Positions 1-53,177 of a stretch of DNA of 53,177 bases are shown one piece after another (positions within the stretch are counted from its first letter, which is position 1; each line of letters starts with the position of its first letter). The notes below the pieces were generated by a model that was not told where the DNA came from, did no database searches, and was given only the letters and a program-made list of their open reading frames with translations. The translations under genes and the position numbers were made by a program. The stretch is from an archaeon (GTDB lineage Archaea; B1Sed10-29; WALL01; WAMD01), in the NCBI GenBank assembly GCA_024275655.1, contig JAJRYR010000040.1:1-53177 (forward strand), in the 5' to 3' direction.

Positions 1-351
1 GCTTACAAAAAACTATCAGAAGCCGAAAGGGCCCTCTCCTTGGGTGTACACGAATACTCCTTAATCAGCGCATATACTGCAATGTTCCATGCCAGTAGAG
101 CTTTGTTATTCAAGGAGGGCATCATCGAGAAAAGCCACTACTGTATGATCCGATACTTATTAGATAAATACGGAACGAAGATAGAAAAGAAATTTTTATG
201 GTTGTTGGATGAGTACAGAGAAAGGAGACATGAACTGCTCTACGGTCTGTTTCCACAAAAAATCACAGAAGAACTAGCAAAGGAAGCACTGGAAAATGCA
301 AGACAGTTTTTGGAAGTTGTGGAAGATCTATTGGGGGAAAGGAATGATTGA
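1..351 (+). CDS. HEPN domain protein (5' end outside the window)
   Basis: Frame 1 is open from base 1 (AYKKLSEAERALSLGVHEYS...), so the TTG at 40 in the ORF track is probably internal. The small helical protein (...AMFHASRALLFKEG..H.., C-terminal EEAKEALENARQFLEVVE) looks like the HEPN half of MNT-HEPN pairs. TGA at 349-351. Confidence 0.6.
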   Translation, partial: AYKKLSEAERALSLGVHEYSLISAYTAMFHASRALLFKEGIIEKSHYCMIRYLLDKYGTKIEKKFLWLLDEYRERRHELLYGLFPQKITEELAKEALENARQFLEVVEDLLGERND

Positions 352-1267
352 TAGGGAAAAATTTGGTCCGCTACCAGATGAATTTTTCCAACGATATGAG
401 GAATTATTGGGGAACAAAGCCGACAAGTTTTTTGAATACCTAGTGAAACCACTAAGACCCAGCATAAGAGTAAACACGCTAAAGATTAGCCCAGATGAGC
501 TGAGGGAAAAACTGGAAAAACACTATGGATGGAAACTAGAGGAAGTAAAATGGGTTGGTTATGCTTACTACCTTGAGAACATTATACAAAATCCTGGAGC
601 AACACTGGAACACGCAGCTGGACTATACTACGTACAAGAAACAAGCTCCATGATCCCAGTGATTGTACTGGACCCAAAACCCGGTGAACTAGTACTGGAT
701 ATAGCAGCAGCCCCAGGTTCCAAAACCACCCAACTATGCCAAGAAATGGAGAACATGGGGGGGATTCTAGCAAACGAGGCTAGCAGGGGAAGGATCGCAA
801 TATTGTACAATAACCTAAAGAGGTTTGGGGCAGTGAACGTGAGGGTCCGTCTAGGAGATGGTAGGAGAATCCCGGGAGAAGCCATATTTGACAGATCCCT
901 TGTAGATGTTCCATGCTCAAGCGAGGCCACGATCTCAAAGACCTGGCTAACTGCTAAAAGATGGTCCCCAGGGTTCATTCATCACTTATCCAAACTCCAA
1001 AAGGGATTGTTAAGATCTGCCATAAAATTGACGAAACCAGGGGGAACAATAGTTTATTCCACATGCACCTTTGAACCAGAAGAGAATGAAATGGTCATAG
1101 ACTGGGCACTTGAAAACCTGCCGGTGGAACTGGAAAAAGTGAAAGTAAAGGCATTGGAGGCAGATAGGGGATTACCTGGATTCCAGTGTAGTGACGAGGT
1201 ATTGAGAATCTGGCCCTGGCACGAGATGGAGGGCTTCTTTATCGCAAAACTCGTGAGGGTGGAGTAG
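344..1267 (+). CDS. RsmB/RsmF (NOL1/NOP2/Sun) family RNA cytosine-C5 methyltransferase, catalytic part
   Basis: SAM motif LDIAAAPGSKTTQL. Catalytic Cys motifs DVPCSSE and VYSTCTFEPEENE. The ATG at 344 overlaps the HEPN stop (ATGATTGA) and is preferred over the ATG at 296. Ends in TAG at 1265-1267. Confidence 0.85.
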   Translation: MIDREKFGPLPDEFFQRYEELLGNKADKFFEYLVKPLRPSIRVNTLKISPDELREKLEKHYGWKLEEVKWVGYAYYLENIIQNPGATLEHAAGLYYVQETSSMIPVIVLDPKPGELVLDIAAAPGSKTTQLCQEMENMGGILANEASRGRIAILYNNLKRFGAVNVRVRLGDGRRIPGEAIFDRSLVDVPCSSEATISKTWLTAKRWSPGFIHHLSKLQKGLLRSAIKLTKPGGTIVYSTCTFEPEENEMVIDWALENLPVELEKVKVKALEADRGLPGFQCSDEVLRIWPWHEMEGFFIAKLVRVE

Positions 1268-1699
1268 ATGAAGAGATTCTGGAAAACCATAGATGACTTG
1301 GGCATTCCAAGGAAAGTCTTGGATGGGCTTGTGATAGAAGGGAGTAGACGGGGCTGGAGAATATCGACACCAGAGCTAGACAAAATACCCAAAACCCCCA
1401 ATGATTCTTATGGGCTCCTGGCGGTAAGAGAAAGTGGAAAGCCAACTAGCTTCTTCTTGAGGGCATTTCACAAGCACATAAGAAGAACTGTGAAGGTAAA
1501 CCTGGAGGAGTTGGAAGCCCTGTTGAGTAATGGACAAGTGGAGAAGAAGAGCGAAAGTGGCTGGGTATTGATTACTTTTGATGAGATACCTATCGGTTGT
1601 GGATACTCAAATGGAAAGATCCTAAAACTGGAGATGCCTAAAGATGATATAAAGAGGATGACAGCTGGCCTAAATAATCTACTGGCAAGTAAAAAATAA
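1268..1699 (+). CDS. PUA-like RNA-binding domain protein resembling the C-terminal domain of RsmF-type methyltransferases
   Basis: The ATG follows the methyltransferase TAG directly (GAG TAG ATG). The C-terminal GWVLITFDEIPIGCGYSNGKILKLEMPKD resembles the RsmF PUA-like domain signature as I recall it; not searched. Confidence 0.5.
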   Translation: MKRFWKTIDDLGIPRKVLDGLVIEGSRRGWRISTPELDKIPKTPNDSYGLLAVRESGKPTSFFLRAFHKHIRRTVKVNLEELEALLSNGQVEKKSESGWVLITFDEIPIGCGYSNGKILKLEMPKDDIKRMTAGLNNLLASKK

Positions 1700-1736
1700 A
1701 GAAGGTTTTTAAACCCTTCATAGCATAACTACAACC

Positions 1737-2897
1737 ATGGACAGCATAGAGGCAATTCCAGCCCAGCCAGGAACTAGGCTTCTAGAACTGGAAAGGAAGA
1801 TAAAAGAGCTGGAAATGGAAAATAGAAGGCTTGAAATAACCAATTATGAACTCACAAATAGGATAAGAAGGCTAGAATCCGAGCTAAAAAAGCTGAAGAG
1901 CGAGCCACTTTTGGTGGGTGTGGTTGAGGAGATTCTATCAAAGGGAAAGGTGATAGTAAAGAGCAGTAATGGTGCTCAATTCCTCGTAAATTCTCTAATA
2001 AACGTTCTGCCTGGGGACAGAGTTGCAATGAATCAACAGAACCTAACAATAGTTAAAAGATTACCCAGGGAAAGAGACAGATTCGTTAAGGCGGCGGAAG
2101 TTATAGAAAGGCCAAGAGTAACATTCGATGACGTGGGGGGATTGGATAGACAAATTCAGGAATTGAGAGAAATCGTGGAACTGCCGCTGAAGAATCCGCA
2201 GATATTTGAGGAAATTGGAATCGATCCTCCAAAGGGCATACTCCTATACGGTCCACCAGGATGCGGTAAGACTCTTCTGGTGAAGGCCCTAGCAAGGGAA
2301 TCAGAGGCTACATTCATAAGAGTTGTGGGATCGGAGCTGGTGAGGAAGTACATAGGAGAAGGTGCAAAGCTAGTGAAGCAGATATTTGAACTAGCCAGAG
2401 AAAAGGCACCCAGCATTCTATTCATAGATGAGATAGATGCCATAGCCGCTAGGAGAATGGAGGAAACAACTGGTGGAGACAGAGAAGTAAATAGAACCTT
2501 GATGCAGCTACTTGCAGAATTGGACGGTTTCAACGAGAGGGGAGAAGTTAGGATAATAGGTGCAACAAATAGAATAGATATCCTGGATCCAGCAATCTTG
2601 AGGCCTGGAAGATTCGACAGGTTGATAGAGGTGCCACTACCAGACGAGAAGGCAAGGGAGCAAATATTTAAGGTCCACACCAGAAGGATGAAGCTAGCAA
2701 AGGATGTAAACCTAAAGAAACTCGCGAAGATGACCGAAGGGGCGAATGGTGCAGAGATAAAGGCGGTCTGCACAGAGGCAGGAATGTTCGCAATAAGGAA
2801 AGGGAAGAAAGAAGTTGGCATGGAAGAATTCCTAGATGCAATAGAGAAGGTTATAGTGTACGCAGAGGAAGGAGAAGAGGCCGTGTACTATACTTAA
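1737..2897 (+). CDS. pan: Proteasome-activating nucleotidase (AAA+ ATPase, Rpt family)
   Basis: N-terminal coiled coil ([18 protein letters not shown]...). Walker [11 protein letters not shown]. Walker [12 protein letters not shown]-terminal ..VYYT fits the HbYX motif. Confidence 0.93.
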
Positions 2898-3292
2898 TCT
2901 AGTAAGAGCCGGCGCTCTATCGCTTCAAGTTCCTCTTCCTTGGAAGTGTGAGGCATATCCATCTCTTCAAAATCCAGGCTGGGCATTGGTTTTCGGGAGA
3001 TCCACACAAGAACAACTTTTCCACCAGTTTCCCTAGGGAGCAAACATTCCATTGCTTTGTTTATTTGTCTTTTGCCGGTGAGCCTAACAAGAAATTCCAT
3101 CGCTAAATCCCTGGCTATTCCAGTCCCAGATAAATGGGAATCGATTGCGGTCATTATGCATGAGAGAACGTGCCTGGGTCCCTTAATGCATCTCGGATTG
3201 ATCAGGAGAAACCCATCCGGGATCTTAGAAAAATCTGGGACCAAAAACTCCCCAAATCCATAGTAAAAGCCATTATATCGGTCAGATATCAT
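2894..3292 (-). CDS. Hypothetical protein
   Basis: 132-aa ORF filling the gap between pan and rps8e; overlaps the pan stop by 4 nt (convergent). No motif recognised with confidence. Confidence 0.45.
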
Positions 3293-3364
3293 AGAAAGGT
3301 TAATAAATAACCTAAATTAAAAATGTTTAGCTCATGATTCTACAATACTTGAGAGGGTGGTAGA

Positions 3365-3748
3365 ATGGTAGTGTATCACGGAAGATCCAAGCGAACCAAG
3401 ACCGGAGCAAAAAGGCATCCATACAAGAAAAAGAAGAAAAAGGCACTCTTGGGTAGGCAGTACATTCCAGTAACTGTGGGAGAGACAGAGAAAAAAATAA
3501 TCAGGGTGATGGGTGGAAACACCAAGGTTAGATTAAAGTCAGTGGAATTTGCAAATGTCTTGGACCCAGAGACAAAGCAATACAAGAAGGTCAAGATACT
3601 CTCTGTCCTGGAGAACACTGCAGATAGAAACTTCGCAAGAAGAAACATAATCACCAAGGGCGCTATAATAGAGACAGAACTAGGAAAGGCAAGGGTAGTT
3701 TCCAGGCCTGGCCAAGATGGAGTAATTAACGCTATCCTAGTAAAATAA
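3365..3748 (+). CDS. rps8e: 30S ribosomal protein S8e
   Basis: GRSKRTKTGAKRHPYKKKKK..., GGNTKVRLKSVEFANV..., RRNIITKGAIIETELGKARVVSRPGQDGVINAILVK are typical S8e blocks. GAGGGTGGT lies upstream of the ATG. Confidence 0.9.
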   Translation: MVVYHGRSKRTKTGAKRHPYKKKKKKALLGRQYIPVTVGETEKKIIRVMGGNTKVRLKSVEFANVLDPETKQYKKVKILSVLENTADRNFARRNIITKGAIIETELGKARVVSRPGQDGVINAILVK

Positions 3749-3787
3749 AACCCAAATTTTTATATCCCAATTCCCTAATTCTCCGTG

Positions 3788-4390
3788 ATGCCAAGGAAAA
3801 CTGTGCAAAGCATATTCAAGTCAAAGCTTGGAATTTCTGGAAGCAAAAAACACATAGATATATTTCTAGAAGAGGAAACTAAGGGAGACAGAATGTCCTT
3901 CGCTAGCATAAGAGACAGAATATCAAATGTTAAACGAAAAATCAGTGAAGAGGGGTTCACCTACAAAAATTTTCATGAGTCCATCAGTAAAAAACCGCAT
4001 GTGACCATGAGGGGACTGTACACTTGGGTTTATCACGCAGACGCGGGGTTAGCAAAAATAGTGGAAAAGGCGCTCAAAAACAAGAGTTTATCAAAGTCAG
4101 ATATCCTAGAATTCAAAAAACACATAAACCAAGCGATTAAAGAACTGGAGAGAGCAAATCAGGAGTACAAAAACATCCAGGCATTCATAAAACCAGATTA
4201 TCCTTATGCCATGGGAATCATAGAAACTCTATCCCTAATGAAGGAAAGGCCCGAGGTGTATGCAAACCTAATTTACGTCTACGCAAAACACGGGAAGGTA
4301 GAGCCTAGCTACATTGAAGAGAATGTTGATAAGCTATTTTCGCTCAAAAAGACCAAAAGCAAGAAACAGAAGAAAAGAACTAAACCCTAA
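3788..4390 (+). CDS. Hypothetical protein with Lys-rich C-terminal tail
   Basis: 200-aa ORF (GTG at 3785, ATG at 3788), tail KKTKSKKQKKRTKP. No recognisable domain. Confidence 0.5.
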   Translation: MPRKTVQSIFKSKLGISGSKKHIDIFLEEETKGDRMSFASIRDRISNVKRKISEEGFTYKNFHESISKKPHVTMRGLYTWVYHADAGLAKIVEKALKNKSLSKSDILEFKKHINQAIKELERANQEYKNIQAFIKPDYPYAMGIIETLSLMKERPEVYANLIYVYAKHGKVEPSYIEENVDKLFSLKKTKSKKQKKRTKP

Positions 4391-4631
4391 ACATATCTGG
4401 GTCTACACTAATTGGCATTGCAGGTCCTGGAACATAGAGTTCGTATTTTGGCTCTCCCACCCTAGTTCTAAGGATGATTCTAACATTTTTCCCAGGGAAC
4501 CTAGTTTTTACCCATCTCTTTATTTCCTCTATTAGATCTTCCAGTGTTTTCCCAGACAAAACCACCAAGTACTTCCTGCACGCTGCTTCCCAGCCACCAT
4601 CTGCAGGATAAACCTCAAACTCTACCTCCAT
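4380..4631 (-). CDS. Small HicB/UPF0150 (DUF1902)-like protein
   Basis: 83 aa. EVYPADGGWEAACRKYLVVLSGKTLEDLIEEIKRWV follows the pattern of HicB-like antitoxin folds. The ATG follows the TAG of the upstream YjbQ gene directly. Confidence 0.45.
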   Translation of the reverse strand: MEVEFEVYPADGGWEAACRKYLVVLSGKTLEDLIEEIKRWVKTRFPGKNVRIILRTRVGEPKYELYVPGPAMPISVDPDMFRV

Positions 4632-5051
4632 CTAGATCCCCCACACCTGAATTATCAGCTTCCTTCTCCTGGGCTTGTTATCCAGCTCTATGAAAACAGG
4701 TTGCTGCCATGTCCCTAGCAAAAGCTGTCCATTTTTGAATGGAATTACTAAAGCGGGTCCCAGAAAGCTCGCCCTAACGTGAGAATGACCATTCCCATCG
4801 TGCCACGTTTCCTCATGATGATAGTAGATGTCTCTGGGGAACAAACGCTCCAGGGCCTCGGGAATATCCTTCTTCAACCCGGGTTCATACTCCATGGTTG
4901 TCAAGGCACCAGTAGACCCAGGAAGAAACAAGAGAACAAATCCCTCCTGAAGTCCGCTTTTATCCAACTTTTCCTCAACGATTTCTGTCAAGTCCAGTAT
5001 ATCCAGCTCTCGCGTCTCTGGAAGCTGCACTTCATAGGTTTTTACATTCAT
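4632..5051 (-). CDS. YjbQ/UPF0047 family protein (secondary thiamine-phosphate synthase family)
   Basis: Typical length (139 aa) and blocks LFLPGSTGALTTMEYEPGLKKDIPEALERLFP and WHDGNGHSHVRASFLGPALVIPF..GQLLLGTWQ. Confidence 0.85.
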   Translation of the reverse strand: MNVKTYEVQLPETRELDILDLTEIVEEKLDKSGLQEGFVLLFLPGSTGALTTMEYEPGLKKDIPEALERLFPRDIYYHHEETWHDGNGHSHVRASFLGPALVIPFKNGQLLLGTWQQPVFIELDNKPRRRKLIIQVWGI

Positions 5052-5120
5052 AAATGATTTATCTTAAGAAAACTATATATAGGTTAACTTCTCAAAATCT
5101 TGGCAAGGAGGTGAGTTCTC

Positions 5121-6305
5121 TTGAAGTATTCAAAAATTATCCTGCCAATTATCATAATAACTGCAATAATTCTAACTGGGTGCATACAATTTGGCCCTGG
5201 GAATCAAACAAACACAGCAGCACAAATAACAGATAACAAAACACAGACTACATCCGGATTACATTGGGTATCTGCTCCCAGTTCTGCAGTAGAAAAAATG
5301 AAGGAACTAGAAAATTATCTGAAACTCAAACTAGGGGAATTCACGCTCTCAAATATTGAAACAGAAACCACCACAAACATAACTAGGGCAAAGCTGACTA
5401 TTGGTGGGCAGTCAGTGAATGTGTATGTCTCGCCATCTGGCAAGTCATTCTGGTTCGAAAATGCCATGCAAAAGCTCAATTGGACTGGAACGTACGAGCA
5501 AAAGATAGAAAACTACTTGAAATCAATACTAAAACCTGGAGTCACGTATGAGTTTCTAGGAAAGGCCCAGAACCAAGGTATGGAAGAATACAAGTATAAG
5601 CTTAGTTATCAGGGAATGACACAGAATGTATCTCTATTCAGGTTTGGGGACTACGTTATTCTAGATCAGGCTATACAAAGAATATTCTCACCGAGCAAGT
5701 CAGAGATGCCAGATGTAAAATTGTTTGTAATGAGTTTCTGTCCATTTGGTAGAATGGCAGAATCATCAATGGCTCCAGTAGAAAAACTCCTAGGAAAACT
5801 GGCGAACATTACAGTGCACTACGTCATATACCCCAGCCAGATGTACGCGGGACAGGAAGACAAGTACTGCATGGGGGAGTACTGTTCAATGCACGGGATA
5901 AACGAACTTAGAGAAGATGTAAGACAGATGTGCATTCAAAAATACTATCCAGACAAGTTCTGGGACTACATATCTGAAATAGCCACAAACAACAGCTATT
6001 CTCCGGAGAACATAGAAGACAAGTGGAAACCACTAGCTGAAAAACTTGGAATAAATGTGACAAAGATAGAGAGATGCCTAGAAAATGAGGGTATGGATCT
6101 ATTAGCCCAGGATTACGCACTAAACCAGAAGTACGGAGTTTCAGGATCACCAACGGTAATAATAAACGAGGAAAGATGGGACTGGTCCAGAACACCAGAA
6201 GGATTCAAGTGGGCAATATGCCAAGCATTCAAGATCAAACCAGAGGAGTGCCAGCAAGAACTATCCCATAGTACGAACACGACCCCAGCAGGGAGCTGTG
6301 GATGA
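5121..6305 (+). CDS. Secreted lipoprotein-like protein with C-terminal GILT/DsbA-like thioredoxin-fold domain (CPFG in place of CXXC)
   Basis: TTG start 7 nt after GGAGGTGA. N-terminal KIILPIIIITAIILTGC is a lipobox-like signal. C-terminal FVMSFCPFGRMAE, CSMHGINELREDVRQMC and YGVSGSPTVIINEE (cis-Pro loop). Confidence 0.6.
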   Translation: MKYSKIILPIIIITAIILTGCIQFGPGNQTNTAAQITDNKTQTTSGLHWVSAPSSAVEKMKELENYLKLKLGEFTLSNIETETTTNITRAKLTIGGQSVNVYVSPSGKSFWFENAMQKLNWTGTYEQKIENYLKSILKPGVTYEFLGKAQNQGMEEYKYKLSYQGMTQNVSLFRFGDYVILDQAIQRIFSPSKSEMPDVKLFVMSFCPFGRMAESSMAPVEKLLGKLANITVHYVIYPSQMYAGQEDKYCMGEYCSMHGINELREDVRQMCIQKYYPDKFWDYISEIATNNSYSPENIEDKWKPLAEKLGINVTKIERCLENEGMDLLAQDYALNQKYGVSGSPTVIINEERWDWSRTPEGFKWAICQAFKIKPEECQQELSHSTNTTPAGSCG

Positions 6306-6389
6306 TCCCCTCACCCTCAACCCACCTTAAACTGATAATCTAGACTCTCCGAGAATATTTTAAAAACCTGTTTCTCAATAATAGACCTC

Positions 6390-7376
6390 ATGCTCCAGAT
6401 AGATCCAAAAATCATAGAGGATATGAGAAAAAAATCATACGGAGTATGGAATCACTCAGCCGTGCAGATATGCTCCTGGACAAAGAAAGCAATACTTGAA
6501 AAAGGAACATGCTACAAGAACAAATTCTACGGCATAGATACCCATAGATGCATGGAAATGACTCCTGTGAGTGTGTTCTGCACCAACAACTGCATATACT
6601 GCTGGAGACCAATGGAATTCATGAAACTAGTGAATATAGAACCAGAGGATGTGGACGACCCGGAAGGTATATACGAGCACCTCCTGGAGGAAAGAAAGAG
6701 GTTACTAACTGGATTTTGGGGAAATGAAAATGCAAACAAGAAACTCCTAGAGGAGGCCATGATTCCCAATCACTTCGCAATAAGTCTCTCAGGGGAACCA
6801 ACACTGTATCCAAAACTCCCAGAACTAATAAAGTTCCTGAAATCTCTCCCTCAAACAAGATCCATATTCCTGGTGACCAACGGGCAGGAGCCAGATATGA
6901 TAAAAAGACTCATAGATGATGATGCGTTACCAACCCAATTGTACATCAGCATAACTGCCCCAAATCCTGAACTCTACAAAAGGATAAGCGTTCCCCATTA
7001 TCCTGATGCATGGGAAAGGCTAACCAGAACACTGGAGATTGTGGCAGATGCTCAAGTGAGAAAAGTCATAAGAATGACAATGATAAAAGGCTGGAACATG
7101 GACGATGCTCTAATATCTGAGTACGTGGATCTAATAAAAATAGGAAATCCTCACTTTGTTGAAGTGAAGGCATACATGTACTTAGGATACTCCACGCATA
7201 GATTGAAGAAGGAGAATATGCCTACCCATGAAGAGATAAAGGAGTTCTCTAAAAAGACGGTTGAGCAATCCGATTTCTTGGAGTACATGGACGAGCAGGA
7301 GGCCAGTAGAATAGTGGTGCTTAAGAATAAGGAAAACCCCATTGATCCTTTCATCTCTCCAGTTCAATCTAGGTAG
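6390..7376 (+). CDS. taw1: tRNA 4-demethylwyosine synthase (radical SAM, Tyw1/Taw1)
   Basis: HSAVQICSWTKKAILEKGTCYKNKFYGIDTHRCMEMTP and the radical SAM motif CTNNCIYCWRP. Confidence 0.9.
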   Translation: MLQIDPKIIEDMRKKSYGVWNHSAVQICSWTKKAILEKGTCYKNKFYGIDTHRCMEMTPVSVFCTNNCIYCWRPMEFMKLVNIEPEDVDDPEGIYEHLLEERKRLLTGFWGNENANKKLLEEAMIPNHFAISLSGEPTLYPKLPELIKFLKSLPQTRSIFLVTNGQEPDMIKRLIDDDALPTQLYISITAPNPELYKRISVPHYPDAWERLTRTLEIVADAQVRKVIRMTMIKGWNMDDALISEYVDLIKIGNPHFVEVKAYMYLGYSTHRLKKENMPTHEEIKEFSKKTVEQSDFLEYMDEQEASRIVVLKNKENPIDPFISPVQSR

Positions 7377-8005
7377 ACCATGCTGGATATCTGGCCCCCA
7401 GCAATTTGGATAATCGCTCTAGCTATCCTGTCCATGGCGTCTATGAGCTGTCCACGGGTTGTTTCTCTATTTCCATAAACAACAACTAAAGCATTTTTGG
7501 TTTTCTCTGAAATGTAGGCCACCTTACTGTCGTAGCAGGGGATGAGGGAAATGACCTTCTCTGGGTCAGCTAGGACTAGCTCCCTACCCCCTAACTCAAA
7601 CTTTGTACCGCCTGTTTCAAATATATAACCAGGTATCCCTAAGCCCATATATGGTTCCTCTTTTACTTTGTTCCAGTCGTACACACTAGCCACAACTCCC
7701 TCGTATATCTGCATCAAATTGACTACATCCACAATGTCATTGTTCTCTGGAAATGCGTCCTCCAACAGCAACCTAGCCAAAAGAGAGACCTTTGGCTCCC
7801 TTCCACAGGACCTGTAAGCTATTGCCTCATATTCTCTAATGACTGGAGAATCAAAGAAACTGGGGGTTTCCTTTAAGTAACTAAGAACCTTTTCCCTCAA
7901 TTTTGGGACAGCCCAATGCCCCATGGAGAACTTTATACCAGATATCTGGTAGGCCACCAACTTTATGCCTGGATACCTCTCCTTCGCCTCGGGTTTTATA
8001 TGCAT
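7364..8005 (-). CDS. B3/B4 tRNA-binding domain protein (PheT B3_4-like, stand-alone)
   Basis: 213 aa. The block NDIVDVVNLMQIYEGVVASVYDWNKV resembles the PheRS-beta B3/4 domain family. 13-nt convergent overlap with taw1. Confidence 0.55.
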   Translation of the reverse strand: MHIKPEAKERYPGIKLVAYQISGIKFSMGHWAVPKLREKVLSYLKETPSFFDSPVIREYEAIAYRSCGREPKVSLLARLLLEDAFPENNDIVDVVNLMQIYEGVVASVYDWNKVKEEPYMGLGIPGYIFETGGTKFELGGRELVLADPEKVISLIPCYDSKVAYISEKTKNALVVVYGNRETTRGQLIDAMDRIARAIIQIAGGQISSMVYLD

Positions 8006-8058
8006 GAAAATAAAAAGAAGCTTGGATTTAAATATGTTGCTAGATCCGGGGGATAGAT

Positions 8059-8553
8059 ATGGAAGAACACGTTTGCGAGATATGTGGAAAAAGAACTAGA
8101 ACCCCATACGTTGCATTCCTAGAAGGTGCAAGATTGGTTATATGCGAAAGATGCGCTAGGACATACAAAAATGCAGAACCGCTGTTCAAGGAAAGGAAAA
8201 GAGTTCAGAGAGCAATCAAACCAAAAAAGAAAGTTGTTGAAAAAACTTTTGAGATTGTTGAGGATTATGCAGAGAAAGTGAGAAAGGCCAGGGAAGCCAG
8301 AGGGCTCAAGGTGGAAGAGCTGGCAAAGGAGATTGCAGAACCAGAAAGCGAAATTCACAAAATAGAGAGAGGTGAATTGCTACCAGAGCTAAAGGTTGCT
8401 GAGAAACTGGAGAAATTCCTGGGGATAAAGTTAATAAGAGAAATCACAGAGGAAGAACTGGAAAAGGAGAAGGAACTAGTAAAAGATCTAGATAAAGAAG
8501 AGGAACCTCTCACGCTGGGGGACATTGTTGTAATCAGAAAAAAGAAACACTAA
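8059..8553 (+). CDS. mbf1: Multiprotein bridging factor 1 (zinc ribbon + XRE-type HTH)
   Basis: N-terminal CEICGK...CERC zinc ribbon, then YAEKVRKAREARGLKVEELAKEIAEPESEIHKIERGELLP (HTH_3). Confidence 0.85.
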   Translation: MEEHVCEICGKRTRTPYVAFLEGARLVICERCARTYKNAEPLFKERKRVQRAIKPKKKVVEKTFEIVEDYAEKVRKAREARGLKVEELAKEIAEPESEIHKIERGELLPELKVAEKLEKFLGIKLIREITEEELEKEKELVKDLDKEEEPLTLGDIVVIRKKKH

Positions 8554-10191
8554 TCACCAATCCCTCCAACCCAAAAATTTCAAATCTATCTCAAACCCTG
8601 TTACAGGCATCTCTATCTCAAAGTTCTCCAAAACCTTTGGATGTATCTCTCCGACCCAGCCAACGGACTCTCCATTAACCAGTACCTTGGCAACCCTGCC
8701 ATCTAGGAAGCTAGGATTACTGGCCTCTTCAAACCTCAATTCAACTGGCTTCTCCAAGTACCTGAGAACTGCCTCCACAGTTGACTTTGCTACGGAATAA
8801 TCAGAACTCTTATCAGCTATTACTCCAGCTAAATGCAATCTTTCCTCCACTTTGCCCTCTTCTACTAAAGCAACCCTCCCTATCTCATACAACTTCTGTG
8901 GGTAGGGGTGGTGCTTGTTTCTGGAAAGGACATCCAACAGCTGGGGGAGTATCATATCCCTGAATACTGTATAGTTCTCATTAACTGCGCTCTTTACCCT
9001 AACCACGCTTGTACTTCTCTTCATCTTCTTGTGCAAAACGTCTTCACTAGTCAAATGATAATTGCTAGTCTCTAAGAATCCCATCCCAATCAACAACTGA
9101 CCAAGTAACTTGCTAACCTTTGTTTCCTTACTCATCTCACTAACTGTGGCGATGTTTGGTATCTCTGGCTCAAACTTATCGTATCTATACGCTATTGCAA
9201 CATCCTCCACTAAATCAATTGGATGTAAAATATCGCTCCTGTAGGCAGGAACTTTAACGAAAACTCTCCCCTCGTGATCCTTTGCACCTATCCCCATTCT
9301 ACGTAGATAACTAGCAATCTCACCATCGGACAAATTCAATCCAAGGAGCTTGTTCACGTAATCCGGATCAAGTTCCATGTCCATTGGTGTTAGGTCCGGA
9401 TACTCTCTACCCTCCACATTAACGGAGTATATTTTTCCACCCCTATCTGCCAAAGCATAAACCAAGATGTTCAAAGCTTGTACAACTGGTTGGAGCCTGG
9501 TACCAGTAACATCTATTAGGATGTTCCTAGTATTCTCATCCACCGCCGTATCCTGGGAGTTTATCACTGGTGGGAAGGACAATACCTTGCCAGTTGCATC
9601 AACCCAAACCACGTAATTTGGCCCCGGTACCAAATGGGAATACTCTACTCCCTTTGGATGCTCTTTCTTTATTTCTTCAATACTCATTTCTCTATCCATC
9701 CCCAACGGCACAAAAGAAAAGCTACCATCTACAACCTTGTAGGTTATTGGGAATTCAATTTTATCCAGATCATATACACCAATGGACGCAACTTTTCTAT
9801 TCCTGGAATGGGTCAGGTGCAACTTCTCCTGTACCTGCATCAATGATCTTACCAACTCATCATCCATTTCTAGATCCTTTACAACTGCACAAACAGCATA
9901 AGGTCTACTCTTCGCTGTTTCAGGTTCTATCCTAGCTTGATAATCTGATGGATAGACCACCGGCACTCTGATCTCTGACTCCAACCCCAAAAAATACCTC
10001 ATCCCCCTAGCCAAACCCTCTATACTAAGAAAATCCGGCCTATTGGGAGTAACATCCAATACCACTTCAGTATCAGTCATATCGTCTGGAACAACTCCTA
10101 GCATAGCTAGCTCATACTCAAGCTCCTCATCTGACATGTCCTTTCCTATGAGCCTGAGCAGCTCTCGCTTGTCAAAACTAACAGTTGGCAT
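8554..10191 (-). CDS. pheT: Phenylalanine--tRNA ligase beta subunit
   Basis: Archaeal PheT layout (MPTVSFDKRELLRLIGK..., VTPNRPDFLSIEGLARG, B3/4 and B5 regions). The ATG at 10191 overlaps the pheS stop (TAATG) and is preferred over the GTG at 10203. Confidence 0.92.
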   Translation of the reverse strand: MPTVSFDKRELLRLIGKDMSDEELEYELAMLGVVPDDMTDTEVVLDVTPNRPDFLSIEGLARGMRYFLGLESEIRVPVVYPSDYQARIEPETAKSRPYAVCAVVKDLEMDDELVRSLMQVQEKLHLTHSRNRKVASIGVYDLDKIEFPITYKVVDGSFSFVPLGMDREMSIEEIKKEHPKGVEYSHLVPGPNYVVWVDATGKVLSFPPVINSQDTAVDENTRNILIDVTGTRLQPVVQALNILVYALADRGGKIYSVNVEGREYPDLTPMDMELDPDYVNKLLGLNLSDGEIASYLRRMGIGAKDHEGRVFVKVPAYRSDILHPIDLVEDVAIAYRYDKFEPEIPNIATVSEMSKETKVSKLLGQLLIGMGFLETSNYHLTSEDVLHKKMKRSTSVVRVKSAVNENYTVFRDMILPQLLDVLSRNKHHPYPQKLYEIGRVALVEEGKVEERLHLAGVIADKSSDYSVAKSTVEAVLRYLEKPVELRFEEASNPSFLDGRVAKVLVNGESVGWVGEIHPKVLENFEIEMPVTGFEIDLKFLGWRDW

Positions 10192-11687
10192 TACAACCAC
10201 CACAACTTAGCATTCCTCAACTGCTCCACATCATTCTTGTATATCTCTCTCAAATCCGTTATTCCGTAGTAGTCTACTATCAACCTCTCAACTCCCAGCC
10301 CCCAAGCCAAAACTGGGACTGCCTTACCAAGCAGTGGTTCCACGACCTCTGGTCTAAATATCCCAGCACCTCCGAGTTCAATCCACTCCTTCTTCACTGG
10401 ATGGTAAACCTCTGGCTCAACACTCATCTCCGTATATGGGAAGTAATGAGGTCTAAATCTAACCTTCTTGAATCCAAGTTTTGAGAGGAACTCCTTTAGA
10501 TAACCTAGCAGGTGCCTAAAATTAACATCCTCAGACACCACTATACCATCACTCTGAGTGAACTCAAACAGGTGTTTCCAGTCCAATGCCTCATTTCTAA
10601 ACACCCTACCAACAGAGAAAAATTTTGCAGGGAGCTCCGTTTCCTTAAGTTTAGCAAGTGTTTGAGCGGAAAGTATTGTAGTATGGGTTCTCAGAACCAT
10701 TCTCTTAGCTTCCTCCTCACTCCACTCGTATTCCCATCCCAATGAGCCATCCACTCCCTCTTCATGGGCCTTCTTAACTCTAGAGACCAAATCACCACCA
10801 GGCAACTCTCCATACTCTGGCTCCACATAGAAAGTATCCTGAAGCTCCCTGGCCGGGTGATCCTGAGGAACGAAAAGTGCATCGAAATTCCAAAAACTGG
10901 TCGTGACTATTGGTCCGTTCATCTCCTTGAACCCCATCTCAAGCCAAATCTGCCTAATATAATCCTTAGCCAGATTGGCAAAGTGCCTTTTACCAGGATA
11001 GATGGGAGGGGTCGGAGCAGATACATCATACTTCCTAAACTTCACCTTCCTCCACGAACCCGTTCTAATCATCTCAGGTGTGAGGTTACTAACTTCCTCC
11101 TCTATGGTTATGCCTTTCTTAACAATATCCCTTCCTAGATCGGTTAGATGCACTCTTATCTCCTTTTCCTCTCGAACATCCAATATTTTAGACCTCTCTT
11201 TAACAAATCTCCTCAAATCATCTGGTATTTCGCTTGCGTAAGCTCCAGTTTTGAGCAACTCCAGAAACCTTTCTGTTGGAAGCTTCCCTCTAGCAGCCTC
11301 CTTCCCTTTTTCAGACAAGACTATTCTGCCACGGTCCACTTTCCCGAGCCCTAGTTTGGATAGCCAAACCAACGCTATTCTAAATTCTCCTCCCAATTTC
11401 TTAGCAACCTCAGAAACAGAGTCTACTCCTGAAAGAACCAACTCTAAAAGCTTCCTCTCTGGGAGCCCTTCCTGGGCATACCTACGGCCCTCTTGATTTA
11501 GCTCATATACCTCCTTCACATCCTCGTCCACGCTGATCAAACCCTTTGCCTTCAACCATTCCAACGCCTTCAGCACTGCGTCCTTCTTTAACCCTGTCTT
11601 TCTAGCTATGGTTTCCGGATCCTCTGCTCCCTTATTCACTGCCAACAATACCTTTTTTTCATGAACAGTGAGGTTCATGATCACCAC
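10191..11687 (-). CDS. pheS: Phenylalanine--tRNA ligase alpha subunit
   Basis: N-terminal winged-helix repeats. Class II motif 2 FRNEALDWKHLFEFTQSDG and motif 3 GAGIFRPEV...LAWGLGVERL. An alternative ATG lies at 11678. Confidence 0.92.
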   Translation of the reverse strand: MVIMNLTVHEKKVLLAVNKGAEDPETIARKTGLKKDAVLKALEWLKAKGLISVDEDVKEVYELNQEGRRYAQEGLPERKLLELVLSGVDSVSEVAKKLGGEFRIALVWLSKLGLGKVDRGRIVLSEKGKEAARGKLPTERFLELLKTGAYASEIPDDLRRFVKERSKILDVREEKEIRVHLTDLGRDIVKKGITIEEEVSNLTPEMIRTGSWRKVKFRKYDVSAPTPPIYPGKRHFANLAKDYIRQIWLEMGFKEMNGPIVTTSFWNFDALFVPQDHPARELQDTFYVEPEYGELPGGDLVSRVKKAHEEGVDGSLGWEYEWSEEEAKRMVLRTHTTILSAQTLAKLKETELPAKFFSVGRVFRNEALDWKHLFEFTQSDGIVVSEDVNFRHLLGYLKEFLSKLGFKKVRFRPHYFPYTEMSVEPEVYHPVKKEWIELGGAGIFRPEVVEPLLGKAVPVLAWGLGVERLIVDYYGITDLREIYKNDVEQLRNAKLWWL

Positions 11688-11730
11688 CAGAAAATCAGTT
11701 ATTTATTGCAGGAGAGCTATAAAAGGTTTG

Positions 11731-12084
11731 ATGGTGGTTCTAGATGCTAGCGGAGTACTGAACGCCTTCGGTTTCAGATTTGATAGGAAGTTTTACACAA
11801 CCCCTAGTGTAATGGAAGAAATAAAAGACCTCAGATCGAGGGCAATAGTGGAATCTGGAACAATTCAAGGCAAGCTAATGGTCCTCCTACCAAGCAAAGA
11901 ATCTCTAGAAAAGGTAAGAGAGGCTGCGAGAAAATTAGGTTTTGAGAAAAAACTATCAAAAACTGATATGGATATAATCGCACTTGCGCTAGATTTAAAA
12001 GACGAACTGTGGACAGATGACAAAACCCTAGCAAAATTAGCAAATAAGTTGGGGATAAAAACATCCCCCATAATATGGAAATAA
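11731..12084 (+). CDS. PIN-domain nuclease, Nob1-like but without a zinc ribbon
   Basis: MVVLDASGVLNA..YTTPSVMEEIKD...LSKTDMDIIALALDL..ELWTDDKTLAKLANKLGI matches the Nob1-type PIN pattern. No Cys-rich C-terminus. TTATTTAT lies about 30 nt upstream of the ATG at 11731, so the transcript is probably leaderless. Confidence 0.6.
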   Translation: MVVLDASGVLNAFGFRFDRKFYTTPSVMEEIKDLRSRAIVESGTIQGKLMVLLPSKESLEKVREAARKLGFEKKLSKTDMDIIALALDLKDELWTDDKTLAKLANKLGIKTSPIIWK

Positions 12085-12092
12085 ATGCGTGC

Positions 12093-12887
12093 TTACTCTT
12101 CTTCCTCTTCTTCTATTACTGGCTCTTCAGCGAAGGCCTCCTTCAGCAGTTCAATTATCTGCTTCCTATACCAGAATGCCAGAACAATCACAATCACGGC
12201 TGCTGCGGCGTACAGGGGGTTCCCAAATCTATACTTGAGATCTTCAATCAATCCTTGAAGTGAAAACTGGGTCTGTATTGGTTTATCCCTCTCAAAAACT
12301 AGCTTGAACCCTTCAGAGGATAGAGGGCCTCTCCACGTGTATTCATAGAATTCTCCCAAATATCCGGGAAGCTGCGCTATTACCCTTTGTTCCGTTGGGT
12401 TTGGTTGGGGGATATCTGCCAACCTATACCCTCTAGGAAACTCCACCGTTAACTGCGTGGCAGGGCGCAAGGGCAATTCAAACTTACCATCTTTTTGAAA
12501 GACAGTATCAGTACCTACCAACTCCAACACTTCACTAGTTCCCTTATCCTCAACTTTGTGAAGTAAGGAATCAGTAGTGTACTGAAGAGTTATCTGTGCA
12601 AATCCACCCGAACCCATGACGTAGCTAACATGGTAATCCCTTATGGGAACCGTAAAACTGGGGCCGGTCCCCAAAGAGATTAAATCATTCACAGTGGCAT
12701 TTGATAGAATGTTCTCCCAAGTGGTCTTTTCAGTGCTGTTCAGCTTCACTTGGTAAACCTCAGTTATTCGAATATCTCCAGAATAAGGAATCAAAACTGT
12801 AATATCGTGCGCAATGTACTCGACAGCCATTACTCCTGAAACTAAAAACATCAAAGCCAAAACTGAAACTAAAGGCCAGTACCTCAT
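12093..12887 (-). CDS. Secreted protein with C-terminal membrane anchor and poly-Glu tail (hypothetical)
   Basis: Signal peptide MRYWPLVSVLALMFLVSGVMA, C-terminal TM LYAAAAVIVIVLAFWY, then ...EEPVIEEEEEE. Confidence 0.6.
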   Translation of the reverse strand: MRYWPLVSVLALMFLVSGVMAVEYIAHDITVLIPYSGDIRITEVYQVKLNSTEKTTWENILSNATVNDLISLGTGPSFTVPIRDYHVSYVMGSGGFAQITLQYTTDSLLHKVEDKGTSEVLELVGTDTVFQKDGKFELPLRPATQLTVEFPRGYRLADIPQPNPTEQRVIAQLPGYLGEFYEYTWRGPLSSEGFKLVFERDKPIQTQFSLQGLIEDLKYRFGNPLYAAAAVIVIVLAFWYRKQIIELLKEAFAEEPVIEEEEEE

Positions 12888-12952
12888 ACTCTAGATTATG
12901 TGCTCAGAGGTTTAAAACATTAAGCTCTAGTAAAGGTAAGTTAGAAGGGGGG

Positions 12953-13714
12953 TTAGATGTTCAGTTCCACTGGGAGCAACTTGATACCCTCGGATGTAAT
13001 CTGCAGTGGGACCATCCCCTCATAATGCTTCGTGGCTCTCATCTTTCTTATGAATAAGATCCTATGGGCCCCCTCAAGTAGTGGCATTGTAGTATACCTC
13101 AAAACTATGACTCCATCCACCACATATTCCTCAACACCAAACCGAGAGTACCTCTCCAGTTCCTTCCCATACTCGGGTATCTCAGATATGAGGATGGATG
13201 TTAACCCAGTTTGCTTTAGGTAGTACACGAGCTTGAGGATAAACTCCCTTATCTTTGATTCCTTTTCCATGTGGAAACCCAATGCAGGAATTGAATCCAG
13301 CACAAACCTCTTTGCACCTATGCTCCTGGCCATTTGCATTATCTTTATCAAGAGCTTTTCTGGTTCGAATTCGTGTGACTCCACGTAATACTGTTCCATT
13401 GATGGGACTCCTATCTTTGTAGCAGATAGATCTAGGATTGCCAGCTTTCCTTCATCCTCCAATGCTTTTATGTCCCAGCCAAACCTAAGCATATCCTCTC
13501 TAATGAGTTCTGCTCTCTCATCCACGGTTATGTACAATCCAGGTTCGTTGTGTTCCAACGCTCCCTTTATTAGGTACTGCATTGCCAGTATTGTTTTACC
13601 AGTTCCACAACCACCTGAAACTAGAATGCTTCTCCCCCTAGGGAATCCTCCTTCTATGAGCTCGTCCAAACCAGGAATTCCAGTTGGTACTCTCTCAACC
13701 ATGAGCATCACCAC
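12953..13714 (-). CDS. KaiC-like / RecA-superfamily ATPase (single domain)
   Basis: VPTGIPGLDELIEGGFPRGRSILVSGGCGTGKTILAMQYL (Walker A) and RFVLDSIPAL (Walker B-like). TTTTTAAATAA on the minus strand lies about 20 nt upstream. Confidence 0.8.
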   Translation of the reverse strand: MVMLMVERVPTGIPGLDELIEGGFPRGRSILVSGGCGTGKTILAMQYLIKGALEHNEPGLYITVDERAELIREDMLRFGWDIKALEDEGKLAILDLSATKIGVPSMEQYYVESHEFEPEKLLIKIMQMARSIGAKRFVLDSIPALGFHMEKESKIREFILKLVYYLKQTGLTSILISEIPEYGKELERYSRFGVEEYVVDGVIVLRYTTMPLLEGAHRILFIRKMRATKHYEGMVPLQITSEGIKLLPVELNI

Positions 13715-13752
13715 TAGAATAACGTGGGAGTTATTTAAAAAGTTGTTTGTTT

Positions 13753-13853
13753 GGGAAAAGGAGAAAAAGTGAGGTGGGCGCTCTCTGGAGGGGGAGGGGA
13801 CGGGGGGGTGGTATGACCAGCGTATCCAAGCAATCCAGCGTCAGCGCCCACCT
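13753..13853 (-). terminator. Long-loop hairpin plus oligo-T tract downstream of the wHTH gene
   Basis: An 11-bp inverted repeat AGGTGGGCGCT (13772-13782) / AGCGCCCACCT (13843-13853) overlaps the TGA stop. On the minus strand it is followed by CTTTTTCTCCTTTTCCC (13753-13769). Confidence 0.4.
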
Positions 13854-14341
13854 ACCAAGTAGTATACTTTCCTGCCAGCTCTCTTCTTTTCTAGGAGGCC
13901 TAGTTGGTAAAGCCTATTTAGCCTGGCTGAAGCGGCGTTTCGGCCCTTGTATCCAAGGGCCTTCTGAACTTCATCTGCAGTGGCCCTTCCCTTTTCTTTT
14001 ACAAACGCAATTATTCTCTCGTCCACTTCGCTCAGGATTTCGGTTTTCGAGGTGATGGGAACAGAGGTGGAAGGAACCGTTCCCTCTCCTTTCTCTAGGA
14101 TGCTCCTTATTGCACGGAGCTCTTCTAGTATGACCTGGAAGAGCGCATTTGTCTTTTTTCTTTCTTCTATGAGGCGATGAATCATTGCACCAACGATTAT
14201 TGGATCATTGAACTTCTCAAGGTCATATGTAATGTCTTTACTGTATTCTCGGAATTCCTCATCACCGTAATCCCCAAGGTATTTTTTGTACTCCTCCAGC
14301 CAGGCCTTGGAACCAGTGTGATTTATATTCTTGTTCGTCAT
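13841..14341 (-). CDS. Winged-helix DNA-binding protein (MarR/ArsR-like C-terminal domain)
   Basis: The C-terminal ERIIAFVKEKGRATADEVQKALGYKGRNAASARLNRLYQLGLLEKKRAGRKVYYLV is a typical wHTH. The N-terminal half has no recognised domain. Confidence 0.65.
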   Translation of the reverse strand: MTNKNINHTGSKAWLEEYKKYLGDYGDEEFREYSKDITYDLEKFNDPIIVGAMIHRLIEERKKTNALFQVILEELRAIRSILEKGEGTVPSTSVPITSKTEILSEVDERIIAFVKEKGRATADEVQKALGYKGRNAASARLNRLYQLGLLEKKRAGRKVYYLVGGR

Positions 14342-14352
14342 AAACTATCACT

Positions 14353-14412
14353 AGTAACCTGCCATGACTTGTCTCGTTACTGTCATGATTAAGTCATGAC
14401 TAGTATATAAAT
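14353..14412 (-). promoter_or_regulatory. Putative promoter/operator of the wHTH gene
   Basis: TATATAAAT at 14404-14412. Perfect palindrome AGTCATGACT at 14392-14401, with further TCATGA-type half sites at 14382-14388 and 14363-14368. Inverted repeat AGTAAC (14353-14358) / GTTACT (14376-14381). Confidence 0.4.
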
Positions 14413-14496
14413 CTATCGCTCGTTCTAGAATCAGGAGAATATCTAGGTTTTAGTGGGTATTTATAAAGGATCAGGGATCTTGTCTTGGCAAAATCC

Positions 14497-16773
14497 CTAA
14501 TTTTCCATTCCCAGCTCCTTCTCTGCTTCTGCCACGACCTTTTTCACTTTCGCAACAGCATCTGGATTAACGGAGATGCTAGTAATTCCCTGCTCCACCA
14601 AAAATCTCGCAAACTCTGGATAATTACTAGGTGCCTGTCCACACAGACTAACGGTCTTTCCCTTCTTCCTAGCACCATGGATTATCATAGATATGGCTCT
14701 CTTTACTGCGGGATCCTTTTCATCAAACAATCCCATCCTTCCAAGCATGTCAGAGTCCCTATCCACGCCTAGAACCAGCTGAGTGAGATCGTTGGACCCA
14801 ATGCTGAATCCGTCAACTAGCTCAGCAAACTCTTCTGCAAGCAAGGCCACACTCGGGACCTCTGCCATTATCCAAACCTTGAATTTCTCGCCTCTTTCCA
14901 ATCCCTCTTCCTTCATTATCTCAAGGATCTTCCTCACTTCCTCCTGCTTCCTCACAAATGGTAGCATGACCCACAAGTTGTCCAGCCCACTGTCCCTAAC
15001 CTTCTTCACAGCCTTCAACTCTAACCTAAAGGCTGGCTCGTACTGTGGAGAGTAATACCTAGAACATCCTCTCCAACCAAGCATGGGGTTGTTCTCCTCT
15101 GGTTCATATTTCTCTCCACCTTCCAAATCCCTGTACTCGTTGGTCTTAAAGTCTGAAAATCTAAGCACAACTGGCCTGGGATAAAATGTCTTACACACTT
15201 TGGCTATTCCCTCTGCCAGCTTATCAACCCATTCCTCAGCTTTTCCTTCCTCTATGGCCTTCAGAGGGTGCTTCTTTATGTAAGTGGCAATTATGAACTC
15301 CTCCCTCATCAAGCCTACTCCATCCACCGGCAGTTTCGCATATTTCTCCGCCATATCTGGGACTCCCAGATTTAGATAGATCTTCGTCTTGGTTTTTGGA
15401 AGTTCTGAAAGATCTAGTTCAGCCTCCTTCTCTATCTTTACCTCTCCCTTGTAGATTATTCCCTTCGTGGCATCCACGGTAATTATGTCTCCATCCTTCA
15501 CGAGTTTAGTAATGTTTCCAGTCCCAACCACTGCAGGGATTCCCAGCTCTCTAGAAACTATCGCCGCGTGGCAGGTCATCCCCCCCTCATCCGTGACAAT
15601 GGCTGCTGCCCTCTTCATGGCAGGAACCATATCTGGATTGGTCATCGTGGTAACCAGTATGTCCCCATCCTGGACCTTGTCCAGCTCATCCAAGCTGAGA
15701 ACGATCTTAACCGGACCAGTGGCAATTCCTGGGCTAGCCGGGAGTCCCCTAGTTAGCACTTCGCCCTTTATCTCTTCCTCCCTCTCTTTCTCCACTTTTT
15801 CTTTGAGCTTCAATGTCGTTATTGCTCTGGACTGGACGATGTACAGTTTGCCATTCTCATACGCCCATTCCATATCCTGGGGATGTCCGTAGTGCCTCTC
15901 AGTTTTAAGGCCCAACTTTGCCAGCTCTATGATCTTGTCATCTGGGAGTTTTTGCTTGTCTTGAAGCTCTTCTGGAATTTCATATCTAGCGGTGCCCTTT
16001 CCACCAGGAGCCCTAGCTATTTTCCAAGTTTGCTTCGCAATATTCTTTGATATAATCTTCAAACTCTCCTTGTCTATGACATAAGTATCTGGAGTAACCT
16101 TCCCGCCAACCACAACCTCTCCCAAACCATATGCTGCCTCTATGATGATCTTGCTTGTATCTCCTGTCGGTGAAGCAGTAAACATAACTCCAGAAACCTC
16201 TGATTCAACCATCTTCTGAACCACTGCAGCTAGTTTCACCTTCTCATGGGGGAATCCCTGCTTCTCTCTGTAGAAAATTGCTCTGGGCGTAAACAGGCTC
16301 GCCCAGCATCGTTGAACATTCTTAACAACCTCCTCCTCCCCAATAACATCTAGATATGTCTCCTGCTGACCAGCAAAGCTAGCCTCTGGCAAGTCCTCTG
16401 CAGTAGCGGAAGAACGAACAGCAACGTAAACTGGCTTTCCACCACCAACTTCATTGCACAGTTTTCTATACGCCTCAACTATGTGCATCTCAATATCTGT
16501 TGGTATCCTTGTGTTCAGTATCAAATCTTGAATCCTCTTTGCATTCCTCTCCAATTGATCAGTATCATCAACATTAGTTTCCCTGAGTATCTTAAAGATT
16601 GCGTCCTTCAACCCCGTCCTAGTGATAAACTCCCAATATGTATCGGCAGTAACAACAAATCCCGGAGGAACTGGAAGCCCCAATTGAGTCATTTCTCCTA
16701 GGTTCGCTCCCTTTCCACCAGCAATAGGAATGTCATCCCTGCTTATCTCTGAAAACCAAACCACATACTTCAT
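14497..16773 (-). CDS. ppsA: Phosphoenolpyruvate synthase (pyruvate, water dikinase)
   Basis: N-terminal ATP-grasp (GGKGANLGEM), phosphohistidine swivel motif TDEGGMTCHAAIVSRELGIPAVVG, C-terminal PEP-utilising TIM barrel (FSIGSNDLTQ). Confidence 0.95.
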   Translation of the reverse strand: MKYVVWFSEISRDDIPIAGGKGANLGEMTQLGLPVPPGFVVTADTYWEFITRTGLKDAIFKILRETNVDDTDQLERNAKRIQDLILNTRIPTDIEMHIVEAYRKLCNEVGGGKPVYVAVRSSATAEDLPEASFAGQQETYLDVIGEEEVVKNVQRCWASLFTPRAIFYREKQGFPHEKVKLAAVVQKMVESEVSGVMFTASPTGDTSKIIIEAAYGLGEVVVGGKVTPDTYVIDKESLKIISKNIAKQTWKIARAPGGKGTARYEIPEELQDKQKLPDDKIIELAKLGLKTERHYGHPQDMEWAYENGKLYIVQSRAITTLKLKEKVEKEREEEIKGEVLTRGLPASPGIATGPVKIVLSLDELDKVQDGDILVTTMTNPDMVPAMKRAAAIVTDEGGMTCHAAIVSRELGIPAVVGTGNITKLVKDGDIITVDATKGIIYKGEVKIEKEAELDLSELPKTKTKIYLNLGVPDMAEKYAKLPVDGVGLMREEFIIATYIKKHPLKAIEEGKAEEWVDKLAEGIAKVCKTFYPRPVVLRFSDFKTNEYRDLEGGEKYEPEENNPMLGWRGCSRYYSPQYEPAFRLELKAVKKVRDSGLDNLWVMLPFVRKQEEVRKILEIMKEEGLERGEKFKVWIMAEVPSVALLAEEFAELVDGFSIGSNDLTQLVLGVDRDSDMLGRMGLFDEKDPAVKRAISMIIHGARKKGKTVSLCGQAPSNYPEFARFLVEQGITSISVNPDAVAKVKKVVAEAEKELGMEN

Positions 16774-16835
16774 GTAACCACCAAATAATACAATTCAATT
16801 CAATAATTTAAACTTTAATCGGTTAATAGCTAGCG

Positions 16836-17933
16836 ATGGCACTTAGAACCAAGAGAGCGCTGAGCAAGAAACTGAAAACTGTGAGAGATATAATCGCAGA
16901 TCTAGAGGAGGTAAAGAATAGATGGGAGAATGCATCAAAGAGAGTAAAGAGAGTTCTAGGTCTCATATCCCAAATAGCAATTGACAATGCATACGTACGA
17001 AACAGGGAACTGCTGCTGAGTGGAGAACTAGACAGAAAGTTGGAGAGATTGCTGTCTTCTCTAAGACTGATGGAAATGGAAATGAGACACGATATCGCAG
17101 ACAGCATATACACAGAGGAGGACAGAGAAAAACTCATAAAAGAAATTGAAAGGTTAGCTCAGGCCGAAGCAAAAATGGAAGAGAATTTGAGAAAGATACA
17201 AACAGTGAGAGAGGAAATACAAAAGTTGAATGAAGAGGAAAAGAAAGATCTCAGATTCTTCCTGGAAAGAAGGATCTTTCCACACAAGAGTGGAAGAATG
17301 GTAACTCCTATAGTGTACACTGGAAAAATGAAGAAAAATATTAGGAATCCAGTTCTAGCCCTAGACAGCTATCTACTACACAAAATTGGAGAGAAGTTTG
17401 AGGGCAATGTTTGCATAGTACCTGCATTCTCGCATGAGATAGAATTCGCGGAACATGGGAAATTGATAGAGATCACTCCAGGAAAAAGCTATAAATTCGA
17501 ACACCCCAATGCTGTAGTAATACCCAAAAAGGCACAGGAAGTAACGAAATTCGAAATAGACAAACATGCAGATAAAAAGGACAAGATCTTAATCATAAAA
17601 GGAATAAACCGCATATTAAATGACAAAGAACTGGCAAAACTAATAGAAAAGGTGAATCCAAAATACGTGGCAGTGTTTGGAACCTGGCACGAAAGAACTG
17701 ATCCAGAATTTGAGGGAGTCCCTGTAATAGATGAGAAAACGATCAAGATCCTGGAAAGATCAGGATTCCAAGAGGTCACGCACAGAGTAATACCTCCAGA
17801 AGAGCTAGAAAAGGTAAAAAAGGCTGAAGAGAAAATCAAATCATCGTTTGAACCCTGGGCAAAGTACTTCCCAGCAACAAAAGTAAGAATATTTGAAAGA
17901 GTCGGGAGGGAGAAGCATGCCAAAAAAGGTTAG
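16836..17933 (+). CDS. Hypothetical coiled-coil protein
   Basis: 365 aa. The N-terminal ~150 aa is heptad-like and charged; the C-terminal half looks alpha/beta-like. No domain recognised. Confidence 0.55.
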   Translation: MALRTKRALSKKLKTVRDIIADLEEVKNRWENASKRVKRVLGLISQIAIDNAYVRNRELLLSGELDRKLERLLSSLRLMEMEMRHDIADSIYTEEDREKLIKEIERLAQAEAKMEENLRKIQTVREEIQKLNEEEKKDLRFFLERRIFPHKSGRMVTPIVYTGKMKKNIRNPVLALDSYLLHKIGEKFEGNVCIVPAFSHEIEFAEHGKLIEITPGKSYKFEHPNAVVIPKKAQEVTKFEIDKHADKKDKILIIKGINRILNDKELAKLIEKVNPKYVAVFGTWHERTDPEFEGVPVIDEKTIKILERSGFQEVTHRVIPPEELEKVKKAEEKIKSSFEPWAKYFPATKVRIFERVGREKHAKKG

Positions 17934-19062
17934 GAGAACAAACGTGAGAAGAGTATCCCTGGAAAAGGCCAGGAAAGAGGCATTAAAAAAGTTGATCCAA
18001 GAAACGAGAAAATTCAAAATGCTAGAGAACACCCTGAGAAATTTGGATTATAGATTCATATACCACCTAGACCCAAAAACTGAAGAAGATGAAATAGCTG
18101 ATTTGGCCGCTACCCATTTGGAAAAGCTCCTAAGGGAAGTTGGACCTAGGGAGTATGTGAGGGGACTTTTATCACGGTACAAAGATGAGTATCCCTATGC
18201 AACGGCTGTAATGAATGAGCTATTAAAAAACATTAAAACAGAGAAGGAGGCCATAAAAATAATAAAGAATACTCTTAATGAAGAGGTTGAAGGAAGAAAG
18301 ATTGTGGACCTCCTCAAAGACAAAAGCGTGCCGCTCACTCTAAGGGCAGATGTTCTCATAAAGATATATGAAAAACTGGGTTCCACCGGCAAGTACGTGT
18401 CATTTCATGAAATGAACAAGGCATTGAAAGAACTGGGTGTGGATCTAACAACAAGGACCCTGGATGAAGATGACCCAAGCAATCCCAATTTCTGGCAAAG
18501 GAAGGAAGAATTCAAGAGGAACCCGAGCCTTCAAGAACTAGAAAGCTTGGAGCTCCTGGATACAAAAAATGAAACTCACATAAAAGATGAGATAGTGAAA
18601 TTGATGGGGTTCGTGCGATTGTATGAAGCTGGTGGGCTGGAGGAAGAAGAACTTGATGACTTGATAAACGAGTTCGTGGATTACGCGATGAATTTAGCAG
18701 AGGGGGACAGGCAAAAGGTGCTGAGGTACGTGGACAAGTTTGATGAAGAAGGATTGCTCTACCAAAAGATAACCTCCTTATTGAGAGCAAATGAGATACC
18801 AAGTAATGAGGACGTAGAGAGAGAAGTGAAGAATTTACTGGAGGAAATCAAAGCACACCCTCAAAAGCTGGCAAAGGATAAAAGGGTAGTTGAGAGATTG
18901 ATAAATAGAGCATATCTAAAGGGTTTGCACCCGGTTGAGGTAAAAAGAGTCCTAAGGAATCTTGTCAAAGACAAGAAGCTAAAAGAAAAGATCTTGGAAA
19001 AGATTGATAAAGTGTACTACGGAGAGCCCGATTATTCCGAACCACTAAAGGGCTACTTGTGA
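17917..19062 (+). CDS. Hypothetical all-alpha protein
   Basis: The ATG at 17917 is preceded by GGGAGGGA and overlaps the upstream gene by 17 nt. 381 aa, helical, charged. No domain recognised. Confidence 0.55.
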   Translation: MPKKVRRTNVRRVSLEKARKEALKKLIQETRKFKMLENTLRNLDYRFIYHLDPKTEEDEIADLAATHLEKLLREVGPREYVRGLLSRYKDEYPYATAVMNELLKNIKTEKEAIKIIKNTLNEEVEGRKIVDLLKDKSVPLTLRADVLIKIYEKLGSTGKYVSFHEMNKALKELGVDLTTRTLDEDDPSNPNFWQRKEEFKRNPSLQELESLELLDTKNETHIKDEIVKLMGFVRLYEAGGLEEEELDDLINEFVDYAMNLAEGDRQKVLRYVDKFDEEGLLYQKITSLLRANEIPSNEDVEREVKNLLEEIKAHPQKLAKDKRVVERLINRAYLKGLHPVEVKRVLRNLVKDKKLKEKILEKIDKVYYGEPDYSEPLKGYL

Positions 19063-19072
19063 GGTTAAGGAG

Positions 19073-20380
19073 ATGGATGAGAACAATGTAAAGGTCATCG
19101 TCCCTAAATCTGGAAAGTGTTCTTGGGGAAAATGCATATTTTGTGGCTACGGTAAAGAGGAACATCCAGTAAATGTGCAGGTGTTGAAAGCCTGGTTAGA
19201 TAGGCAACTCCTAGATTTCTCTGGAGACACATTAAAGGTCTACTGTTCTGGTTCCTTTCTGGACGACAACCAGTTCCCCCCAGAATTCAGGAGGTACCTG
19301 GTGGAAAAATGTAAGGAAAAGGGAATAAAGCACTTGGAGATAGAATCCAGGCCAGAGTTCATAACAGATGAAAAACTGAAGGAGTTCGAGGGTCTGGATC
19401 TAATGATAGGAATAGGCCTAGAGGTAGCAGACAACGACGCACTAAAGAGAATTGCAAAGGGTTTCACCGTAGAGGATTACATCAAAGCCGCAAACTTGAT
19501 TCATGAACACGGTTTCAAAGTAAAGACATACTTGCTGGTGAACCTCCCGATCCCAAATGCCAGGGAATTATTTCACAAGAGTGTTGAGTTTGCAAAGAAG
19601 TACTCTGACAAGATAGTAATAATGAATTTGCTACCACATGGAAGAACTCCAATGCTAGATATGTGGGCAAGAGGAGATTGGAAGCCATTGAGTAGAAAAG
19701 AGTTTGAGGGGTGGGTTAAGGATTATCTGGATGATCCGAAAATAGAGGTAGAATTTGAAACATTCAAGTTTGTCCCGAGCATTCCTCCAGAGAAAAGAGT
19801 TTATCTAAAGGGTGTTGGAAAAGAATTCGTAGATCACCCCTGGTACAACATATGGCAAGACTGGTTTGCTAGGATATACGAACCCCCAGCAGGCAGAGAT
19901 ATCGCTTTGTTCGTTCCCTGCTCATACACGAAACCATACTCCAGATCAAAGACACACAAGCTGATAGACAGGGCAATAAAAAGTAGTGGCAAGGAAAAAA
20001 GGGTGCATAAACTAGTCATATCCAGTCCGGGAGTAATCCCATTCGAGTTCAATGACCACTATCCCTTTAACGCATACGACTGGGACGAGAAGCTAGAAAC
20101 TCCAGAAATAATGAAATTCTATATAGAGAAAAATGCTGAGAGGATTGAAAACTACCTCAGAAATCACAAGAACCACTACAAATATTTTGTGGCATACTTC
20201 AGACTGGAAGCTGAGAGCTTGGAAGCCCTGAAAAGGGCTTGTGATAAGCTGGGGATAGAGCTAAAGTTAGGCTATGATCCAGAAACCTACAAGAAACTGG
20301 TGGAAGAAGGGGAAAAGAAACCTTTGTTCAGGGCGGAATTGTTAAACCAGCTGTCGGAGACTCTCAAGAATCTAGACTAG
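19073..20380 (+). CDS. Fusion of a RaSEA-like radical SAM domain (archaeosine synthase beta) with an ArcS-type catalytic domain (DUF5591-like)
   Basis: N-terminus: C16-x4-C21-x2-C24 (KCSWGKCIFCGY, nt 19118-19144), YCSGSFLDD, IESRPEFI, GIGLEVADND. C-terminus: VPCSYTKPYSRSKTH (nt 19916-19957), which matches PC-X3-KPY-X2-S-X2-H exactly. Confidence 0.65.
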   Translation: MDENNVKVIVPKSGKCSWGKCIFCGYGKEEHPVNVQVLKAWLDRQLLDFSGDTLKVYCSGSFLDDNQFPPEFRRYLVEKCKEKGIKHLEIESRPEFITDEKLKEFEGLDLMIGIGLEVADNDALKRIAKGFTVEDYIKAANLIHEHGFKVKTYLLVNLPIPNARELFHKSVEFAKKYSDKIVIMNLLPHGRTPMLDMWARGDWKPLSRKEFEGWVKDYLDDPKIEVEFETFKFVPSIPPEKRVYLKGVGKEFVDHPWYNIWQDWFARIYEPPAGRDIALFVPCSYTKPYSRSKTHKLIDRAIKSSGKEKRVHKLVISSPGVIPFEFNDHYPFNAYDWDEKLETPEIMKFYIEKNAERIENYLRNHKNHYKYFVAYFRLEAESLEALKRACDKLGIELKLGYDPETYKKLVEEGEKKPLFRAELLNQLSETLKNLD

Positions 20381-21217
20381 GCTAGCCAATGCTCTTCTCT
20401 CCTCCAATTTTCTCCAGGATTCTGTAAGTAAGAAGGAAACTGCTATCTTTGAAACATCCCAAAAGAACACTGCCAAGAATGCTGGGAACAGAGGTAGGCC
20501 GAATACTGCCAACAACACCTCTCCGAGAATCTCATTTTGACCAAATCCATAGAACACCGGTGATATCTTGGCTAGGAGGAGTATTATTGAAAACGGGAGA
20601 AAAAGATTTGCTGGGGAAATCCAGTAACCAAAGGAAAATAAGAACAACCAAACTGAGATAACATCCATCAACCAGCTAGATACATCCAGTAGTGTCAAGG
20701 AAAACGTCCTCCAACTGGCCAACCCGTGGAGGAAAGGCAACCTCTCCATGAATAAAAATAGGAATCCCAAAAGGACTATCCAGATACCTATGAAGAGTGA
20801 GGGGTTGGTTCTTCCAAATTGAACAAAAATCAAATAGAAAATAGATACAGCTGCTGCTGATAGTAAGATCAGGATCTCAAACAGTTTTGACGCTAGGAAA
20901 TACCCTGCGCCAATGGCCTTTCCTAGAGCATATCTCATGGGAGAAATAACCATTTGAAGAATGTTTGGCCCACCTACAGTAAGAACTGGCGAAGGAAGCA
21001 GATGACTGGATATCTCCAGGCTCTCCTGGGCGACAAACCTAACTAGAAGGTAACTCCTGTAACTCTTCAAAAAAGCGGAGAATCCAGCTGCCAGGAATGC
21101 AATCAATGCAAACTGCCATAGAAAACCAACACTAGCTGGAGACAATACAGCCAGAACAGTAGCCACCACCAAAAAGAATGCTGAAAGGAACAACCTCATG
21201 CCAAAATTACCTATCAT
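20372..21217 (-). CDS. Polytopic integral membrane protein (hypothetical)
   Basis: 281 aa with about 8 hydrophobic segments. No GxGD aspartyl-peptidase motif. 9-nt convergent overlap with the upstream gene. Confidence 0.6.
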   Translation of the reverse strand: MIGNFGMRLFLSAFFLVVATVLAVLSPASVGFLWQFALIAFLAAGFSAFLKSYRSYLLVRFVAQESLEISSHLLPSPVLTVGGPNILQMVISPMRYALGKAIGAGYFLASKLFEILILLSAAAVSIFYLIFVQFGRTNPSLFIGIWIVLLGFLFLFMERLPFLHGLASWRTFSLTLLDVSSWLMDVISVWLFLFSFGYWISPANLFLPFSIILLLAKISPVFYGFGQNEILGEVLLAVFGLPLFPAFLAVFFWDVSKIAVSFLLTESWRKLEERRALASLV

Positions 21218-21249
21218 GGGTTAAATTGTGAACAACCATTTATAAATCC

Positions 21250-21897
21250 TTGTCAATTAAACTAATCGGTGGTAACGTGGGGCTGCTAGATTTGTTTAAA
21301 AAGAAAAAGGAAAAGTCTATGGAAAGACTAGGGTATGGAGTTAGGATAACCAAGCCCAGACTAGAGCGGACGTACCACCACGATGTTTTGGATGCCATTA
21401 GAAACAGCACACTGATAATCCCTAAGGAGAGCAGAAAGAAGATAAATAGATTGCTACAACATCAGCACATAATGACCTTCTTTATTCCTAGGGAAGAGTT
21501 AGAGGAAGATCTGAAGGTAGATCTATTAAAGGAAGAATTTGTTAAGAAAATTGAGCAAGCCCTCAATAGAAATGTCATCGTTGAGGATCTGCATGTGGGA
21601 CTGATACTCGCTTTTAACAGCAACCCAGAAGAAAAAGTGGAAGAACTAATGAAAAAAGTGAAAACTGCCCCATTAAAGGAAATCGAGAAACAAAACTTGA
21701 TTCGGTTCTTGAATAAACCAATGAACGAGACCATGGCCAAAAAACTGGTGGAAGTGCTTAGCAGGAGCAAGGCGGTTGGGAAAACTAGAAGGAAACTATT
21801 TGGAATCCTTGCAAGTGTTAGTACTAAAGCTAAAAAGGTCAAAGAGGGTGTGAGGGGCTGGGCCGTGAGGGTGCCCAGAAAACCAAAACCGGCCTAA
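21250..21897 (+). CDS. Hypothetical basic protein (start uncertain; ATG at 21319 possible)
   Basis: Only long ORF in this interval. Lys/Arg-rich tail ...VRVPRKPKPA. No recognised domain. Confidence 0.45.
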   Translation: MSIKLIGGNVGLLDLFKKKKEKSMERLGYGVRITKPRLERTYHHDVLDAIRNSTLIIPKESRKKINRLLQHQHIMTFFIPREELEEDLKVDLLKEEFVKKIEQALNRNVIVEDLHVGLILAFNSNPEEKVEELMKKVKTAPLKEIEKQNLIRFLNKPMNETMAKKLVEVLSRSKAVGKTRRKLFGILASVSTKAKKVKEGVRGWAVRVPRKPKPA

Positions 21898-21948
21898 ACT
21901 AGAAAAATAAACTTTAAAAACCAGCTTTTTTATAACTAGTCAGCTAAT

Positions 21949-22024
<76 letters not shown>

Positions 22025-22087
22025 TTGGGGCTTTATGCCTCAACCCCAACAACTTAACATACCTCACGTACTGGGGATAACTTGGGG

Positions 22088-22420
22088 ATGACCGTGATTA
22101 ATGGGAGAAAAATAATTACACTGTGTGGATCAACCCGGTTCAAAAAAGAGTTTGAAGAAGTAAACAAAAAATTGACTCTAGAAGGCAACATCGTCATAAG
22201 CGTTGGTGTCTTCGTTCATAACGAAGAAGAAAAGGAGGAATTGCTATCAAAAAAGAAACTGCTGGACGAAATCCACTTGGATAAGATAAGGTTGGCCGAT
22301 GAGATATTCGTGATCAACAAAGATGGATACATTGGGGAGTCAACGAAGAAAGAAATCGAATTTGCAAAAAAACTCGGAAAACCCATACGGTTCTTGGAAC
22401 CTGACAAAGCACCCCTCTAG
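22088..22420 (+). CDS. Small nucleoside 2-deoxyribosyltransferase-like superfamily protein (hypothetical)
   Basis: IITLCGSTRFKKEFEE...HLDKIRLADEIFVINKDGYIGESTKKEIEFAKKLGKPI is a pattern I recall from small, often phage- or island-borne proteins. Lies between two tRNA genes. Confidence 0.45.
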   Translation: MTVINGRKIITLCGSTRFKKEFEEVNKKLTLEGNIVISVGVFVHNEEEKEELLSKKKLLDEIHLDKIRLADEIFVINKDGYIGESTKKEIEFAKKLGKPIRFLEPDKAPL

Positions 22421-22445
22421 CTCCAAATACTCTTACGACAGATGT

Positions 22446-22518
22446 GGGCCCGTAGCTCAGTTGGAAGAGTGCTCGCTTGGCGTGCGAGAGGTCCCGGGTT
22501 CGAATCCCGGCGGGTCCA
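22446..22518 (+). tRNA. tRNA-Ala (anticodon GGC)
   Basis: Acceptor GGGCCCG/CGGGTCC with the G3:U70 Ala identity pair, anticodon stem CTCGC/GCGAG with loop TTGGCGT, T arm CCGGG-TTCGAAT-CCCGG. Confidence 0.92.
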
Positions 22519-22725
22519 CTATACACAAAGGATCAACTGGAGGTGTTAACTTGGCAAGCGATGGAGAAAAGAGGAAAAAGAAAAGGCAGCAAAGGTGGAA
22601 ATGGAAGAAAAAGAAGAGAAGGAGAATGAAGAGACAGTTGAAGAGAAGAGCAGGTAAACTATAATATCTAAACCCCACGAATCTTCGTTTTGCCTATTGC
22701 CAATCATATTTACTTAATTGTACGG

Positions 22726-22810
22726 GCGGGGGTGCCGGAGCCTGGCCAAACGGGCAGGATTGAGGGTCCTGTGGCGTAGGCCTGCGCGGGTTCAAATCCC
22801 GTCCCCCGCA
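22726..22810 (+). tRNA. tRNA-Leu (anticodon GAG), class II with long variable arm
   Basis: Acceptor GCGGGGG/CCCCCGC, anticodon stem CAGGA/TCCTG with loop TTGAGGG, variable arm TGGCGTAGGCCTGC, T arm GCGGG-TTCAAAT-CCCGT. Confidence 0.9.
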
Positions 22811-22876
22811 TATGCCACTTCATGTGGCATCGGGGATGTGAATCCCCACATCGCCCGCAAGCCGGCGCAACGGCTT

Positions 22877-22897
22877 GTTTAAATCCCGTCCCCCGCA
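22877..22897 (+). repeat. Direct repeat of the tRNA-Leu 3' end (20/21 nt identical to 22790-22810)
   Basis: GTTTAAATCCCGTCCCCCGCA versus GTTCAAATCCCGTCCCCCGCA. The 66-nt spacer (22811-22876) holds three hairpins. Confidence 0.85.
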
Positions 22898-22952
22898 CTT
22901 GGCTTAGATAGCACAAAAATTTAAATATCCAGGGCCCAAAAAATAACACCGC

Positions 22953-23026
22953 GGGCCCGTAGTCTAGTTGGTTAGGACGCCACCTTGACGCGGTGGAGAT
23001 CCCCGGTTCGAATCCGGGCGGGCCCA
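22953..23026 (+). tRNA. tRNA-Val (anticodon GAC)
   Basis: Acceptor GGGCCCG/CGGGCCC, anticodon stem CCACC/GGTGG with loop TTGACGC, T arm CCCGG-TTCGAAT-CCGGG. TTTAAATA at 22920-22927 lies about 26 nt upstream. Confidence 0.92.
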
Positions 23027-23028
23027 TC

Positions 23029-23053
23029 ATAAGGGCGCCACACCCGCCCTTAT
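23029..23053 (+). other. 9-bp hairpin immediately 3' of tRNA-Val
   Basis: ATAAGGGCG (23029-23037) pairs with CGCCCTTAT (23045-23053), 7-nt loop. Possible 3' processing or termination element. Confidence 0.35.
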
Positions 23054-23114
23054 CAACCCATCCTAGCCAATCCAAGATAGAAAATTCTGAACAAATGTGT
23101 AAGAGGTGCAAAAG

Positions 23115-23270
23115 ATGGCAAAGGCAACATATCCAGAATTCGTCATGAAGAGGAGACTAGACAAGCAGATATGCATTAGCTGTAATGCTAGAAATCCCCC
23201 AAAGGCAACTAGATGTAGAAAGTGCGGATCAAAGGATCTAAGACCCAAGCACAAGGAGAAGAAGGCATGA
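23115..23270 (+). CDS. rpl40e: 50S ribosomal protein L40e
   Basis: Not in the ORF track (51 aa): [51 protein letters not shown]. It has the C-x2-C...C-x2-C zinc ribbon typical of L40e. AGAGGTG upstream. The stop overlaps the next start (ATGA). Confidence 0.85.
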
Positions 23271-24157
23271 AACCCGTAGAATCCTTGCTGGATCTAATTC
23301 TCCAAACCCTCTCCTCACTAGGATTTCAAACGTTCATCCCTATTGGTAAACGAAGCGCATTCGATATAGTGGCAAAAAAAGGCGACAAGCTAATTTTGAT
23401 AAAAGTTTTGAACAACGTAGATGGATTGAAGGAGCCCCAGGCAAAGATTCTAAAGAATCTAGCGGGAGAGCTAAACGCAAGCGCAATAGTGGTTGGGTTA
23501 AAAACGAAGGCCGGTCCGCTCTTGGATGGCGTGGTTTACGAGAGGTACGGTTTGTACGTGGTCACTCCAAAAACACTGGAGGATGCATTGCTAGGGGAAC
23601 TCCCAGAGCGAAAGTACTGGAAAGGCAAACTCATATCTAGAGTTAACACAACTAGCTTATCCAACCTCATAAACGAAAAAGACATTAACGAAATTGCCAA
23701 TATCTTGGGTGTCAGCAGGGAATCCATTTACTTGTATAAAACTGGAAAGATCAACATAGAATTCTCAAAGGCAGAAAAATTGAAATCGTTGTTCAACCTG
23801 CCCCTAGAAAAGTACAACATACTGGCTCCACCAACTCCTGAAAAATTGCCCTTAAGTGGGTACTTGAAGGATTTGGAGAGGCTCGGATTCGATGTCGTTC
23901 CAGTTCACAAAAGCTTTGATGCCATAGCAAAGGAAAGGGAAAGCTTGCTAGTGGCCAAGAAAAGCTGTCAAAGAGCCCCAGACCTAGAATACCTGAAAAA
24001 GGCAGGGGAATTCCTTCACAGCCATCCAATGCTGGTGTCAAATACGAAAGAGGAATGTATTCATGGTGTGCCGGTTGTTAGAGAAAAAGAAATAAAGGGG
24101 GCAAAGTCTGCCAAGGATATACTGAAACTGGTGAAGGAAAGGAAGGAAAAAGAATAA
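23267..24157 (+). CDS. Putative HTH-type transcriptional regulator (archaeal COG1395-like: nuclease-fold domains flanking an HTH)
   Basis: Central [26 protein letters not shown]-terminal [18 protein letters not shown] and C-terminal [14 protein letters not shown] repeat the same module. The ATG at 23267 is coupled to rpl40e. Confidence 0.55.
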
Positions 24158-24182
24158 AACCAAGCAGTCCCAGAATAACTTC

Positions 24183-25349
24183 ATGGACTGGTTCGATCTG
24201 GCATCCAAGACCAGGGAGATAGTTAAGAACTGGGGAGGGAAAGTTGTTCTGATTTTTCACAACGATGCGGATGGTCTAGCCTCTGGAACCCTGGCAAAAA
24301 TCAGCTTGGAAGCCATGGGAAAGGAACCAACAATGTACTGCATAGAAAAGATGTATCCAGAGATAGTTGAAAAGATACATGGACATCATGGAAATGCGTT
24401 GTTCATTTATGCAGACATAGGATCGGGAGAGATTGAACTCTTGGAAAGGGTGAATCAAGGCAGGGTAATCATTCTAGACCACCACAAAACAAAGCCACCG
24501 ACCACTGAAAAGATCATAAATCTAGATCCAGAACTGTTTGGGATGAACGGTGGGGAGGATGCCTGCGGTGCTACTCTCACCTACTTGTTCTTTAAAGAAT
24601 ACATCCCAAGAGAACACATAGACCTGGCACTGGTCGGGATGCAGGAAATTCCCGGAGAACCAAGGGGATTGAACGAGCTGGTGGTAAAGGAATACGGAAA
24701 AGATCCAAAGAAGAAGTTGGACAGGTTTGGAAAGATCCCTAAATCCGTTTCTAGAGATCTAACCATACTTGGAAGCGTTGGTTATTATCAAGAAGGAGTA
24801 AGACTAGGGTTAGAACTGGCTGAGAATGGATACACCAAGAACATAAAAGACAAAATAAAAGAGTTTGAGGACAGGAGAAAGGCAGTAGTGAGAGAACTCT
24901 TGTACTCCCTGAAACTAAAGGAAACAAAAAATGTTCAATGGTTCGATGCGGGGGATGCATTCAAGGGCATGGGAACGAAAACTATTGGAACCTTCTGCTC
25001 ATTTCTAGTTCACAAGAACATAGCCCCAAACAAAATCCTTTTGGGGTTCATGAATGTTGAAAGGAAAATCCCAAAGCTAAATGGGGTTGAGCTTGAATTG
25101 ATTGGGAACTACTCTAAAGTGTCTGCGAGGGCTCCAGATCTAGTGAAGGCCAGAATAACTGGTGGGGAGATTCCGGGACTAGGCCAGTTGCTAGCCAAGG
25201 CCTGTTCAGATCTTGGGGGGTTTGCCGATGGACACGATTTCGCAGCAAGTGGGATAATCCCAAGAGGAAAACAAGAGGCTCTGGTTCTAGAAATAGAAAG
25301 GGAACTTGGAGGAGAAGAACAAAAGGGATTGAGTGGTTGGATCAGCTAG
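24183..25349 (+). CDS. DHH family phosphoesterase (RecJ-like)
   Basis: VLIFHNDADGLASG (motifs I/II) and VIILDHHK (DHH motif), with a DHHA1-like C-terminus GGFADGHDFAASG. Confidence 0.7.
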   Translation: MDWFDLASKTREIVKNWGGKVVLIFHNDADGLASGTLAKISLEAMGKEPTMYCIEKMYPEIVEKIHGHHGNALFIYADIGSGEIELLERVNQGRVIILDHHKTKPPTTEKIINLDPELFGMNGGEDACGATLTYLFFKEYIPREHIDLALVGMQEIPGEPRGLNELVVKEYGKDPKKKLDRFGKIPKSVSRDLTILGSVGYYQEGVRLGLELAENGYTKNIKDKIKEFEDRRKAVVRELLYSLKLKETKNVQWFDAGDAFKGMGTKTIGTFCSFLVHKNIAPNKILLGFMNVERKIPKLNGVELELIGNYSKVSARAPDLVKARITGGEIPGLGQLLAKACSDLGGFADGHDFAASGIIPRGKQEALVLEIERELGGEEQKGLSGWIS

Positions 25350-25758
25350 CGGGCTTTAACTTGCCTTCCTTTGCCAGTATTTTAACTAATCGCTCTATAT
25401 GCCTTGGATTGCTGAATACCTCTTTTTCAATTACCTTTCTAAACTCCACAGGCCACTCCTTCATAAACTCTTTCCTCACAATCTTTTTCAGATCACTTAT
25501 TCTCACAACTCCTCCATTAGGGACATAGTGAGCATTCTTCCTTGAAAGCTCCTGATGGATTTTTAGAGCTTCCTTAATGGTCAACTTTCCTGATCTAAGA
25601 TCTTTAAGCAAGTTTGCGAATGCTCTCTCCTTGAACACATCTCCCCTCTTTTTTGCCTCATCAATCTTCCTTTTAATAAGTGCGTTGAGTTCTACTACAT
25701 CTCCTCCTTTTTTTAGGGCACCCTTCTTTTTTGCAGGTCCTATTCTAACTATGGGCAT
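25342..25758 (-). CDS. Hypothetical basic protein
   Basis: 138-aa ORF downstream of ksgA on the same strand. No recognised motif. Confidence 0.5.
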   Translation of the reverse strand: MPIVRIGPAKKKGALKKGGDVVELNALIKRKIDEAKKRGDVFKERAFANLLKDLRSGKLTIKEALKIHQELSRKNAHYVPNGGVVRISDLKKIVRKEFMKEWPVEFRKVIEKEVFSNPRHIERLVKILAKEGKLKPAS

Positions 25759-25811
25759 AAAACCACCAATAGAACTTTAGCTCTCCAGTATTAAAAAACC
25801 TTTCCAAGATG

Positions 25812-26504
25812 TTACCTCTGCTCTTCAAAAGCCTCCCAGAATTCTTGCCAGCTCATTTCCCCAGGTCTCTTTCCGTTCCAGAATTTTTTCCTCCTATGGG
25901 AGAACGCATTTTTCACAAACTCCTCAAACTCCGGATTGTGTGGGTTCCTCTTTCTGAACAGAACAATCCTAGATGCAACTGGTGGCTGTGGCTGGAAAGC
26001 AGATCTAGGGACCTTCCAATCCAGTATTGGTTCAGAATAAAACTGGGCTATCACCGAGACCACCCTGTAATGGTCCTGCCCAGGTTTGGCCACGAGTTTC
26101 TGTGCAAACTCCTCCTGGCAGATTATGACTCCCAGCTCAAAATCTGTTCTCAAGAGCTTTAGAGTGATTTCCCTGGAAAGGGAATAGGGAATGTTGGAAG
26201 CGAACTTGTTAAAGTGGAATTGTGAAAGATCAACATCCAAGGCATCTCCTAGAATGAGTTCAACGCCATCCAGCTCTCTAGTCAAGATGTTGTACAAAAG
26301 TCTATCCTTTTCAATTGCAATGACCTTTGCCTTCTTCACCAGCTCCCTAGTCAAAAAACCCAACCCAGGACCTATTTCCAAAACCGTGTCTCCTGGAACC
26401 AGTTCCAGAAGTGAGGCTTCCCTCTGCAAAATCTTCTCGTCCACCAAAAAATACTGATCCAAAGCTTTATTGGGCTTGATGGGATACTTAGATATGTCCA
26501 ACAT
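25812..26504 (-). CDS. rsmA: 16S rRNA (adenine1518/1519-N6)-dimethyltransferase KsgA/Dim1
   Basis: LDQYFLVDEKIL, SAM motif VLEIGPGLGFLT, SNIPYSLS. Confidence 0.85.
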   Translation of the reverse strand: MLDISKYPIKPNKALDQYFLVDEKILQREASLLELVPGDTVLEIGPGLGFLTRELVKKAKVIAIEKDRLLYNILTRELDGVELILGDALDVDLSQFHFNKFASNIPYSLSREITLKLLRTDFELGVIICQEEFAQKLVAKPGQDHYRVVSVIAQFYSEPILDWKVPRSAFQPQPPVASRIVLFRKRNPHNPEFEEFVKNAFSHRRKKFWNGKRPGEMSWQEFWEAFEEQR

Positions 26505-26505
26505 C

Positions 26506-27081
26506 TCAGAACCTTCTCTTTCTATGCCTTTCTCCTGCCTCAGGGGGCCTCACAAATATGTAGTACTTGGCCTCCCCTCTAAGTTCCTCAAGCACCTTCT
26601 CCTTTATCATCCTAACTGGGTCCGGAAGAAGCTTAACTCTGGAGGACAAGTCCTGGAAGCTCTCAAAGGGCTTCTTTTCCCTCTCTTCCAGTATCTCCTG
26701 CATATGCTTCTTCCCAATGCCTGGCAAAAGTTCTAGGGAGTGCATTCTAATGGTAACTGGCCCTGCCTTGTTGAAAAACTCGACAAACTTTTTCTCATTT
26801 TCAAGTATGATGGTCTCAATTGCCTTTTCCAATTCCTCTTGAGCAGTGTGAGTGAGCTTTGAATATGGAAGTCTACCCTTTATCCTCTCAATCTCTGGTC
26901 TCTTATCTGGACCAATATAAACCTTCTGCTGAAGAAGTAGATTGATACCTCTCCTAGGCACCAATTCAAGCAAGGTAAAATACCGAGTACCCAAAGCTTG
27001 CGCTATTGGTTCGTTCGAATATGAGTTCGGATATCCTGTTGGCAGGAAATCCAATACTATCGCGTAATCCTCCTTTGGCAT
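26506..27081 (-). CDS. DUF655 family protein (OB fold + helix-hairpin-helix)
   Basis: MPKEDYAIVLDFLPTGYP... and LELLPGIGKKHMQEILEERE (HhH). Sits in the conserved position between rpo4 and ksgA. Confidence 0.7.
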   Translation of the reverse strand: MPKEDYAIVLDFLPTGYPNSYSNEPIAQALGTRYFTLLELVPRRGINLLLQQKVYIGPDKRPEIERIKGRLPYSKLTHTAQEELEKAIETIILENEKKFVEFFNKAGPVTIRMHSLELLPGIGKKHMQEILEEREKKPFESFQDLSSRVKLLPDPVRMIKEKVLEELRGEAKYYIFVRPPEAGERHRKRRF

Positions 27082-27101
27082 GATCCACCTCTCCTAAGGT
27101 T

Positions 27102-27431
27102 TTATAGGTACTCGGCAACAAGATCTGCCACCTGCTTGTACACGCTGGACTTTATGTCCTTAACGTCCTCCAGTATAACCTTAACATCCTCCTCGTCTTT
27201 TGGAAGATTGTTAACGATCATGACAGCATAATCCTCAGGGATACCAAGCTCAACCAGCTTGGCAGTTAACTCCCTAGCTTTCTGGACTCCCAGCTTTCCA
27301 AACTCCTTTGCATGCTCCAAAGCCCTTCTTTGCTCGTAGGTGAGCTCCTTCTCCTTCTCTACTTTTTTCAACAGGTTTGCAACTTCTGGGAGGGAAACTG
27401 GTTTCTCCTCCTTTACTTCCTTCCCAATCAT
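27102..27431 (-). CDS. rpo4: DNA-directed RNA polymerase subunit Rpo4 (RpoF)
   Basis: 109 aa: PVSLPEVANLLKKVEKEKELTYEQRRALEHAKEF....ARELTAKLVELGIPEDYAVMIVNNLPKD. The ATG overlaps the rpl21e stop. Confidence 0.75.
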   Translation of the reverse strand: MIGKEVKEEKPVSLPEVANLLKKVEKEKELTYEQRRALEHAKEFGKLGVQKARELTAKLVELGIPEDYAVMIVNNLPKDEEDVKVILEDVKDIKSSVYKQVADLVAEYL

Positions 27432-27727
27432 CTGCTCACCTCTACCCTCTTCAAATGCACAGGCGCAACAATCAATGTCTTCATCATTCCACCATCCCTA
27501 ACCTGAACCAAGTATGCCTCTCCCTGCTGACCAATAACCTTGCCTGTTCTCCCGTGGAACTTTGGATCTGGCATACCCTCATGAACGCTTGGGTCTATCT
27601 TTATTGCCACTGTCTCTCCAACATCAAACTTCTGAAGGAACTTTGTAACTGGTGGCATCCCCCTCTGCCTGGGAGACTTTCTAAGCTTCTTCCTTGTTCC
27701 TCTCCTGGAACCTCTGCTCTTCTTCAT
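27428..27727 (-). CDS. rpl21e: 50S ribosomal protein L21e
   Basis: MKKSRGSRRGTRKKLRKSPRQRGMPPVTKFLQKFDVGETVAIKIDPSVHEGMPDPKFHGRTGKV. The ATG at 27727 is preceded by GGAGGGT and preferred over the ATG at 27766. Confidence 0.9.
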   Translation of the reverse strand: MKKSRGSRRGTRKKLRKSPRQRGMPPVTKFLQKFDVGETVAIKIDPSVHEGMPDPKFHGRTGKVIGQQGEAYLVQVRDGGMMKTLIVAPVHLKRVEVSR

Positions 27728-27887
27728 CTTCAACCCTCCTATATACTGTAGACTAGCACAAACCAATTCCTTGCAGGTTTATTTTGCTAAAACTTATTTA
27801 AAAACCTAGCCCCAAAGCCAAGAAAAGTAATCTATCCCCAGTTAAAACTGGAAAAAAGTTATTTAAACCCCAACACAAAATTAGCAC

Positions 27888-28220
27888 ATGGAAGACGACG
27901 AGATAGTTCACTTCATAATAATATTCTTCGCTCTGGGAGTGGTATTCAGGACATATTTCCCAGCATTATTTGACCTAGTTCTTCTCAGCATGGCTGTTGT
28001 GGGAACTGGCTACTTCGTCCTGGGCGTGGTCTCTAGAGTACTTTCTGGATTATCCGGCAAGAACTTCGTTTGGGCGAAGGACTGGTGGCACGGACTTGCC
28101 ATCTTGTTGATGGTTGGCCTGATCTTTGGTAGGATGGATCTAGCAGTTGGTACTGTAATGTGGGTTGTAAACGCTGCCTTGAGAGCAGTTCTCTGGGTCT
28201 TAACTGGTTTCGGGGGTTAA
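27888..28220 (+). CDS. Small membrane protein (3 predicted TM segments), hypothetical
   Basis: 110-aa hydrophobic ORF. TTATTTAAA lies about 25 nt upstream, so the transcript is probably leaderless. Confidence 0.5.
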   Translation: MEDDEIVHFIIIFFALGVVFRTYFPALFDLVLLSMAVVGTGYFVLGVVSRVLSGLSGKNFVWAKDWWHGLAILLMVGLIFGRMDLAVGTVMWVVNAALRAVLWVLTGFGG

Positions 28221-28229
28221 CTGGAAAAG

Positions 28230-28256
28230 GTATTTAAATACCCTGGTTTATAAATA
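28230..28256 (+). promoter_or_regulatory. Two TATA-like boxes upstream of the half-TBP gene
   Basis: Palindromic GTATTTAAATAC (28230-28241) and TTTATAAATA (28247-28256). GGGGTGG at 28271-28277 lies before the ATG at 28283. Confidence 0.35.
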
Positions 28257-28282
28257 GCCTAGAAATTTCTGGGGTGGTTTAA

Positions 28283-28555
28283 ATGGTAGAGATAACCTTC
28301 AGAATAGAAAACATTGTGGCTTCTGCAAACCTGAATGCTGATATAGACCTATATGCTCTAGCCAGGGAGTTAGACAATGTTGAGTATGAACCTGAGCAGT
28401 TTCCAGGTGCAATCTTAAAGCTAAAGGATCCAAAGACTAGTCTGCTAGTATTCAAGAACGGTAAGATGATATGTACTGGAGCAAAGAGCGAAAAAGAGGT
28501 TAGGAGAGCAATAGAGAATGCAGTAAAACTAATAAGGCCATACATAAGGGACTAG
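28283..28555 (+). CDS. Single-repeat TATA-box-binding-protein-like protein (half-size TBP)
   Basis: 90 aa: RIENIVASANLNADIDLYALARELDNVEYEPEQFPGAILKLKDPKTSLLVFKNGKMICTGAKSEKEVRRAIENAV is one complete TBP repeat. The flanks are taken up by a promoter region and the 3' end of a convergent gene. Confidence 0.8.
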   Translation: MVEITFRIENIVASANLNADIDLYALARELDNVEYEPEQFPGAILKLKDPKTSLLVFKNGKMICTGAKSEKEVRRAIENAVKLIRPYIRD

Positions 28556-28570
28556 GATCAACCCCTAACC

Positions 28571-29011
28571 CTAAAAGTTTCCAAATATCCCAAAGGGCTG
28601 AACATCCTCCTCTTTCTTCTCTTCTTCCCTTTCCTTCTCCAGCTCCCCTGGTTTAAAGTGATATAGGACTATCTCGTTCACTGCCTTCTTCACTATGTCC
28701 TCTGGCTCCTCATCAGGGTATATAAGAACCTTAAATACATGCTTCTTCAGCCAGAACTCTGCCAGGCTTATCCCCAAGTTGAAATCCAATCCTAACTTCT
28801 CATCGTCTCCTAGCTGGTAGGGGATCACTGCAAAATCGCAGTTTTTATCCTCCAAAAGAATCCTAGCGGCCATCGGAGCAGAATCTATTGTGGGGATCCT
28901 GACCCGCTTTATCTCTAGAGTGGATATCTCCTTCTCAAACTCCTTCTCCACTAAATCGCATACGTCTTCCTGGCCAACCACTTGAATTATCCCAACCCTC
29001 ATCTCTCTCAC
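28571..29011 (-). CDS. Archaeal riboflavin synthase-like (lumazine-synthase fold) protein with acidic C-terminal tail
   Basis: VGIIQVV...VRIPTIDSAPMAARILLEDKNCDFAVIP resembles the MJ1184-type riboflavin synthase pattern (V.VPG..dlP.a...L.e...cD.V). Coupled to ribK. Divergent, hence low confidence. Confidence 0.4.
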   Translation of the reverse strand: MREMRVGIIQVVGQEDVCDLVEKEFEKEISTLEIKRVRIPTIDSAPMAARILLEDKNCDFAVIPYQLGDDEKLGLDFNLGISLAEFWLKKHVFKVLIYPDEEPEDIVKKAVNEIVLYHFKPGELEKEREEEKKEEDVQPFGIFGNF

Positions 29012-29385
29012 TTTGCATCCATTATTTCTATGCTCACTTCATCGCCATCTCTCAGACCAAACCAGGTTCTCAACCGCCTGTCTGAAATGACCTCTATTAT
29101 ATTGTCTGGATTATTTCGTATCTCCGGAAGAACCACCCAAACCTTGGTATTAAGCATTATGGCTGGAAATAGAAACACTGCTCCAAAGTACTTTCCCCTT
29201 TCCTTCCAGCTAGGAATAAATAATCCCTTCTCAGGATAGTGAACCGGCCCATCCACTGCAATATTCAATGTTCCTGGGAAAGGTTTAATTCCAATCTTCT
29301 CCTCTATCTTATCAGAATACTTTGCTATCCAGTACGCTCCCTCTTTAGGACCCGAAACAACCCTTCCATGATAAACCCTAGTCAT
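29008..29385 (-). CDS. ribK: CTP-dependent riboflavin kinase (archaeal RibK)
   Basis: GRVVSGPKEGAYWIAKYSDKIEEKIGIKPFPGTLNIAV, typical of the MJ0056 family. Confidence 0.75.
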   Translation of the reverse strand: MTRVYHGRVVSGPKEGAYWIAKYSDKIEEKIGIKPFPGTLNIAVDGPVHYPEKGLFIPSWKERGKYFGAVFLFPAIMLNTKVWVVLPEIRNNPDNIIEVISDRRLRTWFGLRDGDEVSIEIMDAK

Positions 29386-29451
29386 GCTACCACCTAGTAA
29401 TTTTATGGGAAAGGGATTTAATAAGAGTTAATCATAAAATAAGGAAGTGTT

Positions 29452-29524
<73 letters not shown>

Positions 29525-29546
29525 CTTCGCAAAAGGAGGTAATCAA

Positions 29547-29822
29547 ATGGTTGGAAACTGGAAGATAAAACTGAGACCGATAATCTCAATTCTGCTATTG
29601 ATTGTTTTTCTGATAGTGGCCGTAACAGGAATAGGATTAGCACAAGCACCATCTGGCAAAATCGCTCATGCAACAGCTTGGACTTTCCTAGGAATGGACA
29701 AACCTACACTAGAAAGTGCGCACACTCTTTCAGGAATTGCAATGATCGTCCTAGTAGTAGTCCACCTAGCGATAAACCTGGACATGCTAGTCAATGAGCT
29801 AAAAGTGTTGACAAGAAAGTAA
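29547..29822 (+). CDS. Small two-TM membrane protein, DUF4405-like
   Basis: The ATG at 29547 lies 7 nt after GGAGGT. The track ORF start at 29475 lies inside the tRNA. Pattern TM-loop-W..(x)..AH..SG-TM-VVHL. Confidence 0.5.
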   Translation: MVGNWKIKLRPIISILLLIVFLIVAVTGIGLAQAPSGKIAHATAWTFLGMDKPTLESAHTLSGIAMIVLVVVHLAINLDMLVNELKVLTRK

Positions 29823-29874
29823 CCTTTTTAATCCCTTTGTCCCTAATTACTGTGGGTGTTCGAAATGAGCGCCG

Positions 29875-30753
29875 GTGGACGTCTTTGCATGGATCGAATC
29901 TAGCATAGGGAAAACCCCAGTTGTAACCCTAGAGAAATCTGGTTCTGGTTTGGTTGTTGCAAAACTTGAGAGAGCAAATTTAACTGGGAGCATAAAGGAC
30001 AGGCTAGTTCTGGAAGCTTTGAAGGAGGCAATAGACCTAGGTCATGACTCAGTAGTAGAAGCGACCACTGGGAACACAGGTATAAGCCTAGCAGCCATAG
30101 GATCTGCCCTGGGACTCCATATAACAATAGTTATGCCCAAGATAATGACCAAAGAAAGACAGAAACTTATTAAGCATTATGGGGCAGAGCTTGTTCTAGC
30201 CCAGGATATGCCACACGCCAGAAACCTGGCACTTGAAATCTCTGAAAAAACTGGTGCGTACTTCCTAGATCAGTTCAACAACCCAGCAAATCTCAGGGCT
30301 GGGAAAAAACTAGGGATGGAGATTCTAGACTGGTTGAGAAAATCTGGCTTGAAACCGGACAACCTAGTGATGAGTGTCGGCACTAGTGGATCGCTGGTTG
30401 GCAGTGCTATAGTGCTAAAAGGTGCGTTCCCTAGGATGAAAGTGTACGCTACCAACCCGATTGGGCAGATAGACGGAACAAATGACGGCGTGGAAACCCC
30501 GTTCCTAAATCTAGTAGAGCTAGACGGAAAGATAGAGGTAACCCGCAAAAATGCAATAGAAACTGCTAGAGCTCTAGCAAGAACTGGGCTTGGAGTAGGA
30601 ATTTCTAGTGGTGCCAATGTGTATGCCGCAAACCAGCTACCAGGGACAACCATAACTGTACTACCGGATTCTTCTGAGAGGTATTTCTCCACGGAGCTGT
30701 TTGAAGAAAACCTTTTTATGCCGAGAAGTGATACAACAATTCAGGAGGTGTAG
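29875..30753 (+). CDS. Cysteine synthase / PLP-dependent beta-substituting enzyme (CysK/CBS family)
   Basis: IGKTPVV, PLP-lysine motif LTGSIKDR, TTGNTGISLA, GTSGSLVG. GTG start. The stop lies 2 nt before cysS. Confidence 0.8.
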   Translation: MDVFAWIESSIGKTPVVTLEKSGSGLVVAKLERANLTGSIKDRLVLEALKEAIDLGHDSVVEATTGNTGISLAAIGSALGLHITIVMPKIMTKERQKLIKHYGAELVLAQDMPHARNLALEISEKTGAYFLDQFNNPANLRAGKKLGMEILDWLRKSGLKPDNLVMSVGTSGSLVGSAIVLKGAFPRMKVYATNPIGQIDGTNDGVETPFLNLVELDGKIEVTRKNAIETARALARTGLGVGISSGANVYAANQLPGTTITVLPDSSERYFSTELFEENLFMPRSDTTIQEV

Positions 30754-30755
30754 AG

Positions 30756-32177
30756 ATGTTAAAGGTCTACAACACTTTAACGAGAAAATTGGAAGAGTTT
30801 CATCCAATCCACGAAAAAGAGAATAGGGTTTACATGTTTGTGTGTGGTCCTACTGTTTACGACTCACCACATGTCGGGCATGCCAGATCCTACGTGGCTT
30901 ACGATGTTATAGCTAAATATCTAAGATACAAAGGTTGGTCATTGTTCTACGTTCAGAACATCACTGACATTGACGACAAGATCATAAGGAGAGCCCAAGA
31001 AACTGGAAAAACCTGGAAAGAGATTGCGAGGGAATATGAGGAGGAGTATCACAGAGCAATGAAAAGGCTTTTCGTGGACTCCGTGAATCTCTATGCTAGA
31101 GCAACCGAGCACATCCCAGAGATAATTGACCAGATAAAGCGACTGATGGAAAAAGGATACGCCTATGAAACAGAGGATGGGGTGTACTTCGACATAACAA
31201 AGTTCCCAGAGTATGGAAAGCTCTCGGGCCAAAGGCTAGAGGACCTAATGGCTGGAGCAAGGGTTGAGGTTAACGAAAACAAGAGACACCCATATGACTT
31301 TGCGCTTTGGAAAAAGGCAAAACCAGGAGAACCAACTTGGGAAAGCCCCTGGGGACCAGGAAGACCTGGTTGGCACATAGAGGACACAGCAATAAGTGAA
31401 AGATACCTGGGCCAGCAGTACGACCTCCACGGCGGAGGGATGGATTTGATATTCCCTCATCATGAATGTGAGATTGCCCAAATGGAGGCCATAAGTGGTA
31501 AAAAACCTTTCGTGAGATACTGGCTGCACAATGGTTTCCTAGAGGTAAACGGAGAAAAAATGAGCAAGAGCTTGAAAAACTTCTGGACAATAGAGGACGT
31601 GCTGAAGAAAGTCAGACCAGAGGCTCTGAGATACTTCCTCCTGTCAACGCACTACCGCTCACCAATAAACTTCTCCGATGAAAACTTGGAGCAAGCCCAA
31701 AAAGCATGGGAAGGACTAGCAAAAACAGTGAGGAAACTAAAGAAACTAGCAAAGGACGGTAAGGAGGGCGAACCTAGAGAACAGGTAGTAGAAGCGCTTG
31801 AAGATATACGCAAGAGATGGGAGGATGCAATGGATGACGACTTCAACACTCCAAAAGCCCTGGCAGTTTTGCACGACTGGGCAACACTAGTCAACAGAGA
31901 GGTTGTAGAAAGTGGATTAAAGGAAGAAGCTGGGATGGCCCTAGAAATTCTAGAAAAATGGGACACAGTTTTAACACTGTTCAGGTCAATACTAGAGAGT
32001 GACGGAGGAGTCAGTGAAGAACTGGTCGAAGGCCTAATGAGGATAATAATCACAGTGAGGCAAAAGCTCAGGGAACAAAAGCTCTACGAAATAAGCGACT
32101 GGATAAGAGCAGAACTAGGGAATCTAGGGATACAGCTAAACGACAGGGGAAAGGAAACCACCTGGGAGATGACGTGA
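30756..32177 (+). CDS. cysS: Cysteine--tRNA ligase
   Basis: VCGPTVYD, HIGH motif HVGHARSY, KMSKS motif at EKMSKSL, GGGMDLIFPHHECE. Confidence 0.95.
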   Translation: MLKVYNTLTRKLEEFHPIHEKENRVYMFVCGPTVYDSPHVGHARSYVAYDVIAKYLRYKGWSLFYVQNITDIDDKIIRRAQETGKTWKEIAREYEEEYHRAMKRLFVDSVNLYARATEHIPEIIDQIKRLMEKGYAYETEDGVYFDITKFPEYGKLSGQRLEDLMAGARVEVNENKRHPYDFALWKKAKPGEPTWESPWGPGRPGWHIEDTAISERYLGQQYDLHGGGMDLIFPHHECEIAQMEAISGKKPFVRYWLHNGFLEVNGEKMSKSLKNFWTIEDVLKKVRPEALRYFLLSTHYRSPINFSDENLEQAQKAWEGLAKTVRKLKKLAKDGKEGEPREQVVEALEDIRKRWEDAMDDDFNTPKALAVLHDWATLVNREVVESGLKEEAGMALEILEKWDTVLTLFRSILESDGGVSEELVEGLMRIIITVRQKLREQKLYEISDWIRAELGNLGIQLNDRGKETTWEMT

Positions 32178-32861
32178 TCATCTCCCAAATCTCCTTTCCC
32201 TAGAAAAGTAGTCCTCTACTGCCTTATCAAATTCGGTCTCATCAAACTCCGGCCATAGTTTTTTAGAGAAGTACCACTCAGAGTATGTGGCTTGCCAGGG
32301 GAGGAATCCGCTGGTCCTAATCGTCCCGCTGGTTCTTATTATTAGGTCAGGATACGTTTTTACATAAAGGAACTCCCTCAAGTTTTCCTCGTTGAATTCC
32401 CTGCCAGAACTTGCCAAGGCCTTGAATGCATCCAAAAGCTCTGCCCTACCACCATAAGCCAAAGCCACATTTATGGTGTAGCTTCCAGTATCAAATCGCT
32501 CCATAGTTCGTTTTATCAGCTCTTGAATATCCTTCGGGAGCAGATGCAATCTTCCAACGAAATTAACCTTCACATCATATCCTTCCAACTCGTTGGATTC
32601 CAGCGCGTCCTTCAAGTACTTTCTCAGATAGGAAAACAACAGGTTTAACTCAGAGGGATCCCTCCTCAAATTCTCTGTAGACAGTGCCCAAAACGTGACT
32701 TCCTTTATGCCAAGTCCTCGATATTTTTCTCCCCATTTCAAAAGAGCATCCTTCGCCCTTTCAAATCCCTTTTGATATGCCTCAGAGTAAGTAATCCCCA
32801 TTTTCCGTGCATATCTTCTATTACCATCTGGAATAAATGCAATTGACTGTAATTCTCTCAT
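32178..32861 (-). CDS. uppS: Undecaprenyl/di-trans,poly-cis-prenyl diphosphate synthase (cis-IPTase)
   Basis: AFIPDGNRRYA, ENLRR, LIIRTSG...SGFLPWQATYSEWYF. Confidence 0.9.
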   Translation of the reverse strand: MRELQSIAFIPDGNRRYARKMGITYSEAYQKGFERAKDALLKWGEKYRGLGIKEVTFWALSTENLRRDPSELNLLFSYLRKYLKDALESNELEGYDVKVNFVGRLHLLPKDIQELIKRTMERFDTGSYTINVALAYGGRAELLDAFKALASSGREFNEENLREFLYVKTYPDLIIRTSGTIRTSGFLPWQATYSEWYFSKKLWPEFDETEFDKAVEDYFSRERRFGR

Positions 32862-32902
32862 ATTCGGCCCTCTCTAAGCTCTTTAAACTTAAAACAATTG
32901 GG

Positions 32903-32914
32903 AATATTTATATA
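32903..32914 (+). promoter_or_regulatory. TATA-like box of the pilus cluster
   Basis: AATATTTATATA ends 22 nt before the ATG at 32937, which is consistent with a leaderless first gene. Confidence 0.4.
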
Positions 32915-32936
32915 GATGGGCTTCTTTTTATTTTTG

Positions 32937-33527
32937 ATGGCAAAAAAAGGCGTTTCTCCAGTAGTGTCATATGTGCTCATACTGGCCTTACTAGTCACTA
33001 TAGCCGTTGGATCATATATATGGGCCACATACACGCAGGAACGCCTCCAAGACAGAATGGTGGTCTCCAACATGGAAAACCAGCTAGTGGGGTTGGCCAC
33101 GATAATAGAAAACGTGGCACATGGGGATGTAAACTACACTCTGACCCAAACAGTATACTACCCAAAAGGATTGCTTGAAGTCGAGTCAGATAAGGACTGG
33201 ATACGGTTCATTGTCCAAACTAACTCCGAGGTCTACCCTAAAACAGAATCCGTACCACAGACAGTGGACTACTGCACCAGCACATCAACAACCATACAGG
33301 ACAGCGAAACCACAGTAACAATGTCCAAGATCCCATTTACCAACCTATATCGGGGGGCAATTGGAAACGAGCTAGGTCAAAGAGTTGAAATGGTAATATG
33401 CTTCCCAGACATAGACCTTGTTTCCGGAGAAGGGTGCATTGGAAAATCTGGTCCTAGCAGCCGAGTAATCGTGAGAAAGATTGGGTATGCTGGAACAAAA
33501 CCAAGGGTGATGGTCCAGATATGTTAG
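32937..33527 (+). CDS. Archaeal type IV pilin-like protein (class III signal peptide, DUF1628-like N-terminus)
   Basis: MAKKG/VSPVVSYVLILALLVTIAVGSYIW: a basic leader ending in G, then a hydrophobic helix. Confidence 0.7.
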   Translation: MAKKGVSPVVSYVLILALLVTIAVGSYIWATYTQERLQDRMVVSNMENQLVGLATIIENVAHGDVNYTLTQTVYYPKGLLEVESDKDWIRFIVQTNSEVYPKTESVPQTVDYCTSTSTTIQDSETTVTMSKIPFTNLYRGAIGNELGQRVEMVICFPDIDLVSGEGCIGKSGPSSRVIVRKIGYAGTKPRVMVQIC

Positions 33528-33967
33528 GACAAGCAGAGGTTGGGTTCGTACTAAGAATTGCTCTGGGTTTCATAGTTTTAGTTAGCATGAGTTATCTAGC
33601 CTACACCTATATGGAAACAGCAGAAAAGGCAAAAATGACACAATTACTGGAAGGCCTGGCAGATTTCATCTCCAGAGAAATCGCCAGTGCAGTTATAGAA
33701 ACACCACAAAACACCACCATAATCAAAAGATACTACCTGCCAACGGTGGGGGATCCATTTGCTGGAAGCTACTTCGTGACTCTGGAAAAGTCCGGTTCGC
33801 GGGTGGTGCTGATGGCGCAATCGTATAGGTGGGCAGATGTAGGTGTTATAAAGCCTTTGTTCATTAATACATCATTGGTGGATGTTGGAGGAGTATCATC
33901 CCCCACCCTGCTATGCCTAAATGTGACCCACACTGGAAACAAATACTCTGTATACTTGGTGTGTTAA
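33521..33967 (+). CDS. Pilin-like protein (short leader MLG/QAEVGFVLRIALGFIVLV)
   Basis: N-terminal G followed by a hydrophobic helix. Overlaps the upstream pilin gene by 7 nt. Confidence 0.5.
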   Translation: MLGQAEVGFVLRIALGFIVLVSMSYLAYTYMETAEKAKMTQLLEGLADFISREIASAVIETPQNTTIIKRYYLPTVGDPFAGSYFVTLEKSGSRVVLMAQSYRWADVGVIKPLFINTSLVDVGGVSSPTLLCLNVTHTGNKYSVYLVC

Positions 33968-33968
33968 G

Positions 33969-35840
33969 ATGGGTATCCCCTATCCTGTGATGAAGAAGGT
34001 GGCAAAGAAATTGGCAAAGATGAGGGAGAGTGAAGAATCAAAGGCCACCCTAGAGGAAATACTAGAAATGTCCGAGGACGAGCTGAAGGCCAGGTTAAAA
34101 CCACCACAGAGAACAGTGAAACCCATAAATCTCTCGGAGATAGAGCCAGAAAAACTGGAAAAGGCAGTTGTTACAGAGAAGGAAGAGGAAGGGATGGGTA
34201 AGATAAAGGTGGTAGATTTCACCAAGATGGGCGAAAGCCTAGTCACAGTCGCCAGAGTTTCAGAAGAAGCTGAAAAGGTAAAACACATACCATTCAAGGC
34301 ACACCAGATACCTAAACAGTATGTAAAGAAGATACCATCAAAATGGAGGCCTCCTAGGCTAGAGGAAGTTAATTTAAAGTATGAATTGATCCCACCTTTT
34401 GCGTATGCAAGGATCAGATGGGAAAAGGACGAGTCCGCACTCAGGTATTATGTGATTGAACCATATCTCACTGAAGATCAAAAAAAGATACTTGACAACT
34501 TGAAAGAGCTGTTGATAGATGCGCTGGACGTCAATGTGTTTGAGATAAAGAACCCTGAAAAGATACGGGGAATGTTGAAGAAGAAAGTAGATTCCATCAT
34601 AAATGAATACGGGATAAGTTTAACTAAAGAGGAGTACGACAAGATACTTTATTACATATTCAGGGACTTTCTAGGATTGGAAAATATAGAGCCGTTAATG
34701 CATGATCCGGCATTGGAAGACATTTCATGCGATGGCGTGAAAGTCCCCATATACGTTTACCACAGAAAGTACGCATCTTTAAAGACAAACATTGTGTTTG
34801 AAGATGAGGAATCCTTGAACAAGTTCGTTATTAGATTAGCCCAGAAATGCGGAAAACACATTTCCGTGGCAGAACCATTGCTGGATGCTGCACTACCAGA
34901 CGGGTCCAGAGTTCAGGCTACATTCTCCGCTCACAGGGATATCGCCATGAAGGGTTCAACGTTCACAATAAGAAAGTTCACAAAGGATCCACTAACCATA
35001 ATAGACCTGCTGAACTTCGGTACATTGCCTGCAATCATGGCAGCATATCTCTGGTTGGCAGTTGAGTATGGAAAATCCATTCTAGTAGCAGGAGGTACCG
35101 CAACTGGTAGAACCACCTTCCTAGGGGCACTAAGCATGTTCATACCTCCAGAAAAGAAGATAGTTTCAATAGAGGATACACCAGAAATTAGGTTACCACA
35201 CGAGCACTGGGTCCAGAAGGTTGTGAGAACAGGATTCGGTAGGGAGGACATAACTGGAAGGAAGATGGGAGAAGTAACCATGTATGACTTGCTGAGGGCA
35301 GCATTGAGAGAAAGACCAGATGAGATAATAGTGGGAGAGGTCAGAGGTACGGAGGCATACGTTCTATTCCAAGGTATGGCCACGGGCCACCCGGGTATGG
35401 CTACCATACACGCAGATTCAGTAGATGCCGTGCTTCACAGATTACAAACACCCCCAATAAACTTGCCAGTGGGTTTGCTCCAGCACCTAAATATCGTAAT
35501 AATCCTGACAAAGGCCAGGGTCAAGGGAGTTGAAGTTAGGAGAGTAAAAGAACTTGCAGAGGTTGTTGGATTAACGAAAGAATTCAGACCAATAGTCAAC
35601 GAATTAATGAAGTGGAACGCAGCTGACGACTCGTTTGAATTCGTGTCTGACAAGTCCTATGTTCTAGAAGATATAATAGAAGAAAAGGGAATTGATGAAG
35701 CAAGCATTTGGGCAGAAATACAGAGGAGAGCATCCATACTGGAATGGATGCAAAAGAACAACATAAGGCACTACCTTGAAGTTGGCAAGATAATACGAAC
35801 ATATTATACAAACCCAGAGGAGGTGCTCAAGAACATATGA
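33969..35840 (+). CDS. Type II/IV secretion-family ATPase (ArlI/EpdL/TadA-like) with Walker A Lys->Arg
   Basis: Walker A reads AGGTATGRTTFL (AGA at 35109-35111). Walker B RPDEIIVGEVRGTEAY. His box MATGHPGMATIHADS. Charged N-terminal extension of about 150 aa. Confidence 0.88.
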   Translation: MGIPYPVMKKVAKKLAKMRESEESKATLEEILEMSEDELKARLKPPQRTVKPINLSEIEPEKLEKAVVTEKEEEGMGKIKVVDFTKMGESLVTVARVSEEAEKVKHIPFKAHQIPKQYVKKIPSKWRPPRLEEVNLKYELIPPFAYARIRWEKDESALRYYVIEPYLTEDQKKILDNLKELLIDALDVNVFEIKNPEKIRGMLKKKVDSIINEYGISLTKEEYDKILYYIFRDFLGLENIEPLMHDPALEDISCDGVKVPIYVYHRKYASLKTNIVFEDEESLNKFVIRLAQKCGKHISVAEPLLDAALPDGSRVQATFSAHRDIAMKGSTFTIRKFTKDPLTIIDLLNFGTLPAIMAAYLWLAVEYGKSILVAGGTATGRTTFLGALSMFIPPEKKIVSIEDTPEIRLPHEHWVQKVVRTGFGREDITGRKMGEVTMYDLLRAALRERPDEIIVGEVRGTEAYVLFQGMATGHPGMATIHADSVDAVLHRLQTPPINLPVGLLQHLNIVIILTKARVKGVEVRRVKELAEVVGLTKEFRPIVNELMKWNAADDSFEFVSDKSYVLEDIIEEKGIDEASIWAEIQRRASILEWMQKNNIRHYLEVGKIIRTYYTNPEEVLKNI

Positions 35841-36715
35841 ACGTAATCCGTAGGTACACGCTGTTGGCCTATTCCCTGCTGAAAAAGCATGTCAGGAGAG
35901 TTCTCCCTCATTTTAAACATTTAAAGCCAGTGTTAGAGTCGGCGTATTTTACCATACCAATTGAGGAGTATCTGGCAGCCATGATTCTAACCGCAGCACT
36001 GGCCTTTCCTGGCGCATTTCTCCTAGGAGTCGTTATTGGCATTGCACTTGGTTACCAGTGGCTAGGTGTTCTCATAGTGAGCATACTCTTCGCCATATTG
36101 GTGGACGGGCTGATCATTGGTGTTTTCATGATGTATCCACAGTACAAGCTGAAATCCATAAGCAACAACATAGAAAAATTTCTACCTTACGCGGCTACCC
36201 ACATGGCAACTATAGCTGGAACAGGTGTTCCTCCCCAGGTCATATTCCAGATGATTGGGGGGTTTAAGGACTACGGGATGGTATCCTACATTTGTGAAAG
36301 GATCGCTAGAAATGTGACTGTCTTCGGTTATGATATAGTAACAGCAATATCAGAAGAAGCAAAGAGGGTTCCCTCATATAAATTTAAGGACATACTGTGG
36401 AGCATTGCCTCTACAATAAGATCGGGTGGTGATTTAAGAGGGGTGTTGTTAGAAAAATCAAAAGCGCTGATGGAGGACCAAAGAAGAACAGAAGCCAAAT
36501 ACATAGAATTCCTGTCCATGATGGCAGAAGTGTATGCTACTGTATTTGTTGCCGGGACAATTATAATATTTGTAATGGTAAGTATAATCGGTGTCATAGG
36601 TGGTCTTCCAATTCCAGTTAAGAGCATACTTCAACTGTTCACTTATCTAATGATACCACTCGCATCCATAGCGTTCATTGTTATGATAGACTCAACAAAA
36701 CCAACGGGTGTGTAA
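35837..36715 (+). CDS. Pilus platform membrane protein, half-size (single T2SSF domain; TadB/EpdJ-like)
   Basis: LPYAATHMATIAGTGVPPQVIFQMIGG plus flanking TM segments. ATGA overlap with the ATPase gene. Confidence 0.75.
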   Translation: MNVIRRYTLLAYSLLKKHVRRVLPHFKHLKPVLESAYFTIPIEEYLAAMILTAALAFPGAFLLGVVIGIALGYQWLGVLIVSILFAILVDGLIIGVFMMYPQYKLKSISNNIEKFLPYAATHMATIAGTGVPPQVIFQMIGGFKDYGMVSYICERIARNVTVFGYDIVTAISEEAKRVPSYKFKDILWSIASTIRSGGDLRGVLLEKSKALMEDQRRTEAKYIEFLSMMAEVYATVFVAGTIIIFVMVSIIGVIGGLPIPVKSILQLFTYLMIPLASIAFIVMIDSTKPTGV

Positions 36716-37918
36716 ATGGTAAAAAGAGAAATGAATGCGTATCTAAAGGTGAAGGAGATATACAGGAAGATCCCACTATTTTGGAAAAACATAATTCTCA
36801 TACTGGCCGTTGGAATACTAATAGGGTTAATTGCCATATCAATTGTCGGTTTGTACATTGGAGTGACTGTTCTATTCTTTGCTATATCGGTGCCTTTCGC
36901 GGTATACACGTATCAAGAACGTAAGAGGATTGATGACATTGAAAAACACTTGTCAGATTTCCTGCGTGACCTGGCAGAATACAACGTGTCTGGATTGCCC
37001 CTAGCTCAAGCAATAATGCAAACTGCAAAGAGTGACTATGGGGCTTTAACACCTGAAATAAAGAAACTTGCTGCGGAAATCTCTTGGGGGGTGCCCTTTG
37101 AAGAGGCACTGGAAAGACTGCAGAATAGGATAAATAGTCCATTCGTGAGAAAAGCTGTGACAATTATAACCACTGCAGAGGCTCAAGGTGGAGAAGTAAA
37201 TGCAATACTCCAGACACTTGCAGAAGACCTCAGAAAATTGAAACAAATTGAGGAAGAAAGAAAGGGAAAACTGTCAGTGTACACTGCCACCATATATGTC
37301 ATATTCCTATTACTGCTGGCGATAATGGTGATGCTGACTGCCACACTGGCTCCAGCAATCCCAAAAATACAAGTGGCTGGTCAGTTCTTCGGTGGTATGG
37401 GGGGTGGCTTAACTGAAAAGGATTTCCGAACTCTCCTATTTCACGTCTCGCTAATTGAAGCATTCTTTGCTGGATTGATATCAGGGCAAATGGGTGAGGG
37501 CAGCGTAACTGCTGGATTAAAACACTCCATAGTGCTGGTGGCAATAACATTGTTTGCCTTCTCATTCGTATCTCCTGCCCCACCAGCACAAAAGATAGCA
37601 GAATCCATAATTGAAATTCCACCGGTGGAAGGGATACAGGGTACCTCACTCACTTACGAAAGCACTTTCAAGGAGAGCTTCACAGTCACAGATGTTGCCG
37701 ATAGAGTTAGAGAGCTGGCAAAGGAAAGAAACTTGCAAACGTATAAGACATTTACCCCGGACAAGGTAAAATTCGTAGTGACCACATGTAACGCATGTAA
37801 TGAAGGTAAGATAAACATTGATGAAACAACCGTAACTGTAAATGAACCCACAGACATGAAGTACAGAGTTTACTTCTCCGGTGGAAAGTATATTGTTGAG
37901 TTTAGTGATGCAACATGA
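36716..37918 (+). CDS. Pilus platform membrane protein, half-size (T2SSF domain) with ~110-aa C-terminal soluble extension
   Basis: LSDFLRDLAEYNVSGLPLAQAIMQTAKSDYGALTPEIKKLAAEISWGVPFEEALERL, TM segments, then a non-hydrophobic tail ending ...GGKYIVEFSDAT. Confidence 0.75.
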   Translation: MVKREMNAYLKVKEIYRKIPLFWKNIILILAVGILIGLIAISIVGLYIGVTVLFFAISVPFAVYTYQERKRIDDIEKHLSDFLRDLAEYNVSGLPLAQAIMQTAKSDYGALTPEIKKLAAEISWGVPFEEALERLQNRINSPFVRKAVTIITTAEAQGGEVNAILQTLAEDLRKLKQIEEERKGKLSVYTATIYVIFLLLLAIMVMLTATLAPAIPKIQVAGQFFGGMGGGLTEKDFRTLLFHVSLIEAFFAGLISGQMGEGSVTAGLKHSIVLVAITLFAFSFVSPAPPAQKIAESIIEIPPVEGIQGTSLTYESTFKESFTVTDVADRVRELAKERNLQTYKTFTPDKVKFVVTTCNACNEGKINIDETTVTVNEPTDMKYRVYFSGGKYIVEFSDAT

Positions 37919-38337
37919 GGGGGGATGCAAACATAGATTTTATAATGTCCTTAATGATATTCCTGGGATTTATAACATTCGTACTGGTATCCCTAAACCA
38001 AATCGTCATAACCCAAACCCCAAAACAAGAGTTACTTGAGTATCAAGAGTATCTCGTTTCAGGTATGCTGTTGAAAAAATTGTCATACGACGGAAGACTG
38101 AACATACTAGACCAATCAGTTTTAGATTCCGTCGTAAATTGTGACCAACTGGACCTGGGGGTCACCACACACATCTACTATGAGGTTTCCACTAGATCAA
38201 AAACGTGGAAGTGCACCCCATCAGAAAATCCATCCACTGCAATGCCCTACATACAACGGCCAGTGTACGTTAAACTGAAAAACGGTAGGGAAACACCGGG
38301 GATATTGAAGGTGTGGGCATGGGGCGAGGTTACATAA
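37915..38337 (+). CDS. Pilin-like protein (MRG/DANIDFIMSLMIFLGFITFVLV)
   Basis: Three-residue leader ending in R-G, then a hydrophobic helix. ATGA overlap with the upstream gene. Confidence 0.6.
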   Translation: MRGDANIDFIMSLMIFLGFITFVLVSLNQIVITQTPKQELLEYQEYLVSGMLLKKLSYDGRLNILDQSVLDSVVNCDQLDLGVTTHIYYEVSTRSKTWKCTPSENPSTAMPYIQRPVYVKLKNGRETPGILKVWAWGEVT

Positions 38338-38699
38338 GGATTGTTGAGGCAATACTGTTGTTGTTGGTGTTGTTTTCACTAATAGTATTCATCGCAGGTC
38401 TTGGGCCCACAACACCCCCAAATCCCAGCAATCCCCCCACACTGGTACGGTATGGGAAGGACTTGACGAACATGGTCTGCAACTCCGAGAGAGCCAGGAG
38501 ACTAATTTTAACAGGGAACCTAGTCCCCATATATCAAGACCTTGTATACGTTACGCCACCCGAATACAAGATACGGTTGATATCCGATGGAGCTGTGGTT
38601 GGAGAAACACCGAGTTCAGGAAACTTGGTGTCCTATGGGTGCGTGATCTCTGACATGTTCGGAAATCAGAAGAATGTGACTGTTCAGGTGTGGGTATGA
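38319..38699 (+). CDS. Pilin-like protein (MGRG/YIRIVEAILLLLVLFSLIVF)
   Basis: The ATG at 38319 is preferred over the GTG at 38313. Class III signal-like N-terminus. Confidence 0.6.
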   Translation: MGRGYIRIVEAILLLLVLFSLIVFIAGLGPTTPPNPSNPPTLVRYGKDLTNMVCNSERARRLILTGNLVPIYQDLVYVTPPEYKIRLISDGAVVGETPSSGNLVSYGCVISDMFGNQKNVTVQVWV

Positions 38700-39919
38700 A
38701 AGGGCAGTACTTCCTACCAATGGTGCTACTGGCTTTATTTCTAGTCACCATGATATTCGTGTACTACTCATCAACAAACCAGGTGGCCATCTATCAAACA
38801 TACTCCTACAAGCCCACCCTAGGCGACAAGCTATCAAAAGTGGTGAGTGACATAAAGCAAGCATATGTGGAAAGCATATACCTGGGCAATCCATCTCATT
38901 TAGATGAAGTCATCACGCAATTAACATCTCAAGCTGCCCAAAGAGGCGAAACACTGCTGGTTTCATGTGCAAGGGGAGAAGCTGGGAACAACTTTTGGGT
39001 TGCGTGTTCTGTAAATTTGACCAGTGGGGAAGATCTCGCCAAGACAAAGTTCAACTACACATATGTTGTACCATTCAATATCAAGACATACCTCGACCCC
39101 TATTTCGCTCAAGAGACTAGTTACTTCTACAAAGGTGACAAGGTTTACCTTTGGATTTCCGGGAACAACTCAGACAAAGTGGCTGTTAAAGTTTACGATC
39201 CGTATGGTATAGTTTACACAAACTGGACTGGACAATTTGAAAACTGGCACTGGAACGCCAGCTTTACCCCAAGTATAAGCGGAAACTGGACGATATCCGC
39301 GGAGGATCTAAACACCAGTCAAGTAACTACTAAAAGAATATACGTAAACGTAATCCAGATTACGCTCAAAACCTTCAATTCAAATGGAACCGAACAGACG
39401 GATTTTTATCCGGGTGAAACTGTAAACGTGAGTGTGTGGTTGAAGGACCTGTACAATAACCAACCGAACTGCTCAGTGAAGGTGGACTTTACAAATGCTA
39501 TAGGAAAACAAGCATACAGTTTGGAAGGTCTAGCGGAAGACGGCTTCTTCACTGGACTAGTTAAACTAAGCCCCTGGGAAATTCCAGGGAACATGACCAT
39601 AACAGCAACAGAACACTGTTATTGGTCACAAGATCAAATAAACATAACCATATTGGGTACCTACTGGGATAGATTCGTAAAGATAGAACCACCAAGGATG
39701 TACTACAACAAACCACACACAGAAGTATTCGGTTCCACTTGTGGGTACAGCGATTGGTACAGTTCAAATGAAACCAGTTACAACATTGTTCCATTTTACA
39801 TTGAGAACACTTCCTCCAATACTAACCTCTTGATTAATCAAACAACCCTAGTGATAGATGTCCCGAATGTAAACGTGTCATGGATACATTTCCTAGGCAG
39901 CAAGAGGGTGATACTATGA
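38696..39919 (+). CDS. Large pilin-like protein with beta-rich, sequon-rich extracellular domain
   Basis: MKG/QYFLPMVLLALFLVTMIFVYY. ATGA overlap at 38696. At least 12 N-x-S/T sequons (NLT, NYT, NNS, NWT, NAS, NTS, NGT, NVS, NMT, NIT, NET, NQT). YPGETVNVSVWL is a CARDB/Ig-like block. Confidence 0.6.
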   Translation: MKGQYFLPMVLLALFLVTMIFVYYSSTNQVAIYQTYSYKPTLGDKLSKVVSDIKQAYVESIYLGNPSHLDEVITQLTSQAAQRGETLLVSCARGEAGNNFWVACSVNLTSGEDLAKTKFNYTYVVPFNIKTYLDPYFAQETSYFYKGDKVYLWISGNNSDKVAVKVYDPYGIVYTNWTGQFENWHWNASFTPSISGNWTISAEDLNTSQVTTKRIYVNVIQITLKTFNSNGTEQTDFYPGETVNVSVWLKDLYNNQPNCSVKVDFTNAIGKQAYSLEGLAEDGFFTGLVKLSPWEIPGNMTITATEHCYWSQDQINITILGTYWDRFVKIEPPRMYYNKPHTEVFGSTCGYSDWYSSNETSYNIVPFYIENTSSNTNLLINQTTLVIDVPNVNVSWIHFLGSKRVIL

Positions 39920-40161
39920 AAAAAGTGATCTTGATAACCATCGTTGGAGGATTAATCGCATTGATGGTATCTTTACTGATAGTGGTATCCATGGAAAAAA
40001 CAGCGAGCCCAGTCCCGGTGATTTACAACCACACGTTGGAACCTGAAAAGGAATCTGTTCCCGAGCCCGCACTGACGTTCAACGAAACTGCGCCACCCTC
40101 AAGCAAATTGAATCCCGATGAAGATGCGCCTCCAATGATAGCGGAGGTGCCATCAAAATGA
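39916..40161 (+). CDS. Small N-terminally anchored protein with Pro-rich tail (hypothetical)
   Basis: MKKVILITIVGGLIALMVSLLIVV then ...SPVPVIY..PEKESVPEPA..APPSS..DAPPMIAEVPSK. ATGA overlaps at both ends. Confidence 0.5.
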   Translation: MKKVILITIVGGLIALMVSLLIVVSMEKTASPVPVIYNHTLEPEKESVPEPALTFNETAPPSSKLNPDEDAPPMIAEVPSK

Positions 40162-43100
40162 GATGGAGTTTGTTATTCACTGTAATGTTGATCTCGCTAT
40201 CTGTGGCAGTAACAATCACAAATTCTGGAAGTTACGACACGATCAACGCCAAGCACTACAAGATAGATGCCGTGGTGGATCCAACTCTCTCCAACTTTGG
40301 ACAGTTGACAAACTGTTATGCAAACGACTACAACCCGACACAGGTATTGAGGTCTTCTGCAGACGGTCACTGCTTGTTCATGAGGGTGTACAAGGCCTCT
40401 CTTCCAGGATCTGGATGGTATGCATTAGAAACCGCGCTTGGAGGAGGATCCAGGTACATAGAAGAGGACGGTCCTTTCCGAGTAAAGCTGGTTTTCACGT
40501 ATGCGGACGGTGCCGTGAACATAACCTATTATTTTTACGATGATTTCTTCGTCCAAAGGTTCACATCCCAGGGATATTCCGGTAGCTACAATGATGGATT
40601 TGCAAATGCTTTTGCAGTGAATGATCTAACTAACACCGTTGGGCCAGACTCCTGGGGATTGAACTACGTGGAAGGTTCTTCAACCACATCTCCAATAGAT
40701 ACCAGCACCAACTCCGCAACCACGAGTTATGACACTTTTGCCTTGGGTGGCCAAACTGCATGGACCAGCTGGTATTCGAGTAGTCCATCTGGCCTACTAC
40801 TGGGGGCAGTATATCCGCCAATACCTGCTAGTGCTACAGACTATGCTAGCTACGCTTATGATAGAGAGGACACCACCACAACCTATGACCAGTTCAGTGC
40901 AGGGCACACCAACACAAATGGGTATGTATCCGTTGACTTCGTGTCTGGCATATTCCAGTACGGGGTGGGGAACTCTGCAGATTTGACCAGAGGGTTATTT
41001 TTGCATTACACGAATCCTGCCATTTTGACCTGTGTAGAGGATTGCGACTCTGCAGATTTTGATAGCATGGAATTCATATACTCCGTAATGCCCGCCCCTG
41101 GAACAAGGGTTAATGTAACAAAGTTCAGCGTTACTGGAAATGCAAACTGGATAAACAATCAAACTGTCTATGTGAAAGTTTGGAATGCTGTGGGATCCGA
41201 GGTTTACAAGTCCACCGATGGTGTAAACTGGACATTATATCTAAACTCCTCACAGGTGCAACAAGAGGACAATTACATAATATTCGGCGATGAAATTGCA
41301 CCGGGACAAACTGTTTATTACTTAATACGAAAATCTAGGGGAACAGGTGTAACTGTTCCCAAAGAGGTTATTCCCTCGATGGATCCTCGCCCCTTTTTGG
41401 ACTCTGGCGATACCGCGTATCCAAAAGCCATTGTAATAGCAAGTGATGGATCAATCGTGGACGATGCGACTGTTAAAGCACTAATAACCGGTCCAACTTC
41501 GGCAAGTTTGGAGTTGATGTTCAATAACGACACTCTCGCATACAATGGAACGCTGGGAACCACAGGATATCCCGCAGGAGTGTACACTGAGACAGTTTAC
41601 GCAAACAAGACAATTCCCAGAGACACGAATATCACGGAGTGTAGCTCCTACTGGGGGTTTGACTGTGGGTATGGTCCTCCGGAAACAGGGGATAACACCT
41701 TTGACACGTGCCCCACAGGAACTGGAAACGACGAATCTGTTGAGGGTATTTGGATAAACGCAACTAGAGTTTATCCTGGGGATACAGTGGAGGTCACATG
41801 CGAATTTGACACATACGATACTCTTTATGATCAAGAGTACATATGGTACTACAACGGAACTGGATGGAGAAAACTCTGGGAAGGAGATGTTGGGGCAAAC
41901 GTAGTTGCAAACAAAACAGTAACATTCACGGTGGACAATGTAACAGGAACTCACTGGGTAAGGTGTTCCATAAGCTATTCCCCGCTAGACCAACCGTGTC
42001 AGGACTCTGGATCATGGTACGATAACGATGACCTGGCTTTTGAGGTAGTGCAGCCAAACGTGAACATTTCCAATCACACCCACTTCCACATATATCCAGG
42101 CGAGGGTGTTTCTGTGTACTCCATCCCATTTGGAGACAGTGAAAACAAAACATTCCTAGAAAACACACATATTGTGGCGGCACTGGACAGTAGAAAACTA
42201 GTGTACTACGTGTTCCAAAAGGACACAGGGGTGGAGTACACCTTCAAGAATCCAGAATACCTGCACTCCCTTGGGGGGCTGGGAATCTCAAGTGAAGGGG
42301 GTTTGGAAGGCGGATCCACCTTCTCATGGGATGCCGGTGAAAACTTAACTAGTGGAACAGTGATTGCAAATACAAGTGTTGTAGAACCACTGGGCAAAAA
42401 AGTTTGTTTTGTGTGCTACACTGCTGGATCACCAAGCGCCACATATGAATTGCCATACATACAAGCACTGGAGGCTCTGGGCTACACTGTGGAATACAAC
42501 ACTCCCACATGTAACTATGATTATACTGATATACAATATGGAACTGCAGACTTTAGTGGTTATGATTTTTGGGCCCACAGCTGGATCTATGTAAACAGTC
42601 CTGGAACTCTGGCAAATGCAAAAACCAAGTACGTAGATGAGCTGGGCCAGAACGAGTTGATACTCGGACCGGACGCCACGTATTTAGCAGATTTTGGATA
42701 CGCAAACGTAAACGAGAGAAGATACTATCCTTCAGCGATTGCACAAATAAAAACAAACGACGGGTTCTTACCAGAAGAGGATTATGATATCGGAGAAACT
42801 GTCAAGCTAACGAACGATCCATCAAGCAGGTACCAGTATGTAACTAGAGAAGGCAATCTGATCCCAGAGGTAACTCCAGTATTAACAGCTGGTGGTTCAA
42901 CGGACTTCGCAACCTCTGGTTACTACATAAACCAAACTAGTGGGGGGAAGATGATCTACTTTGGAATTGCAGAAGATGCTGTGCAGCAGTTAACAAACTA
43001 CTCCGACAATGAGGATAACGGGCTGGAAGTTCTAGATCACTTCGCAAAATGGGTGGGGGGATCTAGGGTTTACATTCTAGCCAACATAACTTTGAGAGAT

Positions 43101-44480
43101 GAAGACGATGATTACTTGCTGTTCTCACTAACAAACTTTTCATCAAACATTCAGAATATAAGTGACCTGTTGGTTGCGTATTCTGGGAGAGTTGGTTCTA
43201 GCTTGTCAGATGATAGAGTCCATTTGGAAAATGGCAGCGACTGGGCAGTAACTGATCTACCAACGAGACAATGGATCTCCGCAGATGGAAACTATTCCAA
43301 CTTCTACGACAACAGCACCATCGATCCAGAGGATAATGTAACAATATCCTTGGTACGTTGGATATCTGATCCAAGTCCTTACTTCTTCATTAGGAGAAAT
43401 TCTGATTCAGAAATGGGCATGCTAAACTACTCAACATCCGGGCTGTCAAGTAGTTCAAAGTTAGCATACCTCTTCGTGTTTACATTAGGAGATTTCATGT
43501 CTATCGATCAATGGATACTGACTGTAGAACACAACGAACTGCCAATCCCCAACTTCATGACCAGGCCAGCAATCTCCTGGAACCAGTCCAAGCTAGATCT
43601 AGGACCAGTAACCGCAGGGTCCTCTGAATCAAAGAATGTTACCCTTCAATTAACTGGTTGGCACGATAATATCAACATAACAGTAATATCTGGCAATGCG
43701 ACTGATTCGCTAGGCGATTACTTCATAAGTGTTAATCCAACACTTGTTAGTTTGGCAAATGGTGAAATCCAAGTATCAGTAACGTGTAGTCCACCAGCCA
43801 CGCAAGCTACCGGATACTACGAGGTAATTGTTAACGCCAGGTCAAAGAGAAATCCAATAGGAGCCAACCTAACAGTTGGTTGCCAAGTCGGGATTGTAAA
43901 TGCATCCCTAGAGTGGAATCAAACACAGTTGAATCTAGGAAGTGTGTACCAGGGAAGGGAGTCCACTGGCCTAGTTAAAGCTGTTCCATATGAAACCAAT
44001 ACAAATGTAATTTTGGAGCAACTGGGAGGGAACGCGACCTTCATACTCCCAAATGTTACTTACATAAATTCATTATCCAGTTCTCAAGATGTGGAGTTCA
44101 CATGCAAACCATATCCATGGACAGAACCTGGGAACTACTCTGCAATCTGGAACATAAGATCTGATCAACAACCTAGCGGGGACAACTTGACGGTCTTCTG
44201 TGAAGTGAAAAGGGCAAGACAAATTGTTGTGGTTTACACAGATGGAACCTGGGATATATCCCCATTCAATCTAGACGACTGGTTGCTGGGCACTGGAGAT
44301 GTACAATCTGCATTTCCATACTCCTGTGATACCTCAAGTGGAACTGCCTACATCTATTACTACAATATCACAGTAAACCCTAACAAGATAGTGGACAAGA
44401 TAGTATTTAGCGATAATTCTACCAGCGAGCTCCAGCAGATAACCGCGATAACAATGGAGAGAACACCAGGCACATACTAG
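40158..44480 (+). CDS. Giant (1440 aa) secreted protein, probably glycosylated; candidate pilus-associated adhesin or cargo
   Basis: Sec-type signal MRWSLLFTVMLISLSVAVT. Composition rich in Thr/Ser/Asn/Tyr/Gly. Many N-x-S/T sequons. CARDB-like block YPGDTVEVTCEFD. Two tandem ~100-aa Ig-like repeats near the C-terminus. No C-terminal TM segment. Confidence 0.7.
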   Translation: MRWSLLFTVMLISLSVAVTITNSGSYDTINAKHYKIDAVVDPTLSNFGQLTNCYANDYNPTQVLRSSADGHCLFMRVYKASLPGSGWYALETALGGGSRYIEEDGPFRVKLVFTYADGAVNITYYFYDDFFVQRFTSQGYSGSYNDGFANAFAVNDLTNTVGPDSWGLNYVEGSSTTSPIDTSTNSATTSYDTFALGGQTAWTSWYSSSPSGLLLGAVYPPIPASATDYASYAYDREDTTTTYDQFSAGHTNTNGYVSVDFVSGIFQYGVGNSADLTRGLFLHYTNPAILTCVEDCDSADFDSMEFIYSVMPAPGTRVNVTKFSVTGNANWINNQTVYVKVWNAVGSEVYKSTDGVNWTLYLNSSQVQQEDNYIIFGDEIAPGQTVYYLIRKSRGTGVTVPKEVIPSMDPRPFLDSGDTAYPKAIVIASDGSIVDDATVKALITGPTSASLELMFNNDTLAYNGTLGTTGYPAGVYTETVYANKTIPRDTNITECSSYWGFDCGYGPPETGDNTFDTCPTGTGNDESVEGIWINATRVYPGDTVEVTCEFDTYDTLYDQEYIWYYNGTGWRKLWEGDVGANVVANKTVTFTVDNVTGTHWVRCSISYSPLDQPCQDSGSWYDNDDLAFEVVQPNVNISNHTHFHIYPGEGVSVYSIPFGDSENKTFLENTHIVAALDSRKLVYYVFQKDTGVEYTFKNPEYLHSLGGLGISSEGGLEGGSTFSWDAGENLTSGTVIANTSVVEPLGKKVCFVCYTAGSPSATYELPYIQALEALGYTVEYNTPTCNYDYTDIQYGTADFSGYDFWAHSWIYVNSPGTLANAKTKYVDELGQNELILGPDATYLADFGYANVNERRYYPSAIAQIKTNDGFLPEEDYDIGETVKLTNDPSSRYQYVTREGNLIPEVTPVLTAGGSTDFATSGYYINQTSGGKMIYFGIAEDAVQQLTNYSDNEDNGLEVLDHFAKWVGGSRVYILANITLRDEDDDYLLFSLTNFSSNIQNISDLLVAYSGRVGSSLSDDRVHLENGSDWAVTDLPTRQWISADGNYSNFYDNSTIDPEDNVTISLVRWISDPSPYFFIRRNSDSEMGMLNYSTSGLSSSSKLAYLFVFTLGDFMSIDQWILTVEHNELPIPNFMTRPAISWNQSKLDLGPVTAGSSESKNVTLQLTGWHDNINITVISGNATDSLGDYFISVNPTLVSLANGEIQVSVTCSPPATQATGYYEVIVNARSKRNPIGANLTVGCQVGIVNASLEWNQTQLNLGSVYQGRESTGLVKAVPYETNTNVILEQLGGNATFILPNVTYINSLSSSQDVEFTCKPYPWTEPGNYSAIWNIRSDQQPSGDNLTVFCEVKRARQIVVVYTDGTWDISPFNLDDWLLGTGDVQSAFPYSCDTSSGTAYIYYYNITVNPNKIVDKIVFSDNSTSELQQITAITMERTPGTY

Positions 44481-44488
44481 GTGGGTAA

Positions 44489-44806
44489 ATGAGAGTTATA
44501 CTAGCTAAAACCATTTGGGACAGAGTTCTGGGACTGATGTTCAAGAAAGATTTCAGGGATGTTCTAGTAATCGTAATGCCCTACGAATCTAGATTGAACG
44601 GGATACACACGTGTTTCATGAGATTCCCGATAGATGTTTACTTTTTGGACTCAAATGGGGGACTAGTGGGGAAGAGGTTGGAGGTTCCTCCCTGGAAGCT
44701 TGGGGTTTATCCAGATAAGCCAGCAAGGTACATAGTTGAAGTGAAAGCAGGGAGAAAAATTAACTTGGATGAAATTAGGAGAATATTGGGGCTGAGAAAA
44801 GTTTAA
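44489..44806 (+). CDS. DUF192 family protein
   Basis: AKTIWDRVLGLMFKKDF...VLVIVMPY...IHTCFMRFPIDVYFLDSNGGLVG...YIVEVKAG matches the DUF192 (COG1430) pattern. GGTGGG lies before the ATG. Confidence 0.7.
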   Translation: MRVILAKTIWDRVLGLMFKKDFRDVLVIVMPYESRLNGIHTCFMRFPIDVYFLDSNGGLVGKRLEVPPWKLGVYPDKPARYIVEVKAGRKINLDEIRRILGLRKV

Positions 44807-44843
44807 ATTGGATTTTTGCTAAAATAATAGTGGGGGAGAGGGA

Positions 44844-46499
44844 ATGTATTTGCTCAGAACTGAAAAATGTACTAGTTGTAACGCATGTTTAGAAAGTTGC
44901 CCTATTTCTAAGAACCCTAAGATCCAAGATTGCAAGCACTGTCCAGATGCACCCTGCAAAGAGGCGTGCAGATATAATGCTTTCTACGAAGTTTCTCCTG
45001 GAGTTTACGGGATAGATCCCGAGATATGTGTAGGGTGTGGGGAGTGTGCAAAAGCCTGCCCATATGGTGCCATAGTTATTGAGGATAACCTAGCAAAGAA
45101 ATGTACTCTTTGCGGGGAGTGTGTAGTGGCTTGCCCGTTAAATGCTCTAAAGATTGTTGAAACAGAAGAGGAAAAGAGGGAAAAAGAAGACCTACTCGGC
45201 TGGAAAAAACTGAACGAAGGTGTGCCACTGAATGTGTACACGCCCAGCATTCAAGAAGCCAGGCTATTATCCTCCTTTCTAAAACTCCACAGGGAAATGT
45301 TAAGGGAGGACACATATGGATTAGAGAACTTATTCAAGCAATTCCTAGATGCACTGGGGGTAAAACTAGACAAAGATCAGTACAAAGGGTTGCTAAAGTT
45401 GGCTGAGTACGAAACCTCTGGTTTTTCGGTCATAACTCCGCTACTAGAAAACGATGAGTTGGAAGAGATCGCAATAATCGAGAACGATCCCATAAGAGCA
45501 TTTCACAGAAAAAGAGGGTGGATCGACTACAATATGGCCCTGGTAAACAGGGAGAGAATTATAGAACTGGCAAATAAGATGGCCTCCAATCTAGATAGGA
45601 GACTAACACTTCAAGAACCAAGGATGAATGCAAACTTGCCGGACGGATCAAGGCTTCACGCTGTCATACCTCCGGCATCGCACAAGGCCAGTCTTACAAT
45701 CAGGAAATTCAGAAAGAAACCCTTTTCCCCTAGAGAGCTCATAGAAAACAACACATTGTCCAGCGAAGCTCTTGCTTTCCTCTGGATTGGAATGCAACTG
45801 GACTTAAACCTAGTGATCTCTGGATCAACAGGATCTGGAAAAACCACAACACTAAACACCATTCTATGTTTTCTACCAGAGAATCAAAGGCTAATTATCA
45901 TAGAGGAAACTCCGGAGATTGCAGTGTACCACCCTCATCACGTGCGTTTGATAGTAAACAAAGAAAAAGGGTTAACCATGGACAAACTAGTTGAGGACAC
46001 TCTAAGAATGAGGCCAGACAAGGTCATAGTGGGAGAAGTGAGAGAGAAAAATGAGGTAAAGGCATGGGTGAACACAATGCTCGCAGGCCAAGGAAAGGGA
46101 AGCCTAGCCACCTTCCATGCGCTCAGCAGTAGGGAAACTATAAACAGATTACTTAGCCTAGGCATATCAGAAACCGACCTGTCTGCACTGGACTTGATAG
46201 TGGTGCAGAGAAGGTGGACGGACTACGAAACTGGAAAAGAAATCAGAAGAGTATTTGAGATAACTGAAGTGAACTGGACCAAGAAAATAAACCTGAACCC
46301 AATATTCTTGTATGACCCTGATAAAGATGCTTTGGTAAGGACCAGGAATAAAAGCAAAGTCATGGAGAGGGCAAAAAGATTCCTGAAGATAGATCCCAGA
46401 AGAGAGCTAAAAAGGAGAAGCAGATTTCTAGAAAAAACCAACCCCGACCTAATGGATGCTTTCCATCAAATAAGTAGGTGGGGAAAGAGATGTACCTAA
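44844..46499 (+). CDS. Polyferredoxin (four 4Fe-4S motifs) fused to a type II/IV secretion-family ATPase
   Basis: Residues 9-100: CTSCNACLESCP, CKHCPDAPCKEAC, CVGCGECAKACP, CTLCGECVVACP. ATPase part: Walker A ISGSTGSGKTTTLN, Walker B RPDKVIVGEVRE, His box GSLATFHA. Confidence 0.85.
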   Translation: MYLLRTEKCTSCNACLESCPISKNPKIQDCKHCPDAPCKEACRYNAFYEVSPGVYGIDPEICVGCGECAKACPYGAIVIEDNLAKKCTLCGECVVACPLNALKIVETEEEKREKEDLLGWKKLNEGVPLNVYTPSIQEARLLSSFLKLHREMLREDTYGLENLFKQFLDALGVKLDKDQYKGLLKLAEYETSGFSVITPLLENDELEEIAIIENDPIRAFHRKRGWIDYNMALVNRERIIELANKMASNLDRRLTLQEPRMNANLPDGSRLHAVIPPASHKASLTIRKFRKKPFSPRELIENNTLSSEALAFLWIGMQLDLNLVISGSTGSGKTTTLNTILCFLPENQRLIIIEETPEIAVYHPHHVRLIVNKEKGLTMDKLVEDTLRMRPDKVIVGEVREKNEVKAWVNTMLAGQGKGSLATFHALSSRETINRLLSLGISETDLSALDLIVVQRRWTDYETGKEIRRVFEITEVNWTKKINLNPIFLYDPDKDALVRTRNKSKVMERAKRFLKIDPRRELKRRSRFLEKTNPDLMDAFHQISRWGKRCT

Positions 46500-47179
46500 T
46501 AATTCCTGCTATCCTGCTATTGGGGGGATTGGGGATATCCATAACCTTCCACAGTAATCTTCTAGTTTCCATCTCCCCAGGAATTTTAGCGTTAATGGCA
46601 GGAATGTTCTGGAAAAAGCTATCAACGGAGAGAGAAATCGGAAGGATAGAGGCAGAAATCCCAAACGCTGCCATGAAGATGGCCATGTCCCTAGATTCCG
46701 GAATGAGTTTCCTTCAATCCATGCGGGAAATAGCCCTGGGGAATGATAAATTAGCAGAAGAGATGCGGCACGTCATGAGAGAGATAGATGGTGGATCCAG
46801 CGTGCCTTTAGCATTAGAAAACTCTGCTAGAAAGGTGAAATCCAGAGAATACTCCAAATTCATAAACAGATTGATACTTTTGTACAAATTTGGAGGTAAC
46901 GGGGACTCCTTAAGAAAATTGTCCAAAGACATTGTAGAGCAGAGAAAGATAGAGCTGAAACGGTATAGTGGAAAGGCGATTATGTATTCCCTAATTCTCG
47001 TTTCCCTCTCAAGTATTCTCCCCGCCATGTTCCTTGCTTACCTAGTTGTGGGCTCAATGTTTATGAGCATAGATGTGACACCAATAGACGCTCTGCTAAT
47101 TCCCAGTCTTTTATTCCCCAGCTTGAACCTAGCTCTGATATTGCTTATACAATCGAAAAAACCTAGATTCGTGTGGTAA
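46490..47179 (+). CDS. Pilus platform membrane protein, half-size (T2SSF domain; TadB-like)
   Basis: IPNAAMKMAMSLDSGMSFLQSMREIA...GSSVPLALENSA.. with flanking TM segments. The ATG at 46490 follows AGGTGGGG and overlaps the ATPase stop. Confidence 0.7.
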   Translation: MYLIIPAILLLGGLGISITFHSNLLVSISPGILALMAGMFWKKLSTEREIGRIEAEIPNAAMKMAMSLDSGMSFLQSMREIALGNDKLAEEMRHVMREIDGGSSVPLALENSARKVKSREYSKFINRLILLYKFGGNGDSLRKLSKDIVEQRKIELKRYSGKAIMYSLILVSLSSILPAMFLAYLVVGSMFMSIDVTPIDALLIPSLLFPSLNLALILLIQSKKPRFVW

Positions 47180-47181
47180 AA

Positions 47182-47976
47182 ATGTTTAACTGGAAAAAAG
47201 ATCTGGCGTACCTCGGGCTGGAAGATAAAAAGAATACAATACTGGCAGGAGCTATTCTAATCTCACTGCTACTTCTGCTCGTGAACCCCATTCTGTGTTT
47301 AATCCCTCCCATAATAGCAATTGGCTTACCAATGTATCTAGCAGAGGTTAAGAGAGCGAAAATCAGGAAGAGCATTCCAGACCTTGCAATGGATATATCC
47401 AGCCTTTGGGGGGTTCTACCCCTAAGAGACATACTAAAAATGTCTGAAAATCAAGCATTGAGAGAAGCCGGTCTGATGATAGAGAGAGGCGCATCTGTAA
47501 AGGAGGCCTTAAAATCGGCAGTTAAAAAGGAACCAGAAATAAAACCTATCGCAGACATACTCCTCACTTGCTACAAAACTGGAATTGATGCCTCAAAGCT
47601 CCTAAGTTCCCTGGCTGAGGAAATAGCAAGTAAAACTTCAATAGACGAGGAAATGAAGGCTAGTCTAACCATAGAAAAGATGACATTGGTAGGTGCTTCA
47701 GGTGTAATTGTGCCATTCGTGTTGGGTGCCATGTCCTCCCTAACCAATTCATTTTACTTTCCGAACATAGCAGAAATGGGGATAACCACGGTGTCTCAAG
47801 AGACAAAGCAAATGGCAATATTGGGGAGCCAGATATACGTTATTCTATATGCTCTGATCGTTTCATTTTACCTAGCTCTATCCAGTGGTAAATTAAAGAA
47901 AGCCGTGTTGTATTCTGGGGTCTTAGTCCCTCTAGCATTTCTCATTTTTAGTCTGGCCTCTACAATAAAATTCTAG
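47182..47976 (+). CDS. Pilus platform membrane protein, half-size (T2SSF domain; TadC-like)
   Basis: IPDLAMDISSLWGVLPLRDIL...ERGASVKEALKSAV...CYKTGIDASKLLSSLAEEI with flanking TM segments. Confidence 0.7.
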   Translation: MFNWKKDLAYLGLEDKKNTILAGAILISLLLLLVNPILCLIPPIIAIGLPMYLAEVKRAKIRKSIPDLAMDISSLWGVLPLRDILKMSENQALREAGLMIERGASVKEALKSAVKKEPEIKPIADILLTCYKTGIDASKLLSSLAEEIASKTSIDEEMKASLTIEKMTLVGASGVIVPFVLGAMSSLTNSFYFPNIAEMGITTVSQETKQMAILGSQIYVILYALIVSFYLALSSGKLKKAVLYSGVLVPLAFLIFSLASTIKF

Positions 47977-48025
47977 AGCGAAACGGTTTTAAAATAAAAT
48001 GGTTTAACTACTTCTAGTGAGTGCC

Positions 48026-48760
48026 ATGGTAAAAACAATACTAAAAAAGAAGATTTCACTAAAAGGATACACTCTGATTGAAGGATTCCCTGGAATAGGG
48101 TTAATCGGAACAATAGCTGCGAGTTTTCTAGCAGAGAAATTGAACATGGAACTAGTTGGGTACATCTACTCAGAGAAATTTCCTCCAATGGCTAGCATAC
48201 ATGATGGGGTGCCTTACTATCCAGTAAGGCTGTATGCGGACAAAAAGAACAAGATTATTGTTGTCTTTTCTGACTTCGTTATACCTGCAGATATAGTTTA
48301 CGAAATGTCAAATGAGTTGATAACTCTCTTCAAGAAGGAAAAAATGAAGGAAATAATATCTCTGGCTGGAATGACTTCCACATTCGTAACAGAGGAGAGA
48401 GCCGTTTACGCCATAGTATCAAAGGAAGAATTGAAGAAAAAACTGGAAAAATTGGATGTAAGATTTATCCAACAGGGGGTTACAACTGGGGTTTCCGGTG
48501 TTTTATTAATGAAATGTGCAATGGAAGGATTGCCTGCCTTTAGTCTTCTAGCAGAATCCAGCATGGCATACCCCGACCCAGGATCTGCAGCGTTCCTCCT
48601 CAATAAATTGGGCGAGTACCTGGGTATCAAGGTGGAAACTGGCCTACTAGAGGAAGAGGCAAAGAAGATCCAAGAGAGGATCCAGAAAACCATTGAACAA
48701 GTGAGGGCAGGAAGAATGAAATACAAGCAAGCAGAAGAGCATTTGCCCATGTATGGGTAG
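48026..48760 (+). CDS. PAC2 family protein (PbaB-like proteasome assembly chaperone/activator)
   Basis: LKGYTLIEGFPGIGLIGTIAASFLAEKL...YYPVRLY... and C-terminal ...LPMYG (HbYX-type). TTTTAAAATAAAA upstream. The GTG at 48017 is an alternative start. Confidence 0.7.
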   Translation: MVKTILKKKISLKGYTLIEGFPGIGLIGTIAASFLAEKLNMELVGYIYSEKFPPMASIHDGVPYYPVRLYADKKNKIIVVFSDFVIPADIVYEMSNELITLFKKEKMKEIISLAGMTSTFVTEERAVYAIVSKEELKKKLEKLDVRFIQQGVTTGVSGVLLMKCAMEGLPAFSLLAESSMAYPDPGSAAFLLNKLGEYLGIKVETGLLEEEAKKIQERIQKTIEQVRAGRMKYKQAEEHLPMYG

Positions 48761-48798
48761 GTTTTTAAATAAAATAAGCATAATTCTAATGGGGTGGT

Positions 48799-49344
48799 AT
48801 GACCATGATAAAATTGGAGGACTTCCACAGGTTAATCTCTCCCAGACCAACAGTTCTCGTTACCACTGTGGATGAGAAGGGGAGGGAGGATGTAGCTGCA
48901 TTCTCATGGGTAATGCCAGTTAGTTTTGATCCTCCATTGGTGGCCATAGCAATAGGTCCAAATAAGCACTCTTACTGGAACATAACAAGAATAAACGAAT
49001 TCGTGGTAAACATCCCAACAGAGAAAATGCTTGAAAAGGTTTGGATTGCCGGTGGTCCATGGGATCCAAAACAGAGCAAAATAGAGAAGGCGAAGCTAAA
49101 GACAAAACCAAGTGAGCTAGTTAGGCCCCCTAGGTTGGCGGACTGTCCAGTGAACATAGAATGCATGGTAGAGAATGCAAGAAAGGCTGGGGATCACGTT
49201 ATAGTTATAGGGAAAGTTGTGAAGATACACGTAAAAGAAGATGCAATAGATGAAAGAGGGAATTTGAAAGTGGATGTTGTTAGGCCACCACTGCATGTGG
49301 CTGATAACTTATTTGCTTTCCCCTATGTTACAAAGTCCGTCTAA
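48799..49344 (+). CDS. Flavin reductase-like FMN-binding domain protein
   Basis: RLISPRPTVLVTTVDEKGREDVAAFSWVMPVSFDPPLVAIAIGPNKHSYWNI..EFVVNIP. Confidence 0.8.
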   Translation: MTMIKLEDFHRLISPRPTVLVTTVDEKGREDVAAFSWVMPVSFDPPLVAIAIGPNKHSYWNITRINEFVVNIPTEKMLEKVWIAGGPWDPKQSKIEKAKLKTKPSELVRPPRLADCPVNIECMVENARKAGDHVIVIGKVVKIHVKEDAIDERGNLKVDVVRPPLHVADNLFAFPYVTKSV

Positions 49345-52300
49345 CTCCCTTCTTCATTATGTATACGGAAGCCAATCCCAGGACGATTGCCATTATGTAC
49401 CAGACCAGATCAGACTCTGGAACAGTTGGCACCACTGGTGGAACTGGTGATTCCTTCTCCGCTTTTTCCCATGGCTTTTCTCCATGAACTGCACTTGGCT
49501 GGAGCAGTGGTGGATCAGGCATTCCAGTGACTGCATTGAAACCGTTGGTCTTGAACTCGTTGTTTAACTCTATTGGCTGACCATTCACAAAGACATAGTT
49601 GTTTGTATCTGGGTTGTACTGTATGCTTCCACCAGTTCCCTTCAGCCAGGTTATCAACGCATCCTCAAGCAAGGTGTTACCCTTTCCATCCTTGATCGTC
49701 ATCAAGGTTCTTCCAAGCTCATCAACTCTAGTGGATATCTCCCTCAAGAGATATGCATCAGTGTGTGGTTTGCCTTCCTCGTATATCCTTATTGTTCCAT
49801 CTGGGCTGATCTCCACTTGATCTCCTCTGTACGTTTCCTTCTGTCCATTGTAGTAGAGGTCAAAGTATGTTTGGTTCCCTACTTTATAGAATCTCCAACC
49901 AACCTTCTCGTTGTCTTGGATCTTTCCGTCTCCATTCAAGTCCTTGTATCCAGACACTGCGGTGATTATACCAAGCTTATCGGCCCCTGGTATTCTGGTG
50001 TTGGTTGCATCTATACCCAGGATATTTCCTAGTTCGTCCACTGCTGTTGGGCTCTGGCCATCCAGGCTTTGGAATGGTTTTGTTCCAACTAAATCTCTCC
50101 ATTGCAGACCAGTTATGCTCGGCTTAAAGTATCTTGGAAGTATGTATATGGTATCTCCTTTCCTTACAATCACTCCTCCAGCGAATACGGCTGATCTAAA
50201 GTTCAGCTCCTCTGTCTTGTTTTCAAGGTTCGTGAAGATTAACTTTCCAGACCTGGTTAACCAAACTGGCTGTTCTGTCTCTTCGTATCCTCCATCATTT
50301 CTATCGAATTCGAGTCTCACTTTGCCATCTATTGCTGCGGATGAGTAAATGCTTCCCTCATCTAGGTTGATCACTCTCAGGTTTCCAAACACTCTCTCCA
50401 GATCAGTGAAGTTCAGTGAATCAAACTTTGTAGTTATGTCCTGGTTGAAGGTGGGCTGTAGGTTGTCTGGAGATACAGAGAACACTGCACAGTCTGAGGA
50501 ATCAGAGACGTTCACGTAAACTGCAGTATTTGGTATGATCATAGCCGGCAACTCTGTATCAATCCATTTGAAAGGTATTAGTGCATTTGTTATGGTGGTG
50601 TTTCCATAGGTTAGTGTGTTTCCTTGTATGTCCACGCACTCTTGTATAGTCTCCTCATCTGTCAATCCACACATATGGAATGGGAAGGCATTTGCCAGGA
50701 AGTCTATTGTTGCATCGATAATATGCAAGTAGTATATGTCCCGCAATGCCACTCTTCCAGTTGCATTGTAGAATTCTCCATGAATGTGAAGCTGCTCTTG
50801 ATCCACATTGATTGGAGAGCTCATATTTTCAAATCCTTTCAGGAGATCCTCCACAGGCAATTGATCCAAACCAGGCAAATCCTTGAGAGCTCCTGCCTGC
50901 TCCTGCTCTGCTTGGATAACACTTGGATCCCTTATCTGCGTGCCTGCAATGATTATGAAGTTCCTCTCATCACAGGTTAGAAGCTCATTCAAACATCTGT
51001 TGGTCTTCTCCAGTTTACCCTCGAAGAGCTTTATCCCTCCTCCTGGGGTTGGGATACCTCCCTCAAGGACAATCATATCCACAACTCCAAGAGCAAAAGA
51101 TACTGGAGCCAATACTCCTGAGTAATCCATAACTGTTTGTGCAACTCCGCTGGCTACCATGTACGTTGACATAGCTGCCAATTCTCCTTGGCATTTTGCA
51201 CAGACCTGCTCACAGGGTGGTCTCTCACACTTTCCAGTTCTCACACACTCCTCCAATGCTCTCATGTCTGTTGCCTTCGCGGTTACCAACTGCTCTGCAC
51301 CTGTTGACATAGCCCTGGACAAGCCAGTAATGAGTGTGGCCCCAATCACTGTTTTAAATCTTGGAACGTTAGGCCACAAATAAATTATACTTGCAGTGGT
51401 GACTGCTTGTGACAAGAATCCGAAGTCAGAGAGCTTTTCTGCAAATGTCCAGGTTATCGGGAATTGCGTTTTTATTTGGTCGGGGTTTCCATATATGTAG
51501 CCGTATATGTCTGCACCACTCGTGATCAAAGCCACACTTGTTAGAAGGGTGTTGTTACCAACTGGCTTCATTGTTGTTGGATCCTCCAGAACGCTTATTC
51601 CGCTTTGCCTCCAGTTTGCCATCCTCATGAGATATCCGTTGTTGGTCTTCACTATTCTAGTTATTCCAGTTGGCTTGCCCTCTTCCTCAATGCGTATCAC
51701 TGATGCATAAGCACTTGGATTGAAATCGTATCCAAATATCAGGTAATCACCAAACTCTGAGTACTTGCCAGCCAAAACTGGGTCTATACCTAAACTAAGC
51801 AGGAAGCTGGCTAACTCTCTTGCCCCCAGGCTACCAAATGCCCCAGCAGAGTACATTCCAGGAATTGAACTTGGAGTCCCCTTGACCAGGATGTAGCTCT
51901 GCTTAGTGAAAAGATCCCCGGTGGTTGTGGGATCCCACTCCAGGGTGAATCCTGGTGGCGACATCTCCAGATAACCATTCATCATAGTTAGAATAGAGAA
52001 GGTCTGCAATCCCCAGGCCAATGCAGTTATTGGCCTTCCTACATAGTACAATCCTTTTAGATAACTTCTCAAAAATGTTCCTGCTAGGCTTATTGTTCTG
52101 GCCCTCAGTACAGTAGATATGTAATCACTAGGTATCAATCCATATTTGCCAACTAGCCACTCCCCTACTACAGATTTGGGTGCAGAACTCGCTACTATTC
52201 CTGAAAAAGCCTTCGCGACTTCTATATCTGACGGTGAACCATAGATTCCTAGCTTTGTTATCAACGCCTCATTTTCCAAAGCAACATCATATGCAGCTGA

Positions 52301-53177
52301 TTTTTTACTCAATAAAGTTGCAAGATCATTTAAATCATCTTGATAGGTTTGCCTGAACTCCTTAATTTTGTTTAGTCTCTTTTCTTTGTCTTCTATCTCA
52401 TCAATTTTCTTTAACTCTGTTTTTAATTTACTTAATTTACTCTTGATCTCGCTATTTGTCTTGATTTCACTCAAAATGCTATCTAATGACTCTTTTACAG
52501 AATCATCCAAATTATCAACAACTATATCTCCAAATCTTCCCTGCCAACTTTTAATCAAATTCCTCGCCTGACTCTCTGCTACGGGTGATCCTTGAGTAGC
52601 TAGTATAGAAACGACAGTGCTTTCATCTCCGCTCACAAGTGCAGCAACAAATGTTCTTTTTTGACTATTATCCAACTGCTGGACATAACCCCTGATGTTA
52701 TCTGGGAGATTATTAATTACCTTATCTATTTTGTTGTTGTCTGCATTATCTATCAAGATCTCCATAATTTTCTTTTTATTCGTTGTAATTGCTATATCCG
52801 TCAACCCATCGATCTCATTTACTGCTCTCTTAACATCAGAAATATCATCACTGCCCCCAATTATAAAGTTCTTCAATTTCTTCATGCTCATTCGTAACTT
52901 ATCCTTCGGGGCCTGCAACACCTTCTCCTTGTTAGTTATAAAATCTCCACCCTTTCTGAAACCCCTAAAGATATTCACTATCCCACCAATCATGAAGGCG
53001 GCTTGGGCAACGGCCTCAAACTGGGCCAGATTCTTTAACTGGGACATGAAATACATGTAGGTTTTTGGTATGACAAAGATCTGGGAACCAGCTGGAGCAG
53101 CTAAGGAAACAACATACTTGTGGCTTCTTATCCTGGACATCCCAATGTCAACGCTTCCAAACGGATCCCCTGCGTCC
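49328..53177 (-). CDS. Giant protein (>1282 aa; N-terminus outside the window) with internal hydrophobic segments and a C-terminal TM anchor, hypothetical
   Basis: The frame stays open from the ATG at 53140 to the window edge (..DAGDPFGSVDIGMSRIR..). The C-terminus PVPPVVPTVPESDLVWYIMAIVLGLASVYIMKKGVRRTL is a Pro-rich stalk, a TM segment and a basic tail. Cys cluster CVRTGKCERPPCEQVCAKC. Confidence 0.7.
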   Translation of the reverse strand, partial: DAGDPFGSVDIGMSRIRSHKYVVSLAAPAGSQIFVIPKTYMYFMSQLKNLAQFEAVAQAAFMIGGIVNIFRGFRKGGDFITNKEKVLQAPKDKLRMSMKKLKNFIIGGSDDISDVKRAVNEIDGLTDIAITTNKKKIMEILIDNADNNKIDKVINNLPDNIRGYVQQLDNSQKRTFVAALVSGDESTVVSILATQGSPVAESQARNLIKSWQGRFGDIVVDNLDDSVKESLDSILSEIKTNSEIKSKLSKLKTELKKIDEIEDKEKRLNKIKEFRQTYQDDLNDLATLLSKKSAAYDVALENEALITKLGIYGSPSDIEVAKAFSGIVASSAPKSVVGEWLVGKYGLIPSDYISTVLRARTISLAGTFLRSYLKGLYYVGRPITALAWGLQTFSILTMMNGYLEMSPPGFTLEWDPTTTGDLFTKQSYILVKGTPSSIPGMYSAGAFGSLGARELASFLLSLGIDPVLAGKYSEFGDYLIFGYDFNPSAYASVIRIEEEGKPTGITRIVKTNNGYLMRMANWRQSGISVLEDPTTMKPVGNNTLLTSVALITSGADIYGYIYGNPDQIKTQFPITWTFAEKLSDFGFLSQAVTTASIIYLWPNVPRFKTVIGATLITGLSRAMSTGAEQLVTAKATDMRALEECVRTGKCERPPCEQVCAKCQGELAAMSTYMVASGVAQTVMDYSGVLAPVSFALGVVDMIVLEGGIPTPGGGIKLFEGKLEKTNRCLNELLTCDERNFIIIAGTQIRDPSVIQAEQEQAGALKDLPGLDQLPVEDLLKGFENMSSPINVDQEQLHIHGEFYNATGRVALRDIYYLHIIDATIDFLANAFPFHMCGLTDEETIQECVDIQGNTLTYGNTTITNALIPFKWIDTELPAMIIPNTAVYVNVSDSSDCAVFSVSPDNLQPTFNQDITTKFDSLNFTDLERVFGNLRVINLDEGSIYSSAAIDGKVRLEFDRNDGGYEETEQPVWLTRSGKLIFTNLENKTEELNFRSAVFAGGVIVRKGDTIYILPRYFKPSITGLQWRDLVGTKPFQSLDGQSPTAVDELGNILGIDATNTRIPGADKLGIITAVSGYKDLNGDGKIQDNEKVGWRFYKVGNQTYFDLYYNGQKETYRGDQVEISPDGTIRIYEEGKPHTDAYLLREISTRVDELGRTLMTIKDGKGNTLLEDALITWLKGTGGSIQYNPDTNNYVFVNGQPIELNNEFKTNGFNAVTGMPDPPLLQPSAVHGEKPWEKAEKESPVPPVVPTVPESDLVWYIMAIVLGLASVYIMKKGVRRTL

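Follow-up and report, generated by a model that had tools for sequence, protein, structure and literature searches.

The window, by which we mean the whole 53,177-nt stretch of archaeal DNA analyzed here, encodes a single lobe of the TATA-binding protein (TBP) next to the divergent L21e-Rpo4-DUF655-KsgA gene cluster. The genes and sequence elements at this locus are as follows:

25812–26504 (−), rRNA adenine dimethylase KsgA/Dim1 (PF00398, E = 9.6e-37)
26506–27081 (−), DUF655 protein (PF04919, E = 1.3e-67)
27102–27431 (−), RNA polymerase subunit Rpo4/RpoF of the Rpb4 family (PF03874, E = 3.9e-06; 27.6 bits against a cut-off of 25.6)
27428–27766 (−), ribosomal protein L21e, first gene of the divergent neighbor cluster (PF01157, E = 8.5e-36)
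27888–28220 (+), small hydrophobic ORF of 110 aa between the L21e and TBP genes, without a Pfam match
28233–28240 (+), TATA-like box 1, TTTAAATA, 50 nt 5′ of the ATG (sequence motif)
28247–28254 (+), TATA-like box 2, TTTATAAA, palindromic, 36 nt 5′ of the ATG (sequence motif)
28271–28277 (+), Shine-Dalgarno-like GGGGTGG, 5 nt 5′ of the ATG (sequence motif)
28283–28555 (+), single-lobe TBP gene, 90 aa plus stop, with the elements S1-H1-S2-S3-S4-S5-H2 (ORF, Pfam, AlphaFold, and Foldseek)

The TBP-lobe ORF is bounded by an ATG start and a TAG stop. An in-frame TAA lies directly 5′ of the ATG (28280–28282), so that an N-terminal extension is impossible, and a convergent 146-aa ORF ends at position 28571, 15 nt past the stop codon; together, these two boundaries leave no room for a second repeat. 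The Pfam TBP profile (PF00352) matched the protein once, at aa 6–85 against profile positions 2–83 of 85, with a score of 106.7 bits against a cut-off of 22.9 (E = 5.6e-31), well above chance. Instead of the two tandem repeats of a TBP, the 90-aa protein therefore has one, with stop codons on both sides, and when all 53,177 bases of the window were searched by tblastn with the protein, no second TBP repeat was detected (next best E = 0.7). The sequence-only reading had claimed that the ORF corresponds to exactly one TBP repeat and that there is no space for another, and both claims were borne out. Its description of the flanks, with two TATA-like boxes and GGGGTGG in the 62 nt upstream and a convergent gene 15 nt downstream, was also right in all coordinates and motifs.

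The 62-nt spacer 5′ of the gene (28221–28282) has counterparts in related genomes. TATA-like elements precede most of the 20 orthologous genes compared, the motif cTTTATAAA is repeated 5′ of orthologues L005–L013, and GGGGTG, GGAGG, or GGTG occurs in orthologues at the same spot as GGGGTGG in the window. As judged from these motifs, the TBP-lobe gene has its own conserved promoter-like and putative Shine-Dalgarno elements. A scan for bacterial sigma-70 promoters found nothing; the sigma-70 model is bacterial, and the host is an archaeon. In the window at large, TATA-like 8-mers lie approximately 25–37 nt 5′ of many start codons (e.g., upstream of 8059, 13714 [−], 21217 [−], and 48799), and this spacing suggests that the mRNAs of the window may be mostly leaderless, from which the TBP gene, with its Shine-Dalgarno-like GGGGTGG, differs. 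The window also contains four tRNA genes (Glu-ttc, Ala-ggc, Leu-gag, and Val-gac) within about 1.1 kb (21949–23026) and two very large ORFs without a Pfam match at E ≤1e-5, at 40158–44480 (+, 1440 aa) and 49328–53140 (−, 1270 aa).

The same 90-aa protein, identical in sequence and with the same neighbors, is encoded in the NCBI metagenome-assembled genome (MAG) GCA_053993375.1 (locus L001) and in a Logan contig from SRR33939669 (L002), each with about 93% DNA identity to the window. Against each of these two strains, the gene differs at 24 positions over 273 nt, and all of these differences (24/24) are synonymous; in more distant orthologues, pN was 0.035–0.15 per site, with pS saturated at 0.67–0.99. 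Logan contigs derive from a k = 31 de Bruijn graph that does not resolve repeats and holds each 31-mer only once (PMC12424806). If a second repeat were hidden in the gene, it would have to show up in the contig or interrupt it, but one-repeat genes are crossed without a break by Logan contigs 913 bp and 59.8 kb long. Furthermore, the co-assembly SRP141559_co1 gave one-repeat (L003) and two-repeat (L012 and L017) genes alike, the one-repeat gene was also present in a single-cell genome (L007), and a lenient tblastn search near 63 one-repeat loci found no degraded second repeat (0/63; only noise, with E ≥17). Some relatives do have exact inter-lobe repeats of 71–98 nt, of a type able to confuse de Bruijn assemblers. 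Nevertheless, the recovery of the one-repeat gene from independent assemblies and the purely synonymous strain differences make it hardly credible that short-read assembly merged the two repeats of a tandem gene into one, or that the gene is a decaying remnant; the two scenarios by which the sequence-only reading could have been overturned, an assembly deletion of a second repeat and a fragment under relaxed selection, thus fail. The feature at 28283–28555 is an intact, stand-alone, one-repeat TBP gene under strong purifying selection.

The AlphaFold model of the protein, built with 54 homologues, had a pLDDT of 93.1 and showed one TBP lobe with its elements in the order S1-H1-S2-S3-S4-S5-H2. 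All 44 Foldseek matches in the PDB at E ≤0.001 were TBP chains, with a TMq of 0.82–0.90 and an rmsd of approximately 1.0–1.6 Å over 80–88 columns. In these structural alignments, the identity to lobes of solved archaeal TBPs was 41–45%. In phmmer comparisons, the solved archaeal TBPs were matched at E = 1e-39 to 1e-45, and both of their lobes were matched about equally (83/68 bits for Sulfolobus, 73/65 for M. jannaschii, and 69/65 for P. woesei).

Across the 54 aligned one-lobe proteins, N10, V12, F40, F57, T65, and the stirrup V33-E-Y-E-P-E-Q-F-P-G42 were invariant, and this stirrup is identical to the C-terminal-lobe motif of solved archaeal TBPs; the one-lobe subfamily designated group B in the genome scan has Ser in place of this Thr. 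By alignment and from what is known of TBP structures, we take F40 and F57 to be the DNA-kinking pair, equivalent to the intercalating Phe99/190 and Phe116/207 of yeast, and N10 and T65 to be the central Asn and Thr (yeast Asn69/159 and Thr124/215). On the same grounds, the E-P-E of the stirrup (E36 and E38) corresponds to the acidic stirrup that contacts TFB/TFIIB. The invariance of the DNA- and TFB-contact residues indicates that each chain is a complete, selection-maintained half of a predicted DNA- and TFB-binding saddle. Against the NCBIfam equivalog and subfamily models for TBP, the cut-offs of which are 181–347 bits, the one-lobe protein scores about 100 bits (99.8 bits at best, against a cut-off of 270), with half of each model covered. 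The consequence for annotation is that at least several NCBI copies of the one-lobe gene carry the name “hypothetical protein,” and the score shortfall may lie behind this naming.

The one-lobe protein belongs to a widespread family. A protein search returned 808 relatives, many of which were 88–103 aa long and 66–99% identical, and many of the short ones came from Micrarchaeota, Diapherotrites/Iainarchaeota, or unclassified archaea. A scan of species-representative genomes gave 301 loci, and the best 80 of these were analyzed. About 60 of the 80 carry a one-repeat ORF of 88–136 aa, counted from the first ATG, in Micrarchaeota and Iainarchaeota (DPANN), and about 20 carry a two-repeat TBP, mostly of 180–229 aa; at one further one-repeat locus (L009), the ORF is 177 aa long, with an N-terminal extension that is not TBP. 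No genome among the best 80 of the 301 loci had both a one-repeat and a two-repeat gene. One family member lies on a single contig of 1.17 Mb, essentially a whole DPANN genome. When the large contigs with one-lobe genes (1.17, 1.08, 0.69, and 0.45 Mb) were compared with the best 120 of 7,995 matches to a two-repeat profile, none of these contigs had a two-repeat TBP among them, which rules out no more than a TBP of the clade type with a score of 278 bits or above, since a divergent one would escape. Two one-lobe subfamilies, recognizable by KLK-PKTS...CTGAK and MRLKDIGTT...CSGAK, occur in different genomes. Two one-lobe loci were found in the MAG JAZDKC01 (L057 and L077); these are nearly identical and probably represent co-binned strains. 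A search for a viral origin found no relatives of the one-lobe protein on viral contigs.

On clustering at 50%, a few representatives of the one-lobe family remained in a set of 6,309 TBP-like proteins. Other architectures were also seen. Five metagenome proteins of 272–289 aa have three TBP repeats (P0121, P0131, P0132, P0134, and P0135), and three representatives have four matched TBP stretches (P0241, P0249, and P0279); most of these three- and four-repeat proteins are on short contigs, and they could be real or assembly expansions. Many Micrarchaeota TBPs, of both one and two repeats, have Lys/Ala/Pro-rich tails (L022 at 2854–3975; P0205, P0234, P0120, P0054, and P0122–P0129), either N-terminal and of about 45 aa or C-terminal, histone-H1-like, and of about 140 aa; the window protein has no such tail. 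Five Thermofilum proteins of 148–153 aa that are named TATA-box-binding protein (P0031, P0032, and P0034–P0036) begin inside the first repeat (MREFPGL...), which reflects either mis-called starts or truncated first lobes.

The genomic position of the one-lobe gene connects it to the two-repeat TBPs. In the window, the gene adjoins L21e-Rpo4-DUF655(-KsgA) divergently, and this arrangement is repeated at one-repeat loci; the family of the intervening small ORF (family 9) occurs at the same position in L003–L011 and L072, and L083 has a 106-aa ORF at the position matching that of the 110-aa ORF. Related lineages show the same synteny where they have a two-repeat TBP (L012, L017, L056, L062, L064, L065, L070, L071, and L080), and so do three more two-repeat TBPs from separate look-ups (P0209, P0200, and P0130, the last on a contig of 719 kb). 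This shared position indicates that the one-lobe gene is the positional orthologue of the two-lobe TBP of the clade, and not a paralogue inserted elsewhere. An Iainarchaeota one-lobe TBP (L043, 2983–3273) lies between NurA-HerA-like genes and a Rad50-like gene, and this differing context means that the one-lobe form is present at more than one type of locus. An assignment of L043 to an Iainarchaeota two-repeat context through its HerA-like ATPase family was dropped, the true context being NurA-HerA-TBP-Rad50. Directly beside the TBP locus, gene content varies at the strain level: the window (29386–30755) has tRNA-Ala(cgc) at 29452–29525 and a PLP-dependent enzyme at 29875–30753, and L001 (1454–3131) instead encodes a ParE toxin and an acetyltransferase and has an ORF of 63 aa.

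Every lobe of all Micrarchaeota and Iainarchaeota TBPs, whether one- or two-repeat, has FPGAI and LLLFKNGK in common, whereas canonical archaeal TBPs have FPGL(V/I) and LLIFSSGK at these sites. In four two-repeat TBPs (L012, L015, L017, and L022), the two lobes are 75–83% identical to each other, against 44–53% in Sulfolobus, Methanocaldococcus, and Pyrococcus, and 71–82% identical to the one-lobe proteins. Their lobes share exact DNA matches of 78–98 nt (71–98 nt with L080 included), and the inter-lobe pS in near-symmetric TBPs was only 0.22–0.47, while orthologues of different species were saturated. The exact stretches are consistent with either intragenic gene conversion or several recent re-duplications of one-lobe genes; by either route, near-identical lobes within one protein imply that either position of the saddle can be filled by what is essentially one lobe. 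The sequence-only reading had proposed asking by phylogeny whether the protein groups with N- or C-terminal repeats. In a neighbor-joining tree of lobes (100 bootstraps, 85 columns, deep nodes unsupported), the question could be put, but neither answer applied: the one-lobe proteins grouped with both lobes of the TBPs of the clade, and the two lobes of L022 paired with each other (80% bootstrap) next to a one-lobe protein. The one-lobe state is probably clade-specific and secondary, and not a relic of a pre-duplication TBP, a polarity that is weakly supported.

In comparison with canonical archaeal TBPs (S. acidocaldarius 1MP9, M. jannaschii 2Z8U, and P. woesei 1AIS/1PCZ), the one-lobe protein is alike in repeat sequence and lobe fold, shares the Phe pair, the central Asn/Thr, and the EYEPEQFPG stirrup, and within the clade has the same genomic position. 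It differs in that a canonical TBP consists of two fused, diverged lobes, whereas the window protein has one lobe per polypeptide and would need a non-covalent exact homodimer to form a saddle. Also close to it are the near-symmetric TBPs with two repeats in Micrarchaeota and Iainarchaeota (L012, L015, L017, L022, P0222, and P0225), which share the locus, the FPGAI.../LLLFKNGK motifs, and 71–82% identity, but the lobes of which are joined covalently by a short basic linker. Among known single-lobe proteins, Halobacterium TbpA is also a lobe that clusters with genuine TBP lobes; it is, however, one of several TBP paralogues beside full-length TBPs, non-essential, and confined to a few halophiles (PMC3597702), unlike the one-lobe protein, which occurs at the main TBP locus in about 60 species-level genomes of two DPANN phyla. 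The monopartite proteins of Thermococcales (P. furiosus NP_578195, 82–136 aa) resemble the window protein as stand-alone TBP-lobe folds of ~90–100 aa (PMC3597702). On the published description, we set this group apart: its members, of ~95 aa, are highly diverged, with very weak similarity to TBP, form a separate sequence cluster, and occur beside a normal TBP (PMC3597702), whereas the window protein is a near-canonical lobe by its Pfam match and its identity to archaeal lobes. Single-lobe archaeal versions are also mentioned in passing by Ravarani et al. 2020 (PMC7221094). A literature search for half, monopartite, or homodimeric TBPs in DPANN returned only Brindefalk 2013 and the remark of Ravarani 2020, an absence that is no proof of novelty. 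Single-lobe archaeal TBPs are therefore already known; in the literature searched, neither the DPANN family nor its location at the TBP locus nor its near-symmetric fused relatives were described.

We consider it probable that the gene encodes a functional one-lobe TBP that acts as a symmetric homodimer at the main TBP position of the clade. Homodimerization is inferred from the positional orthology with two-repeat TBPs and from the natural near-symmetric two-repeat relatives, and the binding of TATA and TFB and the status as sole TBP are likewise predictions. The S1 strands of two copies would join to give a saddle of ten strands with perfect symmetry, in which four identical phenylalanines would serve to bind the TATA box and bend it. 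The saddle would offer two identical acidic stirrups, TFB could dock on either, and the BRE-TFB contact alone would fix the direction of the promoter. Bell and colleagues are said to have reported in 1999 that archaeal TBP binds TATA in both orientations and that the TFB-BRE contact sets polarity, and a saddle with two identical TFB-competent stirrups would be compatible with such a mechanism. No signal of a shift to palindromic TATA boxes was found among the few TATA-like boxes of the window, which are mostly TTTAAATA or TTTTTAAA and too small a sample; the predominant TTTAAATA is of the ordinary asymmetric type, which we count against a symmetric TBP.

An accessory half-TBP, working beside a two-lobe TBP encoded elsewhere as a modulator capping TBP/TFB, as a weak-dimer competitor for TATA, or as a factor for a subset of promoters, would have precedents in Halobacterium TbpA and the Thermococcales proteins, whose coexistence with full-length TBPs (and, for TbpA, dispensability) speaks against a sole homodimeric TBP (PMC3597702). 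In addition, the evidence on co-occurrence spans the best 80 of 301 loci and the best 120 of 7,995 matches. We nevertheless regard this explanation as unlikely, because the one-lobe gene sits at the exact locus of the two-repeat TBP of its relatives, no genome among the best 80 loci has both forms, and the 1.17-Mb contig is without a clade-type two-repeat TBP among those 120 matches. An antagonist, moreover, would not need the full set of DNA- and TFB-contact residues, which is invariant here. The genomes are of about 1 Mb, as judged from single contigs of 1.08–1.17 Mb, and genomes this small are expected to keep few paralogues.

A lone TBP lobe might also serve outside transcription as a generic double-strand module that binds DNA or RNA duplexes, as in RNase HIII and DNA glycosylases, and single TBP lobes elsewhere do bind duplex nucleic acid in such roles (PMC3597702; PMC7221094). 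This is improbable for the window protein, as lobe families other than TBP have diverged much further, whereas the 41–45% identity to bona fide TBP lobes, the retained TBP-specific Phe pair and TFB stirrup, and the location of the gene, at the locus of TBP and next to a gene for an RNA polymerase subunit, all point to a TBP. A heterodimer of two different half-TBPs from two loci, like the split genes of Nanoarchaeum, might be read from the two one-lobe loci of JAZDKC01, but these near-identical loci look like strains binned together, a second half occurred in no other genome among 79, and the two one-lobe subfamilies are not found in the same genomes, so that a heterodimer is very improbable. 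Returning to the symmetric homodimer, we see about an even chance that a broader claim also holds: that the sole TBP of a large Micrarchaeota/Iainarchaeota clade is a one-lobe, exactly symmetric homodimer, a living pre-duplication TBP, with lobes that have repeatedly been fused, separated, and homogenized by gene conversion, in which case promoter recognition in archaea would not depend on lobe asymmetry.

TBP is required for the initiation of transcription in archaea and eukaryotes, and the pseudo-symmetry of its two lobes is the textbook argument for its origin by duplication of a homodimeric ancestor. To our knowledge, no natural homodimeric TBP has been characterized. A near-canonical one-lobe TBP at the TBP locus in dozens of species, together with near-symmetric fused sisters, makes the ancestor hypothesis testable with natural proteins. 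The questions that this opens are whether a symmetric saddle binds TATA, whether TFB and BRE alone set direction, and what the asymmetry of the lobes contributes. If the one-lobe protein is indeed the sole, homodimeric TBP of its clade, it would be a living form of the TBP postulated at the origin of archaeal and eukaryotic transcription.

Follow-up and report, generated by a model that had tools for sequence, protein, structure and literature searches.

Two ATPase-platform modules, probably separate type IV filament machines, lie head to tail in a conserved archaeal surface block

The locus described here lies in a window of 53,177 nucleotides, the whole stretch of archaeal DNA that was analysed. 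ORF lists and translations define an uninterrupted array of plus-strand genes from 32916/32937 to 47976. The original prediction spoke of 16 co-directional genes, but the interval 32903-47976 holds 14, to which the prediction's own gene list also adds up (Table 1). The gene couplings that it quoted were all correct: ATGA overlaps at 35837, 37915, 38696, 39916 and 40158, a 7-nt overlap (ATGTTAG) at 33521 and TAAATG at 36713-36718 were confirmed on the sequence. Further junctions are a 1-nt spacer at 33968, overlaps of 19 nt (38319-38337) and 10 nt (46490-46499), and a 2-nt spacer at 47180-47181; the widest intergenic gap in the cluster is 37 nt (44807-44843). After correction, the probable true starts are the ATG codons at 32937 (pil1), 38319 (pil4), 38696 (pil5), 39916 (anchored protein), 46490 (F2a) and 47182 (F2b). 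The cluster is a real locus.

Table 1. Genes and sequence elements of the cluster (positions in the window)
Feature	Position	Strand	Size	Description
Module 1	32937-44806	+		pil1, pil2, ATPase1, F1a, F1b, pil3-5, small anchored protein, secreted mosaic protein, DUF192
TATA-like box TTTATATA	32907-32914	+		Centred ~26 nt upstream of ATG 32937; predicted module 1 promoter, read from sequence
pil1	32937-33527	+	196 aa	PilA-like candidate major pilin; class III signal MAKKG-VSPVVSYVL
pil2	33521-33967	+	148 aa	Pilin-like; N-terminal hydrophobic helix, weak DUF7266 match
ATPase1	33969-35840	+	623 aa	AfGspE/FlaI-like secretion ATPase; T2SSE E 9e-37, PilB3_C E 0.004
F1a	35837-36715	+	292 aa	N-terminal-half platform protein; one T2SSF domain, E 4e-12
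F1b	36716-37918	+	400 aa	C-terminal-half platform protein; T2SSF E 4e-21; C-terminal extension ~115 aa
pil3	37915-38337	+	140 aa	Pilin-like, MRG-DANIDF; DUF7285 E 5e-5, DUF7287 E 0.009
pil4	38319-38699	+	126 aa	Pilin-like, MGRG-YIRIVEAIL, Glu at +6; class-III rule match
pil5	38696-39919	+	407 aa	Large pilin-like, MKGQ-YFLP; beta-rich body, 16 N-glycosylation sequons
Small anchored protein	39916-40161	+	81 aa	One N-terminal hydrophobic segment, Pro-rich tail
Secreted mosaic surface protein	40158-44480	+	1440 aa	Sec-type signal, no further TM segment, 41 N-glycosylation sequons
DUF192 protein	44489-44806	+	105 aa	DUF192 E 4e-11; hinge gene between modules
TATA-like box TTTAAAT	44802-44808	+		36-42 nt upstream of ATPase2 start; candidate internal promoter
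SD-like run GGGGGAGAGGG	44832-44842	+		Conserved, after TTTAAAT box; candidate ribosome-binding site
Module 2	44844-47976	+		Polyferredoxin-ATPase fusion and second split platform; no pilins
ATPase2	44844-46499	+	551 aa	Polyferredoxin domain (four Cys motifs, residues 1-~105) fused to secretion ATPase
F2a	46490-47179	+	229 aa	Half-size platform protein; T2SSF E 4e-13
F2b	47182-47976	+	264 aa	Half-size platform protein; T2SSF E 5e-5, 23.8 bits vs Pfam cut-off 25.2

Profile searches bore out the assignment to a type IV filament locus other than an archaellum. T2SSE was found in both ATPases and one T2SSF domain in each of the four half-size membrane proteins, and no archaellin or ArlC-H model matched any scanned cluster protein. 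The cluster also contains no prepilin peptidase by A24 profile; Peptidase_A24 was likewise absent from the other membrane proteins scanned, and the A24 motif GxGD[VAILMF][KR] occurred in none of the six frames. Two complete modules of ATPase and platform are present, and in both the platform is split in two genes, as had been predicted. F1a aligns with positions 7-248 and F1b with positions 279-540 of the 555 positions of ArlJ. The modules are deep paralogues: the ATPases are 28% identical, and F2a and F2b are each 24% identical to F1a and F1b, respectively. F2b falls just under the Pfam cut-off, and its orthologues in loci L003, L086 and L089 match T2SSF.

Module 1 belongs to the euryarchaeal 'System 2' type of type IV pilus operon. 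Class-III-like N-termini are conserved in its five pilin-like gene families (pil1-pil5), and when all six frames of the window were screened with a crude rule for class III signals, the only matches were four ORFs of the cluster. Orthologues of pil1 keep the N-terminus M(K/R)KG-VSPxVSFVL, those of pil2 start MLKGQ-LxIGF, and the N-termini of pil3 and pil4 are also kept. Pil1 has a single N-terminal hydrophobic segment and weak matches to TIGR02537 (E 0.014) and Pilin_N, while pil3 orthologues match DUF7287 at up to E 3e-7. Pil5 has weak MG2/Ig-like matches and resembles, by description, the variable-length Ig-like minor pilin arCOG02911 (PMC4858521). Conservation of the small Pro-rich anchored protein was detectable in L001 only; at its position, L003, L086 and L091 have ORFs of like size (68, 92 and 91 aa), and the L086 and L091 products start with class-III-like N-termini. 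A/T-rich boxes stand at equal distance upstream of pil1 in L086, L089 and L090, and the box in the window is a predicted promoter that would give a leaderless or near-leaderless mRNA.

ATPase1 scored 427 bits against AfGspE (PDB 2OAP) and 285 bits against FlaI, and it fell below the FlaI equivalog cut-off (430 vs 550 bits). A neighbour-joining tree (380 columns, 200 bootstraps, EpdL left out) placed ATPase1 as sister to AfGspE and ATPase2 on the CpaF/Thermococcus side. The ATPase1 family was monophyletic (200/200) and grouped with AfGspE in 165/200 replicates and, with FlaI added, in 200/200. The ATPase2 family formed its own clade (200/200), and the split uniting it with bacterial CpaF and the Thermococcus-type ATPases was recovered in 171/200; its branch is long, and this placement could be a long-branch artefact.

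The Walker A motif of ATPase1, reported by the original prediction as GRTT, does read GGTATGRTT, with Lys381 replaced by Arg (codon AGA, 35109-35111). The replacement is confined to the present genome and is not a system trait, as it occurred in 0 of the 118 listed homologues with a readable Walker A, including one that is 95% identical. The notion of two modules each atypical in a different way is overstated on this count. In other P-loop ATPases, a K-to-R change at this position usually cripples hydrolysis. If the change is real, module 1 may not run on its own ATPase in this genome.

The 1440-aa secreted protein matched no Pfam domain. Residues ~485-640 form a domain common to more than 100 proteins, and a conserved C-terminal domain of ~85-100 aa (residues ~1340-1440, 44175-44477), for which no PDB fold match was recognisable, also forms the very C-terminus of proteins that range from 399 to 1556 aa. 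Similarity to the giant of L087 is limited to the C-terminus (42% over 81 aa, E 8e-13), and the same applies to the giant of L092. Proteins at the equivalent position in other loci range from 613 to 4101 aa and have unrelated bodies; in relatives they carry LamG_3, FG-GAP or DUF2341. The gene is missing from L088, L089 and L090. The giant protein is therefore optional to the block, a variable insert rather than a cargo around which the modules are wrapped. By analogy, its C-terminal domain may dock it to the cell surface or pilus. The gene stops 8 nt before DUF192 in the window, and its counterparts in L085-L087 overlap DUF192.

In module 2, the Fer4 families match residues 1-110 of ATPase2 (Fer4 E 5e-17, Fer4_11 E 7e-7) and T2SSE matches at E 3e-38. 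Across 25 homologues (39-62% identity), 12 cysteines of the 16-Cys pattern are invariant and 3 nearly so, and the catalytic motifs are all invariant. The Fe-S module of L088 is a separate, overlapping ORF, not fused to the ATPase. An AF2 model of ATPase2 (pLDDT 90.7) gave 2OAP, FlaI and CpaF as its best folds. The protein bears the CpaF-type motifs LRMRPD and EETPE, and it scored 133 bits (CpaF), 135 bits (FlaI) and 163 bits (AfGspE).

Gene order is conserved in relatives: UPPS on the minus strand, then pil1, pil2, ATPase1, F1a, F1b, pil3-5, the optional giant, DUF192, Fer4-ATPase2, F2a and F2b, followed by PAC2 and flavin reductase. The full order was found in L001, L003 and L086-L092, and part of it in L085. 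Block and housekeeping flanks were present in every related locus with enough sequence, with ATPase2 proteins 38-94% identical. One syntenic locus is labelled Micrarchaeota, and the relatives carry Micrarchaeota/Diapherotrites labels. As the tandem recurs in these relatives, the adjacency of the modules is not an accident of the present genome. Just beyond the window, downstream of the block, lies a convergent pilin-like cluster whose genes code for three further pilin-like proteins, a multi-TM protein and a giant surface protein with an anchor. It has class-III-like N-termini and is separated from module 2 by PAC2 and flavin reductase. The genes downstream of the block differ in strand and content in Micrarchaeota-type loci.

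The DUF192 gene is present in 11/11 distinct syntenic loci (L002 being a repeat of L001, and L004 of L003), and its product has no signal peptide or TM segment. Its allegiance, and with it the operon boundary, is ambiguous: it overlaps or abuts the upstream gene in most syntenic loci, yet it stays with module 2 alone in L006 and follows CpaF-TadB-TadC in bacterial loci of Chloroflexota and Acidobacteriota (L031, L038, L071). The modules are separable. Toxin-antitoxin genes are inserted exactly at the DUF192-ATPase2 junction in L003 and L087. In L006, the interval from UPPS to PAC2 contains DUF192, an ATPase2 without Fer4, F2a and F2b but no module 1, and in L093 a Fer4-ATPase2 and two platform genes stand alone. 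The TTTAAAT box of the window recurs in L001, in L003 (there behind the inserted HicAB pair) and in L088, and the SD-like run before ATPase2 is kept in 7 loci. Because the junction accepts insertions and keeps a TATA-like box, and because module 2 is found alone, the modules are probably transcribed separately, with module 2 under its own promoter.

We consider it probable that the cluster represents two distinct type IV filament machines, arranged head to tail, which together form one conserved surface block in a small-genome, DPANN-like archaeal lineage. Module 1, from pil1 to the giant and probably including DUF192, would be an adhesive pilus of the 'System 2/Clade 2' type, probably with a leaderless promoter. 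A prepilin peptidase from another locus would process pil1-pil5. ATPase1, acting on a heterodimeric F1a/F1b platform, would build the shaft from pil1, and pil2-pil5 would be minor or tip pilins. The conserved C-terminal domain may serve to display the Sec-exported, presumably glycosylated mosaic protein on the cell surface or the pilus, so that the fast-changing body of the protein could bind host or substrate. Module 2 (Fer4-ATPase2, F2a, F2b) would be a separate motor from the Tad/Epd side of the family, probably with its own promoter. Lacking pilin genes, it would have to draw on pilins supplied in trans, either those of module 1 or those of the downstream convergent cluster. The four-cluster ferredoxin domain may tie the activity or stability of this motor to the redox or iron state of the cell.

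A single machine, in which both motors act on the pil1-pil5 pilus, one for extension and the Fe-S motor for retraction or remodelling, or each under different redox conditions, appears unlikely. Bacterial extension and retraction ATPases use one common platform, and for this reason the possession of its own platform pair by each ATPase counts against such a machine. The modules are, moreover, deep paralogues from different clades, toxin-antitoxin insertions part them, module 2 occurs without a nearby module 1 in L006 and L093, the downstream pilin-like cluster could serve module 2, and the two system types of Mia14 (see below) lie far apart. However, module 2 lacks pilins and stands directly behind module 1 in every Fer4-bearing syntenic locus with upstream sequence. 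The short gaps and the conserved SD-like run would also permit co-translation from a long transcript, and the K-to-R change in ATPase1 could leave ATPase2 as the working motor here. The Aap pilus retracts even though archaea have no PilT (PMC11178785), and paralogous ATPase/TadC modules have been proposed to share pilin sets (Makarova et al., PMC4858521).

We judge it unlikely that the two systems are functionally unrelated and adjacent by inherited synteny, with module 1 self-sufficient and module 2 serving the downstream convergent cluster. This reading departs from that of two distinct machines solely in which pilins module 2 uses. The flanking UPPS, PAC2 and flavin reductase genes are as syntenic as the modules, so that module adjacency may reflect a static genome and not functional coupling; separate promoters are plausible, and the class-III-like N-termini of the downstream cluster fit as well. 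The stand-alone module of L093 pairs with a convergent 1543-aa anchored protein and a multi-TM protein, but that giant has no detectable homology to the giant of the window. PAC2 and flavin reductase intervene between module 2 and the downstream cluster, and the variable strand and content downstream of Micrarchaeota-type loci also argue against such a partnership.

It is highly improbable that module 2 serves as a T2SS-like exporter, in which a pseudopilus motor would push the giant or other cargo through the envelope with DUF192 and the giant's C-terminal domain as recognition elements: the close spacing or overlap of the giant and DUF192 genes, the C-terminal domain as the only part common to giants and the linkage of DUF192 to Tad-type modules in both domains of life would suit it, but the giant carries an ordinary Sec-type signal, and its gene is missing from L088, L089 and L090, where DUF192 and module 2 remain; DUF192, with neither signal peptide nor TM segment, would lie on the cytoplasmic side, apart from Sec-exported cargo; DPANN-type cells have a single membrane and hence no obvious barrier for a second step; and no secretin or other conduit is encoded.

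The claim that no such archaeal filament locus had been described was overstated. Both system types are known in Micrarchaeota, where one Clade 1 system (CpaF and two TadC) and one of Clade 2, with LamG proteins linked to them, were reported from separate loci (PMC5498576), and a 2016 study (PMC4858521) already recorded two tadC genes per locus as well as a pair of ATPases in one locus. The component parts are of known kinds, but the literature searched yielded no account of the two modules as a conserved tandem, of the family of Fe-S ATPases or of the link to DUF192.

Module 1 is most like the euryarchaeal Clade 2/System 2 pili (Haloferax volcanii PilB3C3/PilB4C4; Archaeoglobus fulgidus GspE, 2OAP): ATPase1 comes nearest to AfGspE and matches PilB3_C weakly in its tail, and both have their own class-III-signal pilins, including PilA-like and large Ig-like ones, a large adhesin-like protein and a prepilin peptidase elsewhere. 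The split platform sets the locus apart from System 2 as described in a 2026 preprint, with a single platform gene, but many Clade 2 loci have two tadC genes according to Makarova 2016. A further difference is the unrelated second motor directly behind module 1. Module 2 shares the arrangement of an ATPase and two half-size platform genes with Epd/'System 1' (Methanococcales, Thermococcales, DPANN) and bacterial Tad (CpaF-TadB-TadC); ATPase2 also has the CpaF-type motifs and lies on the CpaF/Thermococcus side of the tree, and a DUF192 gene accompanies bacterial Tad loci as well. In contrast to both, ATPase2 forms its own clade, no closer to CpaF than to FlaI or AfGspE, has an N-terminal polyferredoxin domain, and is accompanied by no Flp/Epd-type short pilin, EpdA/TadV peptidase, TadZ/FleN or secretin. 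Pilin-less ATPase/TadC modules use pilins in trans according to Makarova et al. (PMC4858521).

Compared by description only, 'Ca. Mancarchaeum acidiphilum' Mia14 (Golyshina et al. 2017) has a CpaF-family ATPase with two TadC (Clade 1) and an archaellum/pilus-type ATPase with TadC and class-III pilins (Clade 2), LamG-like proteins linked to these loci, a single prepilin peptidase elsewhere and no archaellum. Its systems are ~80 genes apart (MIA14_0170-0177, 0252-0260), whereas they are contiguous here and in 10 related loci, and no ferredoxin domain or DUF192 is mentioned for it. For 'cluster 2' DPANN, Hamm et al. (2023 preprint) describe a DPANN-wide pair of conserved CpaF/TadC loci, thought to mediate host contact, of which one likewise has pilins and the other does not. 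Those loci are, however, separate, defined by sigma-1-like coiled-coil proteins, and from Nanohaloarchaeota, Woesearchaeota and relatives, not the present lineage. The section and legend on these loci mention no ferredoxin fusion, and the preprint is not among the full-text matches for DPANN and ferredoxin.

An Fe-S or Cys-rich protein tied to an archaeal pilus motor is also seen in AapX of the Sulfolobus Aap operon, which is needed for Aap pilus assembly (PMC11178785), and in arCOG05056 of methanococcal Clade 1 loci. Those are separate proteins, likened here by description, whereas the Fe-S module of ATPase2 is fused to the ATPase. The giant of the window has no DUF2341, LamG or PilY1 domain, unlike PilY1-type tip adhesins and the DUF2341 giants, for which Makarova et al. 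proposed a PilY-like adhesive role at the pilus tip, and its docking role would be by analogy with these. Like them, it is a large secreted protein in a pilus operon after the minor pilins, and the same position in L085 holds a DUF2341/LamG protein.

The plus-strand ORF list and its translations gave an array without a break from 32916/32937 to 47976. The original prediction had counted 16 genes here; we counted 14, which is also the total of its own gene list. The junctions it quoted were all correct, namely the ATGA overlaps at 35837, 37915, 38696, 39916 and 40158, the 7-nt overlap at 33521 and TAAATG at 36713-36718. The remaining junctions comprised a 1-nt spacer, overlaps of 19 and 10 nt, a 2-nt spacer and an 8-nt gap 5' of the DUF192 gene, and a single gap of 37 nt (44807-44843) lay upstream of ATPase2. 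Several mechanically listed GTG starts were better replaced by internal ATGs, as shown in the table. With two T2SSE proteins and four half-size T2SSF proteins, the proposed pair of ATPase and split-platform modules proved to be a real, conserved two-motor locus. Elsewhere in the window, four tRNA genes (Glu-TTC, Ala-GGC, Leu-GAG and Val-GAC) were located at 21949-23026 and a fifth (Ala-CGC) at 29452-29525; rRNA was absent from the window. About 20 kb upstream of the cluster, a KaiC-family ATPase (Pfam E 1e-75; 12953-13714, minus strand) was encoded beside a winged-helix protein (13841-14341, minus strand), and KaiC-like ATPases have been proposed as archaeal pilus regulators (Makarova et al. 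2016, PMC4858521).

Table. Features of the two modules and of the bacterial DUF192 genes compared with them (↓, predicted cleavage; starts chosen from orthologue N-termini and related gene calls)
Feature	Position	Strand	Remarks
pil1	start ATG 32937	+	orthologue N-terminus M(K/R)KG↓VSPxVSFVL; in the window KKG↓VSPVV, PilA-like
pil2			orthologue N-terminus MLKGQ↓
ATPase1	33969-35840	+	T2SSE E 9e-37; weak PilB3_C tail (Pfam/NCBIfam)
F1a, F1b			one T2SSF domain apiece; align to N half and C half of ArlJ
pil3			orthologue N-terminus MRG↓DxNxDF
pil4	start ATG 38319	+	orthologue N-terminus M(G)RG↓(Y/F)xRxxE
pil5	start ATG 38696	+	orthologue N-terminus MKGQ↓(Y/F)F
Small anchored protein	start ATG 39916	+	
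DUF192	44489-44806	+	DUF192 E 4e-11
ATPase2	44844-46499	+	T2SSE E 3e-38; Fer4 families at residues 1-110
F2a	start ATG 46490	+	one T2SSF domain
F2b	start ATG 47182	+	one T2SSF domain, slightly below cut-off
DUF192, L031	13268-13612		Chloroflexota/Acidobacteriota
DUF192, L038	13174-13521		Chloroflexota/Acidobacteriota
DUF192, L071	13151-13552		Chloroflexota/Acidobacteriota

The original prediction had allowed that the modules might be adjacent only in this genome. We found the same block in related loci (designated by L-numbers): UPPS on the minus strand, then pil1, pil2, ATPase1, F1a, F1b, pil3, pil4, pil5, the small protein and the giant secreted protein where present, DUF192, the Fer4-ATPase2 fusion, F2a and F2b, followed by PAC2 (DUF473) and a flavin reductase. 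This order was complete in L001, L003, L086, L087, L088, L089, L090, L091 and L092 and partial in L085; therefore, the adjacency is not limited to this genome. Identity to the window ranged from 94% down to 38% for ATPase2 and from 97% to 58% for ATPase1. It was as low as about 30% for pil1, and in the most distant loci several pilin families were undetectable. A 12-gene core was retained in relatives diverged to about 40% identity. The source of L086 is labelled Micrarchaeota, and the contigs of L089 and L092 measure 1.08 and 1.17 Mb, in keeping with small genomes. The lineage label is taken from source names among the more distant homologues. There was no sign of a viral or plasmid origin, housekeeping genes flanking the block in every locus.

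To place the two motors we compared each ATPase with known structures and families. ATPase1 scored 427 bits against Archaeoglobus GspE (AfGspE, PDB 2OAP), 285 against FlaI and 158 against CpaF; the corresponding values for ATPase2 were 163, 135 and 133 bits. Both fell below the 550-bit cut-off of the ArlI/FlaI equivalog model NF058587 (429.6 and 198.2 bits, respectively). A neighbour-joining tree of 60 sequences (380 trimmed columns, 200 bootstraps) was built with AfGspE as the sole Clade 2 reference and with EpdL left out. Each ATPase family was monophyletic in all 200 bootstraps. The ATPase1 family joined AfGspE in 165/200 and, with FlaI included as well, in 200/200. The split uniting the ATPase2 family with bacterial CpaF and Thermococcus-type sequences was recovered in 171/200 bootstraps, and the ATPase2 family with the Thermococcus group alone in 1/200. 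The two ATPases of the window shared 28% identity and the platform halves 24% in pairwise comparison, and with these values and the different clades a recent duplication of the two modules was rejected. Together, scores, tree and the 24-28% identity assign module 1 (the ATPase1 block, with its pilin-like proteins) by sequence to the euryarchaeal Clade 2/System 2 kind. For module 2 (ATPase2, F2a and F2b) they suggest a place towards Tad/Epd (System 1), yet as a clade of its own. Other homologues included secretion ATPases in tandem double form, about 830-1190 aa long and with a pair of Walker A motifs (L009 35-3592 and several matches, part of them labelled Hydrothermarchaeales). The precomputed Pfam families PF14528 and PF14890 were present in some ATPase1 homologues about 950-1090 aa long.

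The unusual GRTT Walker A motif had been noted as a peculiarity of ATPase1. It is present in the window (GGTATGRTT), where residue 381 is Arg for Lys (codon AGA, 35109-35111). The Lys is kept in all 118 matches listed with a recognisable motif, including a 95%-identical protein, and the corresponding stretch of L001 reads GGT AAG ACC (Lys). Therefore, the change is confined to this genome, and as a trait of the system or family it was rejected. It would be either a strain-specific, probably hydrolysis-impairing substitution or an assembly error. The other catalytic motifs of ATPase1 (Asp box, Walker B and His box) were all present, and in ATPase2 the Walker A GxxGxGK[ST], Asp box, Walker B and His box were invariant across 25 homologues. 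By these motifs, both proteins fit catalytically competent secretion ATPases of the T2SSE/VirB11 superfamily, ATPase1 save for the Walker A Lys.

The N-terminus of ATPase2 matched Fer4 (E 5e-17) and Fer4_11 (E 7e-7). Residues 9-97 contain four CxxCxxCxxxC(P)-type motifs with 16 Cys, and among 25 homologues of 39-62% identity 12 of these Cys were invariant and 3 nearly so. The AF2 model had a pLDDT of 90.7 (83-92 in the Fe-S region), and its body matched 2OAP, FlaI and CpaF. Residues 9-97 thus form a bacterial-type [4Fe-4S] polyferredoxin domain, in which cluster binding and redox activity are predicted. Most of the best 120 database matches to ATPase2 had precomputed Fer4 domains, and the named sources among these 120 were Micrarchaeota, Diapherotrites or plain 'archaeon'. 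More than 100 sequence clusters among the matches listed had a four-cluster ferredoxin domain fused to a secretion ATPase. L088 encodes the ferredoxin as an ORF of its own (125 aa; 9642-10019) that overlaps the ATPase ORF (10001-11278) by 19 nt, which reflects either natural gene fission or an assembly frameshift; the homologue in L006 has no Fer4. We found no description of a ferredoxin-secretion ATPase fusion in the literature searched, and such a fusion goes unmentioned in a recent census of archaeal TFF systems. Through the fusion family, Fe-S proteins are physically linked, in the Rosetta-stone manner, to archaeal pilus motors. Sulfolobus offers a parallel, there unexplained: assembly of the Aap pilus requires AapX, an Fe-S protein (PMC11178785; also noted in the recent TFF census).

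The five pilin-like genes of the original prediction were well supported, as the orthologues of all five families have conserved [KR]G-type, class-III-type N-termini whose cleavage is predicted. We also applied a class-III rule to six frames of the 53-kb window. It asked for M, 0-10 residues and [KR][GA], followed by a hydrophobic 18-mer, and selected pil1, pil3, pil4 and pil5 and nothing else. Matches of the module 1 pilin-like proteins to Pilin_N and TIGR02537 were weak. Relatives of pil3 matched DUF7287 (E 3e-7) and those of pil5 matched MG2/Ig-like models, and pil5 itself has 16 N-glycosylation sequons. The 81-aa protein that follows is Pro-rich and anchored at its N-terminus. An archaellum was ruled out, as originally predicted: Pfam and NCBIfam models for archaellin, ArlF/G/H, ArlC/D/E or ArlX matched none of the 14 cluster proteins. 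Likewise, Peptidase_A24 matched none of the other membrane proteins scanned and no GxGD-type motif of an A24 prepilin peptidase was found in any of the six frames of the window. A 281-aa membrane protein (20372-21217) was rejected as a candidate peptidase, having neither a Pfam match nor the GxGD motif.

The giant had been seen as the cargo around which both motors are wrapped. This was not borne out as a defining feature, since the protein is optional, absent from three loci and mosaic elsewhere. In L088, L089 and L090 it is missing and pil5 abuts DUF192; in other loci the giants measure 613, 993, 1449, 1634 or 4101 aa, several with LamG_3, FG-GAP or DUF2341. The only hydrophobic segment of the window's giant is N-terminal, and the protein carries 41 N-glycosylation sequons; it shares just its last 80-110 residues with its counterparts in L087 (42% identity, E 8e-13) and L092. 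An exhaustive HMMER search of a 1.84-billion-protein library found 153 relatives. Most of these match a Cys-containing domain of about 150 aa (residues ~485-640; window 41610-42080), which occurs in more than 100 proteins of 100-4748 aa and has no Pfam model. Matches to the C-terminal domain were confined to the very ends of proteins 399-1556 aa long, at their C-termini, with the motif VVYTDGTW...KIVDKIVF...QITAITLEK. A word-indexed search with the C-terminal 111 aa gave no match; the exhaustive search recovered the domain. Foldseek gave no significant match for it (AF2 model pLDDT 77; best E 0.75), and PHROGs gave none for any unknown protein.

PilY1-type tip adhesins carry a C-terminal docking module beneath a variable body. 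By analogy, the conserved C-terminal module of the giant may be a docking domain. Proteins in the adhesin position of the Micrarchaeota-type loci L086 (7624-9465) and L091 (6637-9618) have a common, conserved but different C-terminus (…YINC…KCWS). Each lineage seems to place its own C-terminal module on variable bodies. Such hypervariable bodies on a conserved domain suggest that host specificity could change without rebuilding the machine. We did not find a conserved C-terminal module of these adhesins described in the literature searched.

The junction between DUF192 and ATPase2 is an insertion hot spot, with HicA/HicB in L003 (9522-9966), a PIN-type toxin and partner in L087 (9173-9932) and a minus-strand ORF in L089 (9303-9902). 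A TTTAAAT box 36-42 nt 5' of the ATPase2 start is shared by the window, L001, L088 and, 3' of the insertion, L003. An SD-like GGGGGAGAGGG near the same start is kept in seven loci. Upstream of pil1, TTTATATA (32907-32914) stands at leaderless distance, with comparable boxes in orthologues. The insertions and the conserved boxes make two transcription units, with predicted promoters, plausible. Module 2 also occurs apart from module 1. L093 has the Fer4-ATPase and two platform genes alone, and L006 reads UPPS (minus strand), several unrelated genes, DUF192, the Fer4-less ATPase2 homologue, F2a, F2b and PAC2, with module 1 absent from this locus. The modules are probably separate units.

The allegiance of DUF192, a hinge between the modules, is ambiguous: it abuts or overlaps the gene upstream in most loci, yet in L006 it stays with module 2. 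Among the matches listed, it also lies directly 3' of CpaF-TadB-TadC in at least two Chloroflexota loci and at least one Acidobacteriota locus. It therefore connects with Tad-type motors in archaea and bacteria alike, a cross-domain link that we did not find described in the literature searched, where we also found no publication on DUF192 function; the PDB held no sequence match.

No pilin-like ORF was found between 44489 and 47976. Downstream, a minus-strand ORF (49328-53140) is cut by the contig end and covers the C-terminal portion of a surface protein; the whole protein, about 1500 aa long, has a Sec signal and is anchored at its C-terminus. In L002 (a repeat of L001; 7010-13937) and L003 (14458-21421, minus strand), such a protein of about 1500 aa is followed by a 149-aa multi-TM protein and three further proteins whose N-termini are class-III-like. 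This convergent cluster is a possible, candidate pilin source for module 2, and there are thus two possible pilin sources near that module.

On balance, we consider it likely that two distinct filament machines are kept next to each other, one a System-2-type pilus that bears an adhesin, the other a motor of the Tad/Epd side that lacks pilins and is possibly Fe-S-gated. The conserved adjacency would also suit a single organelle with two motors, as the original prediction proposed; given the insertions at the junction and the loci with module 2 alone, we regard this as improbable. A more specific version, for which we hold out even less expectation, concerns host-dependent archaea: an adhesin-tipped pilus would be extended by ATPase1 with its platform, and Fer4-ATPase2, its platform and DUF192 would retract or remodel that pilus according to the redox or energy state sensed by the symbiont. 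Were this version true, it would be the first case of an archaeal type IV pilus with a dedicated second motor, and also of a secretion ATPase under Fe-S cluster control.

DPANN-type archaea live attached to hosts, with pili and giant surface proteins as presumed contact organs, and their pilus and giant-protein loci mostly carry a 'hypothetical' annotation. The few cultured Micrarchaeota would allow the conserved 12-gene core to be approached readily by cryo-ET, proteomics and multimer modelling. These results leave current type IV filament models standing, and the chief interest of the locus rests on the Fe-S ATPase.

The original prediction knew of no comparable locus. The components and both system types are of known kinds, and to that extent the claim falls; a contiguous, deeply conserved tandem of both system types was not found described in the literature searched, and in this respect it stands. 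In the micrarchaeon Mia14, a Clade 1 system (CpaF-family ATPase and two TadC) and a Clade 2 system with pilins are separated by about 80 genes; LamG proteins are linked to them, and the one peptidase is encoded at another site (Golyshina et al. 2017, PMC5498576). Two conserved T4P loci are described for other DPANN lineages by Hamm et al. (2023), and Aciduliprofundum has two ATPases in one locus (Makarova et al. 2016, PMC4858521). The same authors proposed DUF2341 giants as PilY-like adhesins and noted that pilin-less ATPase/TadC modules use pilins in trans.

Bacterial Tad pili have only CpaF-like, TadB/C-like and DUF192 components in common with the module 2 locus; Flp pilin, TadV, TadZ and the RcpA secretin were not detected by Pfam or NCBIfam in the cluster proteins. 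Module 2 resembles Epd/System 1 in its ATPase and two platform genes of one T2SSF each, but has no short Epd-type major pilin or minor pilins between 44489 and 47976, and no A24 motif of an EpdA-type peptidase in the window. Module 1 resembles System 2/Clade 2 in its AfGspE-sister ATPase (165/200) and its own class-III pilin set, whereas a 2026 preprint gives System 2 a single-gene platform and that of module 1 is split into F1a and F1b. The literature disagrees on this criterion, as two tadC genes were reported for many loci of both Clade 1 and Clade 2 (Makarova et al. 2016, PMC4858521). Sivabalasarma and Albers (2026) assign System 1, with its split platforms, to DPANN and describe large adhesins for System 2.

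Follow-up and report, generated by a model that had tools for sequence, protein, structure and literature searches.

Few prokaryotic nanomachines have been studied as much as type IV filament machines, whose ATPases are subject to regulation via N-terminal add-on domains. The N-domains of these same ATPases also sense ligands, as illustrated by the c-di-GMP-binding N-domains of MshE and PilB. DPANN archaea rely upon physical contact with their hosts, and their pili and giant surface proteins are the likeliest means of making it. According to a recent census preprint, these add-on domains serve as a site of system-specific adaptation (10.64898/2026.04.22.720090), and Makarova et al. (2016) noted "variable N-terminal cysteine-rich domains" in the ATPases of subclade 4F and Pyrobaculum, which they read as disulfide-forming (PMC4858521). 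Nowhere in the searched literature, including the 2026 archaeal census (10.64898/2026.04.22.720090), did we find a type IV filament ATPase described as bearing an Fe-S domain, which agrees with a preliminary description of the present locus in which such a fusion was not known as a described feature of filament motors. Nor did we find a link between the "cysteine-rich arCOG05056" of Makarova et al. and the module considered here. As far as the searched literature extends, redox cofactors of any kind have not been reported for a type IV filament motor.

The Fer4-ATPase and its locus

The window is a single contig of 53,177 nucleotides from a tiny DPANN archaeon of the symbiotic type. The gene of interest encodes a protein of 551 aa in one unbroken frame (44844..46499, + strand), which we refer to as the Fer4-ATPase. 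As originally proposed, the first ~100 residues contain 16 Cys in four motifs (residues 9-97, the motifs being exactly those quoted), which continue within a single ORF into an ATPase with all of its nucleotide motifs intact. The remaining 451 residues contain just 2 more Cys (C342 and C550), neither of which is conserved among 71 sequences. The start codon is supported by homologues, which open with M[YR]L and have their first Cys at residue 8-10, and by the spacing to the upstream DUF192 gene, which ends 37 nt before the ATG. The features of the gene are as follows:

44844..46499, + strand: Fer4-ATPase gene, N-terminal four-cluster ferredoxin module (predicted) followed by a type IV filament/secretion ATPase
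44844..45158, + strand: ferredoxin module, predicted 4 x [4Fe-4S], aa 1-105 (Pfam, PDB sequence matches, model, Foldseek)
44868..44903, + strand: Cys motif I, CTSCNACLESCP, aa 9-20 (conservation; loss pattern in six relatives)
44931..44969, + strand: Cys motif II, CKHCPDAPCKEAC, CX2CX4CX3C, aa 30-42 (conservation)
45027..45062, + strand: Cys motif III, CVGCGECAKACP, aa 62-73 (four Cys invariant in 71 sequences)
45102..45137, + strand: Cys motif IV, CTLCGECVVACP, aa 87-98 (conservation; loss pattern)
45159..45209, + strand: linker helix, acidic/basic (aa 108-118), ending in G119-W120; split site in one subclade (DSSP on model, conservation, split junctions)
45210..45743, + strand: FlaI/GspE-like ATPase N-terminal domain, about aa 123-300 (model, Foldseek, alignment)
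45744..46499, + strand: ATPase catalytic C-terminal domain and stop codon, about aa 301-551 (Pfam, Foldseek, alignment)
45822..45848, + strand: Walker A, GSTGSGKTT, aa 327-335 (conservation, alignment)
45891..45920, + strand: Asp box, LIIIEETPEI, aa 350-359 (invariant E354, E355, P357, E358)
46011..46043, + strand: Walker B, RPDKVIVGEVR, aa 390-400 (conservation; aligns with afGspE and FlaI)
46101..46121, + strand: His box, SLATFHA, aa 420-426 (invariant S420, H425)

The ATPase body matches Pfam T2SSE over aa 237-456 (E=3.4e-38, 131.7 bits vs. a cutoff of 24.9). Its AlphaFold model as part of the full-length protein (pLDDT 93.6) has the N-domain and RecA-like C-domain fold of the solved T2SSE members, and Foldseek recovers afGspE (2OAP, E=4e-35), FlaI (4II7, 3e-33), and CpaF (8RJF, 1e-29). 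The Walker A, Asp box, Walker B, and His box align motif by motif with afGspE 2OAP and FlaI 4II7, while their key residues are invariant in the 71 sequences, which were aligned at 39-94% identity and underlie all of the invariance counts given here. Since all of these motifs are intact, the Fer4-ATPase would still be a motor. The top NCBIfam match is the FlaI equivalog NF058587 (198 bits vs. a cutoff of 550), but the identity of an archaellum motor was rejected, as the score is below cutoff and the locus contains no archaellum genes (archaellins, FlaH, FlaF/G). The TadA/CpaF equivalog TIGR03819 likewise scores 167 bits vs. a cutoff of 373, while a split platform and a DUF192 gene are Tad-like traits of the locus. 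From its motifs and its predicted fold, we can state with high confidence that this is an archaeal FlaI/GspE/TadA-like type IV filament ATPase that appears catalytically complete. The initial assignment to the PilB/VirB11 type holds at the superfamily level and GspE/FlaI/TadA-like is the more precise placement.

The locus around the Fer4-ATPase gene comprises two type IV filament systems in tandem, an arrangement that is conserved, and includes the following neighbors:

32916..33967, + strand: pilin-like gene pair (203 and 148 aa); N-terminus of the first, ...MAKKG/VSPVVSYVLILALLV, typical of archaeal prepilins
33969..35840, + strand: second secretion ATPase, without Fer4 (623 aa, PilB3-like C-terminus), 28% identity to the Fer4-ATPase
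35837..37918, + strand: T2SSF platform gene pair belonging to the upstream system (292 and 400 aa; profile matches)
37915..39919, + strand: three pilin-like genes (140, 128, and 409 aa) with class III-type N-termini; weak DUF7285/DUF7287
40158..44480, + strand: giant surface protein of 1440 aa, secreted (signal peptide) and without a Pfam match, in a hypervariable slot
44489..44806, + strand: DUF192 protein (105 aa), directly upstream of the Fer4-ATPase (Pfam DUF192 E=4e-11)
46478..47179, + strand: platform half 1 (T2SSF/TadB-TadC-like, 233 aa), overlapping the ATPase stop (T2SSF E=3.6e-13)
47173..47976, + strand: platform half 2 (T2SSF-like, 267 aa), T2SSF 23.8 bits, just below cutoff; conserved synteny
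48017..49344, + strand: PAC2 and Flavin_Reduct genes, with downstream synteny in relatives to 43% identity

All five pilin-like genes, which are kept in relatives, encode an N-terminal [KR]G followed by a hydrophobic helix; the pilin calls combine this reading of the sequences with the weak DUF7285/DUF7287 matches. The association of T2SSE members with platform (T2SSF) genes and class III-signal pilins is found here in the form of platform genes and putative pilins, while no prepilin (class III signal) peptidase gene is present on the 53-kb contig. Platform half 1 follows every Fer4-ATPase examined. The DUF192 gene is conserved upstream in loci L081-L087 and occurs in bacterial TadA/CpaF loci as well, which marks it as a recurrent Tad-type accessory gene. 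The giant surface protein is probably an adhesin. On this contig, the second ATPase of the upstream system has GGTATGRTT as its Walker A, with a K-to-R change at codon 381. The PAC2 and Flavin_Reduct genes are absent from the distant locus L088, so that a role as obligate partners is not supported, although the Flavin_Reduct protein could conceivably be a candidate redox partner.

A predicted four-cluster ferredoxin module

The 16 Cys are located at positions 9, 12, 15, 19 / 30, 33, 38, 42 / 62, 65, 68, 72 / 87, 90, 93, 97, with motif spacings of CX2CX2CX3CP (9-20), CX2CX4CX3C (30-42), CX2CX2CX3CP (62-73), and CX2CX2CX3CP (87-98); in relatives, motif II reads CXCX4CX3C. Pfam identifies both Fer4 (E=4.5e-17) and Fer4_7 (E=1e-13) in the module. 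Fer4_11, the family of DmsB/NrfC/HybA-type subunits, is a marginal pass over aa 28-92 (29.9 bits vs. a cutoff of 26.2). A phmmer search of residues 1-120 against PDB sequences recovered the polyferredoxin MvhB (9sw6_G, 4e-26) and FwdF (5t5i_F, aligned over about residues 6-110), as well as NrfC. At the sequence level, the ferredoxin match is far beyond chance. The AlphaFold model of the isolated module is similarly confident (pLDDT 94.9) and its best Foldseek matches in the PDB (9mqx_G, 7qv7_A/B, 6x6u_B, 2vpw_B, 7z0s_B, and 1kqf_B; TM 0.64-0.71) are the four-cluster subunits of AOR, HDCR (HycB3/B4), WOR5, polysulfide reductase (PsrB), FHL HycB, and FdnH.

Conservation of the module follows the same pattern. 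All 16 Cys are essentially invariant in the 71 sequences, while six relatives have 12 Cys, having lost I1-3 together with IV4 and retained I4 together with IV1-3. In the nested DmsB/HycB topology, the lost set comprises the ligands of a single cluster, from which we infer that Cys I1-3 and IV4 bind one cluster together. The loss of exactly one ligand set is otherwise hard to explain and hence argues that the module Cys bind clusters. Both the top Foldseek matches and the Cys loss are consistent with a nested double-ferredoxin fold, in which motif I is paired with IV and II with III. Among the linker residues, G119 is invariant and W120 is present in at least 90% of the sequences. With much the same confidence as for the ATPase, the module is predicted to be an electron-wire ferredoxin with four [4Fe-4S] clusters, akin to DmsB, PsrB, and HycB, a prediction that fits both the modeled fold and the ligand covariation. 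The first reading of the module as a four-cluster domain of the DmsB/NrfC/HybA type is borne out by the Fer4_11 score above cutoff, the Foldseek TM of 0.64-0.71, and the ligand-set loss in six relatives. This resemblance does not extend to orthology with DmsB, NrfC, or HybA, because the equivalog models for DmsB, TtrB, DsrO, FDH3 beta, and YdhY-like proteins all score far below cutoff (DmsB 37.7 vs. 214) and the 53-kb contig contains no molybdopterin, hydrogenase, NrfD-like, or other catalytic redox subunit gene.

Fused, split, and reduced forms of the family

The fusion is present in ~90 of the best 120 protein clusters, which range from 39 to 94% identity. The few named members of the fused clusters are all DPANN (Diapherotrites, Micrarchaeota), with the family taxonomy being resolved to the DPANN level from a handful of NCBI labels and PheRS alpha neighbors. 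In one subclade, the module and the ATPase are encoded by two translationally coupled genes with an ATGA stop/start overlap; this split form is conserved in two divergent lineages and was seen in independent assemblies. At locus L086, the stand-alone module gene (7627-8004) encodes 125 aa. Other natural relatives have three clusters, two clusters, or no module at all, which indicates that the module is not indispensable for this type of ATPase. Among the matches listed, none of 80 generic TadA/FlaI/CpaF loci (30-40% identity) encodes a Cys-rich N-terminus; these control loci came from a contig scan with the family alignment, whose matches were driven by generic Walker A/B peptides. Similarly, no four-motif ferredoxin gene adjoins the nearest non-DPANN ATPases (Methanobacteriaceae, Methanosarcinales, Hydrothermarchaeota), near which there are unrelated two-motif ORFs some kb away. 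A search with the module only, using a 50% representative library, recovered about a dozen fused ATPases among the 150 matches listed. The remainder were mostly generic ferredoxins and polyferredoxins, the best non-ATPase among those listed being the polyferredoxins P0125-P0128. Judging from these sequences, the module of this family is either fused or, in one subclade, a separate coupled gene. The frequency of the fusion in the best clusters, the conserved ATGA-coupled split, and the lack of the module from the generic loci listed all point to a functional link between module and motor. The preliminary description had considered that the architecture might be both common and already characterized: it is indeed common, with conservation in many DPANN lineages, while a characterization was not found in the searched literature.

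Possible roles of the module

The preliminary description had proposed that the fusion would couple filament assembly or secretion to redox state or electron flow. We tentatively favor a role in gating, in which the activity of the filament motor would depend upon the clusters and thereby upon redox, O2, or Fe-S status. The Fer4-ATPase would sit as a hexamer, as inferred from its homologues, under the TadB/TadC-like platform, with six modules (24 clusters) ornamenting the membrane-proximal N-terminal crown; this placement relative to the ring is modeled upon the FlaI/GspE structures. From there, the module would signal its cluster occupancy and redox state to the ATPase N-domain via the conserved helix-GW connector, such that only an anoxic, reduced, Fe-S-replete cell would allow the ring to assemble, dock to the platform, or turn over ATP, and the deployment of the filament and adhesin would hinge upon the same state. 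Ferredoxin folds need inserted clusters, which are both O2-labile and in electron exchange with the low-potential ferredoxin pool, and this is why the module is proposed to be an occupancy/redox reporter. Related DPANN lineages have been described as fermenters that depend on PFOR and lack an electron transport chain (PMC8561730), which would make the ferredoxin redox state a sensible readout of energy status. Against gating, there is no firmly linked redox partner, as the Flavin_Reduct gene is syntenic in closer relatives only. To our knowledge, the known Fe-S sensors (FNR, SoxR, NsrR, WhiB) all use a single cluster. A linear chain of four is what characterizes electron conduits; for a sensor, four clusters would seem excessive.

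It is somewhat unlikely that the clusters are instead redox-inert and serve as a structural scaffold, shaping a rigid N-terminal adaptor for contacts among the ring subunits or with the split platform or DUF192. Such a role would suit a module in which every Cys is strictly conserved, yet no redox partner is common to all loci, and which, in the split genes, can act in trans in a subunit-like manner. There are also precedents for structural Fe-S domains in ABCE1/Rli1, archaeal RNAP subunit D, and primase, but these domains mostly hold one or two clusters, whereas a full four-cluster wire fold (24 clusters per hexamer) would be costly for a genome-reduced organism. In addition, stepwise loss from 4 to 3 to 2 to 0 clusters would reshape an adaptor, while the ATPase and platform stay similar. 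On the other side, the census preprint sees extra ATPase domains as subsystem-specific accessory interfaces (10.64898/2026.04.22.720090).

Electron conduction is a doubtful explanation. The chain would move electrons between a cytoplasmic partner, such as ferredoxin or the syntenic flavin reductase, and a site on the motor or platform. This movement might be gated or powered by the ATP that the ring hydrolyzes, similar to the nitrogenase Fe protein or the "archerase" activators, and in the extreme version, the filament machine would be an electron outlet to the host. Every one of the module's closest structural relatives serves as an electron wire between subunits, among them the nanowire-forming HDCR HycB3/B4, and the nearest sequence relatives outside of the family, among the matches listed, are polyferredoxins. 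Flavin_Reduct is syntenic in relatives to 43% identity, and related DPANN without respiratory chains must dispose of reduced ferredoxin (PMC8561730). However, the platform, pilin-like, and DUF192 proteins have no evident redox cofactor site (T2SSF, DUF, or no Pfam), a catalytic redox subunit is absent from the contig, and the Flavin_Reduct linkage is missing at the distant locus L088. The shorter or absent chains in relatives are also at odds with a wire that is obligatory and fixed in length. We also know of no precedent for a RecA-type secretion ATPase coupled to electron transfer. It is very improbable that the 24-cluster hexamer ring is a working pathway in which ATPase cycling is coupled to electron transfer between the ferredoxin/flavin pool and the filament base, and just as improbable that the DPANN pilus machine would thereby be a redox-powered motor or an electron exporter towards the host cell. 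If it were true, type IV filament machines would exhibit a new class of energy/redox coupling, and metabolic exchange in archaeal symbiosis would have a possible mechanism.

The two remaining explanations question the identity of the protein rather than its role. A Zn-binding or disulfide-stabilized N-terminal domain without Fe-S, as Makarova et al. envisioned for the Cys-rich N-termini of some archaeal secretion ATPases (PMC4858521), is highly improbable and was rejected, given that the CX2CX2CX3CP motifs are canonical, the matches to Fer4 and to solved polyferredoxins are strong (4e-26), the fold is that of cluster-binding subunits (Foldseek), the Cys losses track cluster ligand sets as opposed to Zn-ribbon or disulfide pairs, and the protein is cytoplasmic. 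The joining of separate ferredoxin and ATPase genes by a frameshift or mis-assembly, which had been raised as a concern at the outset, has a negligible probability: although the two-gene form is real in one subclade and an A6 run (TGG AAA AAA CTG, 45201-45206) sits exactly at the module/ATPase junction, where the adjacent frame meets a TGA stop inside three codons, the same 551-aa fusion occurs on separate contigs in 3 members of its 90% cluster, in 2 independent assemblies at 94% identity, and in ~90 further clusters down to 39% identity with the linker conserved in frame, so that, together with the essentially invariant 16 Cys, the split and loss variants, and the confident models, an artefact was rejected.

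Gating of the motor remains our preferred reading, and the design of the Fer4-ATPase suggests that DPANN surface filaments are tied to the redox/Fe-S state of the cell. A cluster-bearing motor offers a testable tie between the redox/Fe-S state or O2 exposure of a symbiont and the deployment of its attachment apparatus. The Fer4-ATPase is a tractable soluble target of 551 aa, for which the two-gene, three-cluster, two-cluster, and module-less natural variants can serve as controls. Its module also suggests a re-reading of the earlier "cysteine-rich N-terminal domains" of other archaeal secretion ATPases.

Comparison with known systems

The Fer4-ATPase shares its fold and four nucleotide motifs with afGspE (2OAP), FlaI (4II7), and TadA/CpaF (8RJF) and its gene likewise adjoins platform (T2SSF) genes, but these ATPases have no Fe-S domain, whereas the Fer4-ATPase has ~120 extra N-terminal residues. 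The module has the same four Cys groups, including the CX2CX4CX3C second group, as PsrB/NrfC/DmsB/FdnH of the molybdopterin oxidoreductases, HycB (FHL, HDCR), and the AOR/WOR5 small subunits. These wire subunits are 150-290 aa in length and partner with a catalytic redox subunit, while the module is a minimal 105 aa and is fused to a motor ATPase instead. Among solved proteins, the best sequence matches of the module are the polyferredoxins MvhB and FwdF. Whereas the module is one four-cluster unit, polyferredoxins are components of hydrogenase or formylmethanofuran dehydrogenase complexes and hold 8-12 clusters or more; with four motifs and no complex genes nearby, the module falls outside of the polyferredoxin class (at least 6 clusters, Mvh/Hdr or Fwd complex).

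A genetic link between an Fe-S protein and an archaeal type IV pilus is also seen with AapX, the Fe-S oxidoreductase from the Aap pilus operon of Sulfolobus, which is needed for pilus assembly (PMC11178785; 10.64898/2026.04.22.720090). AapX differs in being a separate protein of another family (arCOG07320), present in Sulfolobales and Thaumarchaeota, rather than a ferredoxin module on the ATPase. In ABCE1/Rli1, an N-terminal ferredoxin-like [4Fe-4S] domain acts upon the mechanical output of an ATPase and not upon its catalysis. Compared with the Fer4-ATPase, however, ABCE1/Rli1 is a twin-ABC protein rather than a RecA hexamer, has two clusters rather than four, and functions in ribosome recycling. 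The MshEN c-di-GMP domain is likewise a regulatory input located N-terminal to the same ATPase core, but its ligand is a nucleotide second messenger and it has no metal cofactor.

The Fer4-ATPase joins a predicted four-cluster ferredoxin module to a complete filament ATPase

The gene at 44844-46499 (+) is one open frame of 551 codons. Of the 18 cysteines in its product (the Fer4-ATPase), 16 lie in four groups within residues 9-97 and, as the preliminary description had claimed, these ferredoxin-spaced motifs run uninterrupted into a complete secretion ATPase with all of its nucleotide-binding motifs intact.

Cysteine groups and nucleotide-binding motifs of the Fer4-ATPase
Group I: C9-X2-C12-X2-C15-X3-C19-P
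Group II: C30-X2-C33-X4-C38-X3-C42
Group III: C62-X2-C65-X2-C68-X3-C72-P
Group IV: C87-X2-C90-X2-C93-X3-C97-P
Walker A, intact: GSTGSGKTT
Asp box, intact: LIIIEETPEI
Walker B, intact: RPDKVIVGEVR
His box, intact: SLATFHA

In Pfam, residues 6-113 match several stacked 4Fe-4S families (Fer4, E=4.5e-17; Fer4_7, 1e-13; Fer4_11, 29.9 bits against a cutoff of 26.2), while T2SSE covers residues 237-456 (E=3.4e-38). The top-ranked NCBIfam models are likewise of ferredoxin type over residues 6-113 and FlaI, TadA, and VirB11 over the C-terminal 400 residues. No NCBIfam equivalog cutoff was reached by either part, and by these equivalog models the module is orthologous to no named four-cluster subunit. 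The four nucleotide-binding motifs align position by position with those of afGspE (2OAP) and FlaI (4II7).

A full-length AlphaFold2 model from a 71-sequence alignment had a mean pLDDT of 93.6 and a pTM of 0.82, and the module modelled alone reached a pLDDT of 94.9. The best PDB matches of the full-length model were afGspE 2OAP (E=4e-35), FlaI 4II7/4IHQ, and TadA/CpaF 8RJF/8RKD/9E24, followed at lower rank by VirB11, PilT/PilU, DotB, and PilB. Those of the isolated module were all four-cluster electron-transfer subunits, with TM-scores of 0.64-0.71 when normalised to the query.

Best PDB matches of the isolated module
AOR small subunits: 9mqx_G/E, 8c0z_C
HDCR HycB3/HycB4: 7qv7_A/B
WOR5 small subunit: 6x6u_B
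PsrB: 2vpw_B
FdhB: 9vap_B
FHL HycB: 7z0s_B
FdnH: 1kqf_B
ArrB and NarH

At the sequence level, the polyferredoxins MvhB (4e-26) and FwdF come closest among solved proteins, and FwdF aligns across all four motifs. The matches listed from a 1.8-billion representative library place polyferredoxins (445-463 aa) and HycB-like ferredoxins (~150-170 aa) nearest among non-ATPase sequences. With its 105 aa, the module is thus predicted to represent the four-cluster wire fold in minimal form.

The module cysteines are under selection in a large family

The 5.8 billion proteins searched include a 94%-identical one and a long run of relatives, extending to ~39% identity, that are equal in length and in Fer4 and T2SSE Pfam content. 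By direct count, roughly 90 of the best 120 clusters have 12-20 Cys N-terminal to the ATPase part, most of them 16-18 with the first at residue 8-10. The 90% cluster of the window's own protein also contains proteins from two other contigs, and the 94% relative is present in two independent assemblies. Given this recurrence, we rejected an assembly or frameshift error joining two genes, which the preliminary description had raised as grounds for abandoning the fusion. Among the matches listed, none of 80 loci with ordinary TadA/CpaF/FlaI-like ATPases (methanogens, other DPANN, and many bacteria) encodes a Cys-rich N-terminus.

Across the 71 aligned family members, C9, C15, C19, C38, C42, C62, C65, C68, C72, C87, and C93 are invariant, and C12, C33, C90, and C97 are kept in at least 97%. 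C30 is replaced in 14 of the 71 by a shifted Cys within the motif (CXCX4CX3C), which leaves its total at four. The two cysteines outside the module, C342 and C550, are unconserved and serve as an internal control, indicating that selection is specific to those of the module.

Split and trimmed forms link the module to the motor

Two close relatives, P0010 (62% identity) and P0012 (58%), appeared Fer4-less as ATPase proteins. At their loci, the module is its own 125-aa gene directly upstream of a 422-425-aa ATPase gene, an arrangement seen for P0012 in separate ENA and Logan assemblies.

Split gene pairs in relatives (module gene / ATPase gene)
L085: 7642-8019 / 8001-9278
L086: 7627-8004 / 8001-9269
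L087

Both split lineages share an AAA-ATG-A junction, in which the module TGA stop overlaps the ATPase ATG, a few codons past the conserved LGW connector. The L085 ATPase as called starts at an ATG further upstream (MGSGKM...), and the conserved junction suggests that its true start is the overlapping ATG. Since the split forms lie no further from the window protein than fused relatives do, and every more distant relative examined is fused, the split is most simply read as a derived and selectively maintained gene fission. The occurrence of fused and split forms is Rosetta-stone evidence that module and motor work together. The A6 run at 45201-45206 (TGG AAA AAA CTG) lies exactly at the module/ATPase junction, also in the 94% relative, and the adjacent frame there meets a TGA stop within three codons; a one-base slip in this run would recreate the two-gene arrangement.

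Other relatives have trimmed modules.

Family members with fewer predicted clusters
Three clusters: P0067, P0086, P0097, P0112, P0113, P0115; I1-3 (first three Cys of motif I) and IV4 (last of motif IV) lost
Two clusters: P0087, P0098; motifs III and IV only
No module: P0119, P0120; LGW connector retained

The six three-cluster members have 12 Cys and have lost exactly I1, I2, I3, and IV4, whereas I4, IV1-3, and the complete motifs II and III are retained. Proteins of the DmsB/PsrB/HycB type have a nested topology in which I1-3 and IV4 ligate one cluster and IV1-3 and I4 the next, so that this joint loss deletes a whole cluster and leaves its neighbour intact. Such a pattern would be difficult to explain unless the cysteines are cluster ligands in the proposed nested arrangement. 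Together with the fold matches and the Fer4_11 score above cutoff, it supports the earlier assignment to the DmsB/NrfC/HybA type. Motifs III and IV alone amount to a plain 2 x [4Fe-4S] ferredoxin pattern, and members with four, three, two, and no clusters form a natural deletion series that should be useful experimentally.

The Fer4-ATPase belongs to a double filament locus

All genes from 32916 to 49344 are co-directional, with overlaps or gaps of at most 40 nt.

Gene order of the filament locus
Two pilin-like genes, the first with ...MAKKG/VSPVVSYVLILALLV
33969-35840: 623-aa Fer4-less T2SSE ATPase with a PilB3-like C-terminus
Two T2SSF platform genes
Three further pilin-like genes
40158-44480: 1440-aa secreted protein
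44489-44806: DUF192
44844-46499 (+): Fer4-ATPase
Two half-size T2SSF genes
48017-49344: PAC2, then a flavin-reductase-like protein

The two ATPases share 28% identity, marking them as old paralogues. This gene order is kept in relatives to 43% identity (L081-L087), and at the 40% locus L088 only the Fer4-ATPase and its two platform genes are kept; these three genes form the core unit. PAC2 (proteasome assembly chaperone-like) and Flavin_Reduct follow the platform genes in every relative to 43% identity and are absent from L088; the latter is the only other redox protein on the window contig.

The Walker A of the upstream ATPase (aa 375-383) reads GGTATGRTT, with Arg for the invariant Lys at codon 381. 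L081 (94% identical), L085, and L086 all have GGTATGKTT, so the Arg is private to this MAG. Inactivation of the paralogue, strain variation, and a base error are all candidate explanations. A genuine substitution would make the Fer4-ATPase the sole canonical motor of the double locus.

DUF192 (COG1430) lies immediately upstream of the Fer4-ATPase in all close relatives. Using tblastn, it was also located near the ATPase, at a distance of ~2-3 kb, in TadA/CpaF loci of bacteria (Bacillota, Chloroflexota, and Acidobacteriota) and in one Woesearchaeota locus; besides the window, loci with the gene include L004, L006, L020, L023, L029, L055, and L056. It appears to be a recurrent accessory of Tad-type systems in both domains that has so far gone unrecognised. 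Between the pilin-like genes and DUF192 is a slot for a hypervariable giant secreted protein, probably a fast-evolving adhesin, which echoes the pilus-locus-linked LamG giants of Micrarchaeon Mia14 (PMC5498576).

Contents of the giant-protein slot
Window, 40158-44480: 1440 aa, no Pfam match
94% relative (L081), 5304-9636: three genes of 731, 291, and 407 aa
47% relative (L083), 1-9637: 4101-aa LamG/DUF2341 protein

The host and the rest of the contig

By gene content, the contig is ordinary archaeal chromosome (PAN, Cgi121, ribosomal proteins S8e and L21e, Rpo4, Tyw1, PheRS alpha and beta, CysRS, KsgA, PEP synthase, CTP-dependent riboflavin kinase, and five tRNAs). The nearest named relatives of PheRS alpha are from Aenigmarchaeota, Woesearchaeota, and Micrarchaeota (50-55% identity), and the named Fer4-ATPase relatives are from Diapherotrites and Micrarchaeota. 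On sequence, we assign the host to the DPANN archaea.

Other features of the contig
5121-6305: 394-aa protein with a C-terminal DsbA/thioredoxin-like domain, which may serve disulfide formation in the organism's many Cys-containing secreted proteins
21949-23026: tRNA genes Glu-TTC, Ala-GGC, Leu-GAG, and Val-GAC within ~1.1 kb; the ORFs predicted in the intervening stretches run into the tRNAs and are probably not genuine
29452-29525: fifth tRNA, Ala-CGC, 6.4 kb beyond this cluster
49328-53140 (-): 1270-aa protein on the opposite strand with no significant Pfam domain; counterparts of 1521-1552 aa (34-77% identity) at the same position in L081-L083

Cluster-dependent gating is the favoured function

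The results establish an intact motor ATPase, coupled covalently or translationally to a four-cluster ferredoxin fold under strong selection and accompanied by a type IV filament gene set. In FlaI/GspE hexamers, the N-terminal domains form a membrane-facing crown that meets the platform protein; by analogy, six modules per hexamer would place 24 clusters there. The ferredoxin fold would need its clusters, which would be O2-labile and equilibrate with low-potential ferredoxin, and in both alignment and model a conserved helix, with the invariant G119-W120 at its end, connects the module to the ATPase N-domain. Because of these properties, cluster state could control the motor, with cluster loss or redox change acting on how the ring assembles, docks to the platform, or turns over ATP. 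The cell would then deploy filaments or adhesins only under anoxic, reduced, Fe-S-replete conditions.

We favour such gating. Its weakest point is that linear arrays of four clusters typify conduits rather than sensors, and for this reason we retain two other explanations. The first is a purely structural adaptor, as in ABCE1. The second is that the module truly conducts electrons, perhaps with the syntenic flavin reductase as its partner. The three-, two-, and zero-cluster variants argue against an obligatory wire length and are compatible with either an adaptor or a tunable sensor. Cluster-dependent gating also agrees with a broader pattern in archaeal filament ATPases, in which N-terminal add-ons provide system-specific control, as presented in a 2026 archaeal type IV filament census (10.64898/2026.04.22.720090), and with the ferredoxin-centred fermentative metabolism of related DPANN (PMC8561730).

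Comparison with known systems

Conservation, covariation, fission/fusion, and structure prediction together robustly support a type IV filament motor whose input module is a four-cluster ferredoxin and which is widespread in DPANN. That filament ATPases vary at their N-termini is already known. For some archaeal secretion ATPases, Makarova, Koonin, and Albers (2016; PMC4858521) described 'variable N-terminal cysteine-rich domains', which they interpreted as disulfide-forming, in a text that names neither ferredoxin, Fe-S clusters, nor DPANN. The 2026 census emphasises the variability of N-terminal ATPase domains and the two-gene platforms of DPANN, and mentions Fe-S only for AapX of the Aap pilus. 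Micrarchaeota and Diapherotrites genome papers (including PMC5498576 and PMC8561730) describe type IV pili with linked giant LamG surface proteins and report no Fe-S ATPase. Full-text searches that reached few subscription-journal papers turned up none combining T2SSE with Fer4 or 4Fe-4S with a type IV pilus assembly ATPase, and existing labels are only automatic, e.g. 'Flp pilus assembly CpaF family ATPase/Fe-S-cluster-containing hydrogenase component 2'. Within that scope, the earlier view of the fusion as an undescribed feature of filament motors has so far been borne out and the architecture is apparently new to the literature; of the opposing prospect, that it is both common and already characterised, the first half holds in DPANN and the second found no counterpart.

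A 24-cluster pilus motor would surprise a specialist, and the natural variants offer a direct test of the question. Unlike the Fer4-ATPase, the solved structures of afGspE, FlaI, TadA/CpaF, VirB11, PilT/PilU, DotB, and PilB contain no Fe-S domain. The nearest functional precedent for its Fe-S link is AapX, a separate protein that is required for Aap pilus assembly (PMC11178785).
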